Source of the DNA: a virus
Lineage: Duplodnaviria > Caudoviricetes
Strand: one strand, 5' to 3'
DNA length: 64,000 nt
Virus record (IMG/VR): IMGVR_UViG_3300032007_001727
Part shown: positions 1 to 64,000 of the stretch, in pieces
How positions within the stretch are numbered: the stretch's first letter is position 1
Layout of the letters: each line of letters begins with the position of its first letter
Program-made: the position numbers and the translations under genes
Notes under the pieces: generated by a model
The model's input: the letters and a program-made list of their open reading frames with translations, nothing else
The model's database searches: none
What the model was told of the DNA's origin: nothing

Positions 1-736
1 TGATAAGCCGTGGCATCTAAAGAAAGCATTATTACCAATACTTGTAATATCATTTGGAATAAATGCCGCATCAGAACCCTTTATTAAGGTATTTGTAGCA
101 GTTTCAATAATTGCATTACAGTTGTTTCTTGAGTCATAAACTGTGTTGGCAGCATCAACTTCTACGTCTGATAACCCAATATAATCTATGTCTCGAATGA
201 CTGCATTTATATTTGTAATCGCACTCCCAATATATAAAAATTTAATTTCAACACAACCATCAAAAGCACTTCCGCTTATACTTGAAACACTGTTTGGAAT
301 AATAAGAGTCTGAAGGAAAGGTCTAGCACGTTCAATTCTCATTACCTCATCTTCAGATTCAACACAAGAACCTCCCCAACCATTATATAAGTCACCAATG
401 CTTGTGCATAATTCGCCGCAAACAATTGAGGTAATACAAGCACCGCTTAGTTCACCCGTTTCCGGGTCATAGTCCAAAGTTAAATAAGATTTAATCATGC
501 ATTGTGTCAGTTCTCCGCTTCCTTGTAACTCAACTTCCGTTGGTTCGCCAACCGGAACATCATTCAAATATTCTTGTACGGTTAACTTAACAAAGAATGG
601 TGGGGGGGGGTGGAACATCCGGATTGTAGTGTACGGCACTGTCAGCCATAACATAACTTACGTTTGGCTTTGGATAGTCCGTGGCAACATAGGCTGTATA
701 ATCGGCAACAGTTGCGAACTTTTGTAAATACTTCAT
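1..736 (-). pseudogene. BspA-like LRR protein, frameshifted (phase-OFF) at a C9 tract; 3' part runs off the window
   Basis: ATG at 736 reads MKYLQKFATVADYTAYVATDYPKPNVSYVMADSAVHYNPDVPPPP, then TILC and a stop at 589-587. The downstream frame (FFVKLTVQEY...GEPTEVELQGSGELTQCMI...SISGSAFDGC...DAANTVYDSRNNCNAIIETATN) is collinear with the 54484 paralogue. G9 at 602-610; C8 or C11 would restore the frame. Confidence 0.88.
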
Positions 737-771
737 AATTATTATTTAAAAATTTAAATATGGTTATTTTA

Positions 772-825
772 ACAATAAATATCACAAATATCTTGTTATT
801 TTCATATTTTTTATATATCTTTGCA
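772..825. promoter_or_regulatory. Back-to-back module: GATATTTAT motif (- strand, LRR gene) and TATCTTTGCA Bacteroidota -7 element (+ strand)
   Basis: The same module recurs at ~7465-7515, 54400-54445, 60808-60852 and 63790-63832. Confidence 0.65.
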
Positions 826-865
826 ACAGTTAAAAAAAATGTTAAATTTCAAACCTAATTAATTC

Positions 866-2053
866 ATGTACTACGAATATAGCAATATTAAGAAATTATT
901 GGTGTGCGGTAACATTTCTGATAACCTTGATAATTTCATTAAGAGAGTGGTGTCCAAAATGCCGGAAAAGGGTGACTATGGTAATAAGGTTCACCCAAAG
1001 GAAATTGAAAGAAGAGAAAGAATCAATCGTCAGTTACAAGAAAACCCGACATTAACACTAACAAGTGGATTGTATAAAAACAAATCAAGGTATTCTTTAG
1101 ATTCATTCAATTCATCAAAAAACAATTTGATTGTTGTGTGTGGTTCCAACACATTCTATAACGATGATTATGGTTTTTATTTGAAAAAACTTGAAGAATT
1201 AAATGAAGTATTGTCCATGAATGAAAGCCATGTGGTTTTTATCCGTGGAAATGATAACGTTACGCTCTTCAAGAACAACGTATTAAACCTCAGTAACATT
1301 AAATGTATAGATGACTTTGGTGTTATTAAGGTTGGTGGATTCAATATGATGTGCATCGGCGGTTCAATATCAATTGACCGTGAATGGAGGAAAAGACAAC
1401 AAGAAAGGATAGGTAAGAGGTTGTATGATGAAAATGAGGGAATGGATTATAGAGACGAAGACGTTGACAAAGTTTTCAATGAACTCCCCATCCATTGTAT
1501 TCTGTCCTCTTGCGGCCCGTCATTCTCCAACCCCGGTATGGGTTTCTATTCATCCTCCAATTGGGTTCGTGATGACAAGAAACTGTATGAGGATATGAAG
1601 AATGAGAGGCTGAAAATGGATGCCTTATATAATAAGTTGATTGAAAAGAACAAGAAACCATACTTATGGATTTATAGCAAGTTCAATATGAGCAGCGAAA
1701 GCAATATGAATGATATGATATTCTTATCCATTAATAATACGCGGTTCATCAACATCAATGAAACAATGCACGAGGCATATTCAATATCCGACATAACCAA
1801 AATTAAGGGTGACAATACGGAAGATGCCAAGTCAAAATCAAAAAGGCGCAAGAAGAAGGAGGAATCACGAATGGCTTGGGATGTCGCTTGGGAGATTCAA
1901 CATCCGGTTTATCACCTTGATGTTGGAAACGATAGACAGATTGTTGGAGACTTAATAGAAGATGGTAGGGAGATTGAAGATGAAGTTGACCAAGAGTTGG
2001 ACGAGGGAGAAATCTTCGGAGAAGAACAAATTGTTGAACGCTTGGAATTTTAA
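866..2053 (+). CDS. Calcineurin-like metallophosphoesterase-fold protein with degenerate motifs
   Basis: LVCGNISD, VFIRGNDN (for GNHD), IGGSISIDR; acidic C-terminal tail. Confidence 0.6.
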   Translation: MYYEYSNIKKLLVCGNISDNLDNFIKRVVSKMPEKGDYGNKVHPKEIERRERINRQLQENPTLTLTSGLYKNKSRYSLDSFNSSKNNLIVVCGSNTFYNDDYGFYLKKLEELNEVLSMNESHVVFIRGNDNVTLFKNNVLNLSNIKCIDDFGVIKVGGFNMMCIGGSISIDREWRKRQQERIGKRLYDENEGMDYRDEDVDKVFNELPIHCILSSCGPSFSNPGMGFYSSSNWVRDDKKLYEDMKNERLKMDALYNKLIEKNKKPYLWIYSKFNMSSESNMNDMIFLSINNTRFININETMHEAYSISDITKIKGDNTEDAKSKSKRRKKKEESRMAWDVAWEIQHPVYHLDVGNDRQIVGDLIEDGREIEDEVDQELDEGEIFGEEQIVERLEF

Positions 2054-2060
2054 GGTAATT

Positions 2061-2828
2061 ATGGCACAGACTAACAGTAGATTTTTCTCACTCATGGTTG
2101 TTGGTGAGAACCCAAATGAAATTATAAAGAAATATGGTTCGGACTTTATTGTCGAGCCGTATGTGAAATACAAATACTTGAATGCCAAGAAGTATCAAGA
2201 CACGGCAATAAAGACGCTTGGTGCCTTATTGGATAAATCTGACACAATAGGCATTGACCCTCAGATGAAGGATGCATTGATTAACAGACTCAACAATCTG
2301 AAAAAAATGTCATCGTTTGAATATTATCGCAATCTGACTGACGGAATGTATTATGACGAGGACGGCAATGCCATTTCCGAAGAAAACCCTAATGCCAAAT
2401 ATAATACTTGCAGATTGGGGAGGAATTTTGCCCTGCCGTTAATACTTATGGACGGTTCTGAGTCTTATTCCGCATTGGTTAAGAATGTCAATTGGGATGT
2501 GATGAACGGTGCAAACAAGGAACCTTATGAAAGGGCTTGGGACATGGTGGTTGAAGGAAAGGAACCGCAAACTGAAGAAGATAAATCCATTTTTAAGGCA
2601 ATGGGTGACAAGGAGGCTTATTTTAGAAACTTTAAGTCAAAGGAGGATTATGTGGCTTATAATACAGCCTATTGGAACTACGCCTTTGCTGATAAAGACT
2701 CATGGGTGGACGTTGATGATTGCGGGGATGAGCAAAAATGGATTAGGGAGTATTATGACCGGTTTATAAAAACATTAAATCCGGATGACCTAATTACAAT
2801 ATTCGAATGCTCCATCAATAACGGATGA
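2061..2828 (+). CDS. Hypothetical phage protein
   Basis: ORF; likely start MAQTNSR just after the previous stop. Confidence 0.75.
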   Translation: MAQTNSRFFSLMVVGENPNEIIKKYGSDFIVEPYVKYKYLNAKKYQDTAIKTLGALLDKSDTIGIDPQMKDALINRLNNLKKMSSFEYYRNLTDGMYYDEDGNAISEENPNAKYNTCRLGRNFALPLILMDGSESYSALVKNVNWDVMNGANKEPYERAWDMVVEGKEPQTEEDKSIFKAMGDKEAYFRNFKSKEDYVAYNTAYWNYAFADKDSWVDVDDCGDEQKWIREYYDRFIKTLNPDDLITIFECSINNG

Positions 2829-2854
2829 ACTACCCATCAACTAAAGATTTGTGG
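2826..2854 (-). mobile_element. Degenerate IS200/IS605-type right-end remnant
   Basis: TGAACTACCCATCAACTAAAGATTTGTGG resembles GTCAACTACCCACGAACCAAAGATTCGTGG at 58185. Confidence 0.5.
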
Positions 2855-2972
2855 AATTTTTTGGTGTTTTTTATTAAAAAACATTAAAATAATGTGGGAT
2901 ATCTTGTGTATCTCACATTTTTTTTATACTTTTGCAAAAAATGATGGTACAAACACAGAAAGAATAATCACT

Positions 2973-4364
2973 ATGCAGATATTCAAAGAAGAAAGAATTA
3001 TCAAGTTAATTGAGTTCATAAAAGATGAAATTAAGGATACTGCCTTCAGAAACCATGTATTCGTGGTCGGTGGCAGCATCAGAGATTCATTATTGGGACT
3101 TAAGGTAAAGGATATTGACTTGGTGGTGGACATCCCAAACGGAGGTGTATTACTATCGACGTTCTTGACAGCCAAGAACAACTGCTATAGAACCGGAAAG
3201 AACCCCGTCATTTACAACAAATACGGTACCGCAAAGTTCCAATTTCTCAACCACAACGAATTCAACGACATTGAAATAGAGTGTGTACAAACTAGGAAGG
3301 AACAATACCACAATGAGAGCCGGAACCCAAAAGTCGTATTCGGCGAACTTGAAGAAGATGCCAAGAGAAGGGACTTTACGGTCAACTCAATTTACTACAA
3401 CATTAGCAGTGATAGGATAGAAGACCCGAATAACGGGTTGGATGATATTCTAAATGCTGTCATCAAGACTCCGTCAAACCCAAGAATAATCTTCATGGAA
3501 GACCCGCTCAGAATTCTGAGGGCGGTGAGGTTTTCTTGTAAATTGGGTTGGGGTATTGAAAAGGATACTTGGTTGGGCATGATTGAAAATGCCCATAGGA
3601 TAGATATCATATCCCAAGAAAGAATAACCGATGAGATAACCAAGATTTTGACATCACACAAGCCTAGTGTCGGGATAAGGAAGATGCTAGGGTGCGGATT
3701 GCTACATAGGGTATTGCCGGACATATACGACCTAATTGGCGTATCTGAGTGCGGCAAACTGTCTCTGTTTGACCATACAATGTCTGTGTTGGATGTCGTA
3801 AACCCGTGCATAGAGCACCGTTTAGCAGCCCTTTTCCATGATGTGGGCAAAGTCGTTGTCAATGGGGTTAATTCAAAACACGTTGATGTCCCCTCTTTCA
3901 GCAGTGATATTGCCTCCCATGACTTGTTTATGATGAAATATCCGAATTCCGTAATAGATACGGTTGAAAAGGCAATCAAGTATCACATGGCCTTTTCCAA
4001 TTACGGGGAATATGAAATCCCAAGGGATAAGATACTCCGGAAATTCATTCATCTAGTAGGTGATTCGATTGCACCGACATTCGACCTTATGAATGCAAAC
4101 AACGCATTCTGCGGGCGAAACAAGAAGAAGACCCAAGTCATGAACATACTGAACCGGATGGAAGAGTTGGAAAACATAGAAAATATGCAGAATGTTAAAC
4201 TTCCGGTTTCCGGAAAGGATATTATGGAGAAATTCAATCTGAAACAGTCTCCGCTGATTGGTACCCTCTTGAATGAGATAAGAGAGGCTTATTTTGAACG
4301 TCCGGACATTACAAAGGAAGAGTGCTTTGAATTGGTAGACAAAATCTTAAATAAAGTTATCTGA
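2973..4364 (+). CDS. cca: CCA tRNA nucleotidyltransferase (class II) with HD domain
   Basis: VGGSIRD, DIDL, RRDFTVN, EDPLRILRAVRF, ERITDE, FDHT...LFHDVGK. Confidence 0.93.
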   Translation: MQIFKEERIIKLIEFIKDEIKDTAFRNHVFVVGGSIRDSLLGLKVKDIDLVVDIPNGGVLLSTFLTAKNNCYRTGKNPVIYNKYGTAKFQFLNHNEFNDIEIECVQTRKEQYHNESRNPKVVFGELEEDAKRRDFTVNSIYYNISSDRIEDPNNGLDDILNAVIKTPSNPRIIFMEDPLRILRAVRFSCKLGWGIEKDTWLGMIENAHRIDIISQERITDEITKILTSHKPSVGIRKMLGCGLLHRVLPDIYDLIGVSECGKLSLFDHTMSVLDVVNPCIEHRLAALFHDVGKVVVNGVNSKHVDVPSFSSDIASHDLFMMKYPNSVIDTVEKAIKYHMAFSNYGEYEIPRDKILRKFIHLVGDSIAPTFDLMNANNAFCGRNKKKTQVMNILNRMEELENIENMQNVKLPVSGKDIMEKFNLKQSPLIGTLLNEIREAYFERPDITKEECFELVDKILNKVI

Positions 4365-4366
4365 CA

Positions 4367-4642
4367 ATGGGAACGAAATGCACGAAATGTCCTTTTAAGA
4401 AAACAAAGGACTGCACTCAGAGTTTTATTAGAAAATATCATAATAGTTGTACGACGTATAACATAGACAGTAAAGATGAAAGCGTCAACACGGATATTGA
4501 CAATTTTCTCGTTTCAAACGGTTTTGTGAAAGAAAAACCGAAGAAGGCCAAATCACAACCGAAAACCGTAAAGAAAAATACCAAGACAAATGGTACAAAA
4601 AAAAAAATAAGTCATGAAAAAAGCCAAGGAACCCACGTTTAA
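4367..4642 (+). CDS. Hypothetical basic protein with CxxC motif
   Basis: ORF in operon. Confidence 0.6.
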   Translation: MGTKCTKCPFKKTKDCTQSFIRKYHNSCTTYNIDSKDESVNTDIDNFLVSNGFVKEKPKKAKSQPKTVKKNTKTNGTKKKISHEKSQGTHV

Positions 4643-5180
4643 TAGATTTCTGAAAAAATGCAGCAATGCATCTACATTTAAATTGGGATTTATTTATAAA
4701 GGAATTACTAGAGGGTTTGGTGCTCATAACATCTTCCCATACTCTAACTTTATGATGTTCGTTAGGAATGCACACCATAATGAATTTGTGTCATTAGGTA
4801 AACTGAATCTGTTTACAAATATTTTGCATTATTCTGACGTATTTGATGAAATAATGAAAATAAGACTTGGAACAACCATAAGTCCGTACTATGATTGTCA
4901 GATATTAAAAAATGTACAAGTCTTTAAAAAAGGTCCGATGGCTGCATTTGATGAGTTCATGAAGGAATATCTTGTATTCTATTTCAATGACAAGTCAAAT
5001 AGGACACGACATTCGATATTATTTTATTGCTTTCTGTTCGGAATATTGTTTGCGACAATGACTAGCATCGGTGTCTTTTATTTAGCATACCGTTTTTTAG
5101 GTTATGAGGTCACCATATTTTTTACCTTGTTCTTCTTGATTGTATTATTAGTATTAAAAAACATAAAGCAAAAAATATGA
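4614..5180 (+). CDS. Hypothetical membrane protein
   Basis: Two C-terminal hydrophobic segments. Confidence 0.65.
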   Translation: MKKAKEPTFNRFLKKCSNASTFKLGFIYKGITRGFGAHNIFPYSNFMMFVRNAHHNEFVSLGKLNLFTNILHYSDVFDEIMKIRLGTTISPYYDCQILKNVQVFKKGPMAAFDEFMKEYLVFYFNDKSNRTRHSILFYCFLFGILFATMTSIGVFYLAYRFLGYEVTIFFTLFFLIVLLVLKNIKQKI

Positions 5181-5389
5181 GGGATTTTTTAAGGGCCATA
5201 CTAAGAACTTTGATTCTGTTGGCAATTGTCGGTTCGTGCACTGAAACAATTCGCTTTATGGGTAAACTAACTGAAGTGGAAGATTACCCGTACAAGGAGC
5301 GGAAAGAGTATGTCATATCAAATAATTCTGAAGACACACACGAATATGAACCGCAAGACAGTGAGTATTACACCAATACACCAAATTAA
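5177..5389 (+). CDS. Small hypothetical membrane or secreted protein
   Basis: ATGA overlap with the previous gene; hydrophobic N-terminus. Confidence 0.6.
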   Translation: MRDFLRAILRTLILLAIVGSCTETIRFMGKLTEVEDYPYKERKEYVISNNSEDTHEYEPQDSEYYTNTPN

Positions 5390-5521
5390 ATAACAATAAC
5401 GATGAGACTTGAAGAATTTAAGAAATTAGTGAAAATCACCATAATGTTTCTAATAATTTTATGGATGGTTGGACTTGGCACAATTATAATTCGTGAATTA
5501 CTTTAAAAAATAAAAAAAATT

Positions 5522-6088
5522 ATGAACGATTTTAGAGAGAAAGTCTCCGCGCTTATCAACACGGCATCGGAGCAAGCAAATTCATTGCTTGGAGAGTTTA
5601 ACAACATCGTCAACTCATTTGAGATTGACGAAAAGTATGGTTCCCTTCTCAACGAGAAGAAGAATGACTTGATTAGCAAGAGCAACAAGGTTCTCAACGA
5701 TTTCTCCGATTTGCTCAAGCAAGTCAAGGACAACTTTAAGGACATGACAATCGTCGTTCCGTTCAATGAGGACAAGGGGGAAAAGTTCACCATCACAAAG
5801 GAAGGTAACAGAGTTACCGTAGAGGTGAAATACGAGGACGAGAAAACAACCAAGCACAACAAGACAAGTGTGCTTATCGGCGAAGAATGTGATTGGGACA
5901 ACCACACTGTTTCAGTGAACAAGTTCAACAACACATTGACACTCACAATCCCCAAGAAGAAGACTGAAGGTGATGATGCCAAACCGACATTCTTGTCCAA
6001 ACTTGAAAGGAAACTCAAGGAGAACGAGGACAAGTTCGCCAAGATTATGGAGAACAACGGAATGCGGTTTGTCCGTAGGAACCCATAA
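5522..6088 (+). CDS. Hsp20/alpha-crystallin-like protein
   Basis: beta-rich region ending NNTLTLTIPKK, typical of small heat-shock proteins. Confidence 0.55.
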   Translation: MNDFREKVSALINTASEQANSLLGEFNNIVNSFEIDEKYGSLLNEKKNDLISKSNKVLNDFSDLLKQVKDNFKDMTIVVPFNEDKGEKFTITKEGNRVTVEVKYEDEKTTKHNKTSVLIGEECDWDNHTVSVNKFNNTLTLTIPKKKTEGDDAKPTFLSKLERKLKENEDKFAKIMENNGMRFVRRNP

Positions 6089-6099
6089 GACAAAAAAAG

Positions 6100-6126
6100 A
6101 AAGGTGGTCAGATATTGACCACCTTT
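6100..6126. terminator. Bidirectional terminator of an LRR cassette
   Basis: AAAGGTGGTCA-GATAT-TGACCACCTTT; identical copies at 55889 and 62259. Confidence 0.85.
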
Positions 6127-6139
6127 TTATTGTTAAGTA

Positions 6140-7426
6140 TTATTGTTCAACCTTTGTCCAATTATTTAACTGGGTAATCCAAACATCATAGCCACTGCTA
6201 CCAATTGGAACGTAGAGGGTGCCTCCTGTCCTAACAATTTGGAAAGTAGAATTAGTTATTGTTGGTGCAGTTGTTGCAAGTGATGTTATTGCTGATAAAT
6301 TAGAACAATTAGTGAAAGCATTATTACCAATGCTTGTAACACTGTCCGGAATTGTTATGCTTGGTAAACTTGTACAATAATAGAAAGCACTATTACCAAT
6401 GCTTGTAACGGTGTTTGGAATTGTTATGCTTCTTAAACTTCTACAATCAATGAAAGCACTATCACCAATGCTTGTAACACCACTGCCAATGGTACAAGTT
6501 GTCATAGCAGAACAACCATAGAAAGCACTACCACCAATACTTGTAACACTGTCCGGAATTGTTATGTCTGATAAACTTTCACAATAAAAGAAAGTACTAT
6601 CACCAATGGTCGTAACACTGTCCGGAATTGTTATGCTTGTTAAACTAGAACAACTATGGAAAGCCCTATTACCAATACTTGTAACACCGCTGCCAAGGGT
6701 ACAAGTTGTCATAGCAGAACAATTTTGGAAAGCATTACTACCAATGCTTGTAACACTGTCCGGAATTGTTATGCTTGTTAAACTATAACAATTAGTGAAA
6801 GCACTGTCACCAATGCTTGTAACACCGCTGCCAATGGTACAAGTTGTCATAGCAGAACAATTTTGGAAGGTATAATCAGCAATGCTTGTAACACCACTGC
6901 CAATGGTGCAAGTTGTCATAGCAGAACAACCACTGAAAGCATAATTACCAATGCTTGTAACACTGTCCGGAATTGTTATGCTTGGTAAACTAGAACAATA
7001 AACGAAGGCATTATTACCAATGCTTGTGACAGTGTTTGGAATTGTTATGCTTGTTAAACTTCTACAACCATTGAAAGCATACTCACCAATGCTTGTAACA
7101 CCACTGCCAATGGTACAAGTTGTCATAGCAGAACAACCATAGAAAGCCCAATTACCAATGCTTGTACAGAGTTCACCGATTTCAGCGCTGACACAAGTTG
7201 TACTGTAACCGCTTATCATTGCTCTTGTAAGTTCCCCACTGCCTTCAATTTCGACAACTTCTCCGGTGCGAAGGGTTAACTTACAGAAAAATGGTGGTGG
7301 GGGGGGGGTAGGATTGTAATGGACATCACCCTCAGCAACACAAAGTGACACGTTTGGTTTTGGGTAGTCCGTGGCAACATACGCCGTATAGTCAGCATGT
7401 GTTGCAAATTCTTTAACGTACTTCAT
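6140..7426 (-). CDS. BspA-like leucine-rich repeat protein (LRR_5), phase-ON (C10 tract)
   Basis: About 13 repeats of TIPDSVTSIGxxAFxxC / TIGSGVTSIG; G10 at 7299-7308 is in frame. Confidence 0.93.
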   Translation of the reverse strand: MKYVKEFATHADYTAYVATDYPKPNVSLCVAEGDVHYNPTPPPPPFFCKLTLRTGEVVEIEGSGELTRAMISGYSTTCVSAEIGELCTSIGNWAFYGCSAMTTCTIGSGVTSIGEYAFNGCRSLTSITIPNTVTSIGNNAFVYCSSLPSITIPDSVTSIGNYAFSGCSAMTTCTIGSGVTSIADYTFQNCSAMTTCTIGSGVTSIGDSAFTNCYSLTSITIPDSVTSIGSNAFQNCSAMTTCTLGSGVTSIGNRAFHSCSSLTSITIPDSVTTIGDSTFFYCESLSDITIPDSVTSIGGSAFYGCSAMTTCTIGSGVTSIGDSAFIDCRSLRSITIPNTVTSIGNSAFYYCTSLPSITIPDSVTSIGNNAFTNCSNLSAITSLATTAPTITNSTFQIVRTGGTLYVPIGSSGYDVWITQLNNWTKVEQ

Positions 7427-7529
7427 AATATTATTTTTTAAAGTTTTAAATTAAGTTATTTATTTCTTGTTATAAATATCTTGTTATTTTCATATTTTTT
7501 ATATATCTTTGCAAAAAACCATACAAATT

Positions 7530-8210
7530 ATGAAAATTTGCGCATTCTCAGATATGCACGGTCAGTTGGATTTTACAGTGGAGCCGTGTGACATCGCTCT
7601 GATATGTGGCGATGTCGTGCCGTTGTACATACAAATGTATAATAAGGAAAGTGAACAATGGTTTAAGGAAACGTTCATTCCTTGGTGCCTAAATCTTCCA
7701 TGTGAAAAGGTTGTCTTCATTGGTGGAAACCATGATTTTATTTTGGAAAGGCAACCGAATAAAATAAGAAAATTATTGGAAGGACAAGATAAGGTCGTAT
7801 ATTTGGACTGTGAGGCGTTTGAATATAACGGCAAAATAATATTCGGTACACCGGTATGCAAGCCATTCGGTTCATGGGCCTTTATGGAACCATATGAAAA
7901 ACAAGACTCTAGATATGAGTCTTGCATAAATGATATTGGACACGTTGATATTATAATGTCCCACGATGCACCATACGGAATAAGTGACATACTCTTGCAA
8001 AAAGATTGTCCTTGGGCTGACGGTACACACATTGGAAATCATTCCCTAAGAAAACTATTAGACAATGTGAAACCAGAAATACATGTGTTTGGTCATTTGC
8101 ATTCATGCAACCATGACGTGGTAAAGCATAATGACACTTTGGTTTCATGCGTTTCAATGCTAAATGAAAACTATATGATGGTGTACAAACCGCTTTATAT
8201 TGAGATTTAA
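7530..8210 (+). CDS. Metallophosphoesterase
   Basis: SDMHG, ICGD, GGNHD, SHDAP, FGHLH. Confidence 0.92.
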   Translation: MKICAFSDMHGQLDFTVEPCDIALICGDVVPLYIQMYNKESEQWFKETFIPWCLNLPCEKVVFIGGNHDFILERQPNKIRKLLEGQDKVVYLDCEAFEYNGKIIFGTPVCKPFGSWAFMEPYEKQDSRYESCINDIGHVDIIMSHDAPYGISDILLQKDCPWADGTHIGNHSLRKLLDNVKPEIHVFGHLHSCNHDVVKHNDTLVSCVSMLNENYMMVYKPLYIEI

Positions 8211-8265
8211 CAAACTTTAACCTAAATAATTTTGAATTTTAAACGAAAAATAATATATTTGCATT

Positions 8266-8964
8266 ATGGATAGTGAAAATATTGTTAAGATAACGGTAAA
8301 ATGTTTTTTGAAGGTGATTAAGTACAAAGGATTTTATCCAATATTCAGATGTTTTGTCGGGCATGAAGCACAAAACTGTGGGTTTAATTATTCACGTCGC
8401 TGTTCATTCCCGATGTTAGAGTGTCTAGAGCCATATGTCACCATGGCAACTATGTATGCGCATAAAAATATGTTCTATTATGCACATAGTGCTGATGAAA
8501 TTGGGGTTATAATAATTAAGACATTGCCGAAGTATGCAATGTTCTTTAATGATGAAGCCACCAATGAGGGCATAGAAAAAACCGTTTCCTATATTGTGAA
8601 CACTCTCTTGATGAACACGATTCAACTCTCAACAACTAACCACAAGTCAATGGAACAAATCGGGAGGGAGGCTTATAACCTTTCTTGTAAACTAATAATA
8701 GGTGACTCCTTTGTTGAAGAGACGGAAGAAGATACTGCAAAATCCATAAAAGAGTTTAACCAACTATTGAAGAATTCTTTAGGTGATATTTTACACATAA
8801 GTGATTCGCATGATTTTTCCAAATTTTATGCGGATATTCTCCGGGATAGGGTGCAAATGTTTCAACAAGGGCAAAATTTTGCTACATACTATCCTCTTGA
8901 TGCAAATGGATTTGCCGCAAGTGCATACCAATGGACTACTACTAGTGGTGATGATTTATATTAA
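8266..8964 (+). CDS. Hypothetical protein
   Basis: ORF preceded by a TATATTTG promoter. Confidence 0.7.
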   Translation: MDSENIVKITVKCFLKVIKYKGFYPIFRCFVGHEAQNCGFNYSRRCSFPMLECLEPYVTMATMYAHKNMFYYAHSADEIGVIIIKTLPKYAMFFNDEATNEGIEKTVSYIVNTLLMNTIQLSTTNHKSMEQIGREAYNLSCKLIIGDSFVEETEEDTAKSIKEFNQLLKNSLGDILHISDSHDFSKFYADILRDRVQMFQQGQNFATYYPLDANGFAASAYQWTTTSGDDLY

Positions 8965-8991
8965 AAGAAAAAAAAATTAAAACTATAGACT

Positions 8992-9531
8992 ATGGAAACT
9001 TGTCATCTTTGTAAAGAGTTAATTAAAAATTATATCGGTGACGAAAGAGTATTCTTTGACGCTTGCTGTGCTAGGTCATTGGTTATTAAAGGAACATTCA
9101 CAAAACCTAGGCTGATTACCGCAAACGCTTCCCCCATGAGCACCCTTACAACACCGAATTGGTGCCCGAAAATGAGGGGTGTGCTCCGGGAGAGTTTTGT
9201 GGAGACAACCGAAAACAAACTGCTTCCGCCGCCTCCAACAACTAGTCAAGCATCAAGCGAAGTTCCGTTCAAGAACTTGTCATATTACGAGAAGATGAAG
9301 AGACTCTCCGAACTGCCTAAGCATATGACTTGGGATGAAATAAAGGTTGGGAACACATACGTGATTCCAAAGATATTAACAAAGAAGATGAAAATAGTGA
9401 AGGTGGTTGAAAAGACCGCAGCGATGATTCGTTGCAGTGAAATAGAAGACGGAAAAGAGAGCCTATACATGACAACCATATACCCAAATGATGTTGAGGC
9501 AGTGTTTATTGTTAACTTTTTAACCTTTTAA
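8992..9531 (+). CDS. Hypothetical protein, Cys-rich N-terminus
   Basis: C-terminal WDEIKVGNTYVIP resembles the next ORF. Confidence 0.7.
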   Translation: METCHLCKELIKNYIGDERVFFDACCARSLVIKGTFTKPRLITANASPMSTLTTPNWCPKMRGVLRESFVETTENKLLPPPPTTSQASSEVPFKNLSYYEKMKRLSELPKHMTWDEIKVGNTYVIPKILTKKMKIVKVVEKTAAMIRCSEIEDGKESLYMTTIYPNDVEAVFIVNFLTF

Positions 9532-9534
9532 CTT

Positions 9535-9783
9535 ATGGTAACTACTATTGAAGAATTAAAGGAGGCATTGGCCGGTGTTCCTAGTTCGACTCCGTGGGAA
9601 GATGTCAAGGTCAAGACGTTATACCACATCCCGACTCTGTTGAATCTTAGTCGGCGTGATATCATTATACTTAAAAAAGATGATGAGAAGGCAACCTACC
9701 GGAAGATAGGAGACACGGAAGAGAGGGTGATGAACAGATACTCCCTATTTGCCAAGGTTATGGTTAAAAAGAGAGTGTTTTAA
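9535..9783 (+). CDS. Hypothetical protein, paralogue of the C-terminal domain of the previous gene
   Basis: WEDVKVKTLYHIP. Confidence 0.7.
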   Translation: MVTTIEELKEALAGVPSSTPWEDVKVKTLYHIPTLLNLSRRDIIILKKDDEKATYRKIGDTEERVMNRYSLFAKVMVKKRVF

Positions 9784-9851
9784 CCTATTTTAACTTAAAA
9801 TGTTTGTGTTTTCAAAATAAAATTTGTATTTTTGCAAAAAATCAGAAAACA

Positions 9852-10283
9852 ATGCTATATTCCTTTTTCAGAATCATATTTGGGATTGCCGACTGTTTCG
9901 CTGTTTGCTATATGTTTACAAATGGTGATTATGAATACGCTTTCTTCCTAATCACCATATTACTATGGTGCGCCTACTCCTTTTTTAGGGAGGATGATAA
10001 TGAATATCTGATTAGGGAAGGTATCGACCCGGAAGAGATTTCTTGGTATTTCCCGCAGATGACATACGAGGAAGCCATTAGGAATAGAAGCAAGCAAAAC
10101 TACATTGCGTCCGATGGTAATATTAACTACACGCAAAATAATAGGTATTACAGTAAACGTAAGACGAATACGGCCACCACTACTACCACTAGCGACCCTA
10201 ACGCATCTAACAAGTTAAAGAATAAGGTTAGCATAAAGATAACCGTTGCAAAAGACGGAGAAAAAAATGTTGAAAAATTATAA
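9852..10283 (+). CDS. Hypothetical membrane protein
   Basis: Two N-terminal TM-like segments. Confidence 0.65.
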   Translation: MLYSFFRIIFGIADCFAVCYMFTNGDYEYAFFLITILLWCAYSFFREDDNEYLIREGIDPEEISWYFPQMTYEEAIRNRSKQNYIASDGNINYTQNNRYYSKRKTNTATTTTTSDPNASNKLKNKVSIKITVAKDGEKNVEKL

Positions 10284-10298
10284 AATAAAAATATCGAT

Positions 10299-10631
10299 AT
10301 GGACACAAAGACAGAAAGCAAGGTTGAGGTATTGACTTGCGCGAGCACCGCAGACGGTGAAATTAAAATGGAAGCACCATTGTTCATACTTTTTGCCGAA
10401 TATTTTGGCTATGTCAGTATGTTCAATAAGGTTGCGGAAGATTGGTGTGTCGGAGCAAATGTTCCGGAATTGCATGTGCAGAAACTGATTATAGTGGAAG
10501 CAAAGAGCATATTGCGCCAAATGCTCAAGGATTATTCCGTGGAGGATATACGGGATATATATAACCAATATTATCCGTTGGTGCTTGAAGAATATGCCGA
10601 ATCATTGGCCGAACTCACCAAAAAGAAGTAA
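10299..10631 (+). CDS. Hypothetical protein
   Basis: ORF with A-rich leader. Confidence 0.65.
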   Translation: MDTKTESKVEVLTCASTADGEIKMEAPLFILFAEYFGYVSMFNKVAEDWCVGANVPELHVQKLIIVEAKSILRQMLKDYSVEDIRDIYNQYYPLVLEEYAESLAELTKKK

Positions 10632-10635
10632 CGCT

Positions 10636-10893
10636 ATGGCACAGAAGTGGTACGAAAAACCAATATATAGAAGCAATTTCTCCATCAGAATAGGGAAAGA
10701 CGGTAAGATATACATCAGACATTCAGAGTGGGACAAGAATATCTATATAGGGCCATACGACACCATGATTGATGCCAATAACGTTATGGATGAATATGTC
10801 AAGGCATCCAAGATTGGTCCGCTTGACAGACACTGCAATGAATATGCCGTCAGCAGCGTTCACGTGGAAAACGACAAACTATTCTTCATTTAA
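10636..10893 (+). CDS. Hypothetical protein
   Basis: Start MAQKWY. Confidence 0.65.
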   Translation: MAQKWYEKPIYRSNFSIRIGKDGKIYIRHSEWDKNIYIGPYDTMIDANNVMDEYVKASKIGPLDRHCNEYAVSSVHVENDKLFFI

Positions 10894-10903
10894 AAATAAA
10901 AAT

Positions 10904-11248
10904 ATGGGAGAACAAGTAATAATATTCATTTCATCACTTGCCGGATATTTTTCAATTGCCATAGTTGTGTTTGTTTTCCTTAAGACACGCAACCCAATTG
11001 TAGAATTCGCAAATTATCAAAAAAATGAATTCGGGATTGTTGACACTTCCCTAACGGATTATTTGGGCAATATCTATGTAAATAAAAATAATACCTATAT
11101 GAACATAGTCAAGTGTCTGAGCCTCTTGTGGATATTGACAATACCATTCTACCTTGGCGGACTGTTTGGCATATTCTTCTATAGACATATCGTCACCCGT
11201 GGGAACAAAGAGAAATTAATATCATCTTATTTTACTGAGAAATTTTAA
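10904..11248 (+). CDS. Hypothetical membrane protein
   Basis: Start MGEQVII; two hydrophobic segments. Confidence 0.6.
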   Translation: MGEQVIIFISSLAGYFSIAIVVFVFLKTRNPIVEFANYQKNEFGIVDTSLTDYLGNIYVNKNNTYMNIVKCLSLLWILTIPFYLGGLFGIFFYRHIVTRGNKEKLISSYFTEKF

Positions 11249-11256
11249 AAATAGTT

Positions 11257-11838
11257 ATGGAAAAAAGGACATTTCAAAAGGGGGATTTTATTAAATACCG
11301 TGCATATAACGATACCACGGATAAAATCACCTTTGGTATCTTTGAGGGCAACGACTTGGCACCACAGTACCAATATACAAAAAAACTATCCTTGGTATTG
11401 TATTACGATTCAAAGAAATACAGTCAAGACAAGGCAGGACAGTGGGGCTACCGTCCTTCTCTTGAAATTGCCAAGGACGGTAATGAATGTGAAAAGACGA
11501 TTGACACAACAATAGAGGATTCATGGTGGTCCATATGCACGGAAGAGGAAAAGGAGTTTGCCTTGCAAATCCTAAGCGCAAACGGATACATATGGGACGA
11601 GGCAACAATGACCCTCTTCGACAAAGATACAAATGAAGTTGTCCATAAGATAGTTGTTCCAAAGAACGAATATAACGGCAATATCATAAAGCCGATTTCA
11701 GATTGGTTCATGGATAAACTGAGAAAGTTTGTTATCTCAAAGAACGCCTTTGGGTCCTATGCCGGAACCCCCAACTACGGTGGCGGATACCATCCGCAAT
11801 ACGGATATTACAATGAGTGGGATTCCGCTTATGATTAA
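11257..11838 (+). CDS. Hypothetical protein
   Basis: ORF. Confidence 0.7.
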   Translation: MEKRTFQKGDFIKYRAYNDTTDKITFGIFEGNDLAPQYQYTKKLSLVLYYDSKKYSQDKAGQWGYRPSLEIAKDGNECEKTIDTTIEDSWWSICTEEEKEFALQILSANGYIWDEATMTLFDKDTNEVVHKIVVPKNEYNGNIIKPISDWFMDKLRKFVISKNAFGSYAGTPNYGGGYHPQYGYYNEWDSAYD

Positions 11839-11984
11839 AAAGAAAGTAAATGTTGTTAGTTTTTGCCGTTGTTGTTAACTTCAGATTGCCTCTTGTTAAC
11901 ATACAACGGCTTTTTGTTTAAAAAAGGTTAAGAAATTTGTTTTTCCCAATTTTTTTATATACTTTTGCACAAAAAGCAAAGAAA

Positions 11985-12161
11985 ATGGCATCAAAATCAG
12001 TATTAATCAAGGCAATAGAGATATTGGAAAAAGCCAATAACACGCTTAACCGCACTCTGCTTTCAACCGATAGCAGCAGTGAAAGGGAACGCATTTCCAA
12101 GGAAATCACCAAAAACGAATCAATGATTTTAGATTATAAATTTAGGATTAACCATGAATAA
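11985..12161 (+). CDS. Small coiled-coil hypothetical protein
   Basis: Start MASKS downstream of a TACTTTTG promoter. Confidence 0.6.
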   Translation: MASKSVLIKAIEILEKANNTLNRTLLSTDSSSERERISKEITKNESMILDYKFRINHE

Positions 12162-12990
12162 TAAATTGCGCGAAGAGAGAATTGCACTCTTCAATGAGAC
12201 GGTGGATACCGCCGAAAGAGGTTCATACCTCATCAACGGGAACGAAGTTGTCATCAACGAACTTGATGACTACATGACCAACAAGACAGTCTTCTACAAG
12301 AAGAAGGTTGATATGGACCATAGCACACTCCCGAGATTCGAAACGGTCATAAAGGTTATGAACAATGATTCCCTATACGAGGGAAAGAATCTGTTGGACG
12401 ATGGCCTAAAGGTTGCAGTGCTCAATATGGCAAGTTACGTTATGCCCGGCGGAGGCGTAAGGAAGGGTTCACACGCCCAAGAGGAAGAAATATTCCTCAG
12501 AACAAACCTATACAAATCCCTCTACGCATTCCATGACATAGCGGGTGAATACAACGTGGAGAGAAACCCAAAATACTCATACCCGTTGGACTTCAGATAC
12601 GGCGGAATCTACACCCCGAAGGTGACAGTCTTCCGTGGAGGCCAAGACACCAACTATTCGTTCTTGGAAGAACCCTACACCCTTGATATTATCTCTGTCT
12701 CTGCCGTAAGGAACAAGGAGGGCATGGAGACCTCAAAGAAAACCAACGACATCACTAGGACAAAGGTAAAGCAAATGCTTGACATTGCCTTGGAAAACGG
12801 CAACGATGCCTTGGTATTGGGTGCCTTCGGCTGTGGTGCATACCACAACGACCCCACCACGGTTTCCAAGATATTTGCGGATGTATTGGTGTCTGAGGAA
12901 TATTCAAACCTCTTCAAGAAGATACACTTCGCAATCTTGGACGGTCCAAAGACCAACAATTACAACATCTTCAAGACAATATTCGGATAA
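12154..12990 (+). CDS. TIGR02452/DUF2263 bacterial-type PARG macrodomain (ADP-ribose glycohydrolase)
   Basis: VLNMAS..PGGG..GSHAQEE and LVLGAFGCGAYHN motifs. Confidence 0.88.
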   Translation: MNNKLREERIALFNETVDTAERGSYLINGNEVVINELDDYMTNKTVFYKKKVDMDHSTLPRFETVIKVMNNDSLYEGKNLLDDGLKVAVLNMASYVMPGGGVRKGSHAQEEEIFLRTNLYKSLYAFHDIAGEYNVERNPKYSYPLDFRYGGIYTPKVTVFRGGQDTNYSFLEEPYTLDIISVSAVRNKEGMETSKKTNDITRTKVKQMLDIALENGNDALVLGAFGCGAYHNDPTTVSKIFADVLVSEEYSNLFKKIHFAILDGPKTNNYNIFKTIFG

Positions 12991-13009
12991 ATAATAATAG
13001 AATAACGAT

Positions 13010-13525
13010 ATGGATACAAACACAAAGGAATATTCATCTTCAATATTGAAGAAGATAGACGATAGCATGTCATCGCTGATGGCACTTCTTGCACACGGAG
13101 AGAACAACACAGAGGCAAGGAGCCGTCTCGACACGTTGAAGTTAATCAAGTCTGAATTGGTCAGAGAAAACGGCAAGTTGCACTCAAACGTGCAATACAA
13201 GATGTTGCCCCAAGAGTAACTTAAGTTGCTCTCGACCATGAAGAAATCCCATGAGGAAACCATAGAGGGCTACATGAAGGTGAACAACACCCAATCCGCA
13301 GAATCTGAGAGGGCGGAACTCTCCATCATCATGGAATACCTCCCCAAGATGCCTTCCAAGGAGGAAACGGAATCATTCATAAGGGAGATAATCTCCCTAC
13401 ACCTTGCAGAGAACGGCACAATATCCATAAAGGACATGGGAAGGATTCTCCCCAAGGTCAAGGAGAAGTACCCCTTGGTTGACGGAAAACTAGTCAAGGA
13501 CATTATCTTGTCTCACCAACAGTAG
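13010..13525 (+). pseudogene. GatB/YqeY-domain protein with an in-frame TAA at 13217-13219
   Basis: ORFs 13010-13219 and 13226-13525 share a frame; RLDTLKLIKSEL...ERAELSIIMEYLPK...KDMGRI...VDGKLV. Confidence 0.8.
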
Positions 13526-13533
13526 CGCAAAAA

Positions 13534-13860
13534 ATGAATAGGCCCAAATATGTATTCAAGTCACTTGGAGGGAACGATTCGGACAACTCCATAGATGATT
13601 ATATTTTTTTCTGCGAGCCTCACATTTCCGGCCGCAACAACGAAGGCTATATAACAAGACACTGTGCGTCAATAAGAAAAATAAACGGCAATGGAATGGC
13701 CTCGTTAGCAAACTTAGGTAACGAGAAACTGTTCAGAAAGGATAAGGTTGAAATATTCAACTTCAAGAGATATATCCGGACAAACATGTCTCTCATGGCC
13801 ACCGGAAGGATATATAACAAGAACAAATTCCGTCACGAGTTAAACAAGGTGATTAAATGA
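13534..13860 (+). CDS. Tandem paralogue family 1, copy 1
   Basis: RPKY..KSL, IFFCEP.ISG, FKRYI..NM.L, GKIYNKN motifs. Confidence 0.8.
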   Translation: MNRPKYVFKSLGGNDSDNSIDDYIFFCEPHISGRNNEGYITRHCASIRKINGNGMASLANLGNEKLFRKDKVEIFNFKRYIRTNMSLMATGRIYNKNKFRHELNKVIK

Positions 13861-14180
13861 ATGGACGCAAATATATACTCAAGTCACTTGGGGGACATGA
13901 TTCGGACAACTCCATAGATGATTATATCTTTTTCTGTGAGCCTCGCATTTCCGGCTGCAACAACGAGGGTTATGTGACAAAATACTTTGTGTCGGTAACC
14001 AAAATGAATGCCAAGGGAATTTCTTATGTGAGAAATGAAGGCGACGAGATACTGTTCAAGAGTGACTTGGTGGAAAACTTTACCTTCAAGAGATATATCC
14101 GGACAAACATGTCCCTTATGGCTACCGGAAAAATATATAATAAGAACAGATACCGTCATGAATTAAATAATAAAACATAA
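13857..14180 (+). CDS. Tandem paralogue family 1, copy 2
   Basis: Same motifs. Confidence 0.8.
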   Translation: MNGRKYILKSLGGHDSDNSIDDYIFFCEPRISGCNNEGYVTKYFVSVTKMNAKGISYVRNEGDEILFKSDLVENFTFKRYIRTNMSLMATGKIYNKNRYRHELNNKT

Positions 14181-14184
14181 TCAG

Positions 14185-14511
14185 ATGAAGAGGCCCAAAT
14201 ACATGCTCAAGTTAATTGTTGCCGAAAAAAGTTTAAACGGTTCAATTTATGACTGTATTTTTTTCTGTGACCCCAAAGTCTCGGGTTATAAGCACGAAGG
14301 ACACATGACAAGGTACTTTGCACAAATAAAGAACTTGTCCTTCTTTGGAGGAGTGGCAATAAATGATAAGGAAGGACTCTTAAATGAAGAGTTTGTGGAG
14401 AATTTTACCTTTAAGAAATACATGCAAATAAATATGGTGCTCATGTCCTCCGGAAAGATTTATAATAAGAACATGTACCGTTACCAATTAAGCCGTGGGC
14501 GGTCAAAATAA
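14185..14511 (+). CDS. Tandem paralogue family 1, copy 3
   Basis: Same motifs. Confidence 0.8.
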   Translation: MKRPKYMLKLIVAEKSLNGSIYDCIFFCDPKVSGYKHEGHMTRYFAQIKNLSFFGGVAINDKEGLLNEEFVENFTFKKYMQINMVLMSSGKIYNKNMYRYQLSRGRSK

Positions 14512-14522
14512 AAAAAAATAAA

Positions 14523-14846
14523 ATGAAAAGACCCAAATATATGCTAAAGTCACTCAGTGGCGCAGATAATGACATTTCAAAAACTGATTGTATTTTCTTC
14601 TGTGACCCCAAAGTCTCGGGTTTTAACAACGAGGGTTATGTGACAAAAGCATTCGTGACGATAACCAAAACGAACATAGGCGGTAAATCAATAGCCAATT
14701 ATAATTTCTTCGGTGATGAAAAACTATACAAACAAGATTTTGTTGAGAGTTTTACCTTCAAGAAATACATGAGAATAAACATGACCCTCATGTTCGCCGG
14801 AAAGATATATAACAAGAACAGATACCGTTATGAATTAAATAAATAA
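14523..14846 (+). CDS. Tandem paralogue family 1, copy 4
   Basis: Same motifs. Confidence 0.8.
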   Translation: MKRPKYMLKSLSGADNDISKTDCIFFCDPKVSGFNNEGYVTKAFVTITKTNIGGKSIANYNFFGDEKLYKQDFVESFTFKKYMRINMTLMFAGKIYNKNRYRYELNK

Positions 14847-14875
14847 GACGTAACTAGTATAATGAACTGTTAATC

Positions 14876-15208
14876 ATGCTTCAATTAATTGAAATATCTA
14901 CACGTGGACGTATATACGAGGGAGCAAAATTTGTTGCCTTGTGCAGCAATGAAACATTCAAGATTCTTAAAGAGAAACAAGAAGGCAAACACCTTGGAAA
15001 AAAGGTTTATGCCCCATATTTCATATGGGTTAACAAACAATCTCCGGACACATTTGGAGACATAACAACCCACGAGGAACTAGGCCCATATGACGTTCCT
15101 AGTAAAATCACGTTAAAGACTTACATGTGCCTCAATGAAATTCTAATGGAAAAGAACAAGGTTTTCAACAAAAATAAACATAAGAGAGAATGTCAAACAA
15201 TAGAGTAG
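14876..15208 (+). CDS. Hypothetical protein, distant member of family 1
   Basis: C-terminal TLKTYMCLNEIL...VFNKNK. Confidence 0.65.
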   Translation: MLQLIEISTRGRIYEGAKFVALCSNETFKILKEKQEGKHLGKKVYAPYFIWVNKQSPDTFGDITTHEELGPYDVPSKITLKTYMCLNEILMEKNKVFNKNKHKRECQTIE

Positions 15209-15354
15209 CAAAGACCTATGAAGAAGGCATAGAAGAGGCCATTTCATATGTCAAGAGAATGATTGTCAAGAGCGACGCGCTCTTCACCACACCAAGGGAA
15301 GCCTTGGAGAATGTCAAGGTTTTCCTAGAGAACCGTTTCAAGCGTTTTATATAG
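15190..15354 (+). CDS. Small hypothetical protein (54 aa)
   Basis: Hand-translated MSNNRVAKTYEEGIEEAISYVKR... Confidence 0.5.
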   Translation: MSNNRVAKTYEEGIEEAISYVKRMIVKSDALFTTPREALENVKVFLENRFKRFI

Positions 15355-15382
15355 AAAAAGAAAAAAAAGAAAATAAGAACAA

Positions 15383-15916
15383 ATGAAAGAGGATATAACC
15401 ATCTTTAAGTTTTTCAACTCCATAAGTGATTTCACAAAGGAGTTTGTCACAAGCCTTGAGTGTTCTCCCATAAAGGTCAAGGGTGACTTGCACGTCTTGG
15501 GCATAAGAAGACACTACAAGAACGGCATACCTTCCATAGACTTCCACCTAAAGCACTTGAAGGAGAGAAGTGACGGAAAGATTTCAAACATACCGTGTGA
15601 GGACAACGGAGAGATATGGATAGACAGCACGCTCTTCCAAGAGTCCACCTCAAGGGACGTAGTCTCCAAGATTGTATCTTGGTATGAGTCCCTAAGTGAG
15701 TTCGACTTGGCCAAAATGGCATATAAGCCCTCTCACGAGCCTTCAAATTGCGCAAACAAGGAAGAGGTCACCATATATGAAAACAACCACGCAGCATGCG
15801 AGGGAATGCGGAAAAAACGCCTTGCCTCAACATCCTTCAGAGCGGAGATAAGGCACTTTGAAAAAAACGGCAAACAAGAAAAGAAATACACGGACGAGGA
15901 ACTTGCCGAACTGTAA
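15383..15916 (+). CDS. Hypothetical protein
   Basis: ORF. Confidence 0.7.
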   Translation: MKEDITIFKFFNSISDFTKEFVTSLECSPIKVKGDLHVLGIRRHYKNGIPSIDFHLKHLKERSDGKISNIPCEDNGEIWIDSTLFQESTSRDVVSKIVSWYESLSEFDLAKMAYKPSHEPSNCANKEEVTIYENNHAACEGMRKKRLASTSFRAEIRHFEKNGKQEKKYTDEELAEL

Positions 15917-15944
15917 CACGCACACATAATGACAATAACCCATA

Positions 15945-16448
15945 ATGATGAACAAAACCCTTCACTTGGACGAGATATTGGAAAGGCTCAGACTTGAGAG
16001 TTGTTCCATGTTGCGTTTCTCACCGAATTTGGATGAGTTCTTGGAATTCTTGAAACACGATTTCTACATCTTGGACTTGCACAACTTTCCGAAAAATGCT
16101 TGCGTGAGTTTCATATACGTGCCCATGCCAAGGTCAACCGTTGAAATTTCCTTCTCTAGCACCGGAAGCAACATCTTGACGGTCAATACCAATGATGATG
16201 TAATATGTTCGTTCTCAACACCTCTCATGAATTTCTCAAAGGCAAGGTACGATAAGAGGGTCTTCCGTTTCATAGTACCCTTCTTCGGCTCCTTCCGCGT
16301 AGTATATTTCTCGGACGATGACAAGGCACTCGTTGACATCTTGAGGACATACTCCATCTTGGAGAGGCTAGGGCCGAAGACCCCCGACAATATTTTCCAC
16401 ACCTTCGGAACAATTTACAGAGGAATCTGCAACAAGATAAAAGAATGA
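15945..16448 (+). CDS. Hypothetical protein
   Basis: ORF. Confidence 0.65.
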   Translation: MMNKTLHLDEILERLRLESCSMLRFSPNLDEFLEFLKHDFYILDLHNFPKNACVSFIYVPMPRSTVEISFSSTGSNILTVNTNDDVICSFSTPLMNFSKARYDKRVFRFIVPFFGSFRVVYFSDDDKALVDILRTYSILERLGPKTPDNIFHTFGTIYRGICNKIKE

Positions 16449-17209
16449 TGGAAAGACTAACATACCAAACCCCCTTGGGTTCAAGACTCTTGAGCAACGT
16501 AAGAGAACACGACACCATTGCGGGACAGATAAAAGAACAAGACCAAGTGTACGAACTCTTGCGTTCCGTCTTCACGGACAAGGACACCGCAGAGTTGGTG
16601 AAGAAGAGGGTGGATGCAAACACCAACACGGCTTCTTTGTCCCTACGCTTTTACGGCCAAGACCAAGTAATGAGGAGGATACCGAGAACGGTTCACCTCA
16701 TGTTGGAGAACTATCTCTTCATCCTCAAGGTCACGTACATGAACTACGGAAAAGAGACGTACCAAGCAAGCATAAACCTTTTTACGCTCAAGCCACACGA
16801 CGTTCTCACCGTCAACTACCACGTCTGTCCGCTTACGCTTGACACGGCCCCATACGCTTATCCCACCAAGTTGGCCGCACTAGATTTTTACGAACGCACA
16901 AGCAAGTGGACGGTCAACGTGGACAAGATGGTTCGGTGCGGCGACGCTTCAAACTCTCTCAAGATGTTGAGATATTCCGGCCCCGCCACTTCCGTTTCCT
17001 TCCTCTCCACGGACAAGCGGTTCATAGTTAGGAAGGCAAAGGAACTGCTTGCACTCTCCTCTCTCACGTCACCGGTCATCTTCAATCTTTTAAAGTTAAA
17101 GTTGGACAACTTGAAGGAACTTGAACCAAAATATTATTATTTAAGGGAGACCTATGGCACTAAAAATGCTGCAAGCCAAGACCTTCCCACGTTTCTGTGC
17201 AGCACTTGA
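16445..17209 (+). CDS. Hypothetical protein
   Basis: ORF with ATGA overlap. Confidence 0.7.
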   Translation: MMERLTYQTPLGSRLLSNVREHDTIAGQIKEQDQVYELLRSVFTDKDTAELVKKRVDANTNTASLSLRFYGQDQVMRRIPRTVHLMLENYLFILKVTYMNYGKETYQASINLFTLKPHDVLTVNYHVCPLTLDTAPYAYPTKLAALDFYERTSKWTVNVDKMVRCGDASNSLKMLRYSGPATSVSFLSTDKRFIVRKAKELLALSSLTSPVIFNLLKLKLDNLKELEPKYYYLRETYGTKNAASQDLPTFLCST

Positions 17210-17261
17210 CCAAAAAGTTTATCAAATTTAAAACAAGGGCAATAATGTTAGGATAAAAAAT

Positions 17262-17286
17262 GAGCGAACCTTGAATGGGTTCGCTC
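17262..17286. terminator. Terminator between convergent genes
   Basis: GAGCGAACC...GGTTCGCTC with an A-tract. Confidence 0.7.
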
Positions 17287-17331
17287 TTATGTTTATAGAT
17301 GGTGTGAGATTAGAGTTGGTCTTGTGGCTGC

Positions 17332-17727
17332 TTAATCATCAGCATAATCACCAAGACCTAAGTTTTGAGCCATTCTTTTACCTTTTTGGTGGTATCCTTT
17401 GAAATATGGACTTCGCTTCATTATTTGTTCTGCACCGCTTAATCCATCAGAGTTGGTTAATTCAATTCCGTTTTCTTGGTCTCTCCTTCCGATATTCCAT
17501 TCTCGTTCCGCACTTCTTGCTTTCTCTAGATTGTTATGAATATCTCTTTCATCTTGGTCACGCCACCCTCTTGCGCTTCTTACTCGGTGGACGGCCCCCC
17601 AATCTTCTGCGTTATTACCGTGAAGACTTTCTCCACCATATTCTACTTCATTGAGTATTCTATTCACTGACTCTTTCACGATTCTATGAAGGTCACTCTC
17701 CGTTAATCTTATAAGTTTCTTTTTCAT
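17332..17727 (-). CDS. Putative virion-associated protein with LTESDLHRIVKESV leader motif
   Basis: MKKKLIRLTESDLHRIVKESVNRILNE; GATATTTAT motif upstream. Confidence 0.7.
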   Translation of the reverse strand: MKKKLIRLTESDLHRIVKESVNRILNEVEYGGESLHGNNAEDWGAVHRVRSARGWRDQDERDIHNNLEKARSAEREWNIGRRDQENGIELTNSDGLSGAEQIMKRSPYFKGYHQKGKRMAQNLGLGDYADD

Positions 17728-17835
17728 ATTGTTTTATATGTGTTTATTTTGTTATTTTTATAATAAATATCACAATAAACAGAAAATGCAGCCATTTCTG
17801 ACTGCATTTTAATATTTGTTGTGCCAACTGCTATG

Positions 17836-18522
17836 TTACTGCTCAACCTTGGTCCAATTATATAATCCCAAGTAATAGTTTGCATTTTGCATCCAAGTAT
17901 TATAGCCACTGCTACCTTGTGGAACGTATAGAGTACCATTAGATGCTATTTCATTAAATGTGTCATCAATTAAGGTAGGTGCCGTCATGGCAAGTGACGT
18001 AATGGACGTAAGACTACTACACTCAAGGAAACACTGACTGCCAACGCTTGTAACACCACTTGGTATCGTTATGCTTGTTAAACCACTACATTCTCTAAAT
18101 AAATCCTCACCAAGCCTTGTAACACCGCTTGGAATCGTTACGCTCGTTAAACTCGAACATTGACTGAAAACAAAATCACCAATGCTTGTAACGGTGTCCG
18201 AAATCGTTATGCTTGATAACTCATAGCACCCGCTGAAAACACTATCGCCAATGCTTGTGCACAGCGTACCGATTTCAACGCTTGTAATCTCATATTTCAT
18301 GTCCACCACATCATATATCATGCTATCGGTCAGTTCTCCGCTTCCCTCAATCTCCATGGGGCCACTATAACTTGATGTCAGTTTACAGAAGAAGGGTGAC
18401 TCCACGTACGGAGTATAGTGCATTTCGTTTTCTTGTACGCAAAGTGACACGTTAGGCAGTATCAATCCGCTTTGTGCAGCCTCATATGCGCTGTGATTCT
18501 CAAATTCTTTAACGTATTTCAT
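17836..18522 (-). CDS. Short BspA-like LRR protein without poly-C tract
   Basis: Same N-terminal module and WTKVEQ C-terminus; linker reads YTPYVESP. Confidence 0.9.
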   Translation of the reverse strand: MKYVKEFENHSAYEAAQSGLILPNVSLCVQENEMHYTPYVESPFFCKLTSSYSGPMEIEGSGELTDSMIYDVVDMKYEITSVEIGTLCTSIGDSVFSGCYELSSITISDTVTSIGDFVFSQCSSLTSVTIPSGVTRLGEDLFRECSGLTSITIPSGVTSVGSQCFLECSSLTSITSLAMTAPTLIDDTFNEIASNGTLYVPQGSSGYNTWMQNANYYLGLYNWTKVEQ

Positions 18523-18949
18523 AGTTAAATTAATTAATAAAGATTTAAGTTAAGTTATTTATTTCTCTTTATAAATATCACAATGAGTTTGTTTTTCATG
18601 GAGAAATATCCACATATTTCACGTCTTCCCGCATAAATAGGGAGGATTGAACGTATAGTAAGCGTAGAAATTAATTTTTTAAAACACTTAATTCATTGAT
18701 AATCAGATAGTTAGTGTTAAACCTTATGAATTAAGTTCATAAGACTTCATAAGGGTGAAAAATTGAAGGCGAAACCGTCAATGAAACATATATTGTTGTG
18801 GTGTTATAGTATGGTTTTGACTGACGGTTTTAAGGGAAATAAGAAAAAAAGAAAGGTGATAATGAAAGGGTGATAAAAAAAAGAATAAGAAGAAACAAGA
18901 ACAAATTAAAAGTAGTAATGATTAGAAGGAGTAATAAAAAGAAAGGTGA

Positions 18950-19272
18950 TATAAAAACCTTAAAACAACAAAAAACAATAATAAAATTGTGATAAAAATA
19001 GCATTTTTTCTGACCACTGCAAAAACCTTAAAAACTGTGATAAAAAGAAGCATTTTTTGTTACTGTTGTAAAAATCTTAAAAACCTTAATAAAAGGTGAT
19101 AAAAAACAGCATTTTTTCCGACTGTTGAAAAAACCACAAAAACTGCAATAAAAACCTTAAAAAGAAGCATTTTTTCCGGCTGTTGTAAAAACCTTAAAAA
19201 CCTTAATAAAAACCTTAAAAAGAAGCATTTTTTCCGGCTGTTGTAAAAACCTTAAAAACCTTAATAAAAACA
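18950..19272. repeat. Five imperfect ~50-60 bp tandem repeats with phased A-tracts (origin-like)
   Basis: AGCATTTTTT core at ~19000, 19049, 19108, 19166 and 19224 with AAAAACCTT subrepeats, in a 1-kb non-coding AT-rich gap. Confidence 0.8.
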
Positions 19273-19388
19273 GTTTTCTTTTATTAATATTTTAATTTTT
19301 ATTAATTTATTTAAACTCTGCTAAAATAAATTTCGCCTATATGAAAAATTTATTTTAACTTGGCTAAAATAAATTAATATGATATTAT

Positions 19389-19450
19389 TACCGGTACTAT
19401 ATTATTACATTATTATTTTCAGTACTATATTATTACATTATTATTACCGG
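19389..19450. repeat. Direct repeat GTACTATATTATTACATTATTATT (2 copies)
   Basis: Seen directly. Confidence 0.75.
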
Positions 19451-19599
19451 AATTAATTTACTGAAAATGTAAAATCAGAAAATAAGTCTTACAGATTAAG
19501 TTTTTAGTACTAGAGCGAACCAAAATAATTTGTGCAAATATTTGTATTTCTCATATTTTTTTTATATATTTGCAAAAATTCATATTTCAGTGTAAAGAA

Positions 19600-20151
19600 A
19601 TGGCTAAAAAGAAAGAAGTGAAGGAAAGACCAAATCTGATTGAGTTGTTCCGAAACTATATGACAAGGAAATCATCTGAACAACAGAACGATGATGATGG
19701 TTGGGAAGATATATATGGTGTCTTTAACAATTGGTGGGAAGATGAGGATGACGGATTCGCGGAATATATGAAATCCAAATACGGGAAGAAGAATAAGCAT
19801 AAGAAGAACAAGAAGAAACAATTTGATGATGATGACGAGTATGACTTCAACTTTCCGGACACCAATGAAGACGTTACCGTCCTTGATAATGACAAGAAGA
19901 TATATTTCTATTATGACTATCATTATGAGGACGAGAGGGAAGAGTTTGATTCAATTGAGGAATTCAATGAATTCTGTGAGTCCATGGGGTATTTCATCCC
20001 GGACTATGTCATAGCGGAAATGTTCTATGGGACAGAGTTCCACTGTTGCATATATCCTAGCACTGAGCGGGACGGTACGTTTGAGGTTGCTTGCGAGTTG
20101 AGTTACGGGGAATTGTTTTTTGAGGTTTGTGATAATAGTGAGTTGGAATAG
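19600..20151 (+). CDS. Acidic hypothetical protein
   Basis: Start MAKKKEV after a TATATTTG promoter. Confidence 0.7.
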   Translation: MAKKKEVKERPNLIELFRNYMTRKSSEQQNDDDGWEDIYGVFNNWWEDEDDGFAEYMKSKYGKKNKHKKNKKKQFDDDDEYDFNFPDTNEDVTVLDNDKKIYFYYDYHYEDEREEFDSIEEFNEFCESMGYFIPDYVIAEMFYGTEFHCCIYPSTERDGTFEVACELSYGELFFEVCDNSELE

Positions 20152-20154
20152 ACG

Positions 20155-20616
20155 GTGATTAATTATTATTTCAATAATAGAAGGTTTGAACTCCGCGAGT
20201 TGGTCAAGGATTATCTGAAGGGTAGGATAACAGACCCCTCCGTGTATGGGGGGTATGGGTATAATTCCTTTGGAAACAGCGGCAATAAGGGTACCATTAC
20301 GGTCCATAGCGTGAGGGATGTCCCGGGGTTTAATATGGTAAGGATATATTTCTATGAGTTTTCAAATCTGTATCATACACCACGGACGTTTACTAGCGTG
20401 AAAGACTTTGAGGATTTCTGCAAGAAATATGAATTGGAGTTGAATGATTGTCAGAAGACAATGATAGCAACGCTTGGAATTGCGTATGTTGCTTGCTATG
20501 AAGGGTTTAAGGACTTGAATATCAGAGGTTCGTATAAGAATCTCAAGGATACCATGGGAGAAAGGGGTGCGTTGAAGTTAATGGACGGTATTGTGAATAA
20601 CAAATTCAAACTATAA
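20155..20616 (+). CDS. Hypothetical protein
   Basis: ORF; IYFYEF...F.S..DF.DFC resembles part of the previous gene. Confidence 0.65.
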   Translation: MINYYFNNRRFELRELVKDYLKGRITDPSVYGGYGYNSFGNSGNKGTITVHSVRDVPGFNMVRIYFYEFSNLYHTPRTFTSVKDFEDFCKKYELELNDCQKTMIATLGIAYVACYEGFKDLNIRGSYKNLKDTMGERGALKLMDGIVNNKFKL

Positions 20617-20850
20617 AAACCATATCTCATTTCTTTTAATTGTTGAATTGTACTTAATTAAGTACATGAGGGGGTGCTGCCTAGGGTGGTGCCCCCTTAT
20701 TATAATAAGGTATAAAAAAGAGGTTGGTACCCTTGAATGGTGATGCCAACCTCTTCTCGTAGAAATAAAATCTTAATCTTTATGAAAACAGTAAACATGA
20801 CATGTGCTATAATACCATTGTACTTAATTAAGTACATAGAGGGGGGATTT

Positions 20851-21075
20851 TTAGTTATCTACTACCCTCAAGGTGGTTACCTTCTCTTTATATTCATCCT
20901 TGAAGTGGAACTGTATGAACTGTTGTTCATTTTCAGCATCCCAAAAGCCTCCTCCCGGCATTCCGGCATAGTTCTTTGCCTTTTCAACATCTGTGGTGAA
21001 CTCAAGTTTATGGTTGGCTCCATCCAACTTGCTTAAGTATTCACCTTTCTCATTCTTTAAGAAATATCCACTCAT
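20851..21075 (-). CDS. Small hypothetical protein (paralogue pair)
   Basis: Y..K.D..N.KL.FT.....A motif shared with 21163-21369. Confidence 0.7.
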   Translation of the reverse strand: MSGYFLKNEKGEYLSKLDGANHKLEFTTDVEKAKNYAGMPGGGFWDAENEQQFIQFHFKDEYKEKVTTLRVVDN

Positions 21076-21162
21076 AATTATATTATTGCTTAGATTTAAG
21101 TTTTATTCAAGAGACATTAAGCATTACTACGTACTTAATTAAGTACATTGGGCGGGGTGGAC

Positions 21163-21369
21163 CTAGTACTCATAGTCTAGGTGTACCACCTCGGGGTACT
21201 GTTCTTTGAAGAGTGTCATTATCTGTTCTCTCAAGGCCCCCGCGTAATATCCGTCCCGGCCTTCATATGCCTCGTCTTTATTATTGGTGAAGGTGAGTTT
21301 GGTATTGGGGAAGTCTATCTCCTTGATGTATACCTTAGCATTGCCCTTCTTATAAAAATAGTTTGCCAT
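21163..21369 (-). CDS. Small hypothetical protein (paralogue pair)
   Basis: Motif shared with 20851-21075; TATCTTTGCA promoter at ~21400. Confidence 0.7.
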   Translation of the reverse strand: MANYFYKKGNAKVYIKEIDFPNTKLTFTNNKDEAYEGRDGYYAGALREQIMTLFKEQYPEVVHLDYEY

Positions 21370-21761
21370 ATTTTTAATATATTATTTGTTAACACTGCAA
21401 AGATATATAAAATATCTGAGAATTCCAAATTATTGTACTTAAAAAAGTACAAAGGGGGCATGCTTTACGTATATATACAATAATAGCAGCAATAATAAAA
21501 TGGTGATGGTATTCATAATCAAAATTCTGAATTAAATTAATTCTTTCTTTTATCCGAGTACCTTGGTTATGAATCTACCAATTATTTATTATTATTGCCG
21601 TCGCTATGTATATATATTCTATTATCCCAATAGATTTCTTCTTATATATACCGTGGTACTACACTATATATATGGTTTCTATTTTTTTCTTTTCTTCTTC
21701 TTTTTTTTTCTATCTTTTTATTTGTTGATTCTTCTTCTAACTATTTGATAGATGGTGGGAG

Positions 21762-22085
21762 TCATCCCATGACATCAATTACATGGAGTTCAACGGTTTT
21801 CCATTCCCATTTGTCATCCAAGTAATTCTGTGGGTCAAGCGGGTCTAACGTCTTCACCTTTATATAATATGTGGATATCTTCCCGCCGGTATGTGCCGTG
21901 AAGTTTGCGCACAGCCCTTCAATACCCAAATATGGTGCTGAATATATTTGGCCGTCTACGGATTGATTCCGGATAAACTCCTCTGCTCTTTTTGATGGGT
22001 AACAATAGCCATGCGCATCAACTCTTAAAATGGTAGAGAAACGCGGCCTAACCACCCCTTCTAAATTAATCTGAATTATCTTCAT
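21762..22085 (-). CDS. Hypothetical early protein
   Basis: Reverse-oriented early promoter repeat at ~22110-22150. Confidence 0.65.
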   Translation of the reverse strand: MKIIQINLEGVVRPRFSTILRVDAHGYCYPSKRAEEFIRNQSVDGQIYSAPYLGIEGLCANFTAHTGGKISTYYIKVKTLDPLDPQNYLDDKWEWKTVELHVIDVMG

Positions 22086-22328
22086 CTAATGTATTTTTGA
22101 ATTTCGGGGACAAAAGTACCTTCAATAATTGAAATGACGAAATGAAATATGGATTTTTTGAAAAAATGCCCCTTATATATAATATAATAATGTATATGGA
22201 AAAAAATTGTTTTTATTTGAAAATAATTTGATTTTTGTTTCGCTAATTCAAATTATTTGGGTACTTTTGCAACGTCAAAACAAAAAAACAATTAACATTA
22301 TCGTCAAACAATTTAAATTTCAAAGATT

Positions 22329-23423
22329 ATGGCACACGGATTAGAAGAGAGAAATGGTAAGTTTTCATTCGCAGAGAATGGCAGTAGGGAACGCGCATGG
22401 CACGGCCTTGGTGAGGTATTTGACCGTCCAATGTTCATTGGTGAGGCTCTGAAGGCTTGTCGCGCTGACTTTAAGGTGCAGTTGCAGCCCATCGCAGCAC
22501 TTTCGGATGACATTATCAATGCCATCGAGAACGGGGAAAGCATTGACGCTTCCATATTGCGCGGCCTCATTGTTGAGGGCAAGAAGGCCACGGTACGCAC
22601 CGACTTGAATGCTCCCTTGGGTATTACGAGCGACACCTACGGCATTGTACAGAATGAAGATGCGTTCAAGTTCGTGGATATGCTCTGCTCCGGCTTGGAG
22701 GCCGATAGGGATTCTCATCCTACGATTGAGTCATGCGGAGTGCTCGGCAAGGGTGAAAGAGTGTTCGTAACGTGCAAGATGCCGGAGGATATTATCCTTG
22801 ACGCAAAGCGTGACGATAGGATTGAAACCTATGTGGTGTTCACCACGTCCCATGATGGCACCGGCGCCGTTCGCTGCATGGTCACTAACATTCGCGTGGT
22901 ATGCTCCAATACGCTTGCATGGGCAATGCAGAACAATAGCGGACGTATTGCCTTCCGTCATTCTTCAAGAGTTATGAGCCGCCTTGACCTGCTCAACAAG
23001 GAGAACGCTGAATTCGCATATCGTACGCTTGGTTTGTGGCGTGAATATGAGAGTTCCTTCAAACAGAGTCTTGAGCACCTTCGCAATATCAAGATTAGCG
23101 AGCGGTTCTTGGAGGACTTGGTGGCCGAGGTGGCTTTGAGTGATGAGTCCAACAAGATTTTCTTGGAGAGCCGCAACATCTTCCACGAGGACATACCGAC
23201 AAGAGGCCGGAACATCTACCTTGGCATGATGAACGCCATGGAGAACGGCATCGGGCAGGACATCTTGGAGAGCGGAAACGCATTGTGGGCATTGAACGGC
23301 ATTACAACGTATTTCCAAAACGAGGCCAACTTCAAGAACAGCGAAGTGATGTTCGAGAACATTATGGACGGCAACGTGTACAAGAAGGTACAGAAAGCAT
23401 ACGACAAGTTGGTCGCAGCCTAA
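22329..23423 (+). CDS. DUF932 / TIGR03299 phage-plasmid family protein
   Basis: AWHGLG, VRTD...LG, YGIVQNEDAF, TSHDGTGA, IRVVCSNTL, W..LNGITTY. Confidence 0.9.
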   Translation: MAHGLEERNGKFSFAENGSRERAWHGLGEVFDRPMFIGEALKACRADFKVQLQPIAALSDDIINAIENGESIDASILRGLIVEGKKATVRTDLNAPLGITSDTYGIVQNEDAFKFVDMLCSGLEADRDSHPTIESCGVLGKGERVFVTCKMPEDIILDAKRDDRIETYVVFTTSHDGTGAVRCMVTNIRVVCSNTLAWAMQNNSGRIAFRHSSRVMSRLDLLNKENAEFAYRTLGLWREYESSFKQSLEHLRNIKISERFLEDLVAEVALSDESNKIFLESRNIFHEDIPTRGRNIYLGMMNAMENGIGQDILESGNALWALNGITTYFQNEANFKNSEVMFENIMDGNVYKKVQKAYDKLVAA

Positions 23424-23566
23424 AATGAGAGTCCTAAAGGTGGGTGCTGAAAGATGCACCCATCTTTTTTTTATTTTTAATTGAAAATAATTTGATTTTT
23501 GTTTCGGTATTTCAATTTATTTGGGTACTTTTGCAGCGTCAAACAATTTTAAAATAGTTATAGATT

Positions 23567-23893
23567 ATGTTCGTATTAATTTTTGTCAAGAGTTATGAAA
23601 ACGGGTTTTCGATAGAAAACTCCTATCAGACTGCCCTTTATGAGAGCAGGGAAGAAGCCGTAAAGGTTATGAAAGAGAGCGCAGAGAAGCACGTTAATTC
23701 CTATTTGGAAACGGAAGATGATGAGCACATAGAATTTACCGAATACGGGGATTTGGGGGAAAAGGGTTTGGGCTTGGATATTGAATATCAAGCCAATAAG
23801 ATTTCGGTGACGGATGATTGCAGTTTGAGCAACCACTATAGGAAATGGGAATGGGTTGTTACGGCAAGTAAGCCGGAGATTGAAGTTTATTAA
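23567..23893 (+). CDS. Hypothetical early protein
   Basis: Follows a promoter cassette. Confidence 0.7.
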   Translation: MFVLIFVKSYENGFSIENSYQTALYESREEAVKVMKESAEKHVNSYLETEDDEHIEFTEYGDLGEKGLGLDIEYQANKISVTDDCSLSNHYRKWEWVVTASKPEIEVY

Positions 23894-23981
23894 CATTAAA
23901 GAAAAAAAGTTGGGATAATATTTCGTTATTCCAATTTTTTTTGGTATATTTGCAATGTGAAATAAATAATCAATATTAATT

Positions 23982-24338
23982 ATGTTAGTTAGAGTATATA
24001 TTACATCAATAGAAATTGGCCTTGTGGTGAATGAGGCCGTTGATAGCGGGCTTTTGAGGCTACAGCGTAGTTTTGACGGTAAGAACGGGATTCTCGCCAT
24101 ATATGACGGGGAAATCAGCAAGATTGGCTTAGTTGCCCTTTCCGTCTTCGGGGTTAAGTTTTTCCCCTTGGATAACTATGGGGAATTTAAGATTACTTGC
24201 CCACATTGCGGCCGGAGAATTGAGGACGATTGGATTCTCACTTCATATACAGATGAGGTGTTGAGTGGAAAGAATATAAAGTGCGACAATGAGGAATGCG
24301 GCCATCAGATGGCTAATGTGGAATTTATTTTTAATTGA
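23982..24338 (+). CDS. Zn-ribbon hypothetical protein
   Basis: CPHC...CDNEEC. Confidence 0.7.
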   Translation: MLVRVYITSIEIGLVVNEAVDSGLLRLQRSFDGKNGILAIYDGEISKIGLVALSVFGVKFFPLDNYGEFKITCPHCGRRIEDDWILTSYTDEVLSGKNIKCDNEECGHQMANVEFIFN

Positions 24339-24562
24339 AAAATGTGTATGAGGATTACGAAAGATTTCGTTATAGGGCAAGGACACGATACAGATTAGTA
24401 TGACTGCATAATATAGTAATGAGATTGTTTTTGGAAATGGCATTTGTTGTGAAACACGTGCCATTTTTTATTTTTAATTGAAAATAATTTGATTTTTGTT
24501 TCGGTATTTCAAAACTTTTGGGTACTTTTGCATTGTCAAACAAATAAAAACAATTTAAGATT

Positions 24563-25468
24563 ATGAAAAAGATTGAAGATGCTATCGCCTATAATCTGTT
24601 TCAATACGAAATGAACAGATTAAGCAAAATTACCTACAAGGGTTACGAAAAAACTTTGAAGGAGATTGGAATTGCCTATATTGCTTATTGCAATTCTTCT
24701 GCAAAATTAACGCATAACGGCAAGAAACATATGCTTACCTATGGCCTTTATTTGGCATCATCTGACTTGTCCGGAGTGAACGTATGCCCAAAGAGCAAAA
24801 TATGTCGTGAAAGTTGCCTTGTAGGTAGTGGTCACGCGAGGGTAGAGGGTTTGGCAAGTAAGGATAACTTGATTAATTCCCGTATCACCAAGACAAGGCT
24901 ATTCTTCGCAAATAAGCCATTGTTTATGAAGTTAATGTGCATTGAGATTGACCGAGCCATTAGAAAGGCTGAAAGGGAAGGCATGGGCTTTTCCGTCCGG
25001 CTGAATTGTACAAGTGATATAAGCCCCCTTGCATTTTCATTGAATGGCAGGAACATTCTTGAAATATATCCGAATGTTTCATTCTATGACTACACCAAGG
25101 TAAAAAACTATTGGAAGATAACAGAGAGATATAATAACTATTATCTTACCTTTAGTCGTGACGGGAGCGAGGAAAACGATTCAGAGTGCATGGAATGGCT
25201 TTCGAGGGGCAATAATGTAGCCGTAGTATTTGGTGTACGCAAAGCGTCTGAATTGCCCAAGAAATGGAGAGGCTACGAAGTGTTGGTGGGTGACGATTAC
25301 GATTATAGGGTATGGGACAAGTTGCAGGTTGGCAAACAGATTGTCGGCCTTGTATATAAAGTGACCAAGAATGACTATGTAAAGGGTGAAGATGGCAAGT
25401 TTCACTTTGGTGGGATACCTAAATCTCCCTTCATCATACAAGCAAATGACAAGGATTGTGAGTATTAA
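24563..25468 (+). CDS. GP88-like (phage gene 88 family) protein
   Basis: CP...C...CL, RLNCTSD, FYDYTK, YLTFS, NVAVVF, GD.YD.R. Confidence 0.75.
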   Translation: MKKIEDAIAYNLFQYEMNRLSKITYKGYEKTLKEIGIAYIAYCNSSAKLTHNGKKHMLTYGLYLASSDLSGVNVCPKSKICRESCLVGSGHARVEGLASKDNLINSRITKTRLFFANKPLFMKLMCIEIDRAIRKAEREGMGFSVRLNCTSDISPLAFSLNGRNILEIYPNVSFYDYTKVKNYWKITERYNNYYLTFSRDGSEENDSECMEWLSRGNNVAVVFGVRKASELPKKWRGYEVLVGDDYDYRVWDKLQVGKQIVGLVYKVTKNDYVKGEDGKFHFGGIPKSPFIIQANDKDCEY

Positions 25469-25689
25469 TTACTCACAATCTTTTTTGAAAAATAATTCCA
25501 TTTTTATTTCGTCAATTCAAAAAGTTTGGGTAATTTTGCATTGTAAATAGTAAATGTTGTTTGTTTAAGGTTGAGTGGCATTTGTTGTGAAACACGTGCC
25601 ATTCTTTTTTTGTTTTTATTTGAAAATAATTGTGATTTTATTTCGTCATTTCAAAACTTTTGGGTACTTTTGCATTGTCAAACAAATAA

Positions 25690-26100
25690 ATGATAAAGAT
25701 TATGAAGTTTACATTGCATGGAAGAGAGTATGAAAGTTACCAATTGAGCAACGGCGCAATATTGGAATTGCTTGAAGGTAACACAATAAGCAATAAGCAG
25801 CGTGAATATCTCACCGGGAAGGTTCTCGAAAGATTTAAGAGCGATTTGTGTCCGAGATATGGAGAGGGCACGGATGAGGTGTTTGCTCGTTTCTTCAGTG
25901 ACTACGTGAACAGATGCCCCAATGATTTCAATAAGGCTGCAAGAGCCATGGGCACGGAACACAGATACTTACAGAGTGAAATGTTCAAGATGTGCCTTGC
26001 CTACATTAAGGAATTGTCGGAGCATTACGAAAGTGGCCGTTATGATGCCCGTAATGAATGGGCTTGCCGGACAGCCAATGAGATAAACAAGATATTATAA
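25690..26100 (+). CDS. Hypothetical early protein
   Basis: Follows a cassette; EHRYLQ...YDARNE. Confidence 0.7.
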   Translation: MIKIMKFTLHGREYESYQLSNGAILELLEGNTISNKQREYLTGKVLERFKSDLCPRYGEGTDEVFARFFSDYVNRCPNDFNKAARAMGTEHRYLQSEMFKMCLAYIKELSEHYESGRYDARNEWACRTANEINKIL

Positions 26101-26114
26101 AAATTTAGTAGCAT

Positions 26115-26405
26115 ATGAAGATTAAGGATTTGCCGAAGTTTTGCCTAAACATTGGCAATACATTGGAAGATGAGTATGACGTGGCCGCAACCAACAATGG
26201 AATTTCCGTAAATGGTGAGATAGTTGGTGGCTATGATGAGGAAAGGGACATCAATGATACTGATGATTTCTTAGAGTTGATTGATGATGCCATTCGTGAA
26301 TGTGATGCCTTCACAGATGAGGACAAAGAAGAATTGGGAGTTGTTCTCTATAGTGACGTACTGACATACGATATTGATTCTTGGTGGGACGAAGAAAAAT
26401 TGTGA
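26115..26405 (+). CDS. Highly acidic small protein
   Basis: D/E-rich ORF. Confidence 0.65.
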   Translation: MKIKDLPKFCLNIGNTLEDEYDVAATNNGISVNGEIVGGYDEERDINDTDDFLELIDDAIRECDAFTDEDKEELGVVLYSDVLTYDIDSWWDEEKL

Positions 26406-26516
26406 AAAAAAGTTGTGATTTTATTTCGTCAATTCAAAACTTTTGGGTACTTTTGCAACGTCAAAACAAATAAACATTTTAATTAATATAGTATAAACAA
26501 TAAAAAGATTAAAGTT

Positions 26517-26786
26517 ATGAAGTTAGAAGTAAATGACATCGTGAAGATTCGCAGAGGCGACTTCGGAGTAGTAGTAGGTTTCAACAACAAGCCCTGCGCA
26601 ATTCTGTTCCACTCCTTCACAAGTGTGCTGACGCGCTACAATGAGAACTTGAAGCACTCCAACAAGGAATACGACATTGTGGCCGTGTACAACGGTGACA
26701 AGGTTGAGTCCTACAAGGAAGTATATCGGGCTAAATTCGACCCGGATGCCCTTGAATTGGAGTTGCGGTACGAAGAATCCGTTTAA
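26517..26786 (+). CDS. Hypothetical early protein
   Basis: Follows a cassette. Confidence 0.7.
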   Translation: MKLEVNDIVKIRRGDFGVVVGFNNKPCAILFHSFTSVLTRYNENLKHSNKEYDIVAVYNGDKVESYKEVYRAKFDPDALELELRYEESV

Positions 26787-26867
26787 CAATAATTAACAGA
26801 AATTGGAAAGGCATATTCTTTGCTTTTCCAATTTTTTTTTATATCTTTGCAAAAAAAGATAAGAAAA

Positions 26868-27197
26868 ATGAAAATAACCACGGACGAAAGTAAGATTTAT
26901 GAGAAGCATTGTGGCAAGAAGATTTGCACAGAAAATCTCAACATCGAAGGTTTTAAGAAGCCGATTCCATTTGACATCTATGATGGCTATGCAGTATGTT
27001 TAGACCATGGTGGCCATAGGTTTGATTTGGTTTATCCGACATTAAAGGCAATCAGCGAAAGCAAGGAACTATCCGATGCCATAATAGACTATGTCGGTGA
27101 CATTTCAAACAAGTATGAAATCAGCGTCATTCATATCTTAATAACGTTTTCTACCTTATACAAAGATGGGGTTGAGATAAAACCTAAGAAAAAATAA
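26868..27197 (+). CDS. Hypothetical protein
   Basis: Start MKITTD after TATCTTTGCA. Confidence 0.65.
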   Translation: MKITTDESKIYEKHCGKKICTENLNIEGFKKPIPFDIYDGYAVCLDHGGHRFDLVYPTLKAISESKELSDAIIDYVGDISNKYEISVIHILITFSTLYKDGVEIKPKKK

Positions 27198-27209
27198 AAA
27201 TTTAGGACT

Positions 27210-27380
27210 ATGGGAAGATTTACTATTGAAATGAATTACAATGCCTCTATAATTGTTGAGGTGAACGCAGAAGATGAGGGAAAGGCATTAGATGAGGCAA
27301 GGAACATTGCCGAGGATGCGGATATTCGTGAATTTACGATTACATCTGAAAGAGAATCAAGGATTCTCAAACGGGAATAA
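27210..27380 (+). CDS. Small protein, possibly DpnD/PcfM-like (56 aa)
   Basis: Hand-translated MGRFTIEMNYNASIIVEVNAEDEGKALDEAR. Confidence 0.5.
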   Translation: MGRFTIEMNYNASIIVEVNAEDEGKALDEARNIAEDADIREFTITSERESRILKRE

Positions 27381-27540
27381 AAAAGTATCTCTGTTTTTAG
27401 ACTGCAATAAATTGACTTGGTGAATTGCGTTTGTCGTGATGATAAGCGCAATTTTTTTTTAAAATAATTCCATTTTTGTTTCGGTAATTCAAAACTTTTG
27501 GGTACTTTTGCATCGTCAAACAAATAAAATGATAAAGATT

Positions 27541-27744
27541 ATGACTAAAGAGGAAATGGTTTTCGAGATTATGAAGTTTATCGCCCCCACGTTCGCGTCA
27601 AAAGGCGTTGAATTACAAGAACGTATAATTGCAGGTGGCGGCAACCCACAAGAGTGTACAATTGGGGGTTATACAATTCTCGAGGCACAAGCGCAAAGCG
27701 CAAAGGAATGGGCAGAGGCTTTCGTAAATGTGTTATATAAATAA
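27541..27744 (+). CDS. Hypothetical early protein
   Basis: AAAGATT-ATG start after a cassette. Confidence 0.65.
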   Translation: MTKEEMVFEIMKFIAPTFASKGVELQERIIAGGGNPQECTIGGYTILEAQAQSAKEWAEAFVNVLYK

Positions 27745-27755
27745 AACTTTAAACA

Positions 27756-28073
27756 ATGATTAAAGAGGAATTTTTGAAAACAATTGGTGGCTATCAAGCA
27801 GAGATAAGCGCACTCCATGACAAGATTGTAGAAACCACGGCCAAGTATCTCAAAGAGGCTGAAAAGCCCTACCCGGTTGGCTCGAAGGTTAGAGTCATCA
27901 CCAATGAGCGAGGCACTAAGATTGTTCAAGCCGGAATCGTGACGGACTACACGCTCAATCTTCAAGATGACATCACTCCGGTGATTATGAAGATGAAGAA
28001 GGACGGGACACCACATCCGACACAGAAGATTTGGTGTACATGGCGAAGTGTCATTGAACCCATAACAGAATAA
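27756..28073 (+). CDS. Hypothetical protein
   Basis: ORF; KKDGT motif. Confidence 0.7.
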   Translation: MIKEEFLKTIGGYQAEISALHDKIVETTAKYLKEAEKPYPVGSKVRVITNERGTKIVQAGIVTDYTLNLQDDITPVIMKMKKDGTPHPTQKIWCTWRSVIEPITE

Positions 28074-28077
28074 GGTT

Positions 28078-28584
28078 ATGAAAAGGTTAGAAGAACTAAA
28101 GAGAAACAATGATACACGTTACTTCACCAATGGGAAGGTTTCCTTCCCATTGGATTTGTCCAAGATAACGTATGCGTCAAGAATTGATTTGGAACACGCA
28201 ATGTACGCGGAGCGTGACGAGGAATGTGACTATCCTACAATTAATGAGTTGATTGCAAGCGGTTCTTTGCAGGAAAAGTCATATATCAAGATGTGTGATA
28301 TAGATTATGAAAAATATCCGGCACAAGTTAGGCGAATGGATGAGAAGCAGATAGATGCCTTGTTAAAGAGGGTTCAAAACAAATTCAAGGCCAACGGATT
28401 CAATGTTACATTAGAGGCTTTGGTACATAACTTGAACGCATGGCTATTGGACTATAAGAGCGGCTATCTGGATGAGGCAAACAAGTATCATCTGTTCACT
28501 CCCTGCGGCTGCAACCCATTATCCTTTAGGGCTTCAGAGTTGGATGAGCACTGCCGAGATTGGCAAACAACATATGAAGCATAA
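28078..28584 (+). CDS. Hypothetical protein
   Basis: ORF; TPCGCNPL. Confidence 0.7.
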   Translation: MKRLEELKRNNDTRYFTNGKVSFPLDLSKITYASRIDLEHAMYAERDEECDYPTINELIASGSLQEKSYIKMCDIDYEKYPAQVRRMDEKQIDALLKRVQNKFKANGFNVTLEALVHNLNAWLLDYKSGYLDEANKYHLFTPCGCNPLSFRASELDEHCRDWQTTYEA

Positions 28585-28665
28585 AAAAAGTTGTGATTTT
28601 ATTTCGGTATTCCAAAACTTTTGGGTACTTTTGCAATGTCAAACAATTTAAAACAAATAAAGATT

Positions 28666-29196
28666 ATGAGAATAAAAGGAAAAAAATCAATCAGTAATCG
28701 CATAGTTGAGATTGCTGAAAGCGGCAAGGCGATTGGGATGCCGAGCAAGTTTAATCTTCCACAGAACAAGGCCGTGCGCGAAAAGCATATTGCCATCTGT
28801 AAAGAGTTGGTTGAGATTTCTAAAAAGAACGGCAATTATCCGATAGGTACGCTTATTTACTTTGCCATCGGTACAAATTCCCATCGGACGGAAGTGTTTG
28901 AAAAGTGCTATCGGAAGATAGATGCCAAGAAGGCCGAAACCATCATCAGTTGGGTAAAGTTGTTCGCAGAGTATAACGATAACCCGAAAATGGTCAAGAA
29001 CGCGAAGATTGCCCATGCCATCTGTTCCTTCTATGACAAGAACAATGGTGATACAAAGGCTTTCAAGATTGCCTTGGGGTGCTCGCAGCCGAATCCGGCA
29101 ATAGAATCATTCAAGGAAACCGCCCAAGCATTGGGAATTGCGAAGGAGTCGCTTTCAGAGGCCGAGGCTGAAATGGCGGTGGTAACGGTTGAGTAG
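28666..29196 (+). CDS. Hypothetical early protein
   Basis: Start MRIKG after a cassette. Confidence 0.7.
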   Translation: MRIKGKKSISNRIVEIAESGKAIGMPSKFNLPQNKAVREKHIAICKELVEISKKNGNYPIGTLIYFAIGTNSHRTEVFEKCYRKIDAKKAETIISWVKLFAEYNDNPKMVKNAKIAHAICSFYDKNNGDTKAFKIALGCSQPNPAIESFKETAQALGIAKESLSEAEAEMAVVTVE

Positions 29197-29308
29197 TTTT
29201 ATTTTATATCAATCATATTTCCGATTTTCTATTTTTTGGTGAGTACCATCCGTGAGGAGCGGAAAGCCATTTTATTAACAAGAGTTTTAAATTTAAAATT
29301 AAATCAAT

Positions 29309-29782
29309 ATGAAAAAAATAGTTTATTCATTAGTGTTGATGATGTGTGTTATGTCGGTATTTAATTGTTCGAGCAACAATAGGCCGAAAACCATCATCGG
29401 GAGTTGGGAAACCATCAGTGTCAAGGGTGAAGTGAAGGAGTTTGGCGGTGAGTTCGAGCAAGATTTCACATCACAGCAGATAAACCCCATCTATGAGGAA
29501 ATGTATCGTTTCAAACTAACCTTTGACGAGAACACTTGCGTAACACTTGTTTCGTCTGTCAATGGTCAATGGAAGGAAGATTCAGTTGATGTGTACAATT
29601 ATATCCTCAACAATGGTATGGTGCGCATCTTGGACGTACGCAATAAGATGTTCGGAAATGATAATGATGTGCCGCCCTTGGACGAAACGTTTGAGTATGC
29701 AATAATAGGTGACGAATTGTTTATGACTTGCTATAACGAGGATGAATATGTCACTTACCGGCTGAAACGCATAAAAAATTGA
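29309..29782 (+). CDS. Lipocalin-like lipoprotein
   Basis: Signal peptide with lipobox-like Cys, IIGSW motif, Y.I.GDEL C-terminus. Confidence 0.6.
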   Translation: MKKIVYSLVLMMCVMSVFNCSSNNRPKTIIGSWETISVKGEVKEFGGEFEQDFTSQQINPIYEEMYRFKLTFDENTCVTLVSSVNGQWKEDSVDVYNYILNNGMVRILDVRNKMFGNDNDVPPLDETFEYAIIGDELFMTCYNEDEYVTYRLKRIKN

Positions 29783-29860
29783 AAAAAGTTGTGATTTTGT
29801 TTCGGTAATTCAAAAACTTTGGGTACTTTTGCAATGTCAAAACAAAAAAACGAATAGAAA

Positions 29861-29974
29861 ATGAGTAAAAGAAGTTTCAAAAGAGCGGTTGCGGCCGCAA
29901 AGGTTACGGCCATCCCGTCAAAGAAGAAAGGCAATGGACAAGATGCCATTCAGTTGTACAACGTGTACAAATAG
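29861..29974 (+). CDS. Small basic peptide (37 aa)
   Basis: MSKRSFKRAVAAAKVTAIPSKKKGNGQDAIQLYNVYK, after the cassette at 29821. Confidence 0.5.
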   Translation: MSKRSFKRAVAAAKVTAIPSKKKGNGQDAIQLYNVYK

Positions 29975-30153
29975 GTAGCAGCACTACCGAATTTACGCTT
30001 GTGGACTACCCAACTGCCGAAAGGCGAACCACACGAATGTGTGGGGCTATGGATGACAGACTCGGCAATGAGGTACTAAAAAGTAGTGGTAGGTTGAAGC
30101 AAGAAGTTAATAATGGATAAACAAATTTGTTCAAGTTTTAACATGCTGTACAA
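29971..30153 (+). mobile_element. Orphan TnpB omegaRNA / right-end-like element
   Basis: Translates to IGSSTTEFTLVDYPT[11 aa]MDDRLGNEVLKSSGRLKQEV, resembling the TnpB tail that overlaps the omegaRNA (recalled similarity); flanked by a TGTACAA direct repeat. Confidence 0.6.
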
Positions 30154-30171
30154 GTAACTGATTATTAACCC

Positions 30172-30237
30172 GTGGAATATGGGGGTGTCCTCCGGAACAC
30201 GATAGGTCGAGCAAGTTCATCGGTCACCCCCATCCAC
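30172..30237 (+). ncRNA. Long GC-rich stem-loop
   Basis: GTGGA..TGGGGGTG pairs with CACCCCCATCCAC. Confidence 0.4.
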
Positions 30238-30411
30238 ACAATTCAAGCCATTATGGAACGTCCTCCACCCAAGTAAGGAATAATTCAGATAATTTATTTT
30301 TATTATTATATGCAAATTTAAAGCCCATAACACAATGAATCCAAGAGCAAGTCCCATAAAATAGATTTTAATTCGTCTATACATTATACATTAATTATTT
30401 ATTCTCTCGCA

Positions 30412-30517
30412 GGGATAAACCCAAACGATGGGTATCACCCTTGACGCAACGAAGTCCCCGGAGAGTCCGGCTGACATGAACGTCATTGGCGATTGCGGTT
30501 CGTTCCGCATTATCCCA
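30412..30517 (+). ncRNA. tRNA-like RNA (acceptor stem and T-arm around a multibranch core)
   Basis: GGGATAA/TTATCCC-A stem, TGCGG-TTCGTT-CCGCA arm, internal hairpins. Confidence 0.5.
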
Positions 30518-30680
30518 CAATAAAAAAACTGTTTTTCGTAATTTGAGTTGTTTAGGTTAATTGTAACAGATGTGTTGTGATAACACGTCTGTTATTTTTT
30601 GAAAATAATTCTGTTTTTATTTCGTCAATTCAAATTATTTGGGTACTTTTGCATTGTCAAACAATTAAATAATATAAGTT

Positions 30681-31463
30681 ATGATTGAAAAGAAAGAAAA
30701 TTTAGTAGAGTTGTCAAAGAAAATCGTAGATTTCAATGAGGCCGTGATTGCCGCTTGCAAGGCAAAAGGCATCGCAGTACCAAGCGCAGAGGAAATGAGC
30801 GACTATATGCACAATTATGGCTTTGATGTCCAAGATTTCATGCAAACCATCCAAGAGCAAGAGAAGGAGATAACTCCATTCGATGAGTTTAAAAATGAGG
30901 TTATGGGCATTTGTTGGAGCGATATGCCCACGGATAAGGAAATGCTTGCCTTCTTCAATGAGAACGGCCACAATGTCCGCTTATTCATGATGCAGAGAAC
31001 CATTCAAGATTTTAATAAGATTGAGAAGGCCATATATGACGCGGTAATTAACAAGTTTAGCATCGAAGAACTTGTTGGCCTTTGGAACTTCTTTATTGAA
31101 GAAAGTGCATTGTATGGGGAAGATTCCAAAATCTATGACCTTAAAAATTCGGATTCCATCCCCATCATTGCAAACATGGGAGAAGCAGACGCAAGGAAAT
31201 TGTTTAACGATGTAATCTGCAAGGGAAAGAGATTCTTCCAATTCATTGTCAGTATTGATGTGAAAGAAGAAGATGATATTAAAGGCATCATTACGGCCTT
31301 TTGGGAGGAAATATGTGCGAGAATACTCATGTTCCCGATGGAGTATAATAATAATGTTGCTCCAAGTTCCTGCCTATTTATGGAAGTTGTGTGGCCGATA
31401 ATTACCAAAGAGGCCGGAGTTGTTATTAATTATTTTCAGAATGAATTAAAATACACCCATTAA
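30681..31463 (+). CDS. Hypothetical early protein
   Basis: Follows a cassette. Confidence 0.75.
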   Translation: MIEKKENLVELSKKIVDFNEAVIAACKAKGIAVPSAEEMSDYMHNYGFDVQDFMQTIQEQEKEITPFDEFKNEVMGICWSDMPTDKEMLAFFNENGHNVRLFMMQRTIQDFNKIEKAIYDAVINKFSIEELVGLWNFFIEESALYGEDSKIYDLKNSDSIPIIANMGEADARKLFNDVICKGKRFFQFIVSIDVKEEDDIKGIITAFWEEICARILMFPMEYNNNVAPSSCLFMEVVWPIITKEAGVVINYFQNELKYTH

Positions 31464-31478
31464 ATAATTAGATTAGAT

Positions 31479-31757
31479 ATGAAATTAAGGGACGAAATAA
31501 TCGACCACATTGACCGAGGGTTTAGGGATGTGGTGTTTTACAAAAGGGATGCCAAAGGCATATATGGGATTTTATCGGCAAAGATACATGGAAGTTCAAC
31601 TTTAACGATGATTCCGAAGATACCAAAGAATATTGTTGTTACGGCAATAGATGAGCGGCACGACAAGGTTGTCTTTCCATATGAAGATTTGGAAGTAGAA
31701 GCGGTTATAACGTGGAACAAGGCACAAAACGGATGGGCGATGAAAGCGATAGAGTGA
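31479..31757 (+). CDS. Hypothetical protein
   Basis: ORF. Confidence 0.65.
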   Translation: MKLRDEIIDHIDRGFRDVVFYKRDAKGIYGILSAKIHGSSTLTMIPKIPKNIVVTAIDERHDKVVFPYEDLEVEAVITWNKAQNGWAMKAIE

Positions 31758-32038
31758 CAAGATAAAACTTAATTTATAAAAACCTTCTTGTATGGAATTT
31801 TTCTTTCAAGAAGGTTTTTTCTTTGTTTATTTCTTGTTTTTTAAAAATATTTTATATATCTTTGCATTGACAATGTTTAATTGTCGTTCAAGGAATAAAA
31901 ACCTTTTTAAATTGAGATAAGCAAACGTTGGGGGACGTTTGCTTATTTTTTATTTGAAAATAATTGTGATTTTATTTCGGTATTTCAAAAACTTTGGGTA
32001 CTTTTGCAATGTCAAACAAATAAAAACAAATAAAGATT

Positions 32039-32305
32039 ATGGAAAAGATTTGGTTAATGACCCAAGAAAGCAAGGTGGATGGGGATATTTTCTTTAATGT
32101 CATTCCTTGCGCAACGGAAGAGGCCGCAAAGGCTGAAATGGAGAAGGAGATTCGCACCTTGATGAATAAGAGTCCTTATATCGAATATACGAATAGGTCT
32201 CTCGATTTTATCCGTGAAGAAACTGAAACCTCATACTACATTGAGGACACTTGCGATGCTTATTATGAGTACATTAGGATAGAGAAAAAGGAAATAGTAA
32301 AGTAA
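32039..32305 (+). CDS. Hypothetical early protein
   Basis: Follows a cassette. Confidence 0.7.
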   Translation: MEKIWLMTQESKVDGDIFFNVIPCATEEAAKAEMEKEIRTLMNKSPYIEYTNRSLDFIREETETSYYIEDTCDAYYEYIRIEKKEIVK

Positions 32306-32315
32306 TAATAAGATT

Positions 32316-32771
32316 ATGAGCACACCTTGTAAAATTATCATGAAAGTTCCCGAAGAATACAAGGGAACGACCATTAAGTTCAATAAATCAGCCCTTCCTA
32401 TTGAATTGAAGGAATGGTACGAGAAGGACGAAAAGACAAATGAGGTTTGGTTAGACCAAAGATGTAAGGAAAAATCACGGCCAATAAAGATTAAGGGTGA
32501 TTACATTGGCATATATTGCCATTGGGATGGCGATAAAATCGGCAAGGTATTGAAGGAACTATTCACCGACAAGAAAGCCGTATTGAACCTTATTGCCGGT
32601 GGTTTCTGCTCATTTATATGGTATGATGGTGTTAAACGCTATGCCAATAGGAATTGCGAAATGTGGAAGGACATAAAGCCAATACAAGGCTCTCGTAAAA
32701 AGGTAGAAGAGAGCATCTACGGACTCTATGAGTATGTATTTGTCAATACTTGGACTAAAAGGAAACTATGA
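32316..32771 (+). CDS. Conserved phage protein with IYCHWDG motif
   Basis: YIGIYCHWDG. Confidence 0.7.
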   Translation: MSTPCKIIMKVPEEYKGTTIKFNKSALPIELKEWYEKDEKTNEVWLDQRCKEKSRPIKIKGDYIGIYCHWDGDKIGKVLKELFTDKKAVLNLIAGGFCSFIWYDGVKRYANRNCEMWKDIKPIQGSRKKVEESIYGLYEYVFVNTWTKRKL

Positions 32772-32853
32772 AAAAATAACTTGATTTTTATTTCAGTATT
32801 TCAATTTTTTCCGGTACTTTTGCAATGTCAAACAATTTAAAGCAAATAAGATT

Positions 32854-33276
32854 ATGGGTAAACATGTTCATGTAGCAGTAAAGTATGAGGTAAGTTATGA
32901 TTCCTCATGTGGTTTTAATTGGCACAATGTGGAGTTTAAGGAATTACTCCAAGCCTTGAATGTCAGCACATACGATGCAGATGGAGAATTAACTGACGGA
33001 TTTTCCGACACATGGGAATGTCATTCGGATGAGTACAACGAGGCATTGACTTTCTTGAAGGAGCATAAGGAGGACATACGCAGCCTTGATGAGGATGGTG
33101 ATAAGCCGGAGTGTAACGGCTACGATGTCGAGTGTGAGGACATCTATGAAGCAATAATTGGCCTTGAATGCGGCAATGGCTTTGAGGATTCATACGAAGA
33201 AGTTGTTAAGATGATGGAACTATTCCAAAAACAAGCGGCAACATCGGACGGATATATGCACTTTTGTGCCTTCTGA
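32854..33276 (+). CDS. Acidic hypothetical early protein
   Basis: Follows a cassette. Confidence 0.7.
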   Translation: MGKHVHVAVKYEVSYDSSCGFNWHNVEFKELLQALNVSTYDADGELTDGFSDTWECHSDEYNEALTFLKEHKEDIRSLDEDGDKPECNGYDVECEDIYEAIIGLECGNGFEDSYEEVVKMMELFQKQAATSDGYMHFCAF

Positions 33277-33414
33277 AATAATGGTTGGGGTGAGGATTTT
33301 TATCTTCACCTCAACTTTTTTTGTTTTTATTTAAAAATAATTTGATTTTTATTTCGGTATCTCAAAGTTTCTTGGTACTTTTGTATCGTCAAACAATTTA
33401 AAATAAATAAGATT

Positions 33415-33780
33415 ATGAAGAAAGCAATCGAATTAATGAATCAGATGATTCCTATGAAGAAGGAAGTAAAAAAGACTTGTATCGCATACCTAAAGAGGGT
33501 GTTGGAGAAGTGCAATAACAATTACTTGTCCTTCTATGACGAGGATGGTGAGGCATATGGCAACAGATACGTTTCCGTCACCTATGACGGGGGAAACCAT
33601 CCGGAGTATGAAAGCAATGCCTTCAGTACCGTAAAGGGTGTTTTCATTGACAAATACGGGGACATCTGCCTTGACACAGAGGATGATGATGCCTATGCCA
33701 TTGAGAACATCAACCTTGAAGAACTCTATGACATCGCGGAGTATGTGTATGCAGACGTGGAAGAAACAATAAACCAATAA
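33415..33780 (+). CDS. Hypothetical protein (paralogue of 35301-35636)
   Basis: CI.YLKR..EK and YDGG.HPEY.SN motifs. Confidence 0.75.
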   Translation: MKKAIELMNQMIPMKKEVKKTCIAYLKRVLEKCNNNYLSFYDEDGEAYGNRYVSVTYDGGNHPEYESNAFSTVKGVFIDKYGDICLDTEDDDAYAIENINLEELYDIAEYVYADVEETINQ

Positions 33781-33923
33781 TTTAGAAGAACGTTAAATTG
33801 AGGTGGGGATTTTATCTTCACCTCTTTTTTTATTTTTAATTGAAAATAATTACATTTCTATTTCGTCAATTCAAAACTTTTGGGTACTTTTGCAATATCA
33901 AACAATTTAAAACAATAAATATT

Positions 33924-34154
33924 ATGACCTATTCACTTATAATTGAACAATATTGCGCTGATGCCAAGTATGTCAATGACATAAAGACTTGGAAGGAAGT
34001 AACCGATTTCTTGAAGAATCAGTTATCACAACTAACAACTTGTGTTCACATCTTCAAGTTTTCAAGCAACAGCAAGACCCTCGGCTCGAAGGTTGTGACA
34101 ATGGGCAACCTCTTTGATGTGTGCAATTCTCTTACGGACAAGATATTGTTATAA
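33924..34154 (+). CDS. Hypothetical early protein
   Basis: Start MTYSL. Confidence 0.6.
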   Translation: MTYSLIIEQYCADAKYVNDIKTWKEVTDFLKNQLSQLTTCVHIFKFSSNSKTLGSKVVTMGNLFDVCNSLTDKILL

Positions 34155-34174
34155 ATCAAAAACAAAATAAGACT

Positions 34175-34336
34175 ATGGCACATTATAAAGAAGAAGTTAG
34201 ATTTTCTACAAAGTTCAAGAGATTCAATGTTTTCACAACAAGTGGGGAAAACGTAGTAGTGAAAAGTGACAAGCCAATGACATTGGATGAGGCAATGTAT
34301 GAGTATAAGGCACTTGCCATTGGCGGAATAGATTAA
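34175..34336 (+). CDS. Small hypothetical protein
   Basis: Start MAHYK. Confidence 0.6.
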   Translation: MAHYKEEVRFSTKFKRFNVFTTSGENVVVKSDKPMTLDEAMYEYKALAIGGID

Positions 34337-34360
34337 ATAAACTAAAAACAAAATAAGATT

Positions 34361-34588
34361 ATGAGAAGATTAGCGATTATTGACCATGACACCCATACAT
34401 TGTATGTGGACGATGTGGATGAGAAGGAGTTAGAGGAATATTATGATGGTGATGAACAAGCCTACATCGAGGATAATTATGCCCTTCTTAATAATTACTC
34501 ATGGGATTGGGTTACAGATGGCATCTATTACAAGAAGATGTACGAAACTGGAATCGACATCGATTTTGACAAGTTAATAGAAGAATAA
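34361..34588 (+). CDS. Acidic small protein
   Basis: ORF. Confidence 0.65.
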   Translation: MRRLAIIDHDTHTLYVDDVDEKELEEYYDGDEQAYIEDNYALLNNYSWDWVTDGIYYKKMYETGIDIDFDKLIEE

Positions 34589-34614
34589 ACAATTATTAAA
34601 TAAAAAGTAAACAA

Positions 34615-34965
34615 ATGAACAAAGAATTATTAACGGTCGAGTTTCGTTATCACGTCATTCCAAAATCAGAATATGATTCCGACTTTGAGTCAAAAGAAGT
34701 TACGATTGGAGTGTATGAAACGCTCGATGAGGCTATAAAAGAAGGAAACAATGTCCTTAAAAAATTATCTTCAAGATTTAAGTTTCGTGAATCATTTGGC
34801 ACTCATAATGGCGTGTTTGGTTCTCCCACACGACTTGTTTGTGACTGCTTCAATGGCTATCCGCAAGTGTTCTGCAAAATAACGCAACTAAAATATGACA
34901 ATATAAATAATGTTGCGAACGTGGCTTTTGACAATGAGGAAAAATATCGTAAATGGTGTGTATAA
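34615..34965 (+). CDS. Hypothetical protein
   Basis: ORF. Confidence 0.7.
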   Translation: MNKELLTVEFRYHVIPKSEYDSDFESKEVTIGVYETLDEAIKEGNNVLKKLSSRFKFRESFGTHNGVFGSPTRLVCDCFNGYPQVFCKITQLKYDNINNVANVAFDNEEKYRKWCV

Positions 34966-34980
34966 GTTAAAAACAAAATT

Positions 34981-35187
34981 ATGATTGCAAGAATTACATT
35001 CCGAAGCGAAGTTTACGTTGAAGGCGATAATATCGAAGATATTGCAAGGAAATGGGAAGGTATGGAACTTTACTCCGCTGAAGCAAACAAGGGAATGGTA
35101 TCACTATCCCCGGCCGAGTTTGTTGAACTTGACAAAGTAGAAGATGAAAATTATAACGACATCACAGATGAATTTAAGAGAAAATAA
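34981..35187 (+). CDS. Acidic small protein
   Basis: ORF. Confidence 0.65.
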   Translation: MIARITFRSEVYVEGDNIEDIARKWEGMELYSAEANKGMVSLSPAEFVELDKVEDENYNDITDEFKRK

Positions 35188-35300
35188 GTGGTGGGGGAGA
35201 AATCCTCCACCTTTTTATTTAAAATAATTTGATTTTTATTTCGTCATTTCAAAACTTTTGGGTACTTTTGCAATGTCAAACAAATAAAAACAATAAGATT

Positions 35301-35636
35301 ATGGAAGAAATAATTAAACTTCAAGAAGAAATTGACAAGAAGCAATGTAAGGTTAGAAAAGGCTGTATTGAATACCTTAAAAGAGCCACCGAAAAAGTTG
35401 GTGGAACAATCTGCATGGATGATGAGGAAGACGTAGTTATGGTAGCCTATGATGGTGGACGTCACCCGGAATATGACAGCAATTTGTATTCAGCGGTAGA
35501 AAGCGTTTTTCTCAAAGATGGTAAACTCTACCTTAGCATAGAGGACTGCGATGAGTATGAGATTGACCGCGTAAGTAGCGATGAAGTCTATGCCGTTGCC
35601 TTGTTCGTTTACGGCATGCTTAACGAAAATGCCTAA
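35301..35636 (+). CDS. Hypothetical protein (paralogue of 33415-33780)
   Basis: YDGGRHPEYDSN. Confidence 0.75.
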   Translation: MEEIIKLQEEIDKKQCKVRKGCIEYLKRATEKVGGTICMDDEEDVVMVAYDGGRHPEYDSNLYSAVESVFLKDGKLYLSIEDCDEYEIDRVSSDEVYAVALFVYGMLNENA

Positions 35637-35672
35637 TAGAAATACTTTTGCAATGTCAAACAAATAAAGATT

Positions 35673-36332
35673 ATGAAAACAAAAAATGATTCAAGGACAA
35701 AGAGAAGGGTTGTCGAAACCTACAAGGGATTTGACATCATAAAGGTAATTGTTGAGTATTTTCATAAATCCTTCTACGGCTATGAGTATGATGATGATTG
35801 GGTAGATAGAAGGACTGTTTACTTTGACTTCTGCAAGGAAGGAGAGGGCAAGAAGTCAAGCCAAGCATATTCGGTATATGCAAAGAACATTTCAGATTGC
35901 AAGGAATGTATTGACAAGTTCATCGAGGATGATTCCTTGTACTTCACAGATGAGGAAGTAAGGAAGTATGTAACAAAGCCGAACCATGATTGCGGTTGGG
36001 CTTATGGGTACGACTCATTGATGAAACTCATGAAGCAGCACCAAAAGGCTGATAAGCGAATGAAACGGCTTATTGAGGATAGGCTATCCGATGCTAACTT
36101 TCATTCCGAGGCTGGTTTCCTCTCGCAAGAAGATTATGTAGGTTTCACTGATTTGGTAAGAAAAACCTACAAGTTCTGTGAGAAGTTTGAAATCTATACT
36201 GAAACAATGGGAAAGAGGATTGACAATCCCAAAGGGCTTGAAGAAGGCTTGAAGATGGTTATCAATGACTTTCTTAAAAAACGAGGCATAGAAGATACGG
36301 ACGTTAAGGTCAATTTTGTGGAAAATTGGTGA
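35673..36332 (+). CDS. Hypothetical early protein
   Basis: ORF after a partial cassette. Confidence 0.75.
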   Translation: MKTKNDSRTKRRVVETYKGFDIIKVIVEYFHKSFYGYEYDDDWVDRRTVYFDFCKEGEGKKSSQAYSVYAKNISDCKECIDKFIEDDSLYFTDEEVRKYVTKPNHDCGWAYGYDSLMKLMKQHQKADKRMKRLIEDRLSDANFHSEAGFLSQEDYVGFTDLVRKTYKFCEKFEIYTETMGKRIDNPKGLEEGLKMVINDFLKKRGIEDTDVKVNFVENW

Positions 36333-36445
36333 GTGGAGCAATCCACCACCATTTTTTTTTTTGAAAATAATTCTATTTTTATTTCGTCAATTCAAAAAGT
36401 TTTGGTACTTTTACATTGTCAAACAAATAAAAACAAATAAAGATT

Positions 36446-36760
36446 ATGAAAAGAACAACTAACATTAGGATTGAATCATTCGACCTATCACGAGAGCAGC
36501 ATGATATGGCGGTTGAAATGGTCGTGAATGACAAGCGCAAGGTAGCCTCTTACACCTTGGAAGAGGTGGATGGCGAAATGGCTAATGTATGGATTTCCGA
36601 AGCCCATTCCGAGGGCAATACAGATTATGCGGAGTTCCTTCGCAAAGCCATTGCTGAGAACGCAGAACTTTACACCCTCACAGACCATTTAGGTGGGTTT
36701 GCACAGCCTATCGGTGAGGTGGCAGCATTTCAGAAGCAGTATTTCACAATTGATATTTAA
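36446..36760 (+). CDS. Hypothetical early protein
   Basis: Follows a cassette. Confidence 0.7.
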   Translation: MKRTTNIRIESFDLSREQHDMAVEMVVNDKRKVASYTLEEVDGEMANVWISEAHSEGNTDYAEFLRKAIAENAELYTLTDHLGGFAQPIGEVAAFQKQYFTIDI

Positions 36761-36936
36761 TGGCATATGTTTACTCTATTCACATTACTTTTAATCATTT
36801 ATTGGTTATCCATATCGATAATTGAAGACGGTTTTGAATACACTTGCAAGGAGTATCTTAAAGGGTTAATTATGATGCTATTGTTTGCTATGGCCGTTGA
36901 TGGGTTCTTCATAGTAATATCACATCTGTTATAATC

Positions 36937-37374
36937 ATGGAAAAGAAAGCATTTTATAATAAGTTGTCCGGCACTCGCTATGAGATAGTGGATAGCGCAT
37001 GGATAGACAAAGATACATTCGTCATTGTCTTTCAAGATATGAAAGACATAGATGGTGACACGTTCCATTTCGAGGCTGAATACCATAAGGACGAACAAAA
37101 GGTGACATTCTGCTTGGTATATGAGAATCAAGTGTTAAGCGGAGAGGACTGCATCCCAACCTCAATAAAGAGAGAGATTGAGGAATATATGCTAAAGCAA
37201 TTAGATGTGGTCAAGGGGATGCTTATAAAGCATAATATTACGCTTGAATTGTCGCTTGACATTGACGAAAACTTGACAATGGATGAATTAAGGGCATATC
37301 TTAATACCTTGGACATAGATGTGAAGGGTTATGGTGACAAAGTGAATTGCATAGGAGTTAAACGAATAAATTAG
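36937..37374 (+). CDS. Hypothetical protein
   Basis: ORF. Confidence 0.7.
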   Translation: MEKKAFYNKLSGTRYEIVDSAWIDKDTFVIVFQDMKDIDGDTFHFEAEYHKDEQKVTFCLVYENQVLSGEDCIPTSIKREIEEYMLKQLDVVKGMLIKHNITLELSLDIDENLTMDELRAYLNTLDIDVKGYGDKVNCIGVKRIN

Positions 37375-37481
37375 GCGGATTTTATGATGATTGAAGCAAA
37401 AATAATTCTGTTTTTGTTTCGGTAATCCAAAAAGTTTGGGTACTTTTGCATTGTCAAACAATTTAAAAACAAATAAAGATT

Positions 37482-38186
37482 ATGGAATACAAAGACATTG
37501 CACCCGTTGTTAAACATGATTATGCAAAGCCATATAGGGTCAAGTACGCAAACGGAAAGACAGCCATTGTGCGCCTTTGGCTTGCATCTAACGGATTGGT
37601 AGCCAAGTTGGCTAAAGGGAGAAAGGTACACGGCTATGTGCTTGGTTATTACGACTACAAGGATTGGGTGTCGTTGAAGGCAGTGGAGAAGAAGCCGACA
37701 AGCACGTTCACCCTCATGAAGAAAAGGGCAACAGATGCCTTGAAGTATCTCACACAGAGCGGAATGTGGCCTTCAATTAAGAAGGAGATAGAACATTTCC
37801 TTTCCGATGATGCCATCATACAAGCCGTAGCCGATGCCATTGACAAGGATTCATACGAGTCTTTCTACAAGGAATGCTACGAGAACGGGAAATTCCCATG
37901 GTGTCACACCACACAAGTGTTCGAATCCTTTGCCGCCAAAAGATGTTGGCAGTCTATCCCATATCAAAGGTGGGAAAGGGAAAGGATGAACCAAAGAATA
38001 AGTAATGCCATTGAGGATAGGCAAGACTTCAGTTACCGTTGGACTAACGGCTATGACAATACAATAGAGATTAGCGGTGGCGAAGAACTAAGGGGATGGC
38101 TATCATGTGAATACAGAGGCTGCGGAAACGGACATTACTACCTTCTATTTGATGCTACCCATGCCATCTTCTACGAGGACGATTGA
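37482..38186 (+). CDS. Conserved phage protein with EYRGCGNGHYYL motif
   Basis: C-terminal EYRGCGNGHYYLL...A.FYEDD. Confidence 0.75.
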   Translation: MEYKDIAPVVKHDYAKPYRVKYANGKTAIVRLWLASNGLVAKLAKGRKVHGYVLGYYDYKDWVSLKAVEKKPTSTFTLMKKRATDALKYLTQSGMWPSIKKEIEHFLSDDAIIQAVADAIDKDSYESFYKECYENGKFPWCHTTQVFESFAAKRCWQSIPYQRWERERMNQRISNAIEDRQDFSYRWTNGYDNTIEISGGEELRGWLSCEYRGCGNGHYYLLFDATHAIFYEDD

Positions 38187-38218
38187 AAAGTAATTAAAAA
38201 TAGATTAATAATAAAAAG

Positions 38219-38491
38219 ATGAACAAAGATATTGAAAGAATAAAGGGTATTGTGCTCTCGAAAGGGAGCACAGACCCAAAAGGCGGCAGGGTGCTCAAAC
38301 TAGAGGCCGGAAAGGTTACGGTACTATCGAGGGCCAAAGAAAGACTTTATCCCGTGGCCCTGCGCGTATACCAAGAAGAATTGCAAGTGGTTTTCGTTAA
38401 TAAGAGAAAGAGATTCTTTTCCTATCCATTGCTATCACTGCAAAGTGATGCTCCTAAGTTATTCGAAAAGGTCATATCCGTCTTTTGTTAA
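38219..38491 (+). CDS. Hypothetical protein
   Basis: ORF. Confidence 0.65.
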   Translation: MNKDIERIKGIVLSKGSTDPKGGRVLKLEAGKVTVLSRAKERLYPVALRVYQEELQVVFVNKRKRFFSYPLLSLQSDAPKLFEKVISVFC

Positions 38492-38649
38492 CAAATGTTA
38501 AAATGTTGGCAAATATTTTGGATTGTCAAATATTTTATATATCTTTGCAATGTCTTGAAAAGGACGATAAAACATAATTAAAGAACTCGGTTGCGGTGGA
38601 CAACACGCCAAACTATAGTTAAGAGTTAGGGCATTTAAAAACCACCTTT

Positions 38650-38774
38650 TGGGAAGTACTAGAGGAGAACCATCTTGCAATCCTGCAAGGGTGGATGTAG
38701 ACAAATAGGTATCAAGTTTGTGCTTGATATGTCGCCTACGGGCGGCTTCGGCGGTGCAAATCCGTCCTTCCCAA
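38650..38774 (+). ncRNA. tRNA-Tyr-like non-canonical RNA, copy 1
   Basis: Acceptor TGGGAAG/CTTCCCA+A, TA, D-stem CTA/TAG with inserted hairpin, 7-bp stem TATCAAG/CTTGATA, long variable arm, T-arm GGCGG-TGCAAAT-CCGTC. Confidence 0.8.
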
Positions 38775-38831
38775 CAAATTTCTTGCGGTGGACAAGGACG
38801 GAATTAATCCGAAAAAAAACCACCTATCTTT

Positions 38832-38947
38832 TGGAAGATACCGGAGGAGAACTATCCGCAAGGGTAGATGTAGACAAACGGGTATCAAGTATGTGCTTGA
38901 TATGTCGCTTACGAGCGGCTTCGGCGGTGCAAATCCGCCTCTTCCAA
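38832..38947 (+). ncRNA. tRNA-Tyr-like non-canonical RNA, copy 2
   Basis: Acceptor TGGAAGA/TCTTCCA+A, D-stem CCG/CGG; same fold with compensatory changes. Confidence 0.8.
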
Positions 38948-38966
38948 CACTTTTGTTTGACGCGAT

Positions 38967-39012
38967 GAGGGTTCGGCTTTTCTAAATCTTTACGGCCGAA
39001 CCCTCTATTTTT
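38967..39012 (+). terminator. Terminator of the ncRNA operon
   Basis: GAGGGTTCGGC...GCCGAACCCTC followed by a T-rich run. Confidence 0.7.
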
Positions 39013-39121
39013 ATTCAACCCCAATTGAAACATATATCACACCATAAAAAAGAAGTGTGTCATAAAACACACTTCTTTCGCTTTCTGACGGCCTTTAACC
39101 ATTGGGGCAATACTTTCCCGG

Positions 39122-39319
39122 TCACTTAATTCCAAGCCTCTTACATAACGCTTCAAGCATTCTATCCTTGATGCTTGCCACCTTCCAATTCTTTTCGTCC
39201 TTTCCGATTAAGATGTCTTTGACAATGAAGGACTTTAATTCTTGTTTTGTTTTAAACCCGCATTTGCGGCAGAACGAAGCACATTCCTCAATGAACTTGT
39301 TAAACTTCTCGTCATCCAT
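39122..39319 (-). CDS. Small hypothetical protein
   Basis: MDDEKFNKF. Confidence 0.5.
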   Translation of the reverse strand: MDDEKFNKFIEECASFCRKCGFKTKQELKSFIVKDILIGKDEKNWKVASIKDRMLEALCKRLGIK

Positions 39320-39424
39320 ACACAGAAAAATATTTTTGGTTACACAATGCAAATATATCAAAAATATTTCGGTATTCCAAACTTTTGGGGTACTTTTGTG
39401 ATGTCAAATAAAATAATAACGATT

Positions 39425-39658
39425 ATGGCAATAGATATTTCGAAACTACCATTGACTCAGTTAAGGAGTTTAAGGAATTGCTGCTATAACTTGGTTATAC
39501 GCAATCTAAGACAATGTCCGGAGGGCGATGAGAAATATAGGAAGATAAGAATACTCTTGTCACAATTCTATCTTGGTATCGTTGCACAGAATGAGTTGCT
39601 TCAAGAATGTGTCGAACTCGGATGGATTAATGAAAAAAACATCACCCATTTCTTGTGA
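39425..39658 (+). CDS. Hypothetical early protein
   Basis: Start MAIDIS after a cassette. Confidence 0.65.
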   Translation: MAIDISKLPLTQLRSLRNCCYNLVIRNLRQCPEGDEKYRKIRILLSQFYLGIVAQNELLQECVELGWINEKNITHFL

Positions 39659-39695
39659 TTAAAGAATATTTTATATATCTTTGCATTGTGACAAT

Positions 39696-39769
39696 CGGGG
39701 TGTAGCGCAGTTGGTTAGCGTGCTTGTTTTGGGAACAAGTGGTCGTGTGTTCGAGTCACACTACCCCGA
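39696..39769 (+). tRNA. tRNA-Pro(UGG)
   Basis: CGGGGTG/TACCCCG acceptor, CTTGT-TT TGG GA-ACAAG anticodon arm, GTGTG-TTCGAGT-CACAC; no encoded CCA; own promoter. Confidence 0.93.
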
Positions 39770-39860
39770 CATCTGCTTGAATCTATACTTGTATTTTCTA
39801 CTACCAAATTCCAACCGGCTGTGAAGTTAGTTGGAATTTTATTTTACCCATTTCCCATAT

Positions 39861-40611
39861 AGACTTAATTAAGTACATAGAGGGGCGTACCACACCCATT
39901 CACCATTGTATCATTATTTATTATAGATTAATAATAATTTTCCCTTACAGATATTGCATATAAAAATTGTGCACCACACTTAAATTCATATGTGGTACAC
40001 AATCCGTATAGTCCATTCCATATTACCTATGGACTTAATTAAGTACATAGAGGGGACTTTGGAATGACGGATTCCATTATATCCTCCGTCCATCATCACT
40101 TAATCACAATTTGACCCTCTAGCGACAATATGTGTCTATCCTTGTGTCATAGTGCTCATATCTAATCTTTTCACCCAACAACCTAGCAACCTTCTTGCAC
40201 TCCAATACATCTTCCCATTTGCATCCCATTGTTGTCCGGTAGCAGAATCCATCACGAAGCCAATCCACTGAATAGATTTTAGTTTTTCTGACTATCTTTT
40301 TTTCATTTCCAATTATTTTTTTCATAGTTCGCTATGTTATTATATGATTATCTATTAATTTATTCATATATATTATCATTATATTATGTATGCAACTAAC
40401 TTCTAAGTCCATCATGTGGAGCGTCCATCCTTTGCCGGAGGCAATTCCCCGGAATCCTTACACCATCCACATATTTCTATATTTTTCTTCATATTCCTAT
40501 CTAATTTCATTACAAAAGTACCCAAAAGTTTTGGAATATCGAAATAAAAATCAATTTATTTTTCCTCCCCCACAAATGATAGTATTAATTCTATAGACTT
40601 AATAAAGTACA
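39861..40611. repeat. Second cluster of (GT/G)ACTTAATTAAGTAC palindromes
   Basis: At 39862, 40032 and a variant at 40596; the first two are followed by ATAGAGGGG. Confidence 0.8.
40119..40325 (-). CDS. Small hypothetical protein
   Basis: ORF downstream of a reversed cassette. Confidence 0.55.
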   Translation of the reverse strand: MKKIIGNEKKIVRKTKIYSVDWLRDGFCYRTTMGCKWEDVLECKKVARLLGEKIRYEHYDTRIDTYCR

Positions 40612-40654
40612 AGATAATAAAAAAGGGACAACCTTCCGGCTATCCCTTTTTTTC

Positions 40655-41281
40655 TCAATAGGCTGCGACTGCTGCGACTGCTGCGGTGGCTAACACTTCT
40701 GCCGGACGGATTGAGAATCCGGCTTGTGTGATGCTTGTCACATTAGAGAGTGTGAGAAGATTAAATTCCTCACTATTCTTTCCCTTTTCCAAACCTATCT
40801 CCTTCTGTGTGGACGATAACTTGTCCTTGTCCTTCTTTCCGGCCTTCCATGCCGTAATTTGCTCCTTTAAGGCCGGGTCGGTAACTTGTATTCCATCGAG
40901 GAACAGATAGGTATCAATATCACAAGCCTCTCTTTTCTCGTTACGCTGCAACTTCAAGTAAATTTTACTCTCTGTGCTTTTGTCCGTTGAGAAGAATTCG
41001 GGGTAAAGGCTGCAAGGTTTGTGCCAGTTGTCCTTCAATTTGGCTTCCACCTTTTCTCCGGTGGCTCTCTCGGCTGCACCCTCAATGCAAGCCTTATAGT
41101 CCATCCCGAGGCCGTAGCCATGATAAACACTCTTTTGGGTCACTCTACCTAAATACGGGTTTCTGTTATTACCCCGTCCTTTGTTCATGGAGTAATCTTT
41201 TTCAAGAATGACTACGGTACCGGCTCCCTTCTTAATGTTTTGAGCGATAACGCTCATAACATAAATTTCAATTTCTTTCAT
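40655..41281 (-). CDS. Hypothetical phage protein
   Basis: MNK.R....NPYLGRV motif; reversed promoter at 41341. Confidence 0.75.
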   Translation of the reverse strand: MKEIEIYVMSVIAQNIKKGAGTVVILEKDYSMNKGRGNNRNPYLGRVTQKSVYHGYGLGMDYKACIEGAAERATGEKVEAKLKDNWHKPCSLYPEFFSTDKSTESKIYLKLQRNEKREACDIDTYLFLDGIQVTDPALKEQITAWKAGKKDKDKLSSTQKEIGLEKGKNSEEFNLLTLSNVTSITQAGFSIRPAEVLATAAVAAVAAY

Positions 41282-41663
41282 AACATTGAATGTTTAGTGT
41301 AACAATAATTTAAAGAACTCCTTTGTCTTATTAAGACAATGCAAAATTACCCCAAAAAACCGATATAACAAACATTTTCGGTAATTTTGAAGCCTTATTT
41401 GCAAAAAAACGAAAAAAAATGCCTTGAAACGCTATGAACGTGCATGCAAAAAAAGCGATTTATTGTGCAATAAGAAATTTAACTTTTTATTATATAGGAG
41501 AATATCCTGCCATATATACATTATTATATTATAGGGAATTTTCAAATTATTTTCATTTTATGTTGTCAAACATATTTTTTTTGTTGTGTATTTCAAAAAA
41601 TCGCCGTACCTTTGCAGCAGATTTAGAAAGAAATATAGTCAAACAAGTTAAACAACATTTAGT

Positions 41664-42347
41664 ATGAAAAAGATTTTCTTCAAAGAAAATTCTTCTGTCC
41701 ATAGGACGGAAAATTTAGAGAGATTCTGTGTGGAAATGCGCAGAGTAACGAGAGTAACCAACAACCGCAACAGTGAGGAAGAATTTAGTAACTTGCTTGC
41801 CGAGGCACAGGAAGGTAATACCGCTTCTCGGAACAAGTTAGTAGAAAAGCATCTTCGTCTTGCCTATAGTGTGGCTGCACATTATAACGGCATGGCAGAA
41901 TTTGAAGATTTACTTCAAACGGCATCTATCGGCTTAATAAAGGCCATAGAAAACTATCGTAGCACTGATGGCTTATTTAGTTCCTACGCAGTTATGACTA
42001 TGCGTAGGGAAATTACGCACGAACTAACCGCAAACGGCCGGAAGTTTGGGCATGAAGTAAAGAGCATTGACGAGCCGTTAGAAGGTGCAGAAGGCGCAGG
42101 AAACGAGCGTTTCAGTGACCTTTGCGCCGGAACATCACATGCAGACGATATTGTCAGCGCAGACGAAAGAACAAGAGAGATTAAGAAGTATATATCTTTC
42201 TTGACAGAGCCGGAGGCAAAAATTATCTTAGGTGAATTTTTGCAGGACGAAACCGATTTTACTATGAGTTTAAAACTCGGTGTATGTGTTGAAAGAATAC
42301 AACAGATAAAGCGCAGTGCTCTGAAAAAATTAAGAGAACTGATGTAA
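41664..42347 (+). CDS. Phage sigma-70 family sigma factor
   Basis: SRNKLVEKHLRLAYSVA, EDLLQ..IGLIKAIE, FSSYA, LGVCVERIQQI..SALKKLR. Confidence 0.88.
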   Translation: MKKIFFKENSSVHRTENLERFCVEMRRVTRVTNNRNSEEEFSNLLAEAQEGNTASRNKLVEKHLRLAYSVAAHYNGMAEFEDLLQTASIGLIKAIENYRSTDGLFSSYAVMTMRREITHELTANGRKFGHEVKSIDEPLEGAEGAGNERFSDLCAGTSHADDIVSADERTREIKKYISFLTEPEAKIILGEFLQDETDFTMSLKLGVCVERIQQIKRSALKKLRELM

Positions 42348-42361
42348 GATTAAGAATATAG

Positions 42362-42394
42362 AAGGCGGAGCGCAGTATTCCCTCCGCCTTTTTC
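42362..42394 (+). terminator. Rho-independent terminator
   Basis: AAGGCGGAG...CTCCGCCTTTTT. Confidence 0.8.
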
Positions 42395-42445
42395 TATTTC
42401 TTTACTTTTTAAAAAAATAGTCACCTACCTATTACGTTTTTAAAA

Positions 42446-42461
42446 TGTTCCACATGGAACA
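42446..42461. promoter_or_regulatory. parS-like palindrome
   Basis: TGTTCCACATGGAACA, one mismatch to TGTTCCACGTGGAACA. Confidence 0.6.
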
Positions 42462-42539
42462 TTCCCCACACACCCCCCTATATACCCCCCACCTATGTAA
42501 CCCCCGCCCCCCTACGGGATTTTTAGTACCCAAAAAGGT

Positions 42540-42885
42540 GGAACAGTTTCCTAAATATTTTCCTGGAAAAAATTCTGATGTTTTAAAAAAGAGACATGTG
42601 TTAAAAAATTTTGAAAAAAAATTCTAATGATTTAAAAATGATGCACATTAAATATTTCCTGGAAAAAATTCTGATGGTTTAAGAAAAGACATATGTTAAA
42701 AAAAAATTGGAAAAAAAAATTAGTATATTTTATTATGGGCTAAGTCTCTAAAAAAAATTTTGGAGAAAAAATTTTGATGATTTAAAAAAGAGACATGTGT
42801 TAAAAAAAATTCCGGAAAAAATTTTTCTAATGTTTTACGGAGACCTCTTAAAAAAAATTTTGGAAAAAAATTTTAACGTTTTAAA
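42540..42885. repeat. Imperfect A-tract tandem repeats (AAAAATTCT(G/A)ATG..AGACATGTGTTAAAAAA)
   Basis: About 4-5 degenerate units in a non-coding gap. Confidence 0.75.
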
Positions 42886-42908
42886 ATACAGTTGCCTTTA
42901 CTTATCTA

Positions 42909-43367
42909 TTATTTTATTGAACTGAGTGTGTCGAATATTTTCCTTAAGGGTGACTCGTTGACCCTTATGGAACTTAGTGTGCCAAATATTTCCCTTAAGC
43001 GTGGTTCGTTGACCTTTTGTGTTTCGTCGTTAAGGTTAACCGTCAAATGGTTTAGGAAGTTGGTCGCCCAAGTGTCACTAACGTTACGCCAAAATCCGGA
43101 ACCTTCCGGTGTGTTTGCCCACTCAAAGGCGGTTATAAAGATGCTCTGCTTAAAGGACACCGTGGAATTAATTTCCTTGAAGTGACATAACATTAACTTC
43201 AAGTTACTAGTTTTGTTCTTCCACCTACTTCTTCCAACAACACACAACGCGCTATATTTTCTGAACGAGTGGTAACACTTGTTGTGCTTGAGGAAAAGTA
43301 CGAACAAGAAAAGAAATTCTTGTCTGTTTATGACGTAGGTTGACAAATCTTTTAGTTTATCTTTCAC
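42909..43367 (-). CDS. Paralogue family 2 (F.W..TPEG..FW)
   Basis: AFEWANTPEGSGFW. Confidence 0.8.
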   Translation of the reverse strand: MKDKLKDLSTYVINRQEFLFLFVLFLKHNKCYHSFRKYSALCVVGRSRWKNKTSNLKLMLCHFKEINSTVSFKQSIFITAFEWANTPEGSGFWRNVSDTWATNFLNHLTVNLNDETQKVNEPRLREIFGTLSSIRVNESPLRKIFDTLSSIK

Positions 43368-43797
43368 GGTGCTTGTTTAAGTCTACGATGTTTTTTAGTA
43401 TGGACTCATGGAAACAATCTCTTGTCAAACGCTTGTAGAGTTCAAACTCGGTTTCTGTCAGCGTCCTAACTATTACGTCCTTGAGGAGTGTTCCGTTGTT
43501 GAGGTATAGTGTAAGACAAGTTTCCATCGGACAAGGGGCGTAGTTGTCATACTTAGATGACAAGTAAAGCGTATAAATGCCTAGAACAACACTTTTCTTA
43601 TCGTCGTACTTTGTCACCGTCTTCACGTAATAACACTCGTTGCTCGTTGCGAAGAGAAGCGGGCGTCCCTTGTACTCGTTGATTTCATGAGTGAACGTAA
43701 GCCGCTTGTTAAAGACGTAACCGCCGTCATCCAAGTTAAAGTTAACTTGGAAATAAACCACGTCGTTTGTGTAAAATTTATGAGCCATTTTTATCAT
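43357..43797 (-). CDS. Paralogue family 3 (RTLTETEFELY)
   Basis: YVFNK, YKGRPLLF, RTLTETEFELY. Confidence 0.8.
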   Translation of the reverse strand: MIKMAHKFYTNDVVYFQVNFNLDDGGYVFNKRLTFTHEINEYKGRPLLFATSNECYYVKTVTKYDDKKSVVLGIYTLYLSSKYDNYAPCPMETCLTLYLNNGTLLKDVIVRTLTETEFELYKRLTRDCFHESILKNIVDLNKHRER

Positions 43798-43808
43798 TTT
43801 ATTATTAT

Positions 43809-44171
43809 TTACTTAAGGGTACCGTACGGAACGAGCCGTGAGAATCCACATCTGTACTTGAGTGTGAGTCTCCGGTAGAGTTCAAACTCTGTTTCTGTTA
43901 AGGTTCTAATAACCATTTCATTGCAGTTGACGTGCAGCACGGTTTCCCTTGGCGTGAGGCTTGTGGAACAGTTGTTCAAGAGGGAAGAAAACATAACCGT
44001 GTACATTCCACGGACCGTACCGCGTTCAACGTCACACTCTGTTATGGTCTTGACGTAACCTCCGTCATCTTCTATGAAGAGAAGTGGTCGCCCCTTGTAC
44101 TTGTTAACGTCATAAAGATTTATTTCTTTATTGAAGACGTAATCGATATTTTCTTCAAATTTTGAAATCAT
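43809..44171 (-). CDS. Paralogue family 3
   Basis: Same motifs. Confidence 0.8.
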   Translation of the reverse strand: MISKFEENIDYVFNKEINLYDVNKYKGRPLLFIEDDGGYVKTITECDVERGTVRGMYTVMFSSLLNNCSTSLTPRETVLHVNCNEMVIRTLTETEFELYRRLTLKYRCGFSRLVPYGTLK

Positions 44172-44238
44172 TTTTTTTCTTTATTTATTTTATCTTGGTA
44201 TGAAACTCTTCAGTTCTTCAAAAGAGTGCAGCGTTTTG

Positions 44239-44754
44239 TTAAAATGGTAGTCCATGTGTGGGTGTGTTTGTTAAACCGCTAGTCCACCTAGTGTGGCGGT
44301 GTGGTGGCTTAGTGTGTTTTAAGATTTTTTTGTCAACTGAGGCGGCAACCTCTGTTATTTCTTTGGGTAGCGGTGTTCGGGGTTCCGGCCATTCCATGAG
44401 ATAGTTGACGTTTGACTCTTCCAATCCTCTTGCGGACAAGTTTTCTATGAGTTTATTCATTCTAAGAGACAAGACATCGTTGAATTTGCAGTGCAAGTTG
44501 TGCCAAAACTTATAACCTTGTGGAGTGTGGTCCCAAACAAAGGAGTCGAAAATTATTCTCTCAAATCTTAAGAAATGTCTAGTGCTGATAATTATCCAAA
44601 AGAAGGCAAATATTTTCGGTTTGTGACCGTGTCTAGCACCAAAACAGTAAAAACTCGGATTATTTGTGAAACACCGGTAGACATTATCCTTGTACGCCTT
44701 GTAGGCGTTGTTCATTTTCAAGAAATCTATGAAAAACTTTTGATTTTGGGTCAT
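44239..44754 (-). CDS. Paralogue family 2
   Basis: SFVWDHTPQGYKFW. Confidence 0.8.
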   Translation of the reverse strand: MTQNQKFFIDFLKMNNAYKAYKDNVYRCFTNNPSFYCFGARHGHKPKIFAFFWIIISTRHFLRFERIIFDSFVWDHTPQGYKFWHNLHCKFNDVLSLRMNKLIENLSARGLEESNVNYLMEWPEPRTPLPKEITEVAASVDKKILKHTKPPHRHTRWTSGLTNTPTHGLPF

Positions 44755-44788
44755 TTTTGTTTATTTTTTTATTTATTATTATTGTTGT

Positions 44789-45217
44789 TCAAAAAACTCC
44801 TTTGGAATACATGCTAGAAGATTTTATTCTTGCGATTCTTGAGTTCAACTTGTTTAAAACATCCAAGTATCTTAACTTCTTGGTCATTCTGTTATAGAGT
44901 TCAAACTCGGTTTCTGTCAGCGTCCTTACGGTAAACATTTCTTTTGTTGTGTCAATCGAAAACACGGTTGTGCCAAAGTTAATGTCCATTATCACGCGCT
45001 CATCGCTAGTTTTATCAAAATTTGGTTTGTGAAGCCAAACGGTAACGGTAAACTTTCCCCTAATCTCCAAGAACTTATTGTTTACGTTATTTATGCCGGT
45101 GACGTGTTTTATATAACAACTTCCTTTTGAGAAGGTGGGCAGACAACAGACCGGTTTTCCTACGTACTGTTTCAATTCTTCAATGGTTCCTAAGTATTTG
45201 TTAAAGACGTAATCCAT
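44789..45217 (-). CDS. Paralogue family 3
   Basis: DYVFNK...RTLTETEFELY. Confidence 0.8.
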   Translation of the reverse strand: MDYVFNKYLGTIEELKQYVGKPVCCLPTFSKGSCYIKHVTGINNVNNKFLEIRGKFTVTVWLHKPNFDKTSDERVIMDINFGTTVFSIDTTKEMFTVRTLTETEFELYNRMTKKLRYLDVLNKLNSRIARIKSSSMYSKGVF

Positions 45218-45240
45218 TTGGGTGGTTTTTATTATTTGAT

Positions 45241-45642
45241 TTATTTATCTGTTTCCGTGTTGAATATTTTATTGAACAGTTCTTTCATGAGTTCACGTCT
45301 CACTTCCGGTGTGTTGCTGTCGGTGACGTTTAAAAGGTGTGCCATGTTGGACCATAATTGACTTATGAGAGACCAAAAGACAAAACCTTCCTTGGTGTTG
45401 TCCCAAACGAAAGCCCTCCTAACTAGTGCGTCCTTGTTGTGGTTGTTCGGGTAGGTAAATAATTTTTCAGAGTTCCTTTTGTCTGAGAAATATTTTTTTA
45501 ACCCACCTTTGGAGGCTGCGTGGTCTGACACGTTCTTTCTTAGGTTTTCAAAGAAGGAAGAATAACCTCCTACCTTCTTCAGAAACAGCCCTAGCAAGAA
45601 AATCACCTCTTGGTTGTTTATGTCGTATTTTTGTTGTGCCAT
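45241..45642 (-). CDS. Paralogue family 2
   Basis: AFVWDNTKEGFVFW. Confidence 0.8.
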   Translation of the reverse strand: MAQQKYDINNQEVIFLLGLFLKKVGGYSSFFENLRKNVSDHAASKGGLKKYFSDKRNSEKLFTYPNNHNKDALVRRAFVWDNTKEGFVFWSLISQLWSNMAHLLNVTDSNTPEVRRELMKELFNKIFNTETDK

Positions 45643-45665
45643 AATATCTTTTTCTTTTTAATTTA

Positions 45666-46043
45666 TTAATGTCCCCTTATTATAAGAGAGTTGCAGATTT
45701 CCTCTATGAGAGGATGTCTGACACGTTGTAACGGCTCGTCAACTATGTTGAGGTGGTCTGAGATTGTCCTCCACTCGGCACTCCTTATGGCCCAAAACAT
45801 GTGTCCTTCAGCGGTGTCTCCCCACGTGAACGAGGTCATTATAATGTTACACTTACAGTAACACATTGAATCAGAGTTGTACGGTATTAAACTCAGTATG
45901 GTCTTTAGTGGTATCGGCTTCCCGGCGAAGTAGTTTTTAATTACGGAATATTTTATGAACGACCGGTAGCACCTATGGTGCTTTAGGTAAAACGTAAAAA
46001 TAAAAAACAGTTCTTGGCCGTTTATGTTGTATTTATCTCCCAT
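45666..46043 (-). CDS. Paralogue family 2
   Basis: SFTWGDTAEGHMFW. Confidence 0.8.
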   Translation of the reverse strand: MGDKYNINGQELFFIFTFYLKHHRCYRSFIKYSVIKNYFAGKPIPLKTILSLIPYNSDSMCYCKCNIIMTSFTWGDTAEGHMFWAIRSAEWRTISDHLNIVDEPLQRVRHPLIEEICNSLIIRGH

Positions 46044-46044
46044 T

Positions 46045-46449
46045 CTATCGACTTATTAATATTTTGAACACGTGTTCCATCCAAGGTTGGTCAACCCCTT
46101 GTCTTTCTTCGTCATCCACAAACAAACGGTCTAGGAACTTACGTTCCCAATCATTGTGCAAGTTACACCAAAAGTCCGGACCCTCCGGAGTCTCTTGCCA
46201 ATTGAAGGCTCTCATGAAAACATTTGAGCGTATGTAAGTCGTAGAATTTAATGAGTTAAGTTCGGTGAAATTGATGAACAATCCTTTGAGTTTGTTAAAT
46301 CCTTCGTGGCACTTTACGACATATTTCGCCGCGTGTTCCTTAAACGAGTGGTAACACTTGTGGTATTTTAGGAAATACGTGAAGAGCATTGTTAATTCCT
46401 CCCGGCTGACCGTGAAATATCCGGTATCATCAATTTTTATTTTTGCCAT
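46045..46449 (-). CDS. Paralogue family 2
   Basis: Start MAKIKID; AFNWQETPEGPDFW. Confidence 0.8.
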   Translation of the reverse strand: MAKIKIDDTGYFTVSREELTMLFTYFLKYHKCYHSFKEHAAKYVVKCHEGFNKLKGLFINFTELNSLNSTTYIRSNVFMRAFNWQETPEGPDFWCNLHNDWERKFLDRLFVDDEERQGVDQPWMEHVFKILISR

Positions 46450-46575
46450 CTTTTTCTCCTTTATTAAGCATATGGTTAATGCAAAGATATATAAAAAATG
46501 TGAGAAAACAAACAATGGTATATTTATATTAAGATTTTTTAAAGGTTTTAGAGATTTTTTATAAGAGAGAAAAAA

Positions 46576-47805
46576 ATGGGAAAAATGGTTAATGTTTTTA
46601 TGACACCAAGACAGTTTGGAGTGATTGAGGAAGCAAATTGGAACTTCCACAGAGGGTCGGTTGACAACTTGAGGCCGTATGTGAGCGACAACAAGTATCA
46701 CATGGGAGGAAGGGAAACCGGGCATTTCGGCAGCGGGACGTATTTCTCCACGTACAAGAACTCTAGCGGCTTGGACAAGTATCGCTCTGAGGGCGGTGAC
46801 CGTAGGTTTGTGTCGGTCGGTGACGGCGTGTACCGCGTTGACCTAGATATTTATAAGAATCTGTACAAGGTTAGGAGCAAGAGACAAGGTGACGTTCTCT
46901 ATACCTTGCTTAAAAACGTTAACCGTCTTGGAAACAGAATTGCCTACTTGGGAGAGTTTAGGCGCGGGTTGGCTTCGTATGACAATGCCGACTTGTACCA
47001 AGTTATAAGGGCAAACGCTAAGGGGCTTGGACTCAAGTGTCCCTCATACTATGAACTCACTAGGATGGCGCAGCGGTTGGGGATGGACCAAAATGACGTT
47101 AGGTCGCTGTCAACCGTGTTCATGGAGTTCAACGGCTACAACGGAGTGGACGTGAGCGGTGTGGAGTATTACGACAACACGAAGCACGGGTCTGTAATTT
47201 ATGACATGTCCAAGATTGGCGGTGAGGTCGAGGAGGTTATGCCGAAATCGTTATATACGGGGTATAAGGATTCACCGTATGACAACTCAGTCGTTAGGGA
47301 CGGTATCACGGACAAGAGGATTGAGTCGCTGAAAGGTGAAAATGCGTTTTGGGTGAAAGACCTTGACGGAATGCCGGTAAGCGAGGCCATGAGGCTGCTT
47401 AAGAACTATACGGACAGCGGGAACGCATTGGACTCCTATGAGTTCGATTCACTGAATGATGACTTGGCAAGCCGGTACCTTAGACTCTTGTTTGTCAAGG
47501 ACCCGAACTATGACTATTGGGGGGAAACGATTATTGACCGGATTTTGGAAGGACGGTACGGAAAGGGGTACTTGGAACGGATTGAAAAACTTGGAGCATA
47601 CTATTGGGTAAACTACTTGTCGAAGAAGAGTTCCGGACTCATTGCCTTTCTCAAAAGGTTCGGCATGGAATTGGATTGGAGCCTTGATGCGGAAGAGGAG
47701 AATAGGATGAAGAAGGGATATTTGGACAAGTTGACAAGGTATTTGCAGAGGGACTTGACGGAAGACGAAAGGGAGTACATTGACAAAAGATACTACAGCA
47801 TCTGA
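46576..47805 (+). CDS. Putative late protein with ADP-ribosyltransferase-like N-terminal domain
   Basis: FHRG, FGSGTYFS, VYRVDL, GYNGVD pattern; TATTTAT motif upstream. Confidence 0.45.
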   Translation: MGKMVNVFMTPRQFGVIEEANWNFHRGSVDNLRPYVSDNKYHMGGRETGHFGSGTYFSTYKNSSGLDKYRSEGGDRRFVSVGDGVYRVDLDIYKNLYKVRSKRQGDVLYTLLKNVNRLGNRIAYLGEFRRGLASYDNADLYQVIRANAKGLGLKCPSYYELTRMAQRLGMDQNDVRSLSTVFMEFNGYNGVDVSGVEYYDNTKHGSVIYDMSKIGGEVEEVMPKSLYTGYKDSPYDNSVVRDGITDKRIESLKGENAFWVKDLDGMPVSEAMRLLKNYTDSGNALDSYEFDSLNDDLASRYLRLLFVKDPNYDYWGETIIDRILEGRYGKGYLERIEKLGAYYWVNYLSKKSSGLIAFLKRFGMELDWSLDAEEENRMKKGYLDKLTRYLQRDLTEDEREYIDKRYYSI

Positions 47806-48188
47806 ATCCATTCAGTGTAGTTTTCTCCATTGGTTTTGAGTGAAAATCTTTTCTTTAGAGTTTTGTAGTTCTTGTTAAGAAAATCACGCCATTCCACGTA
47901 AATCAAGTACGGGTAGTCTCTTTTCTTGGTTAGGTGAGAAAATAGTTGGTTGGAGTTTTTGTCCATGTTATAGACCATTAAGCCTATAACATAGTTTAGA
48001 TTACAAATCGTTGGATTCTCCATGGCTCTTTCGAGGGTGCTGATAACAATGTGTAGGTTATTTGACGATACTATTTTACTGTCTATATTGGAATAGCACG
48101 ATAGGAACATCGGTCCAAGCAGCCTCCTTTCCTTTAGGAAGTGCAAGAGAATCTTCTTTGCGACATTCTGATTATCTTTTTGTTCCAT
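47793..48188 (-). CDS. Hypothetical protein
   Basis: ORF with TATCTTTGCA promoter. Confidence 0.65.
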   Translation of the reverse strand: MEQKDNQNVAKKILLHFLKERRLLGPMFLSCYSNIDSKIVSSNNLHIVISTLERAMENPTICNLNYVIGLMVYNMDKNSNQLFSHLTKKRDYPYLIYVEWRDFLNKNYKTLKKRFSLKTNGENYTEWIQML

Positions 48189-48290
48189 TTTTTCTTATTA
48201 TAGTCTTATGATTAATGCAAAGATATATAAAAAATCTGAGAAAAACAAAATATCGGTGATATTTATCTTTTGAGAAGAAGTTTTTTAAAT

Positions 48291-48695
48291 ATGGGAGTAT
48301 TCGATAACATAGCCAAATCAATTGACGATAAGTCTTCAATGAGGGTTGACAGCGTGACACTGTTGGCTTCTGCCATCATGGGTGTAATATTGGGCTTGGT
48401 GATATGCTTTGTGCTGATATATGACGTGACATACGACGGGGAGGTCAACACGGAACTTGATGACTTGGGCATATTCTTGCTGTGCTCCGGTGCCTACATA
48501 CTTGGGTCCGGTGTACCGAAGGCTTATGTCGACTCTAGGCTGAAGACGCGCTCTTGGGTTGAGGCCGAGAAGATGAGGGCCGAAGCGGAGGAGGACGTTG
48601 AGGACGTTAGGTTCGAGAGGGAAAGAAGGAGAAGGCAGATGATGGATGTCGAGAAGGCTGAGGAACCTTGCGGTGAAAATGAGGATGATGCCTAA
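48291..48695 (+). CDS. Two-TM membrane protein (holin-like)
   Basis: Two hydrophobic helices and a charged tail; GATATTTAT upstream. Confidence 0.5.
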   Translation: MGVFDNIAKSIDDKSSMRVDSVTLLASAIMGVILGLVICFVLIYDVTYDGEVNTELDDLGIFLLCSGAYILGSGVPKAYVDSRLKTRSWVEAEKMRAEAEEDVEDVRFERERRRRQMMDVEKAEEPCGENEDDA

Positions 48696-48743
48696 ATTTT
48701 TTCTAAGTGTGTGATATTTATTGCTATAAAATAAATTATTATT

Positions 48744-49841
48744 ATGAATAAAACGATTCTTAATTATATTAACAAGTGTGAGGGATGGAAGAGAAACATA
48801 AAGGGACTCCATTGGAATTCAAAGAATCTCTCACAACATAAGTTATGTGATGATATTGCTGATGCAATATCTGAATTCGAGGACTTGGTTTCCGAGATTG
48901 AACAATCTATCAGTGGTAAGTTGAATACAAATGCGTTTTCACCCACAAAGAGCAAGGAGACATCCTTGAAGGCATTTGTTGAGGGTGTCATTTCCGATAG
49001 TCAGAGATTCTTGAAGAAACTCGATAAGATGGGAAAGGAGTATGTGGGTATCAAGAGCGAGTGTGAGACGTTCATAGGTACAATGCAGAGAAATCTCTAT
49101 CTTGTTAACTTCACGCTCAAGGAAGACCTCAAGAGAAGGCTTAGGAACGAGTTGAATGAGTCTAAGAAGGGGGGAATAAGGGTGTCCGAGGCCGAACTGA
49201 AGGGAATCTTGCATGAAAGTGTTGCAAAGGCTTTGCGGAATATCATGGAAATGAACGAACTGTATTCTGATTGGTATGACGAGGAGGACTATTCCGGTAA
49301 CATTGGTGAAGAGGGAATGGTTAGGTCGTATGATATTGGTGGGTATTACGTTGACCAAGCCGAGGAGGATGCCATGGAGAATGGATACGGTGACGATGTT
49401 GCGGGTTATCTTGAATATTGGTTCGGCGAGATTCAGCCGGACTGTCCTTGGTATTGGCAGAAGGTCGGAAGCGGATACGGATATAACGGAAAAACGCTTT
49501 TCTCAAACGACGGAATCGTATGCAAGGACATATTCGGGCAGATAATGGTTGATGAGTATCCGATTGGTGACGCTAGGAGGGGACAGAGAGCCGAGAGCAA
49601 GGAGGCCATGAAACTGACCGAATCCGAATTGGGGGAAATAATTCAAGATGCCGTGATTAGCCTAGTAAGGGAAAAAATAGAAATCGACCCGGAGAACAAG
49701 GGAAAGTTTACTAAGACGCAGAAAAAGACCGGTAAGTCAACTGAGGAACTGTGTCACTCCAAAAATCCTCTGACTAGGAAAAGAGCAAACTTCGCAAAGA
49801 TGGCCAAGCGAAATTGGAAACCTCTTAATAAGAAAAATTAA
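48744..49841 (+). CDS. Ferritin/Dps-like (DUF5856-like) multidomain late protein
   Basis: LHWNS...HKLCD helix bundle; internal SEAELKGILHESV and LTESELGEII motifs; basic C-terminal domain. Confidence 0.6.
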   Translation: MNKTILNYINKCEGWKRNIKGLHWNSKNLSQHKLCDDIADAISEFEDLVSEIEQSISGKLNTNAFSPTKSKETSLKAFVEGVISDSQRFLKKLDKMGKEYVGIKSECETFIGTMQRNLYLVNFTLKEDLKRRLRNELNESKKGGIRVSEAELKGILHESVAKALRNIMEMNELYSDWYDEEDYSGNIGEEGMVRSYDIGGYYVDQAEEDAMENGYGDDVAGYLEYWFGEIQPDCPWYWQKVGSGYGYNGKTLFSNDGIVCKDIFGQIMVDEYPIGDARRGQRAESKEAMKLTESELGEIIQDAVISLVREKIEIDPENKGKFTKTQKKTGKSTEELCHSKNPLTRKRANFAKMAKRNWKPLNKKN

Positions 49842-50024
49842 AAACAAATAAGAGTTGAGGTGATTCCTCAACTCTTTCTTTTTATCGTTTCTATTGTATT
49901 TCTTTCTGTTCTTGTGAACTTTTGTGACAGATACGAAGTGTCCTCCGCCGTTCCTTTCGAAAGAATCGGCCCTTGAAATGAATCTGATGATGTCAGATTG
50001 TTTGTTTGACTTTGGAATTTTCAT
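49737..50024 (-). CDS. Small basic hypothetical protein
   Basis: KVHKNRKKYNR; ATGA overlap with the upstream gene. Confidence 0.5.
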   Translation of the reverse strand: MKIPKSNKQSDIIRFISRADSFERNGGGHFVSVTKVHKNRKKYNRNDKKKELRNHLNSYLFLIFLIKRFPISLGHLCEVCSFPSQRIFGVTQFLS

Positions 50025-50770
50025 ACTCTTTCTAGTTTTCCGTCAGTTATCAAGAATGGTGCCCTGCAATCGATGCAAGCCCATTTATCCGTTATTACCG
50101 GCGAGTCGACCAATTGTGTGTGGCCGAATATCTGATAATCATATCCGTCCACAATTGAATCCTCGTTTATAACATAATTATCTATTCCGGACTTTTCCAA
50201 GTCAAGTTTTTCTCTGATGTCTGACCATAATATCGAGCCGGTGTCATATCCTATGTATGTCCGGTATTTTGAAATGTCGGACAATGATGTTACACCGTCC
50301 CTAGACGTGATTAACCTATTTAGGTTATCGGCATTTAGTTCACCTATTATGGCTTTATTCCTTTCGTACCAAGAACGCATTACACCGGCGTGGGTGAAGA
50401 GATATTTCCTATTGTCTATGGTTTCCTCATGTGCCAACTTGAAGAGATTTCTGTTTGTTGTGTATATATCCCTATAGGTATATGCATTGCTAGAGGAATA
50501 TCTAGTTGACCTTGGGAATGAGTCAAATATATAATGAAGGCAATGGTTGCCCAACAATAGGACAACCTTGTCTGCATTATCGAGTTTGAACTTTACTATT
50601 TCCTTAAAATTATTAAGTTCATCCTTCCTTGATATACCCTCGTCCTCATATCTGTCGACGTAGTCACCTAGGAATATAATCTTGCCTACATCGTTTCCGT
50701 GTGCCGCAACACCGTCCTTCCAAAACGTCCTTCCGTGGATGTCCGGAATTACCATCAGTCCTCTACCCAT
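50021..50770 (-). CDS. Metallophosphoesterase
   Basis: PDIHG, LGDYVDR, LGNH, THAG, FGHT. Confidence 0.9.
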   Translation of the reverse strand: MGRGLMVIPDIHGRTFWKDGVAAHGNDVGKIIFLGDYVDRYEDEGISRKDELNNFKEIVKFKLDNADKVVLLLGNHCLHYIFDSFPRSTRYSSSNAYTYRDIYTTNRNLFKLAHEETIDNRKYLFTHAGVMRSWYERNKAIIGELNADNLNRLITSRDGVTSLSDISKYRTYIGYDTGSILWSDIREKLDLEKSGIDNYVINEDSIVDGYDYQIFGHTQLVDSPVITDKWACIDCRAPFLITDGKLERV

Positions 50771-51402
50771 ATCTTCAAGTTATCGTTTCTTTCAATCTGT
50801 TCCTTTATTCTAGCGTCCAATTCATGCCAAGATATTGGCGTGAAATCGTTGAAGTCCACACCAACGTCATACTGTGTAGGGAAGAGCATGTTGAAGCACC
50901 GCTCACAGTCACGACCGGTATTCCTATGACGGACATTGGACAAATGAACGTGTCCGTGCAGTTGATATACAAGCGCGTTTTTGTCTCTGAAAGTTCCACT
51001 GTAGCACAAGAACGGGAAGTGGTTGAGATAGACTTTCCTGCCCTCTATTTCTATTAGCATCTGATGGGATGAGAATTCAAAGAGACGGTTATATTGCTCT
51101 TCCGTCTGAGGACCGTTCTTTCTGTCGTGGTTGCCCCTAATGAAAATTGTCTTGCCGTTTAGTCGCTCGAGAACATCCTTGTATGGCTTGAATCCTCCCC
51201 AAGCGAAATCACCCAAGTTAAAGACAATACCGTCTTCCGGAACCTTGTTGTTGTAGTTCTCAATCAAGGCTTCGTTCATTTCTTGCACATCCTTAAACGG
51301 CCTCTTGCAGAATTTAAGGATATTCTCATGGTTGAAATGTAAGTCGGACGTGAAGAATATCTTTGAACCGTCTTCGTATTTAAAATTTACTCTCGTTGAC
51401 AT
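50755..51402 (-). CDS. Calcineurin-like phosphoesterase
   Basis: SDLHF.H, LGDF, RGNHD, HGHVH, DVGVD. Confidence 0.9.
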   Translation of the reverse strand: MSTRVNFKYEDGSKIFFTSDLHFNHENILKFCKRPFKDVQEMNEALIENYNNKVPEDGIVFNLGDFAWGGFKPYKDVLERLNGKTIFIRGNHDRKNGPQTEEQYNRLFEFSSHQMLIEIEGRKVYLNHFPFLCYSGTFRDKNALVYQLHGHVHLSNVRHRNTGRDCERCFNMLFPTQYDVGVDFNDFTPISWHELDARIKEQIERNDNLKIWVED

Positions 51403-51413
51403 AATTTATTTTT

Positions 51414-52280
51414 TTAAATGTATTTTTTCAAATCTTCAATAACCAATGGATTTTCCACCAATTCCAATGTGTCATCCTTGTATTTTATGAAAACACTCTT
51501 GTCTTGGTTCATCCTAATTGATTCAATTTTGTCTTTCGATATATCCATTGGGATATATGTGAACAACGACGGATGCAAAAGCAAGACATCTTGCATCGAC
51601 AATGGCTTGAAGGTGTTATCAGAACTAGATTCCAAAATACGGTTAAACTCAATTTCCCTTATTTTGCAAGACTTGGAATAATTTCTGACAAACGTCTCCC
51701 ACTTGAATAAGAGTTCTTGCAATGAAGAATCGTTCACGATAACTTTGTTCCCGCAATCATGCCAAGATATTGATGTTTCGGATTCATGATTGGAAATGTT
51801 ATCCAATGTGGTTCTTGTGACGAACCAACAATCGCCGCCGATTGATTCAATCATTTTCTTTTCATTCTGAAACCTCACATCGTCAAACACATAATCCGTG
51901 TTGAAATCCAACATTTCGTAAATCTTATTGACGTGCCAATCACTATTGTAGGACCGGATATAATCGGTACCTATAAATTGCAGCATTTCCCTAACGGTAT
52001 GTAGGGTTCTGCCATTGCACAATCCAAGTGTTATGTCTATGGGTATATCCGTTTTATCTGACAGTATTTTACAAATATTCTCGTCAACCGTGAAATCTAT
52101 CGCGGAATTGTCATTCTTAATCCTATTGAGTTCATCAACCGATATTTTTAGAATATCCGCACATAACTGTTTTAACGGTAAGGCAAAATATAGTTTCTTA
52201 TAGCCGTATTTCTCACATACCTTGGCCAATTCACTTTTTCCGGCCCGGCATCTTCCGCAAAATGAAATTATCTTGGACAT
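51414..52280 (-). CDS. Deoxynucleoside monophosphate kinase
   Basis: G....GKS P-loop, FALPLK, R..LQFIGT, DVRFQNE, HESE. Confidence 0.85.
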   Translation of the reverse strand: MSKIISFCGRCRAGKSELAKVCEKYGYKKLYFALPLKQLCADILKISVDELNRIKNDNSAIDFTVDENICKILSDKTDIPIDITLGLCNGRTLHTVREMLQFIGTDYIRSYNSDWHVNKIYEMLDFNTDYVFDDVRFQNEKKMIESIGGDCWFVTRTTLDNISNHESETSISWHDCGNKVIVNDSSLQELLFKWETFVRNYSKSCKIREIEFNRILESSSDNTFKPLSMQDVLLLHPSLFTYIPMDISKDKIESIRMNQDKSVFIKYKDDTLELVENPLVIEDLKKYI

Positions 52281-52288
52281 TTATATCC

Positions 52289-52570
52289 TTATTTTAAGGC
52301 ATCATTTATTATGTTAATAAAATTGTTCTCCGGGACGTTTCCGACAATTTTGGTTACGACTTCATCATTATCATCCAATAATATGATGGTTGGAACAGAC
52401 CTAACTTGGTACTTCTCAGCCATTTCTCCGCCTTCATCTTCATCCACGTCCAATTCCTTGAATTCAATGTCTTTATATTCCTCATTTTCCTGCACCTTTT
52501 CGAATGTCTTTGAAAATGCCTTGCATGGGCCACACCACTGCGCCCCCAATTTAATAATCTTCTTAAGCAT
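52289..52570 (-). CDS. trx: Thioredoxin
   Basis: WCGPC and VRSVPT. Confidence 0.93.
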   Translation of the reverse strand: MLKKIIKLGAQWCGPCKAFSKTFEKVQENEEYKDIEFKELDVDEDEGGEMAEKYQVRSVPTIILLDDNDEVVTKIVGNVPENNFINIINDALK

Positions 52571-52586
52571 AATTTTTAATTTTTTT

Positions 52587-54380
52587 TTATAATTTTATTT
52601 TTTTGTGTTTTTTAAGAACATCAGAGAATGAGTTTATGCTCCTTTTTCCTCTTGTTGCCTCCATTTGAACACTTTTATTTGTAAGTTTATTCTTATCTAT
52701 CTTTTTTGCCTTGCTTATAATTTGTTTTGCGTTGTCTTTATTAAGTATTAACTTGGTCGGCTTTCTAAGAATCAAATTAACCTTCCTCTCAATATTTTTG
52801 AGTATGGACAAATTAAGAGTGTTTGAAAAGTCAAAATCCTTAAACAACGACTCATCAACAAATCCTAGCACGTTCTTCGGTCTTGTGTATGCCACATACA
52901 TAAGATTATATTCTTGGCGTATCTCCCAATCCTTTGATGCCGACTTGCTAGGCATTAGGGAGTCGCACAGAATAAAGACACGGTCTGCTTCAAGTCCTTT
53001 TGCCTTATGTATTGTAGATAGGGCGATACCTTCACTTTTACTTGATGACTTGAATATTTTGTCAATCCTTTCAATGACTTCATCAGCGCTTGTCATACCC
53101 TCAGACAGAATCTCGATTGCCTTTATAATATCTATCTTATTCTGTATCTGAGAATTTTTCATCGCCGTGATTTCATCAATTCCATATTTGCTCATTATCT
53201 TGTTTCTTGTCGTGAACAAGTCTTCATATAATCTTACAAACACGCCATCGTTATTGCAATCGACATTAAGAAGTGGTTGTGCGGTTGACCTAATTAGGGA
53301 CTTAAGGTTGGAGCCAATGTCCTTTCCCCTTATATAAGCCTTTTTGTCTAACTTCAACAATAAATTGTAGGCTTGTACGAGTGGCGCATTGTTTCTGCAC
53401 AATACCATGTCACCCTCCTTTATGTCCTCAAGTCTGACATTCGGTATAATAGTGCCGTCACGGCCGTCATCATTTGATTCAATTGACGGTACAATCTTTT
53501 TTGCAAAATCAACTATCTTTGAGGCACATCTGTATGATATGCTCAACGGGAGACATATTGTGTTCTCCATCGACTTCAATGCCTTGAAGGATTCATAGTC
53601 AGACCCTGCAAATCCGTATATGGCTTGTTTTTCGTCACCGACACTAATCATCCTAGTGTTTTCATTGAAACATCTGAGAACCAATTCCCTTTCGGCCACG
53701 TTCATATCTTGGCACTCATCAACGAATATATAGTCATATGTTTCATATACCGGCTTCAAGTCCAATACATTCGGTAACCAAATCATATCAATGAAATCAA
53801 TATTATCGAGGTCATTCTTGCCCAATTCCATAGCCTTGATGGCAAATTCCTTTTCATCTGCCATTGTATCTATTTCATATCTTTCTTCTATGAAATCCAA
53901 GTCACTGACTTTATGACATAGATAATGCCTACCGTAGTTGACATATTTTATTATATTGTCAATATATTTAAAATACCTCTTACCTCTTAAGACATATGTG
54001 TTGATTGATGATAATTCTGAAACATTGTCCTTAATCAGTGTCTGATACTTAAAGTCTTGGATTGATAACATTTTCTGCGGGAAATTATTCTTTAAGAAAG
54101 AATATCCTAGGCTGTGAAGTGTCGACACATTAACGTTATCAAATTCCTTTGTTCTTTTTTTTAGTTCTGTTACTATATCTTTATTAAATGCGGACAAGAG
54201 TATTCTTTTTGTCCTTGGAATATATTCGAGGCTTTTTATAATCGTTGTGGTTTTTCCGGCACCGGCACAAGCCTCAATGACCAAATTTCCGTTACCATTC
54301 TGTATGTAATCAAATATGGCTTCTTGATACTTGCTAGGTGTATATTCTTTTTTTACTTCTATTTTTTTCTTTCTTCCCAT
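52587..54380 (-). CDS. UvrD/Rep-family SF1 helicase
   Basis: AGAGKTT, VDECQD, VGDEKQAIYGF, SYRC, TIHKAKGLE, YVAYTR. Confidence 0.93.
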   Translation of the reverse strand: MGRKKKIEVKKEYTPSKYQEAIFDYIQNGNGNLVIEACAGAGKTTTIIKSLEYIPRTKRILLSAFNKDIVTELKKRTKEFDNVNVSTLHSLGYSFLKNNFPQKMLSIQDFKYQTLIKDNVSELSSINTYVLRGKRYFKYIDNIIKYVNYGRHYLCHKVSDLDFIEERYEIDTMADEKEFAIKAMELGKNDLDNIDFIDMIWLPNVLDLKPVYETYDYIFVDECQDMNVAERELVLRCFNENTRMISVGDEKQAIYGFAGSDYESFKALKSMENTICLPLSISYRCASKIVDFAKKIVPSIESNDDGRDGTIIPNVRLEDIKEGDMVLCRNNAPLVQAYNLLLKLDKKAYIRGKDIGSNLKSLIRSTAQPLLNVDCNNDGVFVRLYEDLFTTRNKIMSKYGIDEITAMKNSQIQNKIDIIKAIEILSEGMTSADEVIERIDKIFKSSSKSEGIALSTIHKAKGLEADRVFILCDSLMPSKSASKDWEIRQEYNLMYVAYTRPKNVLGFVDESLFKDFDFSNTLNLSILKNIERKVNLILRKPTKLILNKDNAKQIISKAKKIDKNKLTNKSVQMEATRGKRSINSFSDVLKKHKKIKL

Positions 54381-54483
54381 TATATTTTTGGTTTATTTAA
54401 TGCAAAGATATATAAAAAATATGAAAATAACAAGATATTTATAAAGAAAATAACTTATATTAAAATCTTTAAAAATAATAATT

Positions 54484-55875
54484 ATGAAGTATTTACAAAA
54501 GTTCGCAACTGCCGCTGACTATACGGCATACGTTGCCACGGATTATCCAAAGCCAAACGTAAGTTATGTTTTGGCTGACAGTGTTGTCCATTACAACCCG
54601 GATGTTCCACCCCCCCCCCCATCTTTCTTTGTTAAGTTAACCACACAAGATTACAGCGGTTATACCTTGGTTGGTGAACCAACAGAGGTTGAGTTACAAG
54701 GAAGCGGAGAACTGACACAATGTATGATTCTTCCTTATTTATCTTATGACCATGACCCTGGAACGGGTGATGTTTTCGGCACTTGCATATCATCAATTGT
54801 TTGCGGCGAATTATGCACAAGCATCGGTGACTTGTATAATTCTTGGGAAGGTTCTTGTATTAAATCTGAAGAAGACACGTATAAAATCCAAAACACTTGT
54901 GGTTTACTTCAAACCCTTGTTATTTCAAACAGTGTTTCAAGCATAAGCGGAAGTGCTTTTGATGGGTGTGACGGAATTAGAACTTTATACATTGGAAGTG
55001 GCATAACAAATATCAACCAAGTTTTCGCAATGGGCAACCTTCGTGGGTTATCAGACGTAGAAGTTGATGCTGCCAACACAGTTTATGACTCAAGAAATAA
55101 TTGTCATGCAATCATTGAAACCGCCACAAATACCTTGATAAAGGGTTCTAATGCGACATTTATTCCAAATGGTATTACAAGCATTGGTGAGTATGCTTTC
55201 CCTCATTGTACCGCTTTAACAAGTATGACAATTCCGGACAGTGTCACAAGCATTGGTCAATATGCTTTCGTTGAATGCTATGGTATGACAACTTGTACAA
55301 TTGGTAGTGGTGTTACAAGTATTGCTGATAATGCTTTCCAAAATTGTTCCGGTTTAACAAATGTGACAATACCAAGTGGTGTTACAAGCATTGGTCAATA
55401 TGCTTTTGGTAATTGTTCTAGTTTATCAAGTATAACAATTCCGGACAGTGTTACAAGCATTGGTGATAGTGCTTTCAGTGATTGTTCTGCTATGACAATT
55501 TGCAATATTGGCAGTGGTGTTACAAGTGTTGGTACCTATGCTTTCTATGACTGTTCTAGTTTATCAAGTATAACAATTCCGGACAATGTTACAAGCATTG
55601 GTAACAATGCTTTCAGTGATTGTTCTGCTATGACAATTTGCAATATTGGCAGTGGTGTTACAAGGATTAATGACGGTGCTTTCTATAGATGTTCTAGTTT
55701 ATCAGCAATAACCTCACTTGCAACGACAGCACCAACAATATCAAGTACTACATTCCGGGATATTAAGACCGGTGGTACTCTCTATGTTCCAAAAGGTAGC
55801 AGCGGTTATAACGTTTGGATGAGAACTTACAATTTTTACTTAGGTAAGTATGGTTGGACCAAGGTTGAACAATAA
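54484..55875 (+). CDS. BspA-like LRR protein, phase-ON (C11 tract)
   Basis: LRR_5 repeats; C11 at 54610-54620 is in frame. Confidence 0.93.
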   Translation: MKYLQKFATAADYTAYVATDYPKPNVSYVLADSVVHYNPDVPPPPPSFFVKLTTQDYSGYTLVGEPTEVELQGSGELTQCMILPYLSYDHDPGTGDVFGTCISSIVCGELCTSIGDLYNSWEGSCIKSEEDTYKIQNTCGLLQTLVISNSVSSISGSAFDGCDGIRTLYIGSGITNINQVFAMGNLRGLSDVEVDAANTVYDSRNNCHAIIETATNTLIKGSNATFIPNGITSIGEYAFPHCTALTSMTIPDSVTSIGQYAFVECYGMTTCTIGSGVTSIADNAFQNCSGLTNVTIPSGVTSIGQYAFGNCSSLSSITIPDSVTSIGDSAFSDCSAMTICNIGSGVTSVGTYAFYDCSSLSSITIPDNVTSIGNNAFSDCSAMTICNIGSGVTRINDGAFYRCSSLSAITSLATTAPTISSTTFRDIKTGGTLYVPKGSSGYNVWMRTYNFYLGKYGWTKVEQ

Positions 55876-55888
55876 TGCTTAACAATAA

Positions 55889-55915
55889 AAAGGTGGTCAA
55901 TATCTGACCACCTTT
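55889..55915. terminator. Bidirectional terminator of an LRR cassette
   Basis: Identical to 6100-6126 (reverse complement). Confidence 0.85.
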
Positions 55916-55928
55916 CTTTTTTTTTTAC

Positions 55929-56720
55929 TTATCCTTCAAGTCCGCTGAGGATATTCTTGGCCCAATCACGCAAATGTGGATTGTTTGCAAACGTGTCTTT
56001 CAGACGATTCTTGAAGTCCTTGATTTTCGGGTCGTTCTCGAGTTCCTTCATTCTCTTGTACTCCTTAATCTTCTTGTCCTTTTCGTTCAAGAACTCAATC
56101 AAGTCCATTCTGTCGGATGCTCCCAAATCAATCTCAGAATCCCAAAGTCTCTCCTTGATGATGTCAATCAACTCTTGCGTTGACTTGTTTGCAAACGGTG
56201 ACCTCTGAGCCGGTCCCTCTTCAACCGGAATTTCTCTTTCTTGTGGCGGAGTCATTCTGTTTCTGTTGAACCTTCTCTCAAACTCACCACCATTCATGTG
56301 GTGCATTGGAGCCGGTCTACGTGCCATTCGTGGCGCACGTCCAAACATTGTCTGAAACTCTTCGTCAACAATATCGTCAACGCCATTTGCCGGATTGTTG
56401 CAAGGGGAATCACATTCCTCACCGCACATATGGTGTCTTTCACAATGGGGTGGCATTGCGCCCATCATTTCCTCAATCGGATGGATTTCAAGCGCATTGC
56501 CGGTTCCGATGAGGAGTTTTGCGAATGTGAGGAGTGAAACTGAGTCCATGCGGTCATCGAGAAGCATTCTCAATTCTCTTTCATCAATGCCCAACTCTTC
56601 TGCCAACTCTGAAACCGTTGAATCGGTATCGCTGAGGAGGTTAAGAACTTTTGACTTCATGTCAGTCTTTGCCATGGCTACCCAATCGGTTGCCATCTGT
56701 TGTAAAACTCTCTTGTTCAT
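55929..56720 (-). CDS. Protein with N-terminal HTH-like domain
   Basis: TVSELAEELGIDERELRMLL. Confidence 0.6.
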   Translation of the reverse strand: MNKRVLQQMATDWVAMAKTDMKSKVLNLLSDTDSTVSELAEELGIDERELRMLLDDRMDSVSLLTFAKLLIGTGNALEIHPIEEMMGAMPPHCERHHMCGEECDSPCNNPANGVDDIVDEEFQTMFGRAPRMARRPAPMHHMNGGEFERRFNRNRMTPPQEREIPVEEGPAQRSPFANKSTQELIDIIKERLWDSEIDLGASDRMDLIEFLNEKDKKIKEYKRMKELENDPKIKDFKNRLKDTFANNPHLRDWAKNILSGLEG

Positions 56721-56802
56721 AAGTAATTTAAAATATGTTTCTTTGATTTTTTTGCAAAAGTATATAAAAAATTTGAGATAACAAAATAATTTAACACTTT
56801 TT

Positions 56803-58134
56803 TTACTTTTTATAGCAATTTTTGCGAATATTTATCAGAATATCATTGATGAGGCCAATATCTATTGATTCCTTTATTGTTGAAGTATTTATGGCCTTAT
56901 CCAATTCAACCATATTGGAATTGAGGTTTTCAATTAGTTCATCATATTCGAACTTATGGTTTCTGATGTCCAACAAAAATTCTCTGTCCCAAGTTCTTTC
57001 AACATTCACGCCGTTGCCTTCCGCTATTTCTTTCCCCATATGTATGAGTCTGAAGCAATGCATCATATTCTTGGAATCATAATTCTTATGGAGATTGCTT
57101 TCATATCTCTTCTGATTCCGGTATTTCTCCCAATCCTTATAATTCCTATAATCCACACAATGTTTCTTGTATGCATTTTCATTGAATGATGCATAGCATA
57201 TCGGTTTTTCCCCCTTTGATACGGAAGTTAATTTCAAGGATTGTGATTTGGGGCCGACGCACCCATTATACCGTGTGGGTTTTTTATTTTCATACCATTC
57301 ACCAAGTCTATCTTTGATGTCACCATCATTAATTCCATAGAAATTTATGATAAAATCAACCATATTGCTGATGTATGATTTATTCAATAGGTTCTCATAA
57401 GATTCTTTTTCCTCTGTCGTGGATGCCTTGAGGTCGGAAACTAGTTCATCGGTCTTGAGTTTACCTATGTTATCCAAACCTTCAAATATGTCACCAATGG
57501 TTATGTTCTCTTTTAGGAAGAACGTACCCCAATCGTAATACACGCCATACATATCTTGCATGTTTGGAATTTTAACCAATCCGCAATATTCTTGCTTCAA
57601 TCCCCTATATGACAACCAATTCTCCAATTTCGTGCTTCCTTGATTAAAGAATGTATATGTAAAATCGAGCACCCCTTTTCTTTCAACTCTCTCCTTTTCC
57701 CAATTTATCATCTTGTTCAAGCCTTTCGCCTTTTCAATCTGTGCCCTAGCATACCCGATAAACGGTTTAAAACATTCCTTTGTGATGAATTCCTCCTTGT
57801 TTTCAAACAAAGGTATGATGACATCATTCGGAGGTGTTATAATCTTATATGTTGGAACAAATAGAGCCTCCAATGTATTTGGATTGGATTTTAACAACAT
57901 ACCGAAAAATTTACCAATTTCGTAGAAATTGTTATCGTTCCTATCATCTGAGACAAGGTCTTCATAGAACATGTCCAAACCGTATAGTTTTTCCTTTGGT
58001 ATTATGAAAATACCTTTTGTGTCAATGTCACTGCCATCGACATTTAGGTTATACAAATGGGAACCGGAAATATACGAATAAACCAATTCTCCCTTTTCTT
58101 TCGGAAATTTAAAAGTAAAATTATTGATGTCCAT
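56803..58134 (-). CDS. Predicted nucleotidyltransferase (RlaP/YcgL, T4 NrdC.11-like)
   Basis: GSHLY.L....SDIDTKGIF, NPNTLE.LF, YDSKNMMHCFRL. Confidence 0.85.
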   Translation of the reverse strand: MDINNFTFKFPKEKGELVYSYISGSHLYNLNVDGSDIDTKGIFIIPKEKLYGLDMFYEDLVSDDRNDNNFYEIGKFFGMLLKSNPNTLEALFVPTYKIITPPNDVIIPLFENKEEFITKECFKPFIGYARAQIEKAKGLNKMINWEKERVERKGVLDFTYTFFNQGSTKLENWLSYRGLKQEYCGLVKIPNMQDMYGVYYDWGTFFLKENITIGDIFEGLDNIGKLKTDELVSDLKASTTEEKESYENLLNKSYISNMVDFIINFYGINDGDIKDRLGEWYENKKPTRYNGCVGPKSQSLKLTSVSKGEKPICYASFNENAYKKHCVDYRNYKDWEKYRNQKRYESNLHKNYDSKNMMHCFRLIHMGKEIAEGNGVNVERTWDREFLLDIRNHKFEYDELIENLNSNMVELDKAINTSTIKESIDIGLINDILINIRKNCYKK

Positions 58135-58150
58135 TATGAATAAAAAAATG

Positions 58151-58476
58151 TAGTCCCTAGGAGAGTCGAACTCCTCTTTAGAGAGTCAACTACCCACGAA
58201 CCAAAGATTCGTGGGCTTGCAGAAAACCTTTAGCGGGTTTTGAGCGTTTGGGCAGTTGACGGTGCCCTGCCAACCAAGGCAACAAGTCTTCCGTCAATCG
58301 GAAGAGGTGTCGAGGTTGGGTGTTCTGTAATGTTCACTGACGTGTTCCAATCAGCGTCGAAGACTTCTGATTAGAGAAACTGATACCACTTGCTTGCTTG
58401 CAAGCGTTGCCTTATATGTCAGTATGTGTTTGAACATTATGAAAATCTCTCGTCCTAACCGATAGACGAAGGGACC
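58151..58476 (-). tRNA. tRNA-Glu(UUC) interrupted by a 254-bp insertion at the 3' edge of the anticodon loop
   Basis: 5' half GGTCCCT TC GTCTATCGGTTAGGAC G AGAGA TTTTCAT; 3' half TCTCT AAAG AGGAG TTCGACT CTCCT AGGGACT A. Confidence 0.9.
58185..58438 (-). mobile_element. Non-autonomous IS200/IS605 remnant: tnpB 3' fragment with omegaRNA/right end
   Basis: Fragments MFKHILTYKATLASKQVVSV and VFDADWNTSVNI (RuvC-III-like); ends in the hairpin GCCCACGAATCTTTGGTTCGTGGG-TAGTTGAC; preceded by TTCAT. Confidence 0.82.
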
Positions 58477-58606
58477 AAGAAATTCTTTCCAAATGCCATA
58501 ACTACTGCTCATCTACGTCCGTCCGTTGATTTTGATACTATCTCAAGGTTACAGACTTTACGGCGCTACTATTAACCTTTTTTCGCTTTTTTCTTTGGAA
58601 AGAATA

Positions 58607-59422
58607 TTATTCTTCAAACGTTATCCTAGATTCGACATATTGCCTATCCTCACCTTTAAGGATTGGCATTTCGTAATCTATTAGCCAACCTTCATCGGAT
58701 TTAACCACCGCTGTCCCTCTCTTTTCGGCAACAGATAAGTTATTCCAATTTATGTTGAATTTTTCCATCAGCATATCTTGAATTTGTGAGGTATTCTTTC
58801 CTTTTAATTCCTTATGGGAGAAGAATGCTTGACCTAGGCTGCTAACCGAATTCCTAGAACAGTCTTGTTGTCTCCAAAGGATACAGTTTGTAACCTCAGA
58901 CAATGGGACGTTGAATACCCTAGCATCGAACAAGGCACCGGTCTTTAGTGCCCTCTTATATCCATTTATGGCCCTTTCAACCATTTCGGATGCATCGCCG
59001 TATATTTCACGGTAGTCACCGTCGGTTCCATATTCAGAAATGAAGGCATTTGCCTTTTTGGCAAATATTCTGTTGAAATACAGTGTACACATGGATGCAA
59101 CGACCGAGCATACTTTTTGTACGTTATAGTCAAACCATGCACATGTATCCAATGTATTATAGTCCACCAATACTAGGGTAATCTCATCGGATTGGGTATA
59201 GCCAAAGACGCAGCCTTGAATGTTTTTGCAGAGTTCCAATGTAGTTTCTTGCATTGTCTCCATGAACCTTTGGTCAAACGGCTTCACAAAGCCTTTTGTG
59301 AAGGTATGGAACGCCTTTCCGTCCAATCTTATAATAACCGGTGTCCTCCTCAATAAATATGTTTTTGACCGATTCTCATAGTTGAGTTTCATCCGGTCAC
59401 CCAAACTATCTTTTGTTGCCAT
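58607..59422 (-). CDS. thg1: tRNA(His) guanylyltransferase Thg1-like protein
   Basis: DRMK.YE, IRLDGKAFHTFT, YTQSDEI, FDARVF, WRQQD..RNS. Confidence 0.92.
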   Translation of the reverse strand: MATKDSLGDRMKLNYENRSKTYLLRRTPVIIRLDGKAFHTFTKGFVKPFDQRFMETMQETTLELCKNIQGCVFGYTQSDEITLVLVDYNTLDTCAWFDYNVQKVCSVVASMCTLYFNRIFAKKANAFISEYGTDGDYREIYGDASEMVERAINGYKRALKTGALFDARVFNVPLSEVTNCILWRQQDCSRNSVSSLGQAFFSHKELKGKNTSQIQDMLMEKFNINWNNLSVAEKRGTAVVKSDEGWLIDYEMPILKGEDRQYVESRITFEE

Positions 59423-59428
59423 CGTTTT

Positions 59429-59626
59429 TTATGAGTTTAATTCCAAGTCACCTCTAATAATCTCAAATCTTCTGTTCCATTTCCAAAATATGAACTCAAA
59501 TTCATACATATACCAATATTTGTGTCTGAATATAATGGTTGGCAGTATGTTTATCCAACCATATTGATAAGATGTCTCGAATTCCTTTGTGACATCACTT
59601 ATTTCATATTTAAAGATTTTAATCAT
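59429..59626 (-). CDS. Small hypothetical protein
   Basis: Start MIKIFKY after a promoter. Confidence 0.55.
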   Translation of the reverse strand: MIKIFKYEISDVTKEFETSYQYGWINILPTIIFRHKYWYMYEFEFIFWKWNRRFEIIRGDLELNS

Positions 59627-59754
59627 ATTAGGTAACTTTTTGCAAAAATATATAAAAAATTTGGAATAACAAAATAATTTAACACTTTTTTTACTTTGAA
59701 ATTGAAATTGTTGCAAAAAATAAGGGGTCACGTTTAATGACCCCTTATTTTCTT

Positions 59755-60237
59755 TTAATAACACCAATCAATGTCATCCTCCCACCAAGGGAAATCAGAT
59801 TCACCAATAAGGTCAACACCGGTAGGTGGCTTGCAACCAATTGGCTTTCTGATTGCTTGGCACTTGTGGATTGGTGCATCGTTCCTCTTATCGAGGCCGA
59901 GTTCAACGCAATGTTCGCCACTGTCGACAAAATCATCGAATGCTTCACGAGCCTCCAAGAACTCGCCAAGGTCATCGTAGTCTTGCCTTCTTGGTTCGTC
60001 CACTTCCAAAGCGTAACCAAATCTTAAGTTGTCGTTTGGTGGTGTACCACAGCACCTTGTTGGTGCAAAGTCTTCTTCCTCGTCCTCGAAGTCATCATCC
60101 CAATCATCATCTTCGTCATCACAACAGAAGCATTTCTTGGATGGCTTTTCGAAAACGTCCTCAACTGCGTCTTTGATTTTCTCAACAACCTCATCAAAGG
60201 TTGGCAACGCAACAATAAAAACATTCACTTTTTGCAT
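59755..60237 (-). CDS. Acidic Cys-rich hypothetical protein
   Basis: ORF with A-rich leader and promoter. Confidence 0.65.
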   Translation of the reverse strand: MQKVNVFIVALPTFDEVVEKIKDAVEDVFEKPSKKCFCCDDEDDDWDDDFEDEEEDFAPTRCCGTPPNDNLRFGYALEVDEPRRQDYDDLGEFLEAREAFDDFVDSGEHCVELGLDKRNDAPIHKCQAIRKPIGCKPPTGVDLIGESDFPWWEDDIDWCY

Positions 60238-60346
60238 AATTCAAATTTAAATTACGGTTAATTATCGTTTTTTATATCACACAGTGCAAAGATATATATT
60301 TTTTTAACAATTCACAAGTTTTTTGATAACTTTTTTTAACTTTTTT

Positions 60347-60793
60347 TCAACGTCTGCCTCTATTTCCCCCGTAATGCGGCCTATTTGTGGTATTTGGTCT
60401 TCCAAAGGACCGGCTTCTGTCTTGGTGGTTGAAGTTTCCGTGTGGCCTTACTGTGCCGTTGTAGTTACGTGTTGGAGGCATATGTCTTGGTTGTGGCTTA
60501 TGATGCCAATCCCTCGGAACCGGTCTGAATGACCTCCTATATACATTAGGCGGCAGTGGTCTGTAATATCTGTAGAAGATGTATCTGTTATGCCTATAAT
60601 AAGGATAATAATACATTCCGTCATACATATAGTACATAATGTAACCGTCAACGTCATAATGTGGCGTTCCGTGTGTTATGACAAAAGTGTAGTCGGTTTC
60701 GCTGTAAGGACTGTAAATCTGTGCAGTTGCCTCACAAGATGTCATTGTCATAAAGATGACCAATGACAAAATAAAGTTTAAAATTTTTTTCAT
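60347..60793 (-). CDS. Putative lipoprotein, Tyr/Arg/Pro-rich
   Basis: MKKILNFILSLVIFMTMTSC lipobox. Confidence 0.7.
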   Translation of the reverse strand: MKKILNFILSLVIFMTMTSCEATAQIYSPYSETDYTFVITHGTPHYDVDGYIMYYMYDGMYYYPYYRHNRYIFYRYYRPLPPNVYRRSFRPVPRDWHHKPQPRHMPPTRNYNGTVRPHGNFNHQDRSRSFGRPNTTNRPHYGGNRGRR

Positions 60794-60870
60794 AATTTGA
60801 GTATGTTTTTGCAAATATATACAAAAAATAACGAAAAAACAAAATATTTATATAGAAAAACCTAAATATT

Positions 60871-62243
60871 ATGATATTTTTAAAGAAATTTGCAACGACT
60901 AGTGACTATGACTCCTACGTTGCCACAGATTATCCGAAGCCAAACGTAAGTTATGTTGTGGCCGGTACTTCGGTACATTTTACCCCCTCCCCATATTCTG
61001 TAAATTAACCCTTAATAATGGTGAAGTTGTTAAACTTGAAGGAAGTGGAACACTAACAAGTGCAATGACGAATCCCTATATAGATTCTATCGCTAGTGCT
61101 AAAATCGGTGAACTTTGCACGAGTATTGGTAATAAGGCTTTTGTTAATTGTTCCGCCATGACAAGTTGCACCATTGGTAATGGTGTTACAAGTATTGGTG
61201 ACCAGGCTTTCAGTGGGTGTTCTGCTATGACGAGTTGTACTATTGGAAGTGGTGTTACAACCATTGGTGCTAGTGCTTTCACCGGTTGTCGTAGTTTATC
61301 AACTATAACAATTCCGGACAGTGTTACAAGCATTTATTATGGGGCTTTCGCTTTTTGTTATGGTTTAACGAGTATAATAATTCCGGACAGTGTTATAGAA
61401 ATTGTTGGCGGTACCTTCCAATGGTGTAAAGCAATGACAACTTGTATCATTGGGAATGGTGCTACAAGCATTAGACGTAATACCTTTGGAATGTGTTCTG
61501 CCATGACAACTTGTACCATTGGTAGTGGTGTTACAAGCATTGATAATAGCGCTTTCAGTGGTTGTACTAGTTTAACAACCATAAACATTCCAAACAATGT
61601 TACAACAATTGATATTTGTGCTTTCCAAGGTTGTACTAGTTTATCAAGTATAACAATCCCGGATAGTGTTACAAGTATTGGTAATCAGGCTTTTGGTGGT
61701 TGTTCTGCCATGACAACTTGTACAATTGGCAGTGGTGTCACAACCATTGGCAGTTCTATTTTCTCTAAGTGTTCTAGTTTATCAAACATAACAGTTGATG
61801 CCGCAAATACAACCTATGACTCAAGAAACAATTGCAATGCAATTATTCAAACAAGCACAAACACTTTAATACAAGGTTGTAGTACAACTATTATACCGAA
61901 CACTGTTACAAGCATTGGTAATCAGGCTTTCCAATTTTGTTCTAGTTTAACAAACATAACAATTCCGGACAGTGTCACAACCATTGGTAATATTGCTTTC
62001 CAAAGTTGTTCTGCTATGACAACTTGTACAATTGGTAGTGGCGTTACAAGTATTGGTAGTAATGCTTTCGGTTATTGTAGTAGTTTATCAGCAATAATCT
62101 CGCTTGCCACAACAGCACCAACAACAACAAATAATACTTTTTATAGAGTTAAGACCGGTGGTACTCTCTATGTTCCACAAGGTAGCAGCGGTTATAATAC
62201 TTGGATGAACCAATTGCCTAATTGGACAAAACTTGTACAATAA
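60871..62243 (+). pseudogene. BspA-like LRR protein, frameshifted (phase-OFF) at a C5-T-C4 tract
   Basis: ATG 60871 reads MIFLKKFATTSDYDSYVATDYPKPNVS...HFTPSP and stops at 61008; one extra C joins IFCKLTLNNGEVVKLEGSG and the 61065-62243 LRR ORF. Confidence 0.88.
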
Positions 62244-62258
62244 TACTTAACAATAATA

Positions 62259-62285
62259 AAAGGTGGTCAATATCTGACCACCTTT
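62259..62285. terminator. Bidirectional terminator of an LRR cassette
   Basis: Identical hairpin, third copy. Confidence 0.85.
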
Positions 62286-62291
62286 CTTTTT

Positions 62292-63581
62292 TTACTTTGC
62301 AATTACCAAGCAATAGTCTTTCTTTCCTTTCTGCAACAACAAATACTTGTCATCGATGAGTTGACCGTGTCCGACAATCACTTTGTCATTATTAACCTTT
62401 TTCTTGTTAATGGAAAATCCGTTTGCCTTTATCAACTTCTTGGCCTCAGTCTTCGATGTAATTTTATCGTGCATCAACGCAATATCGATAATCGGCATTC
62501 CGTTTTCAAATTCACCCTTATTGACTTCAACTTTGCTAACATCCTTCATTACATCTAGGAATGTATCCTCATCCATCCTTTCCAATGCCTCCGTGGTGCC
62601 GTTTCCAAAAAGAATTTCTGATGCTGCAATAGCCTTGTTGTAGTCATTCTCAGAATGAACCAAGCAAGTCATGTATTTTGCAAGTTCGCCTTGTAGGTAT
62701 CTCTTGCTAGGATTCTCACGGTGCTTTGAAATCATTGCACCTATTTCTTCAAGTGGAATTAAGGTGAACTTCTTGATAAAGGATTCAGCATCCTCGTCAC
62801 TTTGATTCAACCAAAACTGATAGAATTGGAACGGTGTTGTCTTATTTGGGTCGAGCCAAACGCTGTTGCCTTCTGTTTTGCCGAATTTCCTACCGTCGGC
62901 ACAAGTTATCAAATCCCAAGTGATTCCGCATACATCATCCTTGCCCAATACCTTATGGATAAGGTCTTGTCCGGTTACCATGTTTCCCAAATTATCGGTC
63001 CCGGCAATCTGAAGTTTGCACCCATATTCTCTGTATAAGTGCAAGAAATCATACCCTTGCAAGAGACCATATGAGAACTCTTGGAATGATATGCCGTTTC
63101 CCTCTCTTTCGAGGCGCTTTCGCACGTTTTCCTTTGCCATAAGGTAGTTCACGGTGATTTTCTTGCCGACATCACGTATAAAATCCAAGAATTTATAATC
63201 CTTGTACCAATCATAGTTATTCACCATAATGGCACCGTTTGGCAAACTTGAATCAAAGTCAATTATCTTTGAAATCTGTTTCTTGACACATTCTACATTG
63301 TGGAAGACCGTTTCCATTGAAATGGCTTTTCTTTCCTCGCTCTTGCCGCTTGGGTCACCGATGGCACAAGTTGCACCACCCACAAGTATTATTGGCTTAT
63401 GCCCGAATTGCTGAAACATTCTAGCAACCATAAGTCCGACCATATGGTGAACACCTAGCGAATCCGCCGTAGGGTCCAAGCCTATGTACAGCGTTGTCGG
63501 TTTACTTAGGCATTCTTCAAGATTGCCGAATACTTGTGAATACAAGCCCCTTTCCTTGAGTTCTTTAATTAATGGATTCAT
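62292..63581 (-). CDS. tyrS: Tyrosyl-tRNA synthetase with altered HIGH motif
   Basis: YIGLDPTADSL, GGAT..IGDPSG, EFSYGLLQGYD, KFGKT, S4-like tail. Confidence 0.95.
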   Translation of the reverse strand: MNPLIKELKERGLYSQVFGNLEECLSKPTTLYIGLDPTADSLGVHHMVGLMVARMFQQFGHKPIILVGGATCAIGDPSGKSEERKAISMETVFHNVECVKKQISKIIDFDSSLPNGAIMVNNYDWYKDYKFLDFIRDVGKKITVNYLMAKENVRKRLEREGNGISFQEFSYGLLQGYDFLHLYREYGCKLQIAGTDNLGNMVTGQDLIHKVLGKDDVCGITWDLITCADGRKFGKTEGNSVWLDPNKTTPFQFYQFWLNQSDEDAESFIKKFTLIPLEEIGAMISKHRENPSKRYLQGELAKYMTCLVHSENDYNKAIAASEILFGNGTTEALERMDEDTFLDVMKDVSKVEVNKGEFENGMPIIDIALMHDKITSKTEAKKLIKANGFSINKKKVNNDKVIVGHGQLIDDKYLLLQKGKKDYCLVIAK

Positions 63582-63623
63582 TTCTTTCTTTTTTATTATT
63601 TTGTTTAACAACTAATAAGTTAC

Positions 63624-63773
63624 TTATTCAACGCATACAAAAAGTCTTCGCTTGTTTATGATACTGTTGCTGATTGCAAGCATCTGCTTTTCTGATAGCC
63701 TAGAGCGTTTATCCTTTGACTTACGGTTAGACTTTTCACTATTATTCTTTTTACCTCTTTTTCTGTAGAACAT
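63624..63773 (-). CDS. Small basic protein (49 aa)
   Basis: Hand-translated MFYRKRGKKNNSEK...; promoter upstream. Confidence 0.45.
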   Translation of the reverse strand: MFYRKRGKKNNSEKSNRKSKDKRSRLSEKQMLAISNSIINKRRLFVCVE

Positions 63774-63871
63774 AGTTGTTTTTTGTTTTTGGCAAAGATA
63801 TATAAAAAATATGAAAGCGACAAGATATTTATTGTTAAAATAACTTAATTTAAAACTTTAAAAAATAATTT

Positions 63872-64000
63872 ATGAAATATGTTAAAGAATTTGCAACAAG
63901 TGCTGAGTACACAGCATACGTTGCCACGGATTACCCCAAGCCAAACGTGAGTTACGTTGTGGCTGACAGTGCCGTACACTACCATGCCCCCCCCGCCCCC
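63872..64000 (+). CDS. BspA-like LRR family gene, 5' end only (phase unknown)
   Basis: MKYVKEFATSAEYTAYVATDYPKPNVSYVVADSAVHYHAPPAP; C8-G-C5+ tract at the window end. Confidence 0.85.
   Translation, partial: MKYVKEFATSAEYTAYVATDYPKPNVSYVVADSAVHYHAPPAP

Follow-up and report, generated by a model that had tools for sequence, protein, structure and literature searches.

Poly-C tracts as probable on/off switches in leucine-rich-repeat genes of a large rumen phage

Why should a phage place all the G/C runs of 7 or more in 64 kb of its DNA at the same codon position of a single gene family, and why should about half of the genes concerned be out of frame exactly there? The question arises from a 64,000-nt stretch (hereafter the window) of the viral genome IMGVR_UViG_3300032007_001727, in which six dispersed leucine-rich-repeat (LRR) paralogues, here called c1 to c6, share an N-terminal module (N-module) of about 40 residues. 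The initial annotation reported that five of the six carry a C-rich tract in the Pro linker right behind this module, that two of them are frameshifted in the tract with intact downstream frames, and that a poly-Pro run elsewhere uses mixed codons. These observations were confirmed at every coordinate (Table 1). The accompanying interpretation, that each gene is an independent ON/OFF switch coupling a constant virion-anchor module to a different LRR binding domain and so varying host range or adhesion, is only partly supported.

Table 1. Paralogues, tracts and promoter-like motifs in the window (c1 to c6, LRR paralogues; tract bases as read on the coding strand).
Feature	Coordinates	Strand	Description
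c1	1..736	-	OFF; N-module peptide ORF 587-736 (49 aa, = protein record P0014); LRR frame open from the tract to the window edge (at least 199 codons)
c1 tract	602..610	-	C9 (G9 on the + strand); C8 or C11 would restore the frame
Motif upstream of c1	805..826	-	Promoter-like motif TTGCAAAGATATATAAAAAATA
c2	6140..7426	-	ON, 428 aa, PF13306; AF2 model with N-module at residues 4-37, linker at 38-47, then LRR solenoid
c2 tract	7299..7308	-	C10 (G10 on the + strand), in frame (T-P-P-P-P-P)
Motif upstream of c2	7493..7514	-	Promoter-like motif
c3	17836..18522	-	No tract; 228 aa, PF13306; divergent N-module, linker PYVESP
Motif upstream of c4	54400..54421	+	Promoter-like motif
c4	54484..55875	+	ON, 463 aa (= P0003); closest paralogue of c1
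c4 tract	54610..54620	+	C11, in frame; identical in JGI contig L003
Motif upstream of c5	60809..60830	+	Promoter-like motif
c5	60871..62243	+	OFF; N-module peptide 60871-61008 (45 aa, = P0029); LRR frame open to 62243, called as a 392-aa product from 61065
c5 tract	60983..60992	+	C5-T-C4, interrupted, one base short of being in frame; identical in L003, split the same way in the 366,366-bp ENA contig
Motif upstream of c6	63790..63811	+	Promoter-like motif
c6	63872..64000	+	Start of a sixth paralogue, cut by the window end; locus split 48 aa + 143 aa (LRR_5) in the ENA contig's gene calls
c6 tract	63987..64000	+	C8-G-C5+, truncated by the window end

The runs in c1, c2, c4 and c6 are the only G/C runs of 7 or more in the window, where a first-order Markov model expects 0.54 runs of 8 or more and 0.12 of 9 or more, and all lie in the same alignment column, within the coding sequence at codons ~40-45, at or above the length of about 7-8 at which a homopolymer can slip. 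Nor is the coding preferred elsewhere, since CCC makes up 15% of Pro codons outside the family and the only other PPPP in the window, near 9223, is coded CCG CCG CCT CCA. Relatives without a tract have 0-2 Pro at this linker, so the run is a derived expansion. The promoter-like motif has 15 sites in the window against 0.01 expected.

The proteins themselves are of the BspA type. All complete copies match the Pfam profile PF13306 (LRR_5), with E values from 5e-28 to 4e-97 and scores of 321 bits for c2, 213 for c4, 262 for the c5 body and 98 for c3 against a gathering cut-off of 27.7, and the AF2 model of c2 is a regular predicted solenoid with pLDDT 95. The element that carries them is, as the initial annotation held, a very large phage: contigs are 366,366 bp (the closely related ENA contig of Table 1) and 366,743 bp, with a gp25-like baseplate gene, DNA polymerase B, an amidase and tRNA-related genes.

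Whether the tracts behave as contingency loci was addressed by comparing their lengths across assemblies, and the support is indirect. In the c1/c4 subfamily, the stretch between GTTCCA and TTCTTTGTTAA is 13 nt (C9) in c1 and in two homologous contigs, L021 and L022, 14 nt (C10) in a third, L023, and 15 nt (C11) in c4, which covers all three frames in contigs from four different rumen assemblies, although the homologues are only 80-93% identical and one pair of contigs may be chimeric. The latter concern arises because L021 and L022 carry identical LRR genes behind different flanks, so that some short contigs may be joined across the repeated 5′ module or the locus may be gene-converted, and for this reason L021 is not taken as firm evidence for a C9 allele of the c4 locus. 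A further case is seen in protein records, where P0001, a 369-aa ON protein on the 366,366-bp ENA contig, and P0010, a 48-aa peptide on a JGI contig of 53,754 bp, share the N-module, including the private signature VYYNPA, and the tail of P0010 (HSSVS-stop) is exactly the -1 reading of PFFCKLT, as expected for the loss of one C; this comparison, like that of all tracts of the ENA contig outside the window, is at the protein level only. In general, the protein database holds about as many OFF peptides of the tract-bearing family (P0010, P0012, P0013, P0014 and P0024-P0029) as ON proteins (P0001, P0002, P0003, P0009 and P0023).

The downstream frames are uniformly open in the OFF copies examined, at 199+ codons in c1, 392 in c5, 143 in c6, 108+ in L021, 194+ in L022, 290+ in L023 and about 440 in L006, a viral contig with a related N-module gene, and dN/dS is 0.36-0.57. 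Similar homopolymers have arisen convergently in related phage genes. Related N-module genes in other viral contigs have G10-G12 in a Gly loop at codons 18-21, in frame in two contigs (L031 and L037) and out of frame in two (L060 and L006). A complete 353,025-bp IMG/VR phage genome, G002, has G11 (ON) and G10 (OFF) in the linker before FCKLTL of LRR genes that have the same order of N-terminal module, linker homopolymer and LRR, but with a different N-module (MNVNDCFSHELGG...) and a Gly-coding G run; only two LRR tracts were found there, against at least nine tract-bearing copies in the present phage.

Some observations sit less comfortably with a fast switch. The c4 and c5 tracts are identical in L003 (100% over 9.6 kb, possibly the same population), and both genes are in the same state in the ENA contig. 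The C9 of c1 is the same in a strain 7% diverged (L022), which is unexpected if switching is very rapid, although one in three such matches would occur by chance. Moreover, two of the five tracts are interrupted, c5 by T and c6 by G, which would slow slippage, as expected if run purity is not under strong selection.

The explanation we favor, with moderate confidence and on the evidence of assemblies alone, is that the window derives from a ~366-kb phage of the cow rumen, probably infecting Bacteroidales, that carries at least 12 dispersed BspA-type LRR genes. In this view, each gene is its own transcription unit, with a copy of the promoter-like motif, a conserved N-terminal beta-alpha-beta-beta module of ~38 residues, a short Pro linker written in this lineage as a pure C homopolymer of 8-12 bases, and a variable LRR solenoid with a conserved C-terminal cap. 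During phage DNA replication the run would gain or lose single bases by slipped-strand mispairing, each copy would flip independently between full-length protein (ON) and an N-module-only peptide of 45-51 residues (OFF), and the phage population would carry many different combinations of expressed LRR proteins. What the analysis establishes is the anatomy, the in-frame and out-of-frame states, the intact downstream frames and the length differences between homologues and assemblies; it is an inference that these differences arise by frequent, reversible slippage within a population, that the variation is selected as bet-hedging, and that the LRR proteins bind any particular target or have a place in the virion.

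The last point bears on the parts of the initial interpretation that are not supported. A virion-anchor role for the N-module finds no support in homology: searches of PHROGs, Pfam, BFVD and the Atlas gave no function for the N-module, which belongs to a large, mostly phage-borne family and by itself has no Pfam or PHROG hit, the LRR family's PHROGs hits (phrog_35892, 18805 and 9915) are all of unknown function, BFVD fold hits are only unannotated LRR proteins, and no similarity to a tail-fibre, receptor-binding or virion-attachment domain was seen. One paralogue (P0002) lies next to a gp25-like baseplate gene and a 2351-aa protein, but the six copies in the window lie among tRNA-processing, helicase and nucleotide-metabolism genes. 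A role for the LRR domains in host range or adhesion is likewise supposition on present evidence.

Other explanations must be considered. One, which we think unlikely, is that the run is a tolerated mutational hazard in a length-tolerant linker of a large, redundant family, with the out-of-frame copies being recently inactivated paralogues on the way to decay and the switching having no selected function. The interrupted tracts, the same c5 state in three contigs, the OFF state shared by c1 and the 7% diverged strain, a dN/dS that indicates only moderate constraint, and the quick turnover of the LRR bodies in this large family can all be read this way. However, none of the seven or more OFF copies has a stop or second frameshift downstream, whereas by our rough estimate the approximately 60 substitutions on the c1 lineage would be expected to create 2-3 stops if neutral; pure CCC coding was retained in paralogues that differ by 25-50% around the tract; and homopolymers arose independently at three positions in related phage genes.

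It is also possible, but again unlikely, that the genomic frame is fixed and the out-of-frame copies are expressed by recoding, either by +1 ribosomal slippage at the CCC-C or poly-Pro stall site, possibly helped by the phage's own tRNA-Pro(UGG), or by RNA polymerase stuttering on the run. CCC-C is a +1-prone site and consecutive prolines stall ribosomes; c1, L021 and L022 share a C9 configuration requiring a +1 shift on CCC CCC CCC A, with open frames kept downstream; and the window encodes a tRNA-Pro with anticodon UGG. This tRNA, however, has a normal 7-nt anticodon loop with G37 and not the 8-nt loop of a frameshift suppressor, so a suppressor role was rejected. Furthermore, c5, L023 and P0010 need the opposite (-1) correction, which fits random length change and argues against a single programmed shift, the interrupted c5 run offers no good slippery site, and tract lengths differ between homologues at the DNA level. 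Least likely is an assembly or sequencing artefact. G/C runs of 9-12 are error-prone on several platforms, the data are assemblies only, and at c6 the window and its probable ENA counterpart (P0012) differ by several substitutions clustered at the tract while the rest of the N-module is identical. Yet A/T runs of 8-11 inside genes are in frame, so the assembly shows no general homopolymer error; the c5 break is not in a long homopolymer and is reproduced in L003 and the ENA contig; C9 at c1 recurs in the independent assembly of L022; and OFF peptides of the family appear in many independent assemblies.

Wider searches added little. DNA pattern scans for the N-module and for poly-C followed by FCKLT found nothing in IMG/VR or the JGI metagenome collection, megablast of 5.5 kb against GenBank phages found nothing, tblastn found only distant LRR hits, and a scan of genome contigs gave only three Bacteroidales MAG loci with no informative neighbours. 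Look-ups of hypothetical OFF-state downstream products of c2 and c4, and of P0010, found nothing on record, and a look-up of the TyrRS was also unsuccessful. The absence of c2 from the protein collection was considered as a sign of polymorphism, but the 392-aa c5 product is likewise absent from that collection although it is on record elsewhere, and the argument was dropped.

Mutational on/off switching is textbook for bacterial surface proteins but has only recently been recognised in phages, and it has been shown experimentally in only a few. A close case is that of the hypermutable polyG tracts in receptor-binding-protein genes of Campylobacter Fletchervirus phages (Sorensen et al. 2021, Cell Rep 35:109214, as cited in bioRxiv 10.1101/2025.10.21.683753), where G/C homopolymers of 7-11 bases lie inside genes for presumed binding proteins and length changes shift the frame, creating subpopulations with different protein sets. 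The present case differs in being a dispersed family of at least 12 paralogues, each with its own promoter-like motif and a shared N-module, with the tract at the module/linker junction; in encoding BspA-type LRRs rather than the Fletchervirus proteins; in its ~366-kb genome and probable rumen Bacteroidales host; and in that a virion role and the switching itself are inferred from sequence. In T2/T4 and other phages, homopolymers in coding sequences give reversible frameshifts by polymerase slippage and act as bet-hedging (Gomez, Barrick & Waters 2025, bioRxiv 10.1101/2025.10.21.683753), but those runs are mostly of 6 bases or more, scattered over all gene classes and under-represented in tail-fibre-type genes, whereas here long G/C runs of 8-12 are confined to one paralogous family at one homologous position. 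Among bacteria, the Neisseria Opa repertoire comprises about 11 opa genes for binding proteins, each with its own tract just after a conserved N-terminal segment, which switch independently to give combinatorial expression; there the repeat is a pentanucleotide (CTCTT) in a signal peptide, and here it is a mononucleotide run after a folded N-module with no signal-peptide features. In Candidatus Mycoplasma girerdii (PMC5476646), eight BspA-like LRR genes carry simple-sequence repeats, mostly dinucleotides, and length variants that put the genes in or out of frame were demonstrated in metagenomic reads, while our comparison rests on a homopolymer in phage assemblies.

If the favored reading holds, a huge phage that keeps a dozen independently switchable LRR genes would produce thousands of genotype combinations in every burst, a cheap way to hedge against variable hosts or defences in a community as dense as the rumen. 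It would also give a function to the abundant, unannotated LRR gene families of large gut phages and define a widespread phage N-terminal module (over 2,000 sequence clusters) as the constant part of a modular system. In practice, frameshifted LRR genes in phage assemblies should not be discarded as pseudogenes or errors, and tract alleles could serve as markers of phage population dynamics.

A more speculative possibility, which we regard as less likely than not but which the data do not rule out, is that huge rumen phages run a programmed, combinatorial repertoire of N-module-tagged binding proteins, a viral counterpart of the Opa repertoire, in which the OFF product, the N-module alone, would itself be functional, for example by occupying the docking site. 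In this reading, selection for reversible switching has produced at least three local devices in the same gene architecture: poly-C in the Pro linker, as in this phage; poly-G in a Gly loop or Gly linker, as in L006, L031, L037, L060 and G002; and a 21-bp palindrome whose 3-nt centre reads TTA (Leu) in some copies and TAA (stop) in others, the TAA form being the exact reverse complement of the TTA form, which suggests a hairpin-loop flip.

In the window, which has 38% G+C, a scan for homopolymers finds only four G/C runs of 7 or more, against a first-order Markov expectation of 0.54 runs of 8 or more and 0.12 runs of 9 or more. Six-frame translation and a DNA alignment of the six gene starts (paralogues c1 to c6) show that all four runs sit in the same column, and so does the interrupted run of c5. 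On the coding strand each run is poly-C, lying right after a shared N-terminal segment (MKY.KEFAT..DYTAYVATDYPKPNVS......VHYNP) and right before FF[CV]KLT. All complete copies match PF13306. CCC makes up 15% of Pro codons outside the family, and the only other PPPP is coded CCG CCG CCT CCA. Hence the observation made in the initial annotation, that C-homopolymers recur in the Pro linker of dispersed paralogues and coincide with their frameshifts, is correct in every checkable detail.

Locations of the paralogues, their tracts and other features discussed in the text (window coordinates unless a contig is named)
Feature	Coordinates	Strand	Tract	State or content
c1	1-736	minus	C9 (G9 at 602-610)	Stops after 49 aa; LRR frame open for 199+ codons to the window edge; C8 or C11 would be in frame
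c2	6140-7426	minus	C10 (G10 at 7299-7308)	In frame, 428 aa
c3	17836-18522	minus	none	228 aa
c4	54484-55875	plus	C11 (54610-54620)	In frame, 463 aa
c5	60871-62243	plus	C5-T-C4 (60983-60992)	Stops after 45 aa; LRR frame open to 62243; one more base would be in frame
c6	63872 onward	plus	C8-G-C5+ (C8 at 63987-63994)	Cut by the window end
Promoter-like motif, example site	805-826	minus
Promoter-like motif, example site	19554-19575	minus		At the far end of the ORF-poor stretch upstream of c3
Promoter-like motif, example site	38529-38550	minus
Promoter-like motif, example site	46479-46500	plus
Promoter-like motif, example site	48215-48236	plus
ORF-poor stretch upstream of c3	18523-19570			About 1 kb, no ORF above 43 aa
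tRNA-Pro(UGG)	39696-39770	plus		Only tRNA found in the window
ORF-poor stretch	42440-42900			C6 runs at 42473, 42485 and 42507; seven A7-A9 runs
Gene differing in size between assemblies	46576-47805			409 aa in the window, 406 aa on the ENA contig
Ends of short-read contigs L002, L003 and L007	797, 6121, 7485, 54400, 63970			Borders of LRR genes
Poly-G run in contig L006	L006:3055-3066		G12	Gly loop of the N-module, out of frame
Poly-G runs in contigs L031, L037 and L060	About nt 52-65 of the gene		G10, G11, G10	Gly loop; in frame, in frame, out of frame
Palindrome, example in contig L048	L048:634-657
Palindrome, example in contig L055	L055:1546-1569

Window proteins recur on contigs of 366,743 bp (JGI/ENA) and 366,366 bp (ENA ERZ27256887), the latter being a distinct assembly or strain, as seen from a gene product that differs in size there. 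In the gene calls of this closely related contig the c6 locus is split into a 48-aa product plus a 143-aa LRR_5 product. Neighbourhoods elsewhere on that ENA contig include a gp25-like baseplate protein, DNA polymerase B, an amidase and TnpB-type genes, while the window itself encodes a CCA-adding enzyme, TyrRS, Thg1, RlaP, a UvrD-type helicase, a dNMP kinase and a single tRNA-Pro(UGG). This is a very large phage. Related short contigs come from cow-rumen data sets, among them PRJEB21624 and a sample labelled STEW18, and the few bacterial-genome hits to the N-module are in rumen or gut Bacteroidales MAGs; by inference, therefore, the host is probably a Bacteroidales member.

About 90 nt upstream of c1, c2, c4, c5 and c6 is conserved and contains the motif TTGCAAAGATATATAAAAAATA, which, with up to 3 mismatches allowed, occurs 15 times in the window against 0.01 expected and also precedes other genes. 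It is probably a phage promoter class, and each paralogue therefore seems to have its own copy of a general promoter-like element. Between paralogues, and excluding the divergent c3, the upstream region and N-module are 68 to 89% identical, whereas the LRR bodies are 50 to 76% identical. An AlphaFold2 model of c2 (pLDDT 95) predicts a small beta-alpha-beta-beta unit at residues 4-37, an unstructured linker at residues 38-47, which holds the prolines, and a regular LRR solenoid with a C-terminal cap. A profile of the 40-residue N-module finds 2,363 sequence clusters at E of 0.001 or better, almost always at the very N-terminus; of 84 hits of 180 aa or more, 52 carry LRR_5 and most of the rest have no Pfam domain, and a PHROGs search gives no function. 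The module is thus a widespread, mostly phage-borne N-terminal domain joined to variable C-terminal parts, which fits an adaptor role, although nothing in these data shows what it docks to.

Several comparisons bear on whether the frameshifts are real. A/T runs of 8 to 11 inside genes are in frame, so there is no sign of general homopolymer error. L003, a JGI contig from sample 3300028886, is 100% identical to window 54400-63970, including C11 and C5TC4, and the ENA contig has the same 463-aa c4 and the same 45+392 split of c5. Moreover, the break in c5 lies in an interrupted run, which is not a typical miscall site, and L022, a contig from another rumen assembly, is 93% identical to the c1 flank without gaps and has C9 in the same place. 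The out-of-frame states are therefore properties of the genomes. The family fragments assemblies: independent short-read contigs of this phage (L002, L003 and L007) all break at the borders of the LRR genes, in the repeated promoter/N-module or in the C-terminal cap.

The evidence that the tracts vary is indirect, resting on assemblies and protein records and not on reads. In the c1/c4 subfamily, the stretch between GTTCCA and TTCTTTGTTAA is 13 nt (C9) in c1 and in the contigs L021 and L022, 14 nt (C10) in the contig L023, and 15 nt (C11) in c4, so that all three frames occur among close homologues from four assemblies. At the protein level only, P0001, a 369-aa in-frame (ON) protein found only on the ENA contig, and P0010, a 48-aa peptide on a 53,754-bp JGI contig, share the N-module, including a private VYYNPA signature, and the tail of P0010 (H-S-S-V-S-stop) is exactly what a loss of one C from the P0001 sequence (P-F-F-C-K-L-T) predicts. 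Several N-peptides are recorded on only one of the two large contigs (P0014 and P0024 on one; P0001 and P0012 on the other), while ordinary genes are on both, which suggests that differences between the two assemblies concentrate at these genes, though the record counts are not fully reliable. Across the database, truncated (OFF) peptides of the tract-bearing family (P0010, 12, 13, 14, 24-29) are about as numerous as ON proteins (P0001, 2, 3, 9, 23). Fast switching, on the other hand, is argued against by the c4 and c5 tracts being unchanged in L003, by C9 being shared between c1 and its 7%-diverged counterpart, and by two tracts being interrupted.

None of the OFF copies examined has a stop or a second frameshift downstream; the open frames extend over 199+ codons in c1, 392 in c5, 143 in c6, 108+ in L021, 194+ in L022, 290+ in L023 and about 440 in L006, a 68-kb contig with a related gene. 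Pairwise dN/dS in the LRR part is 0.36 to 0.57, including ON/OFF pairs, which shows moderate constraint and argues against long-standing pseudogenes but does not prove selection for switching. The LRR bodies behind conserved flanks differ strongly between strains, L022 against c1 being 47% identical at the protein level downstream, against 93% nucleotide identity upstream. Further, L021 and L022, two ~1.7-kb contigs from different assemblies, carry identical LRR gene starts (a 49-aa peptide, C9 and 108 identical downstream codons), one behind the c4-locus flank (helicase) and the other behind the c1-locus flank. Either cassette exchange through the conserved 5' module is frequent, or the paralogues have undergone gene conversion, or short-read contigs are chimeric across that repeat. 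As to recoding, a single programmed ribosomal shift is unlikely, since c1-type copies need +1 while c5, L023 and P0010 need -1. The phage tRNA-Pro(UGG) is structurally ordinary, with a 7-nt anticodon loop and G37, and a link to decoding of the CCC runs is speculative. Low-level +1 slippage on CCC runs, or RNA-polymerase stuttering, could still make OFF copies leaky and is not excluded by these data.

Similar tracts are seen in other phages. The gene in L006 has its poly-G run inside the N-module, in a Gly loop at codons 18-21, and among 34 N-module genes in IMG/VR contigs three (L031, L037 and L060) have the same Gly-loop run; in both out-of-frame cases, as in the in-frame ones, the downstream frames are open. 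A complete 353,025-bp IMG/VR phage (G002) has LRR genes with a different N-module and a G run in the linker before FCKLTL, G11 in frame in one (L063) and G10 out of frame in another (L061). By contrast, a fragment of another large phage (G001) has four tandem N-module LRR genes and no G/C run of 8 or more, and tract-less relatives have 0 to 2 Pro at the linker. Homopolymers in the first ~45 codons have thus arisen repeatedly, at different positions, in this gene architecture, and this is the strongest argument that switching is selected and not accidental.

Phage contingency loci are documented. Fletchervirus phages carry 7-11-G tracts in receptor-binding-protein genes (Sorensen et al. 2021, as cited in bioRxiv 10.1101/2025.10.21.683753), T2/T4 homopolymers act as bet-hedging loci (bioRxiv 10.1101/2025.10.21.683753), and BspA-like genes are phase-variable by simple repeats in Ca. 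Mycoplasma girerdii (PMC5476646). What is new here is the scale and organization, for which our literature search found no published description: a dispersed family of at least 12 paralogues in one huge phage, each copy with its own promoter-like element and a shared N-module, the tract always at the module/linker junction, and about half the copies OFF. Functionally, this looks like the Neisseria Opa repertoire transferred to a virus. While the tracts, their out-of-frame states and the open frames behind them are established from the sequences, slipped-strand switching is inferred from comparative and convergent evidence without read-level proof; it is the best explanation, and we hold it with moderate confidence. 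The interpretation offered in the initial annotation is therefore supported in part, since its proposals that the constant module is a virion anchor and that the LRR domains vary host range remain hypotheses.

A different candidate device was seen among the N-module genes of IMG/VR contigs. Twelve of them (L041, L045-L049, L051, L054-L058) encode R-Q-N-L-[I/V]-L-P on a 21-bp palindrome, AGGCAAAA[T/C]-TTA-[A/G]TTTTGCCT. In six of these the centre is TAA, an in-frame stop, and that sequence is the exact reverse complement of the TTA form. The arms covary (T..A against C..G), the frames stay open for 350 to 430 codons after the stop, and contig 3300028591_000213 holds both forms. This is a candidate hairpin-loop-flip on/off switch, for which a literature search found no precedent. 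In the N-module LRR gene of L043 (IMGVR_UViG_3300014047_000001), two in-frame TAG codons interrupt an otherwise open frame, and the phage probably reads TAG as sense. Within the window itself, the stretch at 42440-42900, where the A7-A9 runs recur at intervals of roughly 10 to 85 nt, looks like a repetitive intergenic region.

Follow-up and report, generated by a model that had tools for sequence, protein, structure and literature searches.

We found that rumen giant phages encode a family of expressed tRNA-like RNAs that resemble tRNA-Tyr, carry an additional hairpin inside the D loop and, in most copies, have no canonical anticodon loop. Two copies lie in the stretch of 64,000 nucleotides analyzed here as a whole (hereafter, the window), which is taken from IMG/VR virus record IMGVR_UViG_3300032007_001727 (Caudoviricetes). 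Our main reading, to which we give a probability of roughly 45%, is that these RNAs are phage-private, L-shaped, non-decoding paralogues of tRNA-Tyr, most likely serving as bait in a conflict over tRNA-Tyr.

Results

The two copies, elements of about 120 nt that are 83% identical, occupy positions 38650–38775 and 38832–38948 on the + strand, A73 and C74 included, which is where the first-pass annotation had placed them. It had described both as class II tRNA-like folds, and RNAfold returned this fold for each copy: a cloverleaf in which a 7-bp acceptor and U8-A9 are joined to a 3-bp D stem, the D region holds a hairpin, a long closed arm occupies the anticodon position and the variable arm has 6 bp, with UACG as its loop; the UUC junction and a T stem of 5 bp (loop UGCAAAU) come next, and then A73-C74. 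With z scores of −4.0 and −4.2, the fold energies (−49 and −44.7 kcal/mol) were matched by 0 of 200 dinucleotide shuffles. In copy 1 (family model score 111.4 bits, E 2e-26), these parts correspond to the acceptor at 38650–56/38767–73, U8A9 at 38657–58, the D stem at 38659–61/38706–08, the D-loop insert at 38665–38697, A18 G19 at 38699–38700, the closed anticodon arm at 38710–29 with loop UUUGUG at 38717–22, the variable arm at 38731–46, UUC at 38747–49, the T arm at 38750–66 and A73 C74 at 38774–75. In copy 2 (120.6 bits, E 8e-29), they correspond to the acceptor at 38832–38/38940–46, the D stem at 38841–43/38879–81, the insert at 38847–38870 with a GCAA loop, the closed anticodon arm at 38883–38902 with loop UAUGUG, the variable arm at 38904–19, the T arm at 38923–39 and A73 C74 at 38947–48.

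As had been anticipated, no detector gave a clean call: ARAGORN was silent within 38450–39100, and Rfam gave no match there, whether the gathering score or E ≤ 10 was applied. The sole tRNA called in the 64-kb window (ARAGORN/Rfam) was tRNA-Pro(UGG) at 39696–39770 (+). The elements keep the 7-bp acceptor, the 5-bp T stem, the 7-nt T loop, U8, A14, G53:C61 and an elbow pair of canonical tRNAs, and from class II tRNA-Tyr the long variable arm (5–6 bp, tetraloop) and A73, the latter in 129 of the 129 copies described below. The reported lack of a canonical anticodon loop was also borne out, as the 6-nt loop of each window copy sits on a 7-bp stem and has neither U33 nor a readable anticodon. These 6-nt loops contain GUG, and GUA is found in 25 of the 129 relatives.

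The pair has its own transcription unit, as the first-pass annotation had proposed. A Bacteroidetes-type promoter lies at 38517–38547 (+), with the −33 element TTTG at 38517–38520, a 19-nt spacer and the −7 element TATCTTTG at 38540–38547; the Bacteroides promoter consensus is TTTG / TAnnTTTG. The tRNA-Pro gene at 39696 has a promoter box identical to that of the element pair, 13 nt upstream. The 5′ end of the primary transcript was placed at 38562–38589 (+), with an apparent start at 38562, 15 nt past the −7 box. Position 38562 is the shared first base of RNA contigs from runs X6, X16 and X17, which belong to three independent bovine metatranscriptome studies; this agreement is a weak hint, since assembled contigs cannot prove the 5′ or 3′ ends of an RNA or its CCA. 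The contigs starting there have no loose end and extend through the leader and copy 1, so that the elements are expressed. RNA contigs did not cover the upstream ORF region (38200–38527), and gaps in coverage of the locus carry no weight. In a fourth RNA library, the tandem arrays of close relatives were covered at a depth of about 48. Downstream, an intrinsic terminator at 38967–39015 (+) consists of a 12-bp stem (38967–78/38994–39005) with a 15-nt loop, followed by the T-run UAUUUUUAUU; the hairpin also appeared in the fold of the whole unit, and a simple scanner missed it because its loop exceeds 8 nt. Under its own promoter, the unit thus comprises a leader pseudoknot, copy 1, a second leader pseudoknot, copy 2 and the terminator. 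The extents of the elements given earlier stood, whereas the repeat unit proved longer than described, as a conserved pseudoknot leader lies 5′ of each copy.

Both leaders form H-type pseudoknots. In leader 1 (38590–38646, +), S1 pairs GUUG (38590–93) with CAAC (38601–04), S2 pairs GGUGG (38595–99) with CCACC (38642–46), and an A-rich third loop spans 38605–41; in leader 2 (38782–38824, +), S1 is CUUG (38782–85) with CAAG (38793–96) and S2 is GGUGG (38787–91) with CCACC (38820–24). The first S1 pair covaries between them, being G:C in leader 1 and C:G in leader 2. Across 44 distinct upstream contexts, both window copies included, the consensus was NUUG-Y-GGUGG-A-CAAN-(N)A5-6-CCACC, ending 2–7 nt (usually 3) before U1. 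In these 44 leaders, the first S1 pair was C:G in 20, G:C in 16 and U:A in 8, with no mismatches, and S2 was GGUGG/CCACC in 42 and GGUGU/ACACC in 2. In all DNA examined, an element lay directly 3′ of the leader in 58 of 58 distinct instances, and nothing else followed it. Possible roles of the leader are gating of RNase P, protection of the 5′ end and ligand binding. A preQ1-type riboswitch was considered and set aside, having no Rfam support at E ≤ 10.

We searched for relatives using the invariant D-loop motifs GAGGAGAAC ... GAUGUAGACAAA, which matched 28 loci in IMG/VR and more than 119 in metagenomes. A covariance model (R1) was built, and members of the family scored 102–140 bits. In total, 129 distinct full-length copies were gathered, exclusively from rumen giant-phage and metagenome contigs, and the acceptor stem is perfect or nearly so in every one. 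The carrier contigs, which reach 295–413 kb, were obtained from samples of cattle rumen. Some copies are solitary, and others are paired or form head-to-tail arrays with as many as five units spaced 4–6 nt apart; they lie in tRNA/tmRNA islands, often immediately 3′ of a tRNA-Met gene. Among 185,579 prokaryote species genomes, none yielded a confirmed copy; two matches of the D-loop motifs had long gaps and failed to be confirmed by the covariance model, and were regarded as chance. The locus had no blastn match among 50,697 phage records, and we found no description of such elements in Rfam 15 or in the literature searched, including reviews of non-canonical tRNAs and jumbo-phage RNA systems. 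An exact search with the T-arm word TTCGGCGGTGCAAATCC was also discarded, as it returned 17 unrelated protein-coding matches and one odd tRNA. A pattern for a second, diverged group, subfamily B, matched 51 loci and was confirmed in three known contigs only.

Differences between the two window copies had been noted to preserve pairing, which was taken to indicate selection rather than decay, and the 129 homologues support this strongly. In an unbiased MAFFT alignment of homologues, 25 of 35 pairs showed compensatory double changes. In a model-fitted alignment of 95 further distinct sequences, 99% of cells were paired and 27 of 35 pairs had double changes; in the controls, 0 of 500 shuffles reached the observed level, and slid partners paired in 34–43%. 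Acceptor pairs 3–7 each occur as 3–5 pair types among the 129 copies, and the T stem, variable arm and inserted hairpin vary freely yet remain paired. Conversely, U1:A72, G2:C71, A73-C74, U8-A9 and UUC are invariant in 129/129 copies, and GAGGAGAAC, GAUGUAGACAAA and G53-UGCAAAU-C61 are nearly so. A GNRA tetraloop caps the inserted hairpin in 105 of the 129 copies. Secondary structure and one tertiary pair (18:55) are therefore under selection. This bears on whether the elements could be decaying tRNA pseudogenes or processing punctuation for neighboring RNAs, which would suit their location among tRNA genes, where they would draw RNase P and RNase Z. Conservation contradicts this idea, considering the 99% pairing, the massive compensatory change and at least 21 invariant loop nucleotides, and so do the covarying tertiary pair, the private leader and the dedicated promoter and terminator of the window unit, which has no other gene inside; we consider it highly improbable.

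The tertiary pair concerns the elbow. The insert, GAGAAC-hairpin-GAUG, lies between G15 and U17, 5′ of positions 18/19, and A18-G19 of “GUAGA” occupy the place of the D-loop GG. In subfamily A, the elbow is A18/G55 in 128 copies and G18/U55 in one copy (L026:3012-3131), in which “GUGGA” occurs together with UUCAAAU; the hairpin-bearing copies of subfamily B that were read (7/7) have GG together with UUCGAAU. This covariation of the D loop with the T loop indicates that A18/G55 replaces the universal G18/U55 contact, with G19:C56 retained. It also overturns the earlier description in which the insert replaced the D-loop GG, as A18-G19 are in place and the insert lies 5′ of them. Without the insert, the D loop is 11 nt long, the same as in the parent tRNA. 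Judged from these sequences, the elbow is intact, and with it the L shape. As to whether the insert might be an intron (archaeal bulge–helix–bulge type or group I), its base pairs do not form a bulge–helix–bulge motif, and RNA contigs were colinear with the DNA across it, with no skipping joint, although contigs can miss spliced forms. By inspection, k-turn and sarcin–ricin motifs fit the base of the insert poorly.

The proposed derivation from tRNA-Tyr was also supported. The best canonical matches of model R1 in complete relatives were the phages’ own tRNA-Tyr(GTA), at 40–50 bits. An example parent reads UGUGGAG-UU-CCA-GAGUGGUCAAA-UGG-G-...CUGUAAA...-U-GCUUCGGC-UUC-GUAGG-UUCAAAU-CCUAC-CUCCACA-AC and shares with the elements the acceptor end, D arm, variable-arm loop, junction and 3′ signature. 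The variable arm has 5–6 bp in the elements versus 2 bp in the parent. The anticodon arm forms a graded series within the family: a CUGUAAA loop on a 5-bp stem is found in 3/129 copies, CCGUAAA in 1/129 and Y-GGUAA-R, with G33 and 32:38 paired, in 21/129, and a 7-bp stem with a 6-nt N3-GUG loop occurs in about 100 copies, both window copies among them. G-U-R is retained throughout the 129 copies, whereas U33 and the loop geometry are lost. Together with the relatives that keep GUA, these features show that the elements descend from the phages’ own tRNA-Tyr(GUA). Pairwise identity to tRNA-Tyr versus other phage tRNAs (63–74%) was non-discriminating and was not used for this purpose.

Could the elements still decode as a tRNA-Tyr of unusual shape? 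In four of the 129 relatives, a 7-nt loop with GUA sits on a 5-bp stem (L112:9039-9153, L071:3503-3617 and L022:9137-9253), as such a tRNA would. However, the arm of the window copies offers no readable anticodon frame, this design is common to about 100 copies, 21 others pair 32:38 next to G33, and these phages have separate, ordinary decoding tRNA-Tyr genes. Decoding is thus very unlikely, in line with the earlier assignment to a non-decoding tRNA-like class. In relatives, the canonical tRNA-Tyr adjoins tRNA-Pro(UGG), and the pair in the window has the same neighbor.

We also looked for candidate protein partners. The window encodes a tyrosyl-tRNA synthetase (TyrRS; 62292–63611, −; Pfam tRNA-synt_1b 1.8e-64 and a SYY C-terminal domain), whose HIGH motif reads GVHH, and a CCA-adding enzyme (2892–4364, +; Pfam PolyA_pol 6.5e-24 and an RNA-binding domain), a candidate for maturation of the elements, as well as a Thg1-like enzyme and an RlaP nucleotidyltransferase. 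TyrRS was present in 5/5 element-bearing contigs that were at least 90% complete. In the reverse test, 4/4 further TyrRS-bearing contigs at least 95% complete carried non-standard tRNA-Tyr-like paralogues, which in three contigs were subfamily B with the hairpin and in the fourth were insert-less variants with odd 7–8-nt loops. The link to TyrRS drawn in the first-pass annotation therefore holds as co-occurrence (9/9 near-complete genomes), but not as a link to an atypical GxHH enzyme, because the RNA is the same in carriers whose TyrRS has the normal HLGH motif. TyrRS was the sole synthetase found among four families searched, with PF00133, PF00587 and PF00152 (11 specificities) in 0/5 complete relatives. 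The Thg1-like enzyme was found in 5/5 complete relatives. The elements occur solely in what is likely one clade of rumen giant phages, whose members also encode TyrRS, a CCA-adding enzyme and a Thg1-like enzyme, and the co-occurrence of these enzymes is an association that may reflect shared ancestry, not independent support.

These gene contents bear on three further explanations. In the first, the elements would be non-ribosomal tyrosine carriers, charged by TyrRS and feeding a tRNA-dependent transferase, with the D-loop helix as the enzyme’s handle. Such a role would fit an RNA that keeps a TyrRS-type identity set while losing its decoding features, in phages whose only synthetase found among the four families is TyrRS. 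The freely varying T stems, bulged in 41/129 copies, give no sign of EF-Tu constraint, and the invariant insert resembles a protein or ligand site. However, FemAB, L/F-transferase, cyclodipeptide synthase (CDPS) and aminoacyl-PG synthase were found in 0/5 complete relatives, no conserved protein gene adjoining the elements was found, and we know of no tyrosine-using transferase of this kind in phages. A carrier role is therefore unlikely.

Second, the elements might be neither donor nor bait and serve instead to bind or regulate TyrRS or a different tRNA enzyme; for instance, they might tune the phage TyrRS or titrate that of the host, or they might occupy a modification or repair enzyme such as Tgt, the Thg1-like enzyme or the CCA-adding enzyme. 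The same conserved identity set and the presence of the Thg1-like enzyme in the window and all five complete relatives are compatible with this, and UGU, the core motif of Tgt, is present in the loops of the window copies. Nevertheless, most relatives have CGU or GGU rather than UGU, the elements are unlinked to tyrS (24 kb away in the window), and no single enzyme stands out, which makes regulation quite improbable. Third, a Y-RNA-like (YrlA-type) tRNA mimic might work with a Ro/Rsr ring in RNA repair, given the phage’s wealth of genes for RNA repair (RlaP, Thg1-like, CCA-adding) and that a TROVE protein exists in Bacteroides hosts, as our search control showed. We give this explanation hardly any credence, as TROVE/Ro was found in 0/5 complete relatives, Rfam gave no match, and the topology differs: the elements have free 5′ and 3′ acceptor ends, no Ro-binding stem, and full anticodon-position and variable arms.

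Discussion

The bait reading can be set out as a series of steps. RNase P and RNase Z would excise the mimic, and the CCA tail would be added as for the neighboring tRNAs. Such tRNA-like maturation is suggested by U(−1), N73-C74, the lack of an encoded CCA and the tandem spacing of 4–6 nt, and because the phage has a CCA-adding enzyme; U(−1) and encoded N73-C74 with no CCA are the signature of all tRNAs in these phages, and 129/129 copies end in A73-C74 followed by a sequence other than CA. TyrRS may then still recognize the mimic and would probably tyrosylate it. The bacterial TyrRS identity set comprises the acceptor end with A73, the long variable arm and G34/U35, and the D loop lies outside it. 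We infer recognition from the conserved identity positions and the co-occurrence of TyrRS, because U1:A72, G2:C71, A73, the long variable arm and G34-U35-R36 are fixed while other stem positions drift. Exclusion of the mimic from the ribosome would follow from the lack of U33 and a 7-nt loop, from a helix that juts out beside the elbow and, in one third of the copies, from a bulge in the T stem. It could then act as a high-dose stand-in, that is, a bait or sponge for a putative host effector attacking tRNA-Tyr or its long variable arm, and the phage TyrRS and two decoding tRNA-Tyr species would sustain translation meanwhile.

Immune systems of this type have been described: Septu and retron-Eco7 PtuAB deplete tRNA-Tyr in E. 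coli by cutting the variable arm, and phages escape through a raised dosage of tRNA-Tyr, including tandem amplification, for which a decoy role has been suggested (PMC13096335, PMC11555353). Other reports count against bait. In Fig. 3e of PMC11555353, a change of the anticodon abolished the rescue from retron-Eco7 by phage tRNA-Tyr in E. coli, which speaks for supplementation and not for a decoy. In vitro, purified PtuAB failed to bind or cleave tRNA-Tyr (PMC12819146), which puts the target mechanism itself in question.

Two observations on the elements sit uneasily with bait. They copy the phage tRNA-Tyr with U1:A72, not the host-type tRNA-Tyr with G1:C72, and the bait reading does not account for the conserved base of the insert (GAGGAGAAC / GAUGU) or for the leader pseudoknot. 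A private tyrosine circuit is a further, bolder reading, which we regard as less likely than not. Here, TyrRS would charge or clamp a ribosome-excluded mimic whose maturation is gated by the pseudoknot, and which would be either an uncleavable bait or a carrier of tyrosine. The D-loop helix and enlarged variable arm would make the mimic either a bait that disarms a host immune nuclease directed at tRNA-Tyr or a carrier of activated tyrosine dedicated to a putative phage enzyme.

To our knowledge, non-decoding tRNA look-alikes are rare, and each has opened a field (tmRNA, Y RNAs, cell-wall tRNAs). Among the closest counterparts of the elements are the class II tRNA-Tyr(GUA) genes of phages and bacteria, especially the 82-nt “type 1” tRNA-Tyr of related giant phages (L052:155-236, L051:152-233 and L208:1503-1584), the best canonical match of model R1, with which they share U1:A72, G2:C71, A73-C74, the D arm CCA-GAG...CAAA-UGG, G26, a UUCG-type variable arm, the UUC junction, G53:C61 and a 7-nt T loop. 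They differ from it in the 24–33-nt GNRA-capped hairpin, the A18/G55 elbow, the 5–6-bp variable arm, the closed or shortened anticodon loop with U33 lost and, in some copies, the leader pseudoknot.

The non-proteinogenic tRNA-Gly species of Staphylococcus, which are donors for FemXAB, retain an ordinary cloverleaf and anticodon, and their main difference lies in the EF-Tu determinants. Like them, the elements are extra paralogues encoded beside normal tRNAs, with an off-ribosome role proposed here; unlike them, they have a destroyed anticodon loop and a new arm, and no transferase partner was found. YrlA Y RNAs and the tRNA-like domain of tmRNA are also non-decoding and keep the tRNA elbow and T arm, but in YrlA the ends are closed, a Ro-binding stem is present and the variable arm is missing, and tmRNA has the alanine identity pair G3:U70, an ORF and no D stem. 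In the elements, pair 3:70 is G:C, A:U or U:A and rarely G:U, and true tmRNAs are separate in relatives (ARAGORN). The tyrosine-accepting tRNA-like structures of bromoviruses are genome 3′ ends, and the stable RNAs C and D of T4 lie in a tRNA cluster. These RNAs are likewise viral, have tRNA-like ends and are not for decoding, but they have no sequence or architectural kinship with the elements, and those of T4 are not tRNA-Tyr derivatives.

The counter-defence tRNA-Tyr genes against Septu and retron-Eco7 (PMC11555353, PMC13096335) are similarly phage-encoded and highly expressed or tandem; those tRNAs decode and their rescue depends on the anticodon, whereas the elements are non-decoding and have new modules. 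Allo-tRNA-like and other irregular tRNA polycistrons (Mukai et al. 2017, reviewed in PMC7609411) are tandem, odd and possibly five-stem tRNA-like sequences missed by gene finders; they come from soil bacteria and have 8/4 or 9/3 folds, with an additional loop separating the acceptor stem from the D stem. In contrast, the elements are 7/5 in all copies, have the extra helix inside the D loop and originate from phages.

These results define a large, clean-cut, expressed RNA family that gene finders and Rfam have missed, with a covariance model that can be used to annotate giant-phage genomes. The family has a new five-helix tRNA architecture and a natural exchange of a G18/U55 elbow for A18/G55. 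It also offers a concrete, testable RNA–protein pair and a link to the recently discovered immune systems that attack tRNA-Tyr. If the elements are tyrosine carriers, these phages would possess a natural orthogonal pair of TyrRS and tRNA-like RNA; if they are bait, they would represent an RNA-based counter-defence made from a tRNA.

Each of the two tRNA-Tyr mimics in the window is accompanied by a compact H-type pseudoknot leader (38590-38646 and 38782-38824), the pairs of which covary. The leader has the consensus NUUG-Y-GGUGG-A-CAAN-A-rich-CCACC and was found in 44 distinct relatives, including those represented by contigs L024 (12135-12175, -) and L037 (1071-1113, +). It occurred solely directly 5' of a tRNA-Tyr mimic (58 of 58 instances) and matched no family in Rfam. 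One member of the mimic family, L131:2274-2477(-), carries an AT-rich insertion of ~90-100 nt inside the D-loop hairpin; therefore, either sizeable insertions are tolerated by the hairpin, or this particular copy has been disrupted.

The window TyrRS (62292-63611, -) has GVHH at the position of the class I signature HIGH, a variant that recurs in the related genomes G003 and G012; the corresponding motif in G001, G002, and G004 is HLGH. Using the family model, we detected no 82-nt canonical (type 1) tRNA-Tyr in G003. A second kind of phage tRNA-Tyr(GUA) (L217:18803-18889(-), L220:10155-10241(-), and L051:239-328(-)) is 87-90 nt long, has U1:A72, C2:G71, and C73, and adjoins tRNA-Pro(UGG); this is the kind possessed by the phages most closely related to that of the window. 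Additionally, a tandem pair of tRNA-Tyr-bodied genes without the D-loop insert (L206:1503-1593(-) and 1596-1687(-), equivalent to G037:342097-342286) has unusual anticodon loops: one is UUUAGUGG, of 8 nt, and the other UUAGUAG. For these genes, ARAGORN reported a four-base anticodon 'tagt' and 'Thr(agt)'.

The window also encodes an RNA-end repair/conflict gene cluster, comprising a CCA-adding enzyme (2892-4364), a microbial PARG (12154-12990), an RlaP nucleotidyltransferase (56803-58134), and a Thg1-like 3'-5' polymerase (58607-59422), as well as three BspA-type leucine-rich-repeat proteins. Related giant phages carry ~46 tRNAs, an amber-suppressor tRNA(CUA), long Lys, Thr, and Trp tRNAs (83-90 nt), and their own tmRNA (L021:8016-8388, L023:3945-4300, L216:18192-18517, and others) with the tag GENVDSPAYEYAVAA and variants. 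A conserved 72-nt tRNA-like gene (L217:18528-18599(-), L220:9607-9678(-), and L208:976-1046(-)) lies near tRNA-Pro and tRNA-His genes, and between the two in L217 and L220. ARAGORN assigned it a two-base 'anticodon' (tt), and we regard it as a candidate for another non-standard tRNA.

Phage genes for a 'tRNA-Met(CAU)', 82-86 nt in length (L025:2778-2860(-), L026:901-983(-), L029:2618-2699(-), L015:1938-2023(+), and L215:1503-1585(-)), have the D loop AAGUAGUCAAA and the T loop UGCAAAU and thereby share the A18/G55 elbow of the mimics. These genes also possess an extra variable arm, and the 1:72 pair is mismatched in several of them. They may represent unusual initiator or Ile2-type tRNAs.

What the first reader, a model, noticed from the sequence alone, without database searches (positions are those of the whole stretch)
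58151..58476. tRNA-Glu anticodon loop used as TAM by a minimal TnpB element whose guide is the tRNA 3' half
Seen: the 254-bp insert starts right after TTCAT (anticodon TTC + AT) with no target duplication, and precise removal restores a perfect tRNA. The insert holds only two tnpB coding scraps and an intact right-end hairpin, with no recognisable left end. Both tRNA halves are unmutated. Known: IS200/IS605 elements insert 3' of a short motif that equals the TnpB TAM, and the guide is the sequence after the right end. Inference: the transcript is a tRNA-omegaRNA chimera with guide TCTCTAAAGAGGAGTTCG. With TnpB supplied in trans it would cut uninterrupted tRNA-Glu alleles (homing or phage competition), and tRNA processing might define its ends. 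Whether mature tRNA is ever regenerated is unknown.
Basis: partly seen in the sequence, partly recalled or inferred. Interest (0 to 1): 0.8.

Follow-up and report, generated by a model that had tools for sequence, protein, structure and literature searches.

The report
Orphan TnpB guide RNA splitting phage tRNA-Glu
A giant rumen phage carries a copy of its host's tRNA-Glu gene split in the anticodon loop by the stump of a small transposon; the stump still encodes an intact guide RNA that matches an RNA-guided nuclease (TnpB) elsewhere in the same phage and would aim it at unsplit tRNA-Glu genes.

Summary
A tRNA-Glu(UUC) gene on the minus strand (58476..58151) is split by a 254-nt insert (58438..58185) placed directly after TTCAT, with no target duplication. 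With the insert removed, the 72 nt are identical to the commonest chromosomal tRNA-Glu of Prevotella-type bacteria.

The insert is not an intron. Nearly all of it aligns to the 3' part of a phage-borne, TnpB-only IS200/IS605-type element. In full-length relatives TTCAT directly precedes the left end in 13 of 14 loci with a detected left-end hairpin. Every right end stops at ...GTAGTTGAC, exactly where the insert stops.

The insert has lost the left end and most of tnpB. It keeps the ~140-nt omegaRNA scaffold (5 helices, 30 of 39 pairs with compensatory changes).

New here: an intact 388-aa TnpB of the same family lies on the same 366-kb phage contig. Its scaffold is 98.5% identical to the insert's, while the tnpB scraps differ by 13%.

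TAM plus guide match host tRNA-Glu genes exactly in at least 120 species. Expression and cleavage are untested.

The scan had noted other TnpB elements in this genome, but not this link.

The parts
58439..58476 (-). tRNA-Glu(UUC) 5' half (positions 1-38), ending in the anticodon loop TTTTCAT
   Evidence: ARAGORN -i. Sequence checked. Identical to the host tRNA-Glu.
58439..58443 (-). TTCAT = anticodon TTC + A37 + T38. This is the family's insertion target and so the predicted TAM.
   Evidence: TTCAT ends 25-33 nt before the left-end hairpin loop in 13 of 14 full-length relatives. The background chance is about 0.04 per window.
58185..58438 (-). 254-nt insert: an internally deleted 3' part of a TnpB-only IS200/IS605-type element, with no left end
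   Evidence: blastn and alignment to L102, L103, L104, L106, L107 and L255.
58368..58437 (-). tnpB scrap 1 (codons for ..MFKHILTYKATLA.KQVVSVS.., the start of the TNB domain); decaying
   Evidence: 89-93% DNA identity to parents. tblastn to TnpB residues about 290-318. Weak Pfam PF07282 hit, E=0.079.
58326..58364 (-). tnpB scrap 2 (RuvC-III motif region, FDADWNTSVNI). About 80 nt of the zinc-finger coding region is deleted before it and 9 nt after it.
   Evidence: P0001 hits the TnpB C-terminus at 74-85% identity, E=2e-14. The alignments show both deletions.
58185..58337 (-). omegaRNA scaffold: five covarying helices plus the single-stranded tail AGTTGAC
   Evidence: RNAalifold gives 39 pairs, 30 with compensatory changes. 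91.9% of cells are paired, against 28-44% in slid controls. The window row forms 36 of 39 pairs. Covariance model score 136.4 bits, E=9.5e-36.
58192..58216 (-). right-end subterminal hairpin (last scaffold helix)
   Evidence: The stem covaries across the family, 98.5% of cells paired.
58185..58189 (-). TTGAC, the conserved element terminus (right cleavage motif / TEM)
   Evidence: All relatives end ...GT(A/G)GTTGA(C/T), and similarity stops there.
58165..58184 (-). predicted guide (first 20 nt of the tRNA 3' half: anticodon-stem 3' strand, variable loop, T-stem)
   Evidence: Position directly 3' of the right end, by the established TnpB/omegaRNA architecture. TAM plus 18 nt match at least 120 bacterial species genomes exactly, and also phage contigs L094 and L097.
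58151..58184 (-). tRNA-Glu 3' half (positions 39-73); no encoded CCA

Best explanation
SHOWN
- A TnpB-only IS200/IS605-type element of a family that lives in huge rumen phages inserted at its usual target TTCAT. Here that target is formed by anticodon UUC plus A37 and U38 of a host-identical tRNA-Glu gene carried by a ~366-kb phage.
- The copy then lost its left end and about 85% of tnpB (roughly 1 kb, plus internal deletions of about 80 and 9 nt). It can no longer move or make protein.
- It kept the whole omegaRNA scaffold and the exact right-end junction.
- An intact sister element on the same contig has a 388-aa TnpB with the IGVDLG, VMEDL and FDADWNA catalytic motifs. Its scaffold is almost identical to the insert's.

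INFERRED
- The tRNA gene's own transcription, which runs in the same direction, yields a tRNA-omegaRNA chimera.
- The resident TnpB binds the scaffold in trans and trims the 5' part.
- It uses the first 16-20 nt of the tRNA 3' half as guide.
- The complex would cut DNA carrying TTCAT followed by that guide, i.e. any unsplit tRNA-Glu(UUC) gene of this type: the host chromosome's copies and those of some co-infecting phages.
- The phage's own copy is immune, because the insert separates TAM from target.
- The tRNA itself is most likely dead, since no splicing route is evident.

MY ODDS
- Origin and anatomy as stated: about 0.95.
- The RNA is a competent guide for the resident TnpB: about 0.55.
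- It is kept by selection for that role: about 0.25.
For: Origin
- The 46-aa scrap hits six TnpB clusters (E=2e-14).
- Insert nt 2-71 and 75-254 align to parent elements at 83-93%.

Ends
- The common terminus is GTAGTTGAC, and the sequence after it is unrelated in each locus.
- TTCAT precedes the left end in 13 of 14 loci.

Scaffold
- 30 of 39 pairs show compensatory changes, with 0 of 500 shuffles reaching the observed values.
- The window copy forms 36 of 39 pairs, the same as L107.
- It scores 136 bits, against 139 and 150 bits for scaffolds attached to intact tnpB. Held-out members score 49-117 bits.

Cognate nuclease
- P0136 lies on the same ENA contig (366,366 bp) as the window's Thg1-like and RlaP genes. 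Its catalytic motifs are present.

Conservation
- Scaffold versus the resident copy: 2 of 136 mismatches. Scraps: 14 of 106.
- Window-derived changes: 8 of 106 in the scraps and 1 of 136 in the scaffold (Fisher p=0.012).
- Between full-length relatives the scraps-to-scaffold divergence ratio is 0.4-1.5 in most pairs (about 3 for the pairs with L107, the closest outside relative); for the window against the resident copy it is 9.

Target
- Exact TAM plus 18 nt in at least 120 species, mostly Prevotella and Bacteroidales.
- The whole tRNA is identical to 89 of 119 of those copies.

Literature
- Meers et al. (10.1101/2023.03.14.532601) show that the TAM equals the motif 5' of the left end. They note that protein-less derivatives often encode omegaRNAs that must act with TnpB in trans.
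Against:
- The scaffold/scrap asymmetry rests on small counts. Gene conversion from the resident copy, or a recent origin, could also produce it.
- By my own rough geometry, three deletions missing a 150-nt scaffold is not unlikely by chance (about 0.2). The deletion pattern alone therefore shows no selection.
- The guide is partly sequestered in the T-stem and anticodon stem of the tRNA fold.
- A second, unrelated TnpB 3' stump in the same window shows that such relics arise here by plain decay.
- The benefit of cutting host tRNA-Glu genes is conjecture.
- Whether the phage has another, unsplit tRNA-Glu (a self-target) could not be checked.
Confidence: 0.55

Rival explanations
1. Inert relic. 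The stump is junk from a transposition into a phage tRNA gene. It is not loaded into TnpB to any effect. The scaffold looks conserved only because the copy is young or is homogenised by gene conversion with the resident element.
For: - The element is immobile and protein-less.
- Another TnpB stump of a different family lies at 29971-30117, and a solo right-end-like hairpin lies at 2825-2888. Decay products are therefore common in this genome.
- No second instance of the tRNA junction was found in IMG/VR, JGI metagenomes or 401 host-family genomes.
- The deletions do not avoid the scaffold significantly (own estimate, about 0.2).
Against: - There are 8 window-specific substitutions in 106 nt of scraps but 1 in 136 nt of scaffold (p=0.012).
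- The scaffold scores as high as those of intact elements.
- A cognate intact TnpB lies in the same genome.
- The stump sits inside, and in the same direction as, a tRNA transcription unit.
Confidence: 0.35
2. Functional tRNA intron. The insert is removed from the RNA, by self-splicing or by phage or host RNA-repair enzymes, so that tRNA-Glu is still made.
For: - Both halves are perfect and identical to the host tRNA.
- The gene sits between a Thg1-like tRNA repair enzyme and an RlaP RNA-repair nucleotidyltransferase.
- The phage also encodes a CCA-adding enzyme and a TyrRS.
Against: - No group I intron or any other Rfam family matches, even at E<=10.
- Read from the sequence: the insert does not end in G, there is no nearby internal guide for a P1 helix, and no bulge-helix-bulge can be drawn at 37/38 or 38/39.
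- Insert nt 2-254 are accounted for by homology to tnpB plus the right end.
- In the relative L003, Thg1-like and RlaP are neighbours with no tRNA between them. The gene context is therefore not built around this tRNA.
Confidence: 0.05
3. A mobile miniature element (PATE/MITE-like) that transposes as a 254-nt unit.
For: Precise borders at TAM and right-end terminus; small size.
Against: - There is no left-end hairpin. The left border falls inside the tnpB coding sequence.
- No other copy exists in the window or in 837 kb of related phage loci.
- IMG/VR holds no exact copy of its right-end hairpin plus terminus (31-nt pattern).
Confidence: 0.03
4. Assembly artefact or chimeric contig.
For: Metagenomic origin. 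tRNA and scaffold are repeats, and short-read unitigs break at them (L132 ends inside the tRNA, L255 ends inside the right end).
Against: - The junctions fall to the base at the family's biological borders (TTCAT| and TTGAC|).
- The 366-kb ENA contig has the same 472-bp Thg1-RlaP gap as the window.
- The insert differs from the resident copy by deletions and 16 substitutions, so it is not a mis-joined copy of it.
Confidence: 0.02

Closest known systems
Non-autonomous TnpB-only IS200/IS605 elements with omegaRNA (ISDra2, ISGst2-type; Karvelis 2021, Altae-Tran 2021, Meers 2023)
   Same: - tnpB-derived sequence.
- Subterminal right-end hairpin.
- Insertion 3' of a pentanucleotide that doubles as TAM, with no target duplication.
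- omegaRNA scaffold overlapping the tnpB 3' end, with the guide being the DNA just past the right end.
- The guide therefore targets the empty site.
   Different: - No left end and no tnpB ORF, so the copy is immobile.
- The family is phage-borne: it was not found in 401 host-family genomes.
- Its zinc finger is degenerate.
- The 'empty site' is a universal host gene rather than a private locus.
PATEs, the protein-less IS200/IS605 derivatives that encode omegaRNAs acting in trans (discussed in Meers et al.)
   Same: No protein. Retains an omegaRNA that needs TnpB from another element. A cognate TnpB is present in the same genome.
   Different: PATEs keep both palindromic ends and remain mobilisable. 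This stump has only the right end and is fixed in place inside a tRNA gene.
IStrons (group I intron + IS605 chimeras) and bacterial group I tRNA introns
   Same: An IS605-type sequence interrupts a gene, here in the anticodon loop where bacterial tRNA introns sit.
   Different: There is no ribozyme: no Rfam hit and no terminal G or P1 helix. No route to restore the RNA is evident.
Guide RNAs housed in tRNA introns (archaeal tRNA-Trp intron = C/D box guide; cited in PMC12558985), and engineered tRNA-gRNA fusions
   Same: A guide RNA embedded in a tRNA transcript. tRNA-processing enzymes could define its ends and stabilise it.
   Different: Those introns are excised at bulge-helix-bulge motifs and the tRNA survives. 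Here no excision signal exists, and the guide is the tRNA's own 3' half.
Virus-borne orphan mini-CRISPR arrays used against competing viruses (from my own knowledge, not checked here)
   Same: An orphan guide on a virus that borrows a nuclease and targets a sequence present in competitors but disrupted in itself.
   Different: TnpB/omegaRNA rather than CRISPR. The nuclease is on the same genome. The main perfect target is the host chromosome.

Membership tests
IS200/IS605-family TnpB element (derivative) | Sequence derived from tnpB (RuvC/TNB domains) | tested here: met
   scraps match TnpB residues about 290-318 and 342-388 at 72-85% amino-acid identity by tblastn (74-85% for the 46-aa scrap in the protein search) and 83-93% nucleotide identity.
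IS200/IS605-family TnpB element (derivative) | Right end with a subterminal hairpin and a conserved terminal cleavage motif at the exact border | tested here: met
   all 19+ relatives and the insert end in a hairpin followed by GTAGTTGAC, and similarity stops there.
IS200/IS605-family TnpB element (derivative) | Insertion 3' of a fixed short target (= TAM) without target-site duplication | tested here: met
   (TTCAT in 13 of 14 loci); precise removal restores the tRNA and there is no repeat at the flanks.
IS200/IS605-family TnpB element (derivative) | Left end with subterminal hairpin | tested here: not met
   relatives have GGAAACCC..loop..GGGAGGAAT after TTCAT. The insert goes from TTCAT+A straight into tnpB codon ~290.
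IS200/IS605-family TnpB element (derivative) | Intact tnpB ORF with the RuvC D-E-D triad | tested here: not met
   Only two scraps remain in the insert. The ORF and the three catalytic motifs are intact in the sister copy P0136/L255.
IS200/IS605-family TnpB element (derivative) | Y1 TnpA transposase (in cis or in trans) that mobilises the ends | not tested
   No tnpA was seen in the flanks of the loci whose called genes were listed (L102-L106). Phage genomes were not searched for PF01797.
omegaRNA (TnpB guide RNA) | Conserved structured scaffold overlapping the tnpB 3' end and right end, supported by covariation | tested here: met
   (window row forms 36 of 39 pairs). (136 bits, on a par with scaffolds of intact elements).
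omegaRNA (TnpB guide RNA) | Cognate TnpB available in the same cell | tested here: met
   same 366,366-bp contig. The scaffolds are 98.5% identical.
omegaRNA (TnpB guide RNA) | Transcribed, processed and loaded; directs TAM-dependent DNA cleavage | not testable with these tools
RNA-seq and a cleavage assay are needed.
PATE (palindrome-associated transposable element) | Both left-end and right-end palindromes, no ORF, multiple mobile copies | tested here: not met
   No left-end hairpin. It is a single copy.
Group I intron / IStron | Group I ribozyme core; U before the 5' splice site paired to an internal guide; terminal G | tested here: not met
   Rfam finds no match at E<=10. The insert ends ...GAC, and the only complement to the exon end lies about 100 nt inside it.
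Archaeal/eukaryal-type tRNA intron | Position 37/38 with a bulge-helix-bulge motif | tested here: not met
   Read from the sequence. The junction is fixed at 38/39 by unsplit alleles. Loop residues cannot pair with the insert's 3' end to form the central helix.
Bacterial tRNA-Glu(UUC) gene | Cloverleaf with UUC anticodon once the insert is removed | tested here: met
   and (72 of 72 identity to host tRNA-Glu).

The most novel reading that the evidence does not exclude
The stump is a domesticated second guide for the phage's resident TnpB. It is expressed and matured as part of a tRNA transcript, and it directs the nuclease to every unsplit tRNA-Glu(UUC) gene in the infected cell. That means the Prevotella-type host chromosome (host DNA destruction or shut-off) and co-infecting phages that carry the same tRNA. 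The phage's own split copy is immune.

It would be a natural one-nuclease, several-guides system at the TnpB stage, a step towards CRISPR-like arrays. It would also be a natural tRNA-guide RNA fusion.
Probability: 0.22. Interest if true: 0.85.

Novelty: new variant of a known kind. Interest (0 to 1): 0.6.

Why it matters
TnpB elements are understood as selfish. Their guide points at their own empty site so that the transposon is copied back. In this case the 'empty site' is a universally conserved host gene, the nuclease gene has been lost from the copy, and a matching nuclease sits elsewhere in the same phage.

If the RNA is active, three things follow:
- It would show how a transposon guide can be uncoupled from its nuclease and reused in trans, the step assumed on the road from TnpB to CRISPR-Cas12.
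- It would give a phage a way to cut host or rival DNA at a tRNA gene.
- It would be a natural example of a guide RNA presented on a tRNA frame, a design used in genome engineering.

If it is inert, it is still a clean, dated example of how these elements decay in huge phages. It also defines a new TnpB family with TAM TTCAT, its ends and its omegaRNA structure.

Tried and rejected
- Group I or other intron: Rfam at gathering scores and at E<=10 found nothing in 57900-58700. By eye there is no terminal G, no P1 helix and no bulge-helix-bulge.
- Pfam and NCBIfam on the stop-free scraps gave only one weak hit (PF07282, E=0.079). The link to tnpB came from the protein search.
- INPHARED phages, blastn 'distant' with 57600-59000: no match.
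- IMG/VR exact patterns for the right-end hairpin and for the right end plus tRNA junction: 0 hits.
- JGI metagenomes for the junction: 8 hits, all chance matches inside unrelated genes.
- 401 host-family genomes: no junction and no close TnpB relative.
- Synteny: 92 loci around Thg1-like or RlaP relatives hold no tRNA-Glu and no scaffold. No empty or filled orthologous allele could be compared.
- Look-up of the ORF spanning the left junction: not on record.
- A longer omegaRNA reaching into the first scrap: the 200 nt upstream of the scaffold have only a weak consensus fold (-6.3 kcal/mol, one small hairpin). I treat the first ~110 nt as leftover coding sequence.
- Origin of the left border: I tried slippage between TTCAT-like repeats, an aberrant TnpA joint, and an aborted copy-in repair after a TnpB cut. 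None fits the junction (TTCAT+A+ATGTTC against parent TTCTAT+ATGTTC) exactly. It is left unexplained.
- The whole genome is not held, and the DNA of the 366-kb contig could not be fetched.

Full report
WHAT IS THERE

On the minus strand, 58476..58439 and 58184..58151 are the two halves of a tRNA-Glu(UUC) gene, and 58438..58185 is a 254-nt insert. Standard ARAGORN and Rfam miss the gene. I checked every coordinate base by base.

The 5' half ends in the anticodon loop TTTTCAT and the 3' half starts with the anticodon-stem strand TCTCT. No bases are duplicated at the flanks. Three splice placements would give a valid 7-nt loop. Nine unsplit phage tRNA-Glu genes and 119 bacterial copies read TTTTCAT|TCTCT, which fixes the junction after position 38.

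With the insert removed, the 72 nt are identical to 89 of those 119 bacterial copies. Most of these come from Prevotella, Prevotellaceae and other Bacteroidales of rumen and gut.

GENOMIC SETTING

The window belongs to a huge phage. It encodes a CCA-adding enzyme, TyrRS, a phage sigma factor, a dNMP kinase, a UvrD-type helicase and BspA-type LRR proteins. The exact neighbouring proteins lie on a 366,366-bp ENA contig in the same gene order and with the same 472-bp gap.

The split tRNA sits between a Thg1-like gene (58607-59422) and an RlaP gene (56803-58134), all on the same strand. In the nearest IMG/VR relative these two genes are also neighbours, but no tRNA lies between them.

WHAT THE INSERT IS

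It is not an intron of a known kind. No Rfam family matches at E<=10, it does not end in G, and no P1 helix or bulge-helix-bulge can be drawn.

A 46-aa frame of the insert (FDADWNTSVNI...) matches the C-termini of six TnpB clusters (387-401 aa, PF01385+PF07282) at 74-85% identity, with E=2e-14 in 5.8 billion proteins. At the DNA level:
- Insert nt 2-71 align to tnpB codons ~290-313.
- Insert nt 75-254 align to the last ~190 nt of the parent elements.
- About 80 nt (the zinc-finger region) and a further 9 nt are missing.

THE FAMILY AND ITS ENDS

I collected 22 full-length or partial relatives, all on phage-like contigs, many of 100-420 kb.
- Right end. Every copy ends with a covarying hairpin followed by GT(A/G)GTTGA(C/T), after which the sequences are unrelated. 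The insert ends at exactly that base.
- Left end. Upstream of tnpB, 14 loci have an automatically detectable hairpin. In 13 of them TTCAT ends 25-33 nt before the hairpin loop, and the 14th has CTCAT. The chance expectation is about 0.04.

By the established rule for IS200/IS605 elements, the flanking target motif is the TnpB TAM (Meers et al.).

The insert has no left-end hairpin. After TTCAT and one A it runs straight into tnpB codon ~290.

The family was not found in 401 genomes of the host family; two hits at 26-29% identity belong to other TnpB lineages. It is phage-borne.

THE GUIDE RNA SCAFFOLD

The last ~140 nt of 17 family members fold into five helices. There are 39 pairs, 30 with compensatory changes, and 91.9% of cells are paired against 28-44% when partners are slid. 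None of 500 shuffles reaches the observed values.

The window copy forms 36 of 39 pairs, the same three exceptions as its close full-length relatives. A covariance model scores it at 136 bits, against 139 and 150 bits for scaffolds attached to intact tnpB. Held-out members score 49-117 bits.

The 200 nt further upstream have almost no conserved structure. The first ~110 nt of the insert are therefore leftover coding sequence.

A COGNATE NUCLEASE IN THE SAME GENOME

An earlier scan note mentioned a 388-aa IS605-type TnpB elsewhere in this genome. Following that lead, I listed the members of the best-matching cluster. One member, P0136 (388 aa), is encoded on the same 366,366-bp contig as the window's genes (compared). 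It does not lie in the 64-kb window.

Its DNA is available from a short-read contig of a sample that also holds the window's Thg1-like gene (L255 and L132). The protein has the three RuvC motifs (IGVDLG, VMEDL, FDADWNA), as read against the alignment of its relative P0005 to solved TnpB and Cas12f structures, and the element has a left-end hairpin.

Its scaffold differs from the insert's at 2 of 136 positions, both in loops. The tnpB scraps differ at 14 of 106. Polarised with five outgroups, the insert lineage has 8 changes in the scraps, several of them non-synonymous in conserved motifs, and 1 in the scaffold (Fisher p=0.012). Between full-length relatives the scraps-to-scaffold divergence ratio is 0.4-1.5 in most pairs and about 3 for the pairs with L107, the closest outside relative; for the window against the resident copy it is 9.

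Either the orphan scaffold is under constraint or it is being homogenised by the resident copy. The counts are small.

WHAT IT WOULD TARGET

The guide is the DNA directly past the right end, i.e. the tRNA 3' half. They also occur in two of nine phage tRNA-Glu genes; the other seven differ at guide position 12.

The split copy itself lacks a TAM next to the target.

HOW IT PROBABLY WORKS

Shown: the origin, the ends, the TAM, the intact scaffold, the resident nuclease and the perfect targets.

Inferred:
- The tRNA gene drives transcription in the same direction.
- The acceptor stem still forms in the predicted fold of the 326-nt RNA, so RNase P, 3' trimming and CCA addition could define the ends.
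- The resident TnpB binds in trans and uses the tRNA 3' half as guide.
- Unsplit tRNA-Glu genes of host and rival phages are cut.

I put the RNA being a competent guide at about 0.55, and its being maintained for that role at about 0.25. The tRNA itself is most likely non-functional.

UNEXPLAINED

The left deletion starts within 1-2 nt of the original left border. That is unlikely for a random deletion. None of the simple models I tried (repeat slippage, an aberrant TnpA joint, aborted copy-in repair after a TnpB cut) reproduces the junction exactly.

No second instance of this junction was found anywhere, so filled and empty orthologous alleles could not be compared.

COMPARISON WITH WHAT IS KNOWN

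This is a derivative of a TnpB-only IS200/IS605 element. It is close in logic to PATEs that carry omegaRNAs used in trans. It fails the tests for a mobile element because it has no left end and occurs as a single copy. It is not an IStron or group I intron.

Three things set it apart: the tRNA frame, the host-gene target, and the pairing with a resident nuclease together with a conserved scaffold.

The scan had already noted several TnpB elements in this genome, including a tRNA-Arg said to be split by an IS607/TnpB element. It had not noted the link between this stump and the resident 388-aa TnpB.

Noticed in passing
window 29971-30117 (+), up to ~30170: A second orphan TnpB 3' tail, from a different family (about 425-430 aa, with the HTH_OrfB_IS605 domain). 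The 49-aa frame is 94% identical to the C-terminus of P0008 and matches 216 proteins at E<=1. No tnpB body is present.
   Followed up: partly
window 2825-2888 (-), next to the CCA-adding enzyme gene (2892-4364): A solo right-end-like hairpin of the same family, ending GGGTAGTTCAT and preceded by an A/T-rich tract. It is 77% identical over 74 nt to a similar piece in L103 (4762-4834) and gives a weak covariance-model hit (9 bits). It could be a relic or a reused regulatory hairpin.
   Followed up: partly
L104 2336-2340; L106 508-512; L107 just upstream of tnpB: The family target TTCAT is the reverse complement of ATGAA. In L104 and L106 its CAT is the start codon of the upstream minus-strand gene, and the same appears to hold in L107, whose upstream gene call was not checked. 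The element therefore lands exactly between a gene and its 5' leader, and its left end becomes the new leader.
   Followed up: no
window 56803-58134 and 58607-59422 (-); L003 4001-5400: A Thg1-like (3'-5' tRNA repair polymerase) gene and an RlaP gene form a conserved neighbouring pair in related huge phages. In L003 the gap between them holds what look like small Cys-rich ORFs (read by eye) instead of a tRNA. With the CCA-adding enzyme and TyrRS, this points to a phage tRNA repair and supply module.
   Followed up: no
P0136 / P0005 proteins (L255, L103): In this TnpB family the usual CxxC...CxxC zinc finger is degenerate (..NDCRSGSKNGTRKGCRYY..), while the RuvC motifs are kept.
   Followed up: no
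L132 (ends inside the tRNA 5' half) and L255 (starts in the left-end hairpin, ends at ...GGGTAG): Short-read unitigs break at the tRNA and at the element ends. This fits these being repeats in the sample: host tRNA-Glu, and two copies of the scaffold.
   Followed up: no

Follow-up and report, generated by a model that had tools for sequence, protein, structure and literature searches.

The 64,000-nucleotide stretch of phage DNA analysed here (hereafter referred to as the window) is part of a 366,743-bp contig (~366 kb). Its minus strand carries a tyrS gene (62292–63581, including the TAA stop codon) encoding a bacterial-type tyrosyl-tRNA synthetase (TyrRS) of 429 amino acids (hereafter referred to as P0001). 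The ORF is uninterrupted and begins with an ATG codon, giving the N-terminus MNPLIKELKERG; an alternative TTG start codon at 63611 would add 10 residues absent from homologues. Residues 3–427 matched the tyrS equivalog model TIGR00234 with a score of 335.1 bits (cut-off 113.8). Matches were also obtained to PF00579 (218 bits) and to PF22421 (45 bits, E 7.8e-12), the latter corresponding to a C-terminal S4-like tRNA-binding domain (residues 344–426; 62304–62552, minus strand). The structure predicted by AlphaFold2 from a 72-sequence alignment had a mean pLDDT of 91.2, with values of 95 for residues 41–50 and of 87–96 for the S4-like domain, and the Rossmann-fold catalytic, helical and C-terminal S4-like domains were all present in this model. 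The model gave TM scores of 0.85–0.88 with full-length E. coli TyrRS (Foldseek), and aligned with the catalytic domain of B. stearothermophilus TyrRS (2ts1) with a TMt of 0.94 and an rmsd of 1.6 Å over 318 columns. P0001 belongs to the bacterial TyrRS family in its profile matches, its fold and every signature feature except two, the order of the HIGH residues and Gln195. Other tRNA-handling functions are encoded in the window: a CCA-adding enzyme, an RlaP-type nucleotidyltransferase and a UvrD helicase, together with a Thg1-like tRNA-His guanylyltransferase and a phosphatase/RNA-ligase-like protein.

The first deviating feature lies at residues 43–46 (63444–63455, minus strand; GGT GTT CAC CAT), where the class I HIGH motif is replaced by GVHH in the context DPTADSL-GVHH-MVG. 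This replacement was pointed out in an earlier note on this DNA, and both the codons and gapless HMMER alignments agree with it: G43, H45 and H46 align with the H, G and [H,S] of the HIGH motif in solved TyrRS, such as those of E. coli (6hb5, DSLHLGH) and Elizabethkingia (6n0w, DSLHIGS). The HIGH signature, which takes the form H-x-G-[H/S/N] in TyrRS, is absent from P0001, its residues 1 and 3 both being present but with their places exchanged; as the fourth His is retained, the arrangement is of the GXHH type. Few residues of class I synthetases are as constant as the Gly at HIGH position 3, and the GXHH motif of type 2 isoleucyl-tRNA synthetase (IleRS2) is the only natural exception to have been described. 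An alignment of 136 TyrRS cluster representatives (50%-identity clusters, taken from the best matches of an exhaustive phmmer search) illustrated this constancy. Outside the clade to which P0001 belongs (hereafter referred to as the GxHH clade), position 1 was a His in 90% of representatives and otherwise a Gln or a Thr (13/136), position 3 was a Gly in 134 of the 136 (99%), and position 4 varied freely between H, S and N. No GxHH was found in these diverse representatives outside the clade, and no motif intermediate between HxGH and GxHH was seen among the 136. Within the phmmer-derived clusters, GVHH was confined to the cluster of P0001 itself and to that of P0122, which is 56% identical.

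The second feature, also read correctly in the earlier note, is AGTDNLGN at residues 193–200 (62982–63005, minus strand), which replaces GGSDQWGN through the substitutions G193A, S195T, Q197N and W198L, with G194 and D196 retained. Position 197, the equivalent of B. stearothermophilus Gln195, a residue reported in the mutagenesis literature of Fersht to act in the transition state, was a Gln in all 136 cluster representatives and in all 112 non-GxHH rows of the phylogenetic alignment described below; it is an Asn in P0001, a substitution that could lower or alter activity. At position 223 (62913–62915, minus strand), just ahead of the L-I-T strand leading into the KMSKS-type loop, P0001 has an Asp rather than the Pro present in 89% of TyrRS representatives. 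The loop itself has the sequence KFGKT (residues 232–236; 62874–62888), as in all 120 of the closest homologues, and is followed four residues later by N239 (the whole spanning 62865–62888, minus strand), where 93% of other TyrRS have a Gly. The remainder of the active site is of the ordinary type. The tyrosine-pocket sequence YGLLQGYD (63048–63071, minus strand) retains Y171, Q175 and D178, and DPSGKSEER (63330–63356, minus strand) retains D76, K80 and R84; these correspond to Y169, Q173 and D176 and to D78, K82 and R86 of B. stearothermophilus TyrRS, and Y32 to its Y34, with the equivalences assigned from the literature of Fersht and Blow; T38, K80 and R84 are pyrophosphate-site residues. 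The tyrosine-binding residues Y32, D76, Y171, Q175 and D178 were invariant in 14 diverse members of the GxHH clade, as were most of the larger set of retained residues, which also includes T38, K80, R84, D196, K232 and K235. The retention of the tyrosine pocket and of KFGKT asserted in the earlier note was therefore confirmed. These observations bear on whether P0001 might be a catalytically dead paralogue kept for RNA binding or regulation, for example for the sequestration of tRNA-Tyr or of RNAs mimicking it. The first His and Gln195, both hallmarks of the family, are indeed replaced, and non-catalytic aminoacyl-tRNA synthetase (aaRS)-like proteins are known, but KFGKT, T38, K80, R84, D76 and D196 are purely catalytic and show little or no variation within the clade, and three related phage genomes each have tyrS as their sole PF00579 (Trp/Tyr-type) gene, making such a role highly improbable.

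The relationship of P0001 to cellular enzymes was investigated by searching 185,579 species genomes. The 80 closest cellular TyrRS were all from Bacteroidota, mostly Chitinophagaceae, with 46–50% identity; GxHH was present in none of them, all 80 having HIG[S/N/H/G], GGSDQWGN and PLIT. Named TyrRS from Bacteroides and Rikenellaceae likewise had HIGH, GG[S/A]DQWGN and PLIT. A frequent occurrence of GxHH in Bacteroidota TyrRS, one of the findings named in the earlier note as overturning its interpretation, was thus not observed. At the DNA level, the pattern DPTx[D/N]SLGxHH had no match in 401 Bacteroidota genomes, in a search for which the canonical control was recovered in only 13 of 61 genomes (a sensitivity of ~21%), so that this absence carries little weight. 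P0001 nevertheless shares its architecture, length and fold with Bacteroidota TyrRS (Elizabethkingia anophelis 6n0w; Chitinophagaceae, Bacteroides and Rikenellaceae; 46–52% identity), together with the tyrosine pocket, the KFGKT loop and the C-terminal S4-like domain; it differs from these enzymes in having GVHH, AGTDNLGN, DLIT and N239. Cultured jumbo phages with genomes of ~360–380 kb (Pectobacterium phage CBB and Xanthomonas phage XbC2; GAP32-like Mimasvirus) also encode full-length TyrRS, but these are only 36–38% identical to P0001 and have the canonical motifs HIGS and GGSDQWGN. GxHH was therefore absent from these two phages, as it was from the sister huge-phage TyrRS (HLGH) described below, and a literature search brought up no report of a TyrRS or a phage synthetase with this motif.

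By contrast with this rarity elsewhere, 203 distinct relatives carrying G[V/I/A]HH were retrieved (GVHH, 107; GIHH, 95; GAHH, 1), with no variation at motif positions 1, 3 and 4 (G43, H45 and H46). The 120 closest homologues (77–84% identity) all had G[I/V/A]HH, and a search seeded with P0122, for which no relative was found in IMG/VR, added a further 32 GVHH clusters forming several sub-lineages with 53–65% identity to P0122; no reversal was seen within the clade down to ~53% identity. The gene of the window was compared with three IMG/VR phage genes, from which it differs synonymously in the GVHH codons themselves. The dN/dS ratio was 0.06–0.11 where computable, with dN values of 0.10–0.21 and dS values above 1 or saturated. 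The GxHH of P0001 is thus neither a chance occurrence nor a product of decay; the gene is of full length, under purifying selection, and invariant for the motif in 203 sequences, and the decaying gene envisaged in the earlier note as a possible refutation is not what was found. The same note described the enzyme as “active but remodelled”, which fits both this strong purifying selection and the otherwise complete set of catalytic and tRNA-binding residues; these sequence features indicate that P0001 is probably catalytically active. The GxHH genes are restricted to phage-sized contigs, none exceeding ~430 kb, and four of these contigs are phage genomes from IMG/VR. Three of these genomes (412,514, 334,687 and 295,155 bp) are 96–100% complete according to CheckV; the smallest has direct terminal repeats and a Terminase_6N match was obtained in two of the three.

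Phylogenetic analysis grouped the GxHH sequences in a single clade. In a tree of 92 rows inferred with IQ-TREE (LG+C20 PMSF), they formed one clade with a single change of state (SH-aLRT 85), and the same clade was recovered by FastTree from 156 rows, 44 of which were GxHH (SH-like support 97). The origin of the swap is single. The nearest relatives of the clade are TyrRS from other huge phages (P0293–P0326; 15 IMG/VR contigs, nine of them of 242–413 kb), and both fall in one clade of 71 rows (FastTree support 99), which looks phage-derived. The sister enzymes differ from P0001 in having kept HLGH or HVGH and GGSDQ[F/Y]GN, but they have already lost the Trp at position 198 (replaced by F, Y or Q). 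Only a short branch (0.07–0.08 changes per site) leads to the GxHH clade. H43G and G45H were accompanied throughout the clade by L87I and G239N and, less strictly, by changes at M89 and I106, giving some four to six changes in total. Position 223 is an Asp in 26 of the 44 GxHH rows and a Pro in 110 of the 112 other rows; with Pro kept in 16 of the 44 GxHH rows, P223D was ruled out as an obligatory partner of the swap. Two sub-clades can be distinguished: sub-clade A, which includes P0001, has L/I198, N197 and D223, and the AGTDNLGN-type change is specific to it, whereas in sub-clade B these positions are T198 and Q197, with either D or P at 223, and GG.DQ is kept together with GVHH. At a further locus (L125), SLGVHH is accompanied by SGTDNIGN. 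The make-up of sub-clade B argues against an altered substrate chemistry, in which a pocket remodelled by GxHH, G193A, Q197N and P223D would prefer another nucleotide or a tyrosine analogue, or would have a side activity. H43G, G45H, G193A, Q197N and P223D do all fall in motifs that line the adenylate pocket, and Q197N was unique among the TyrRS examined. However, the combination found in sub-clade B indicates that the swap is independent of the other pocket changes, the residues binding the side chain and amino group of tyrosine are all unchanged, and the phages carry an ordinary tRNA-Tyr(GUA); we therefore consider this possibility improbable.

The phages of this lineage are rich in tRNA genes. 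Three related complete or near-complete phages carry 17–47 tRNAs each, including tRNA-Tyr, and a tmRNA is present in two of them; TyrRS was the sole match obtained in these three genomes among five aaRS Pfam families covering 16 amino-acid specificities. Their tRNA-Tyr(GUA) has an unusual first pair, C1-G72 in two phages (G001 and G002) and U1-A72 in the third (G404), with A73 in all, whereas bacterial tRNA-Tyr normally has G1-C72 (PMC1934993). The window itself contains two tRNA-like RNAs of ~130 nt each (38650–38947, plus strand), which combine an acceptor stem of the U1-A72 type and A73 with a hairpin resembling a T-arm and a long variable arm; no Rfam match was obtained for this region, and no tRNA was predicted in it by ARAGORN in default mode. 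These RNAs may be ligands of P0001. Position 198 corresponds to Trp196 of B. stearothermophilus TyrRS and Arg198 of the T. thermophilus enzyme, residues contacting the discriminator A73 (PMC1934993), so W198L may be related to the acceptor end of the tRNA, and the odd tRNA-Tyr acceptor may explain the loss of Trp198. One of the options raised in the earlier note is that the enzyme is adapted to unusual substrates such as the tRNA-Tyr-like RNAs; the motif would then have been remodelled for these RNAs or for the non-G1-C72 tRNA-Tyr. The U1-A72 pair and A73 of the tRNA-like RNAs, the C1-G72 and U1-A72 pairs of the tRNA-Tyr of related phages, and the presence of W198L at an A73-contact position are consistent with this proposal. 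Nevertheless, the HIGH motif binds ATP rather than tRNA, and the loss of Trp198 extends to the HLGH and HVGH sister enzymes. The phages encoding the latter resemble the GxHH phages in having ~30–45 tRNAs and a non-G1 tRNA-Tyr, and one of them (G405), with a canonical HLGH TyrRS, carries both the C1-G72 and the U1-A72 forms of tRNA-Tyr. The odd tRNA-Tyr is therefore a feature of the wider phage group, predating and independent of GxHH, and it provides no specific explanation for the swap, so that an RNA-driven remodelling of the motif appears very unlikely.

The precedent for such an exchange, correctly cited in the earlier note, is provided by the A/GXHH IleRS2 enzymes, which are hyper-resistant to mupirocin (Brkic et al. 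2023, Nat Commun 14:5498, PMC10485003). The transition state of amino-acid activation is stabilised by the first His of HXGH, without which the activity of several class I enzymes, TyrRS among them, falls ~10^3-fold, and the Gly leaves space for the adenine (PMC10485003). In natural and engineered GXHH IleRS2, the N-epsilon-2 of the third-position His replaces the first His, catalysis is only mildly reduced, and mupirocin is blocked (PMC10485003). [quoted passage not shown] IleRS1, by contrast, is inactivated by this swap (PMC10485003), the tolerance of which is therefore context-dependent and not to be assumed for P0001. The G/AXHH motif was unrecognised before that study, in which it was described, relative to IleRS1, as “adopted exclusively in IleRS2”, with no mention of TyrRS (PMC10485003). 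P0001 and GXHH IleRS2 share the exchange of positions 1 and 3, the retention of the fourth His, a hydrophobic second residue and conservation within a natural clade. They differ in the location of the accompanying changes, with the motif and the KMSKS loop repositioned in IleRS2 and the main co-change just behind the KFGKT loop in P0001. They also differ in that IleRS2 is a class Ia enzyme, whereas P0001 is a class Ic TyrRS encoded by a phage gene. P0001 is a TyrRS by profile and not an IleRS2, and its likeness to GXHH IleRS2 reflects convergence rather than homology between the two families.

By analogy with IleRS2, P0001 is probably an active TyrRS in which the catalytic His has been functionally relocated. 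The enzyme would synthesise Tyr-AMP and charge tRNA-Tyr by the ordinary two steps, with the imidazole acting on ATP in the transition state supplied by position 3 (H45) rather than by position 1 (now G43), and with the fourth His (H46) having become indispensable. The swap arose once, inside a huge-phage TyrRS lineage descended from Bacteroidota-type enzymes, together with G239N and L87I, which may represent adjustments accommodating the swapped motif; the changes to the adenylate-pocket wall and to the acceptor-end site (G193A, Q197N, W198L and P223D) would have been gained later, in the sub-lineage of P0001. A serious rival to this reading is that the swap, neutral or nearly so once compensated, was locked in as a frozen accident with no benefit in terms of resistance or specificity, because a return to HxGH would require at least four nucleotide changes via poor intermediates. 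The short branch leading to the clade, with its four to six clade-wide changes, would be expected under this scenario, as would the natural tolerance of Gln or Thr at position 1 in 13 of the 136 representatives, and no agent, whether an inhibitor or a toxin, is known to favour such a swap in TyrRS. Against it, the Gly at position 3 is almost constant elsewhere, with no intermediate motif seen, and the fourth His is invariant only in the GxHH clade, which suggests that a new functional constraint acts on the motif. The one precedent to have been studied is also adaptive (PMC10485003). On balance, we regard a locked-in neutral swap as possible, if somewhat unlikely.

The swap may have been selected for resistance to inhibitors or to toxin modification, as suggested in the earlier note, in connection with host shut-off, or for no benefit at all. 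If the His of P0001 has indeed been relocated to an adaptive end, we would guess, with low confidence, that the driver was the insulation of tyrosine charging by the phage from an agent blocking canonical host-type TyrRS. A bolder proposal, which we advance as speculation and consider unlikely, is that huge Bacteroidota phages invented GXHH a second time, independently and in another class I synthetase, and that the motif confers immunity to an agent disabling the host TyrRS (for example a natural inhibitor mimicking the adenylate, a factor of host defence or a shut-off factor made by the phage). Together with the non-G1-C72 tRNA-Tyr and the tRNA-Tyr-like RNAs, it would then constitute a private channel for tyrosine charging during infection. 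Tyrosine charging would in that case be marked as a point of phage-host conflict in the megaphages of the rumen and gut, a reading suggested by the finding that TyrRS is the sole match in five aaRS families and lies beside unusual tRNA-Tyr genes and mimics of tRNA-Tyr. Whatever the driver, an arrangement previously described only in antibiotic-resistant IleRS is kept here by a whole lineage of huge phages. An old, large and selected clade of GxHH TyrRS would show that the swap is a general alternative for the class I active site that has evolved more than once. The GxHH enzymes and their HLGH sisters form a natural matched pair for identification of the changes permitting the swap, for which L87I and G239N are the candidates. 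Genetic-code engineering could also find a use for a TyrRS that has both a changed ATP pocket and a tRNA type of its own.

With regard to the code used by these phages, stop-codon recoding in the window was considered and rejected, as the gain in ORF length on readthrough of TAG, TGA or TAA did not exceed the chance expectation. On this basis, and because TAA or TAG terminates the TyrRS genes, code 11 was kept. The suppressor tRNA(CUA) of the related phages was considered as a possible substrate of P0001 and set aside, as its D-arm and long variable arm appear by eye to be Ser-like, although in one phage (G001) its anticodon stem-loop is identical to that of tRNA-Tyr except at nucleotide 34.

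Genes for tRNA-Tyr(GUA) were identified in related huge phages, at L035:16154-16240 (-), L040:3802-3888 (-), L132:13283-13366 (-) and, as two genes, L149:3416-3505 and 3704-3785 (+). Bacterial tRNA-Tyr normally has G1-C72 as its first pair; in the phage genes this pair is C1-G72 in the type of 87-90 nt and U1-A72 in the type of 82-84 nt, and A73 is constant. The two types occur together in one phage, the TyrRS of which has the canonical HLGH motif.

The tRNA-like RNAs of the window (38650-38947, +) form a direct repeat pair of about 130 nt each with a tRNA-like architecture: a 7-bp acceptor stem with U1-A72, followed by A73-C; a T-arm-like segment (GGCGG-TGCAAAT-CCGYC); and a GC-rich variable-arm hairpin. 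The D region contains a large insert, and the loop at the anticodon-loop site is only 6 nt long. An Rfam search and standard ARAGORN on this interval yielded no match and no tRNA call.

Related huge phages each encode an amber suppressor tRNA (anticodon CUA, 78-92 nt), at L034:11506-11597 (-), L038:18172-18263 (-), L150:7142-7227 (+) and L151:7846-7923 (-). In G001 and G002, the two genomes in which these tRNAs were inspected, the D-arm was Ser-like by eye and the variable arm long. In G001, the anticodon stem-loop is that of the phage tRNA-Tyr, nucleotide 34 excepted. Any recoding in G001 would be partial or stage-specific, because its own TyrRS gene terminates with TAG.

A tRNA with a two-base "anticodon" (tt) and a shortened anticodon loop was common to four related phages (ARAGORN; L035:15606-15677, -; L040:3527-3598, -; L149:3910-3979, +; L152:4523-4594, -), and the sister phage G405 additionally carries a tRNA whose anticodon comprises four bases (aaga; L153:1163-1258, +). 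These tRNAs are possibly non-standard decoders or tRNA-like decoys. Phage-encoded tmRNAs, adjoining tRNA-Ile in two related huge phages (L034:16262-16568, -; L039:3191-3516, -), specify the tag peptides GENIDSPAYAMAIAA and GENVDSPAYEYAIAA.

In the window, the TyrRS gene is surrounded by a tRNA maturation/repair set: a CCA-adding enzyme (2892-4364, +), a NinI-like phosphatase/RNA-ligase-like protein (50021-50770, -), an RlaP-type nucleotidyltransferase (56803-58134, -) and a Thg1-like tRNA-His guanylyltransferase (58607-59422, -; phrog_4717, E 7e-84). BspA-type leucine-rich-repeat genes (PF13306, E as low as 4e-97) lie at 6140-7426 (-), 54484-55875 (+), 61065-62243 (+) and 63872-64000 (+); the C-rich run at the end of the window falls within an ORF of this type.
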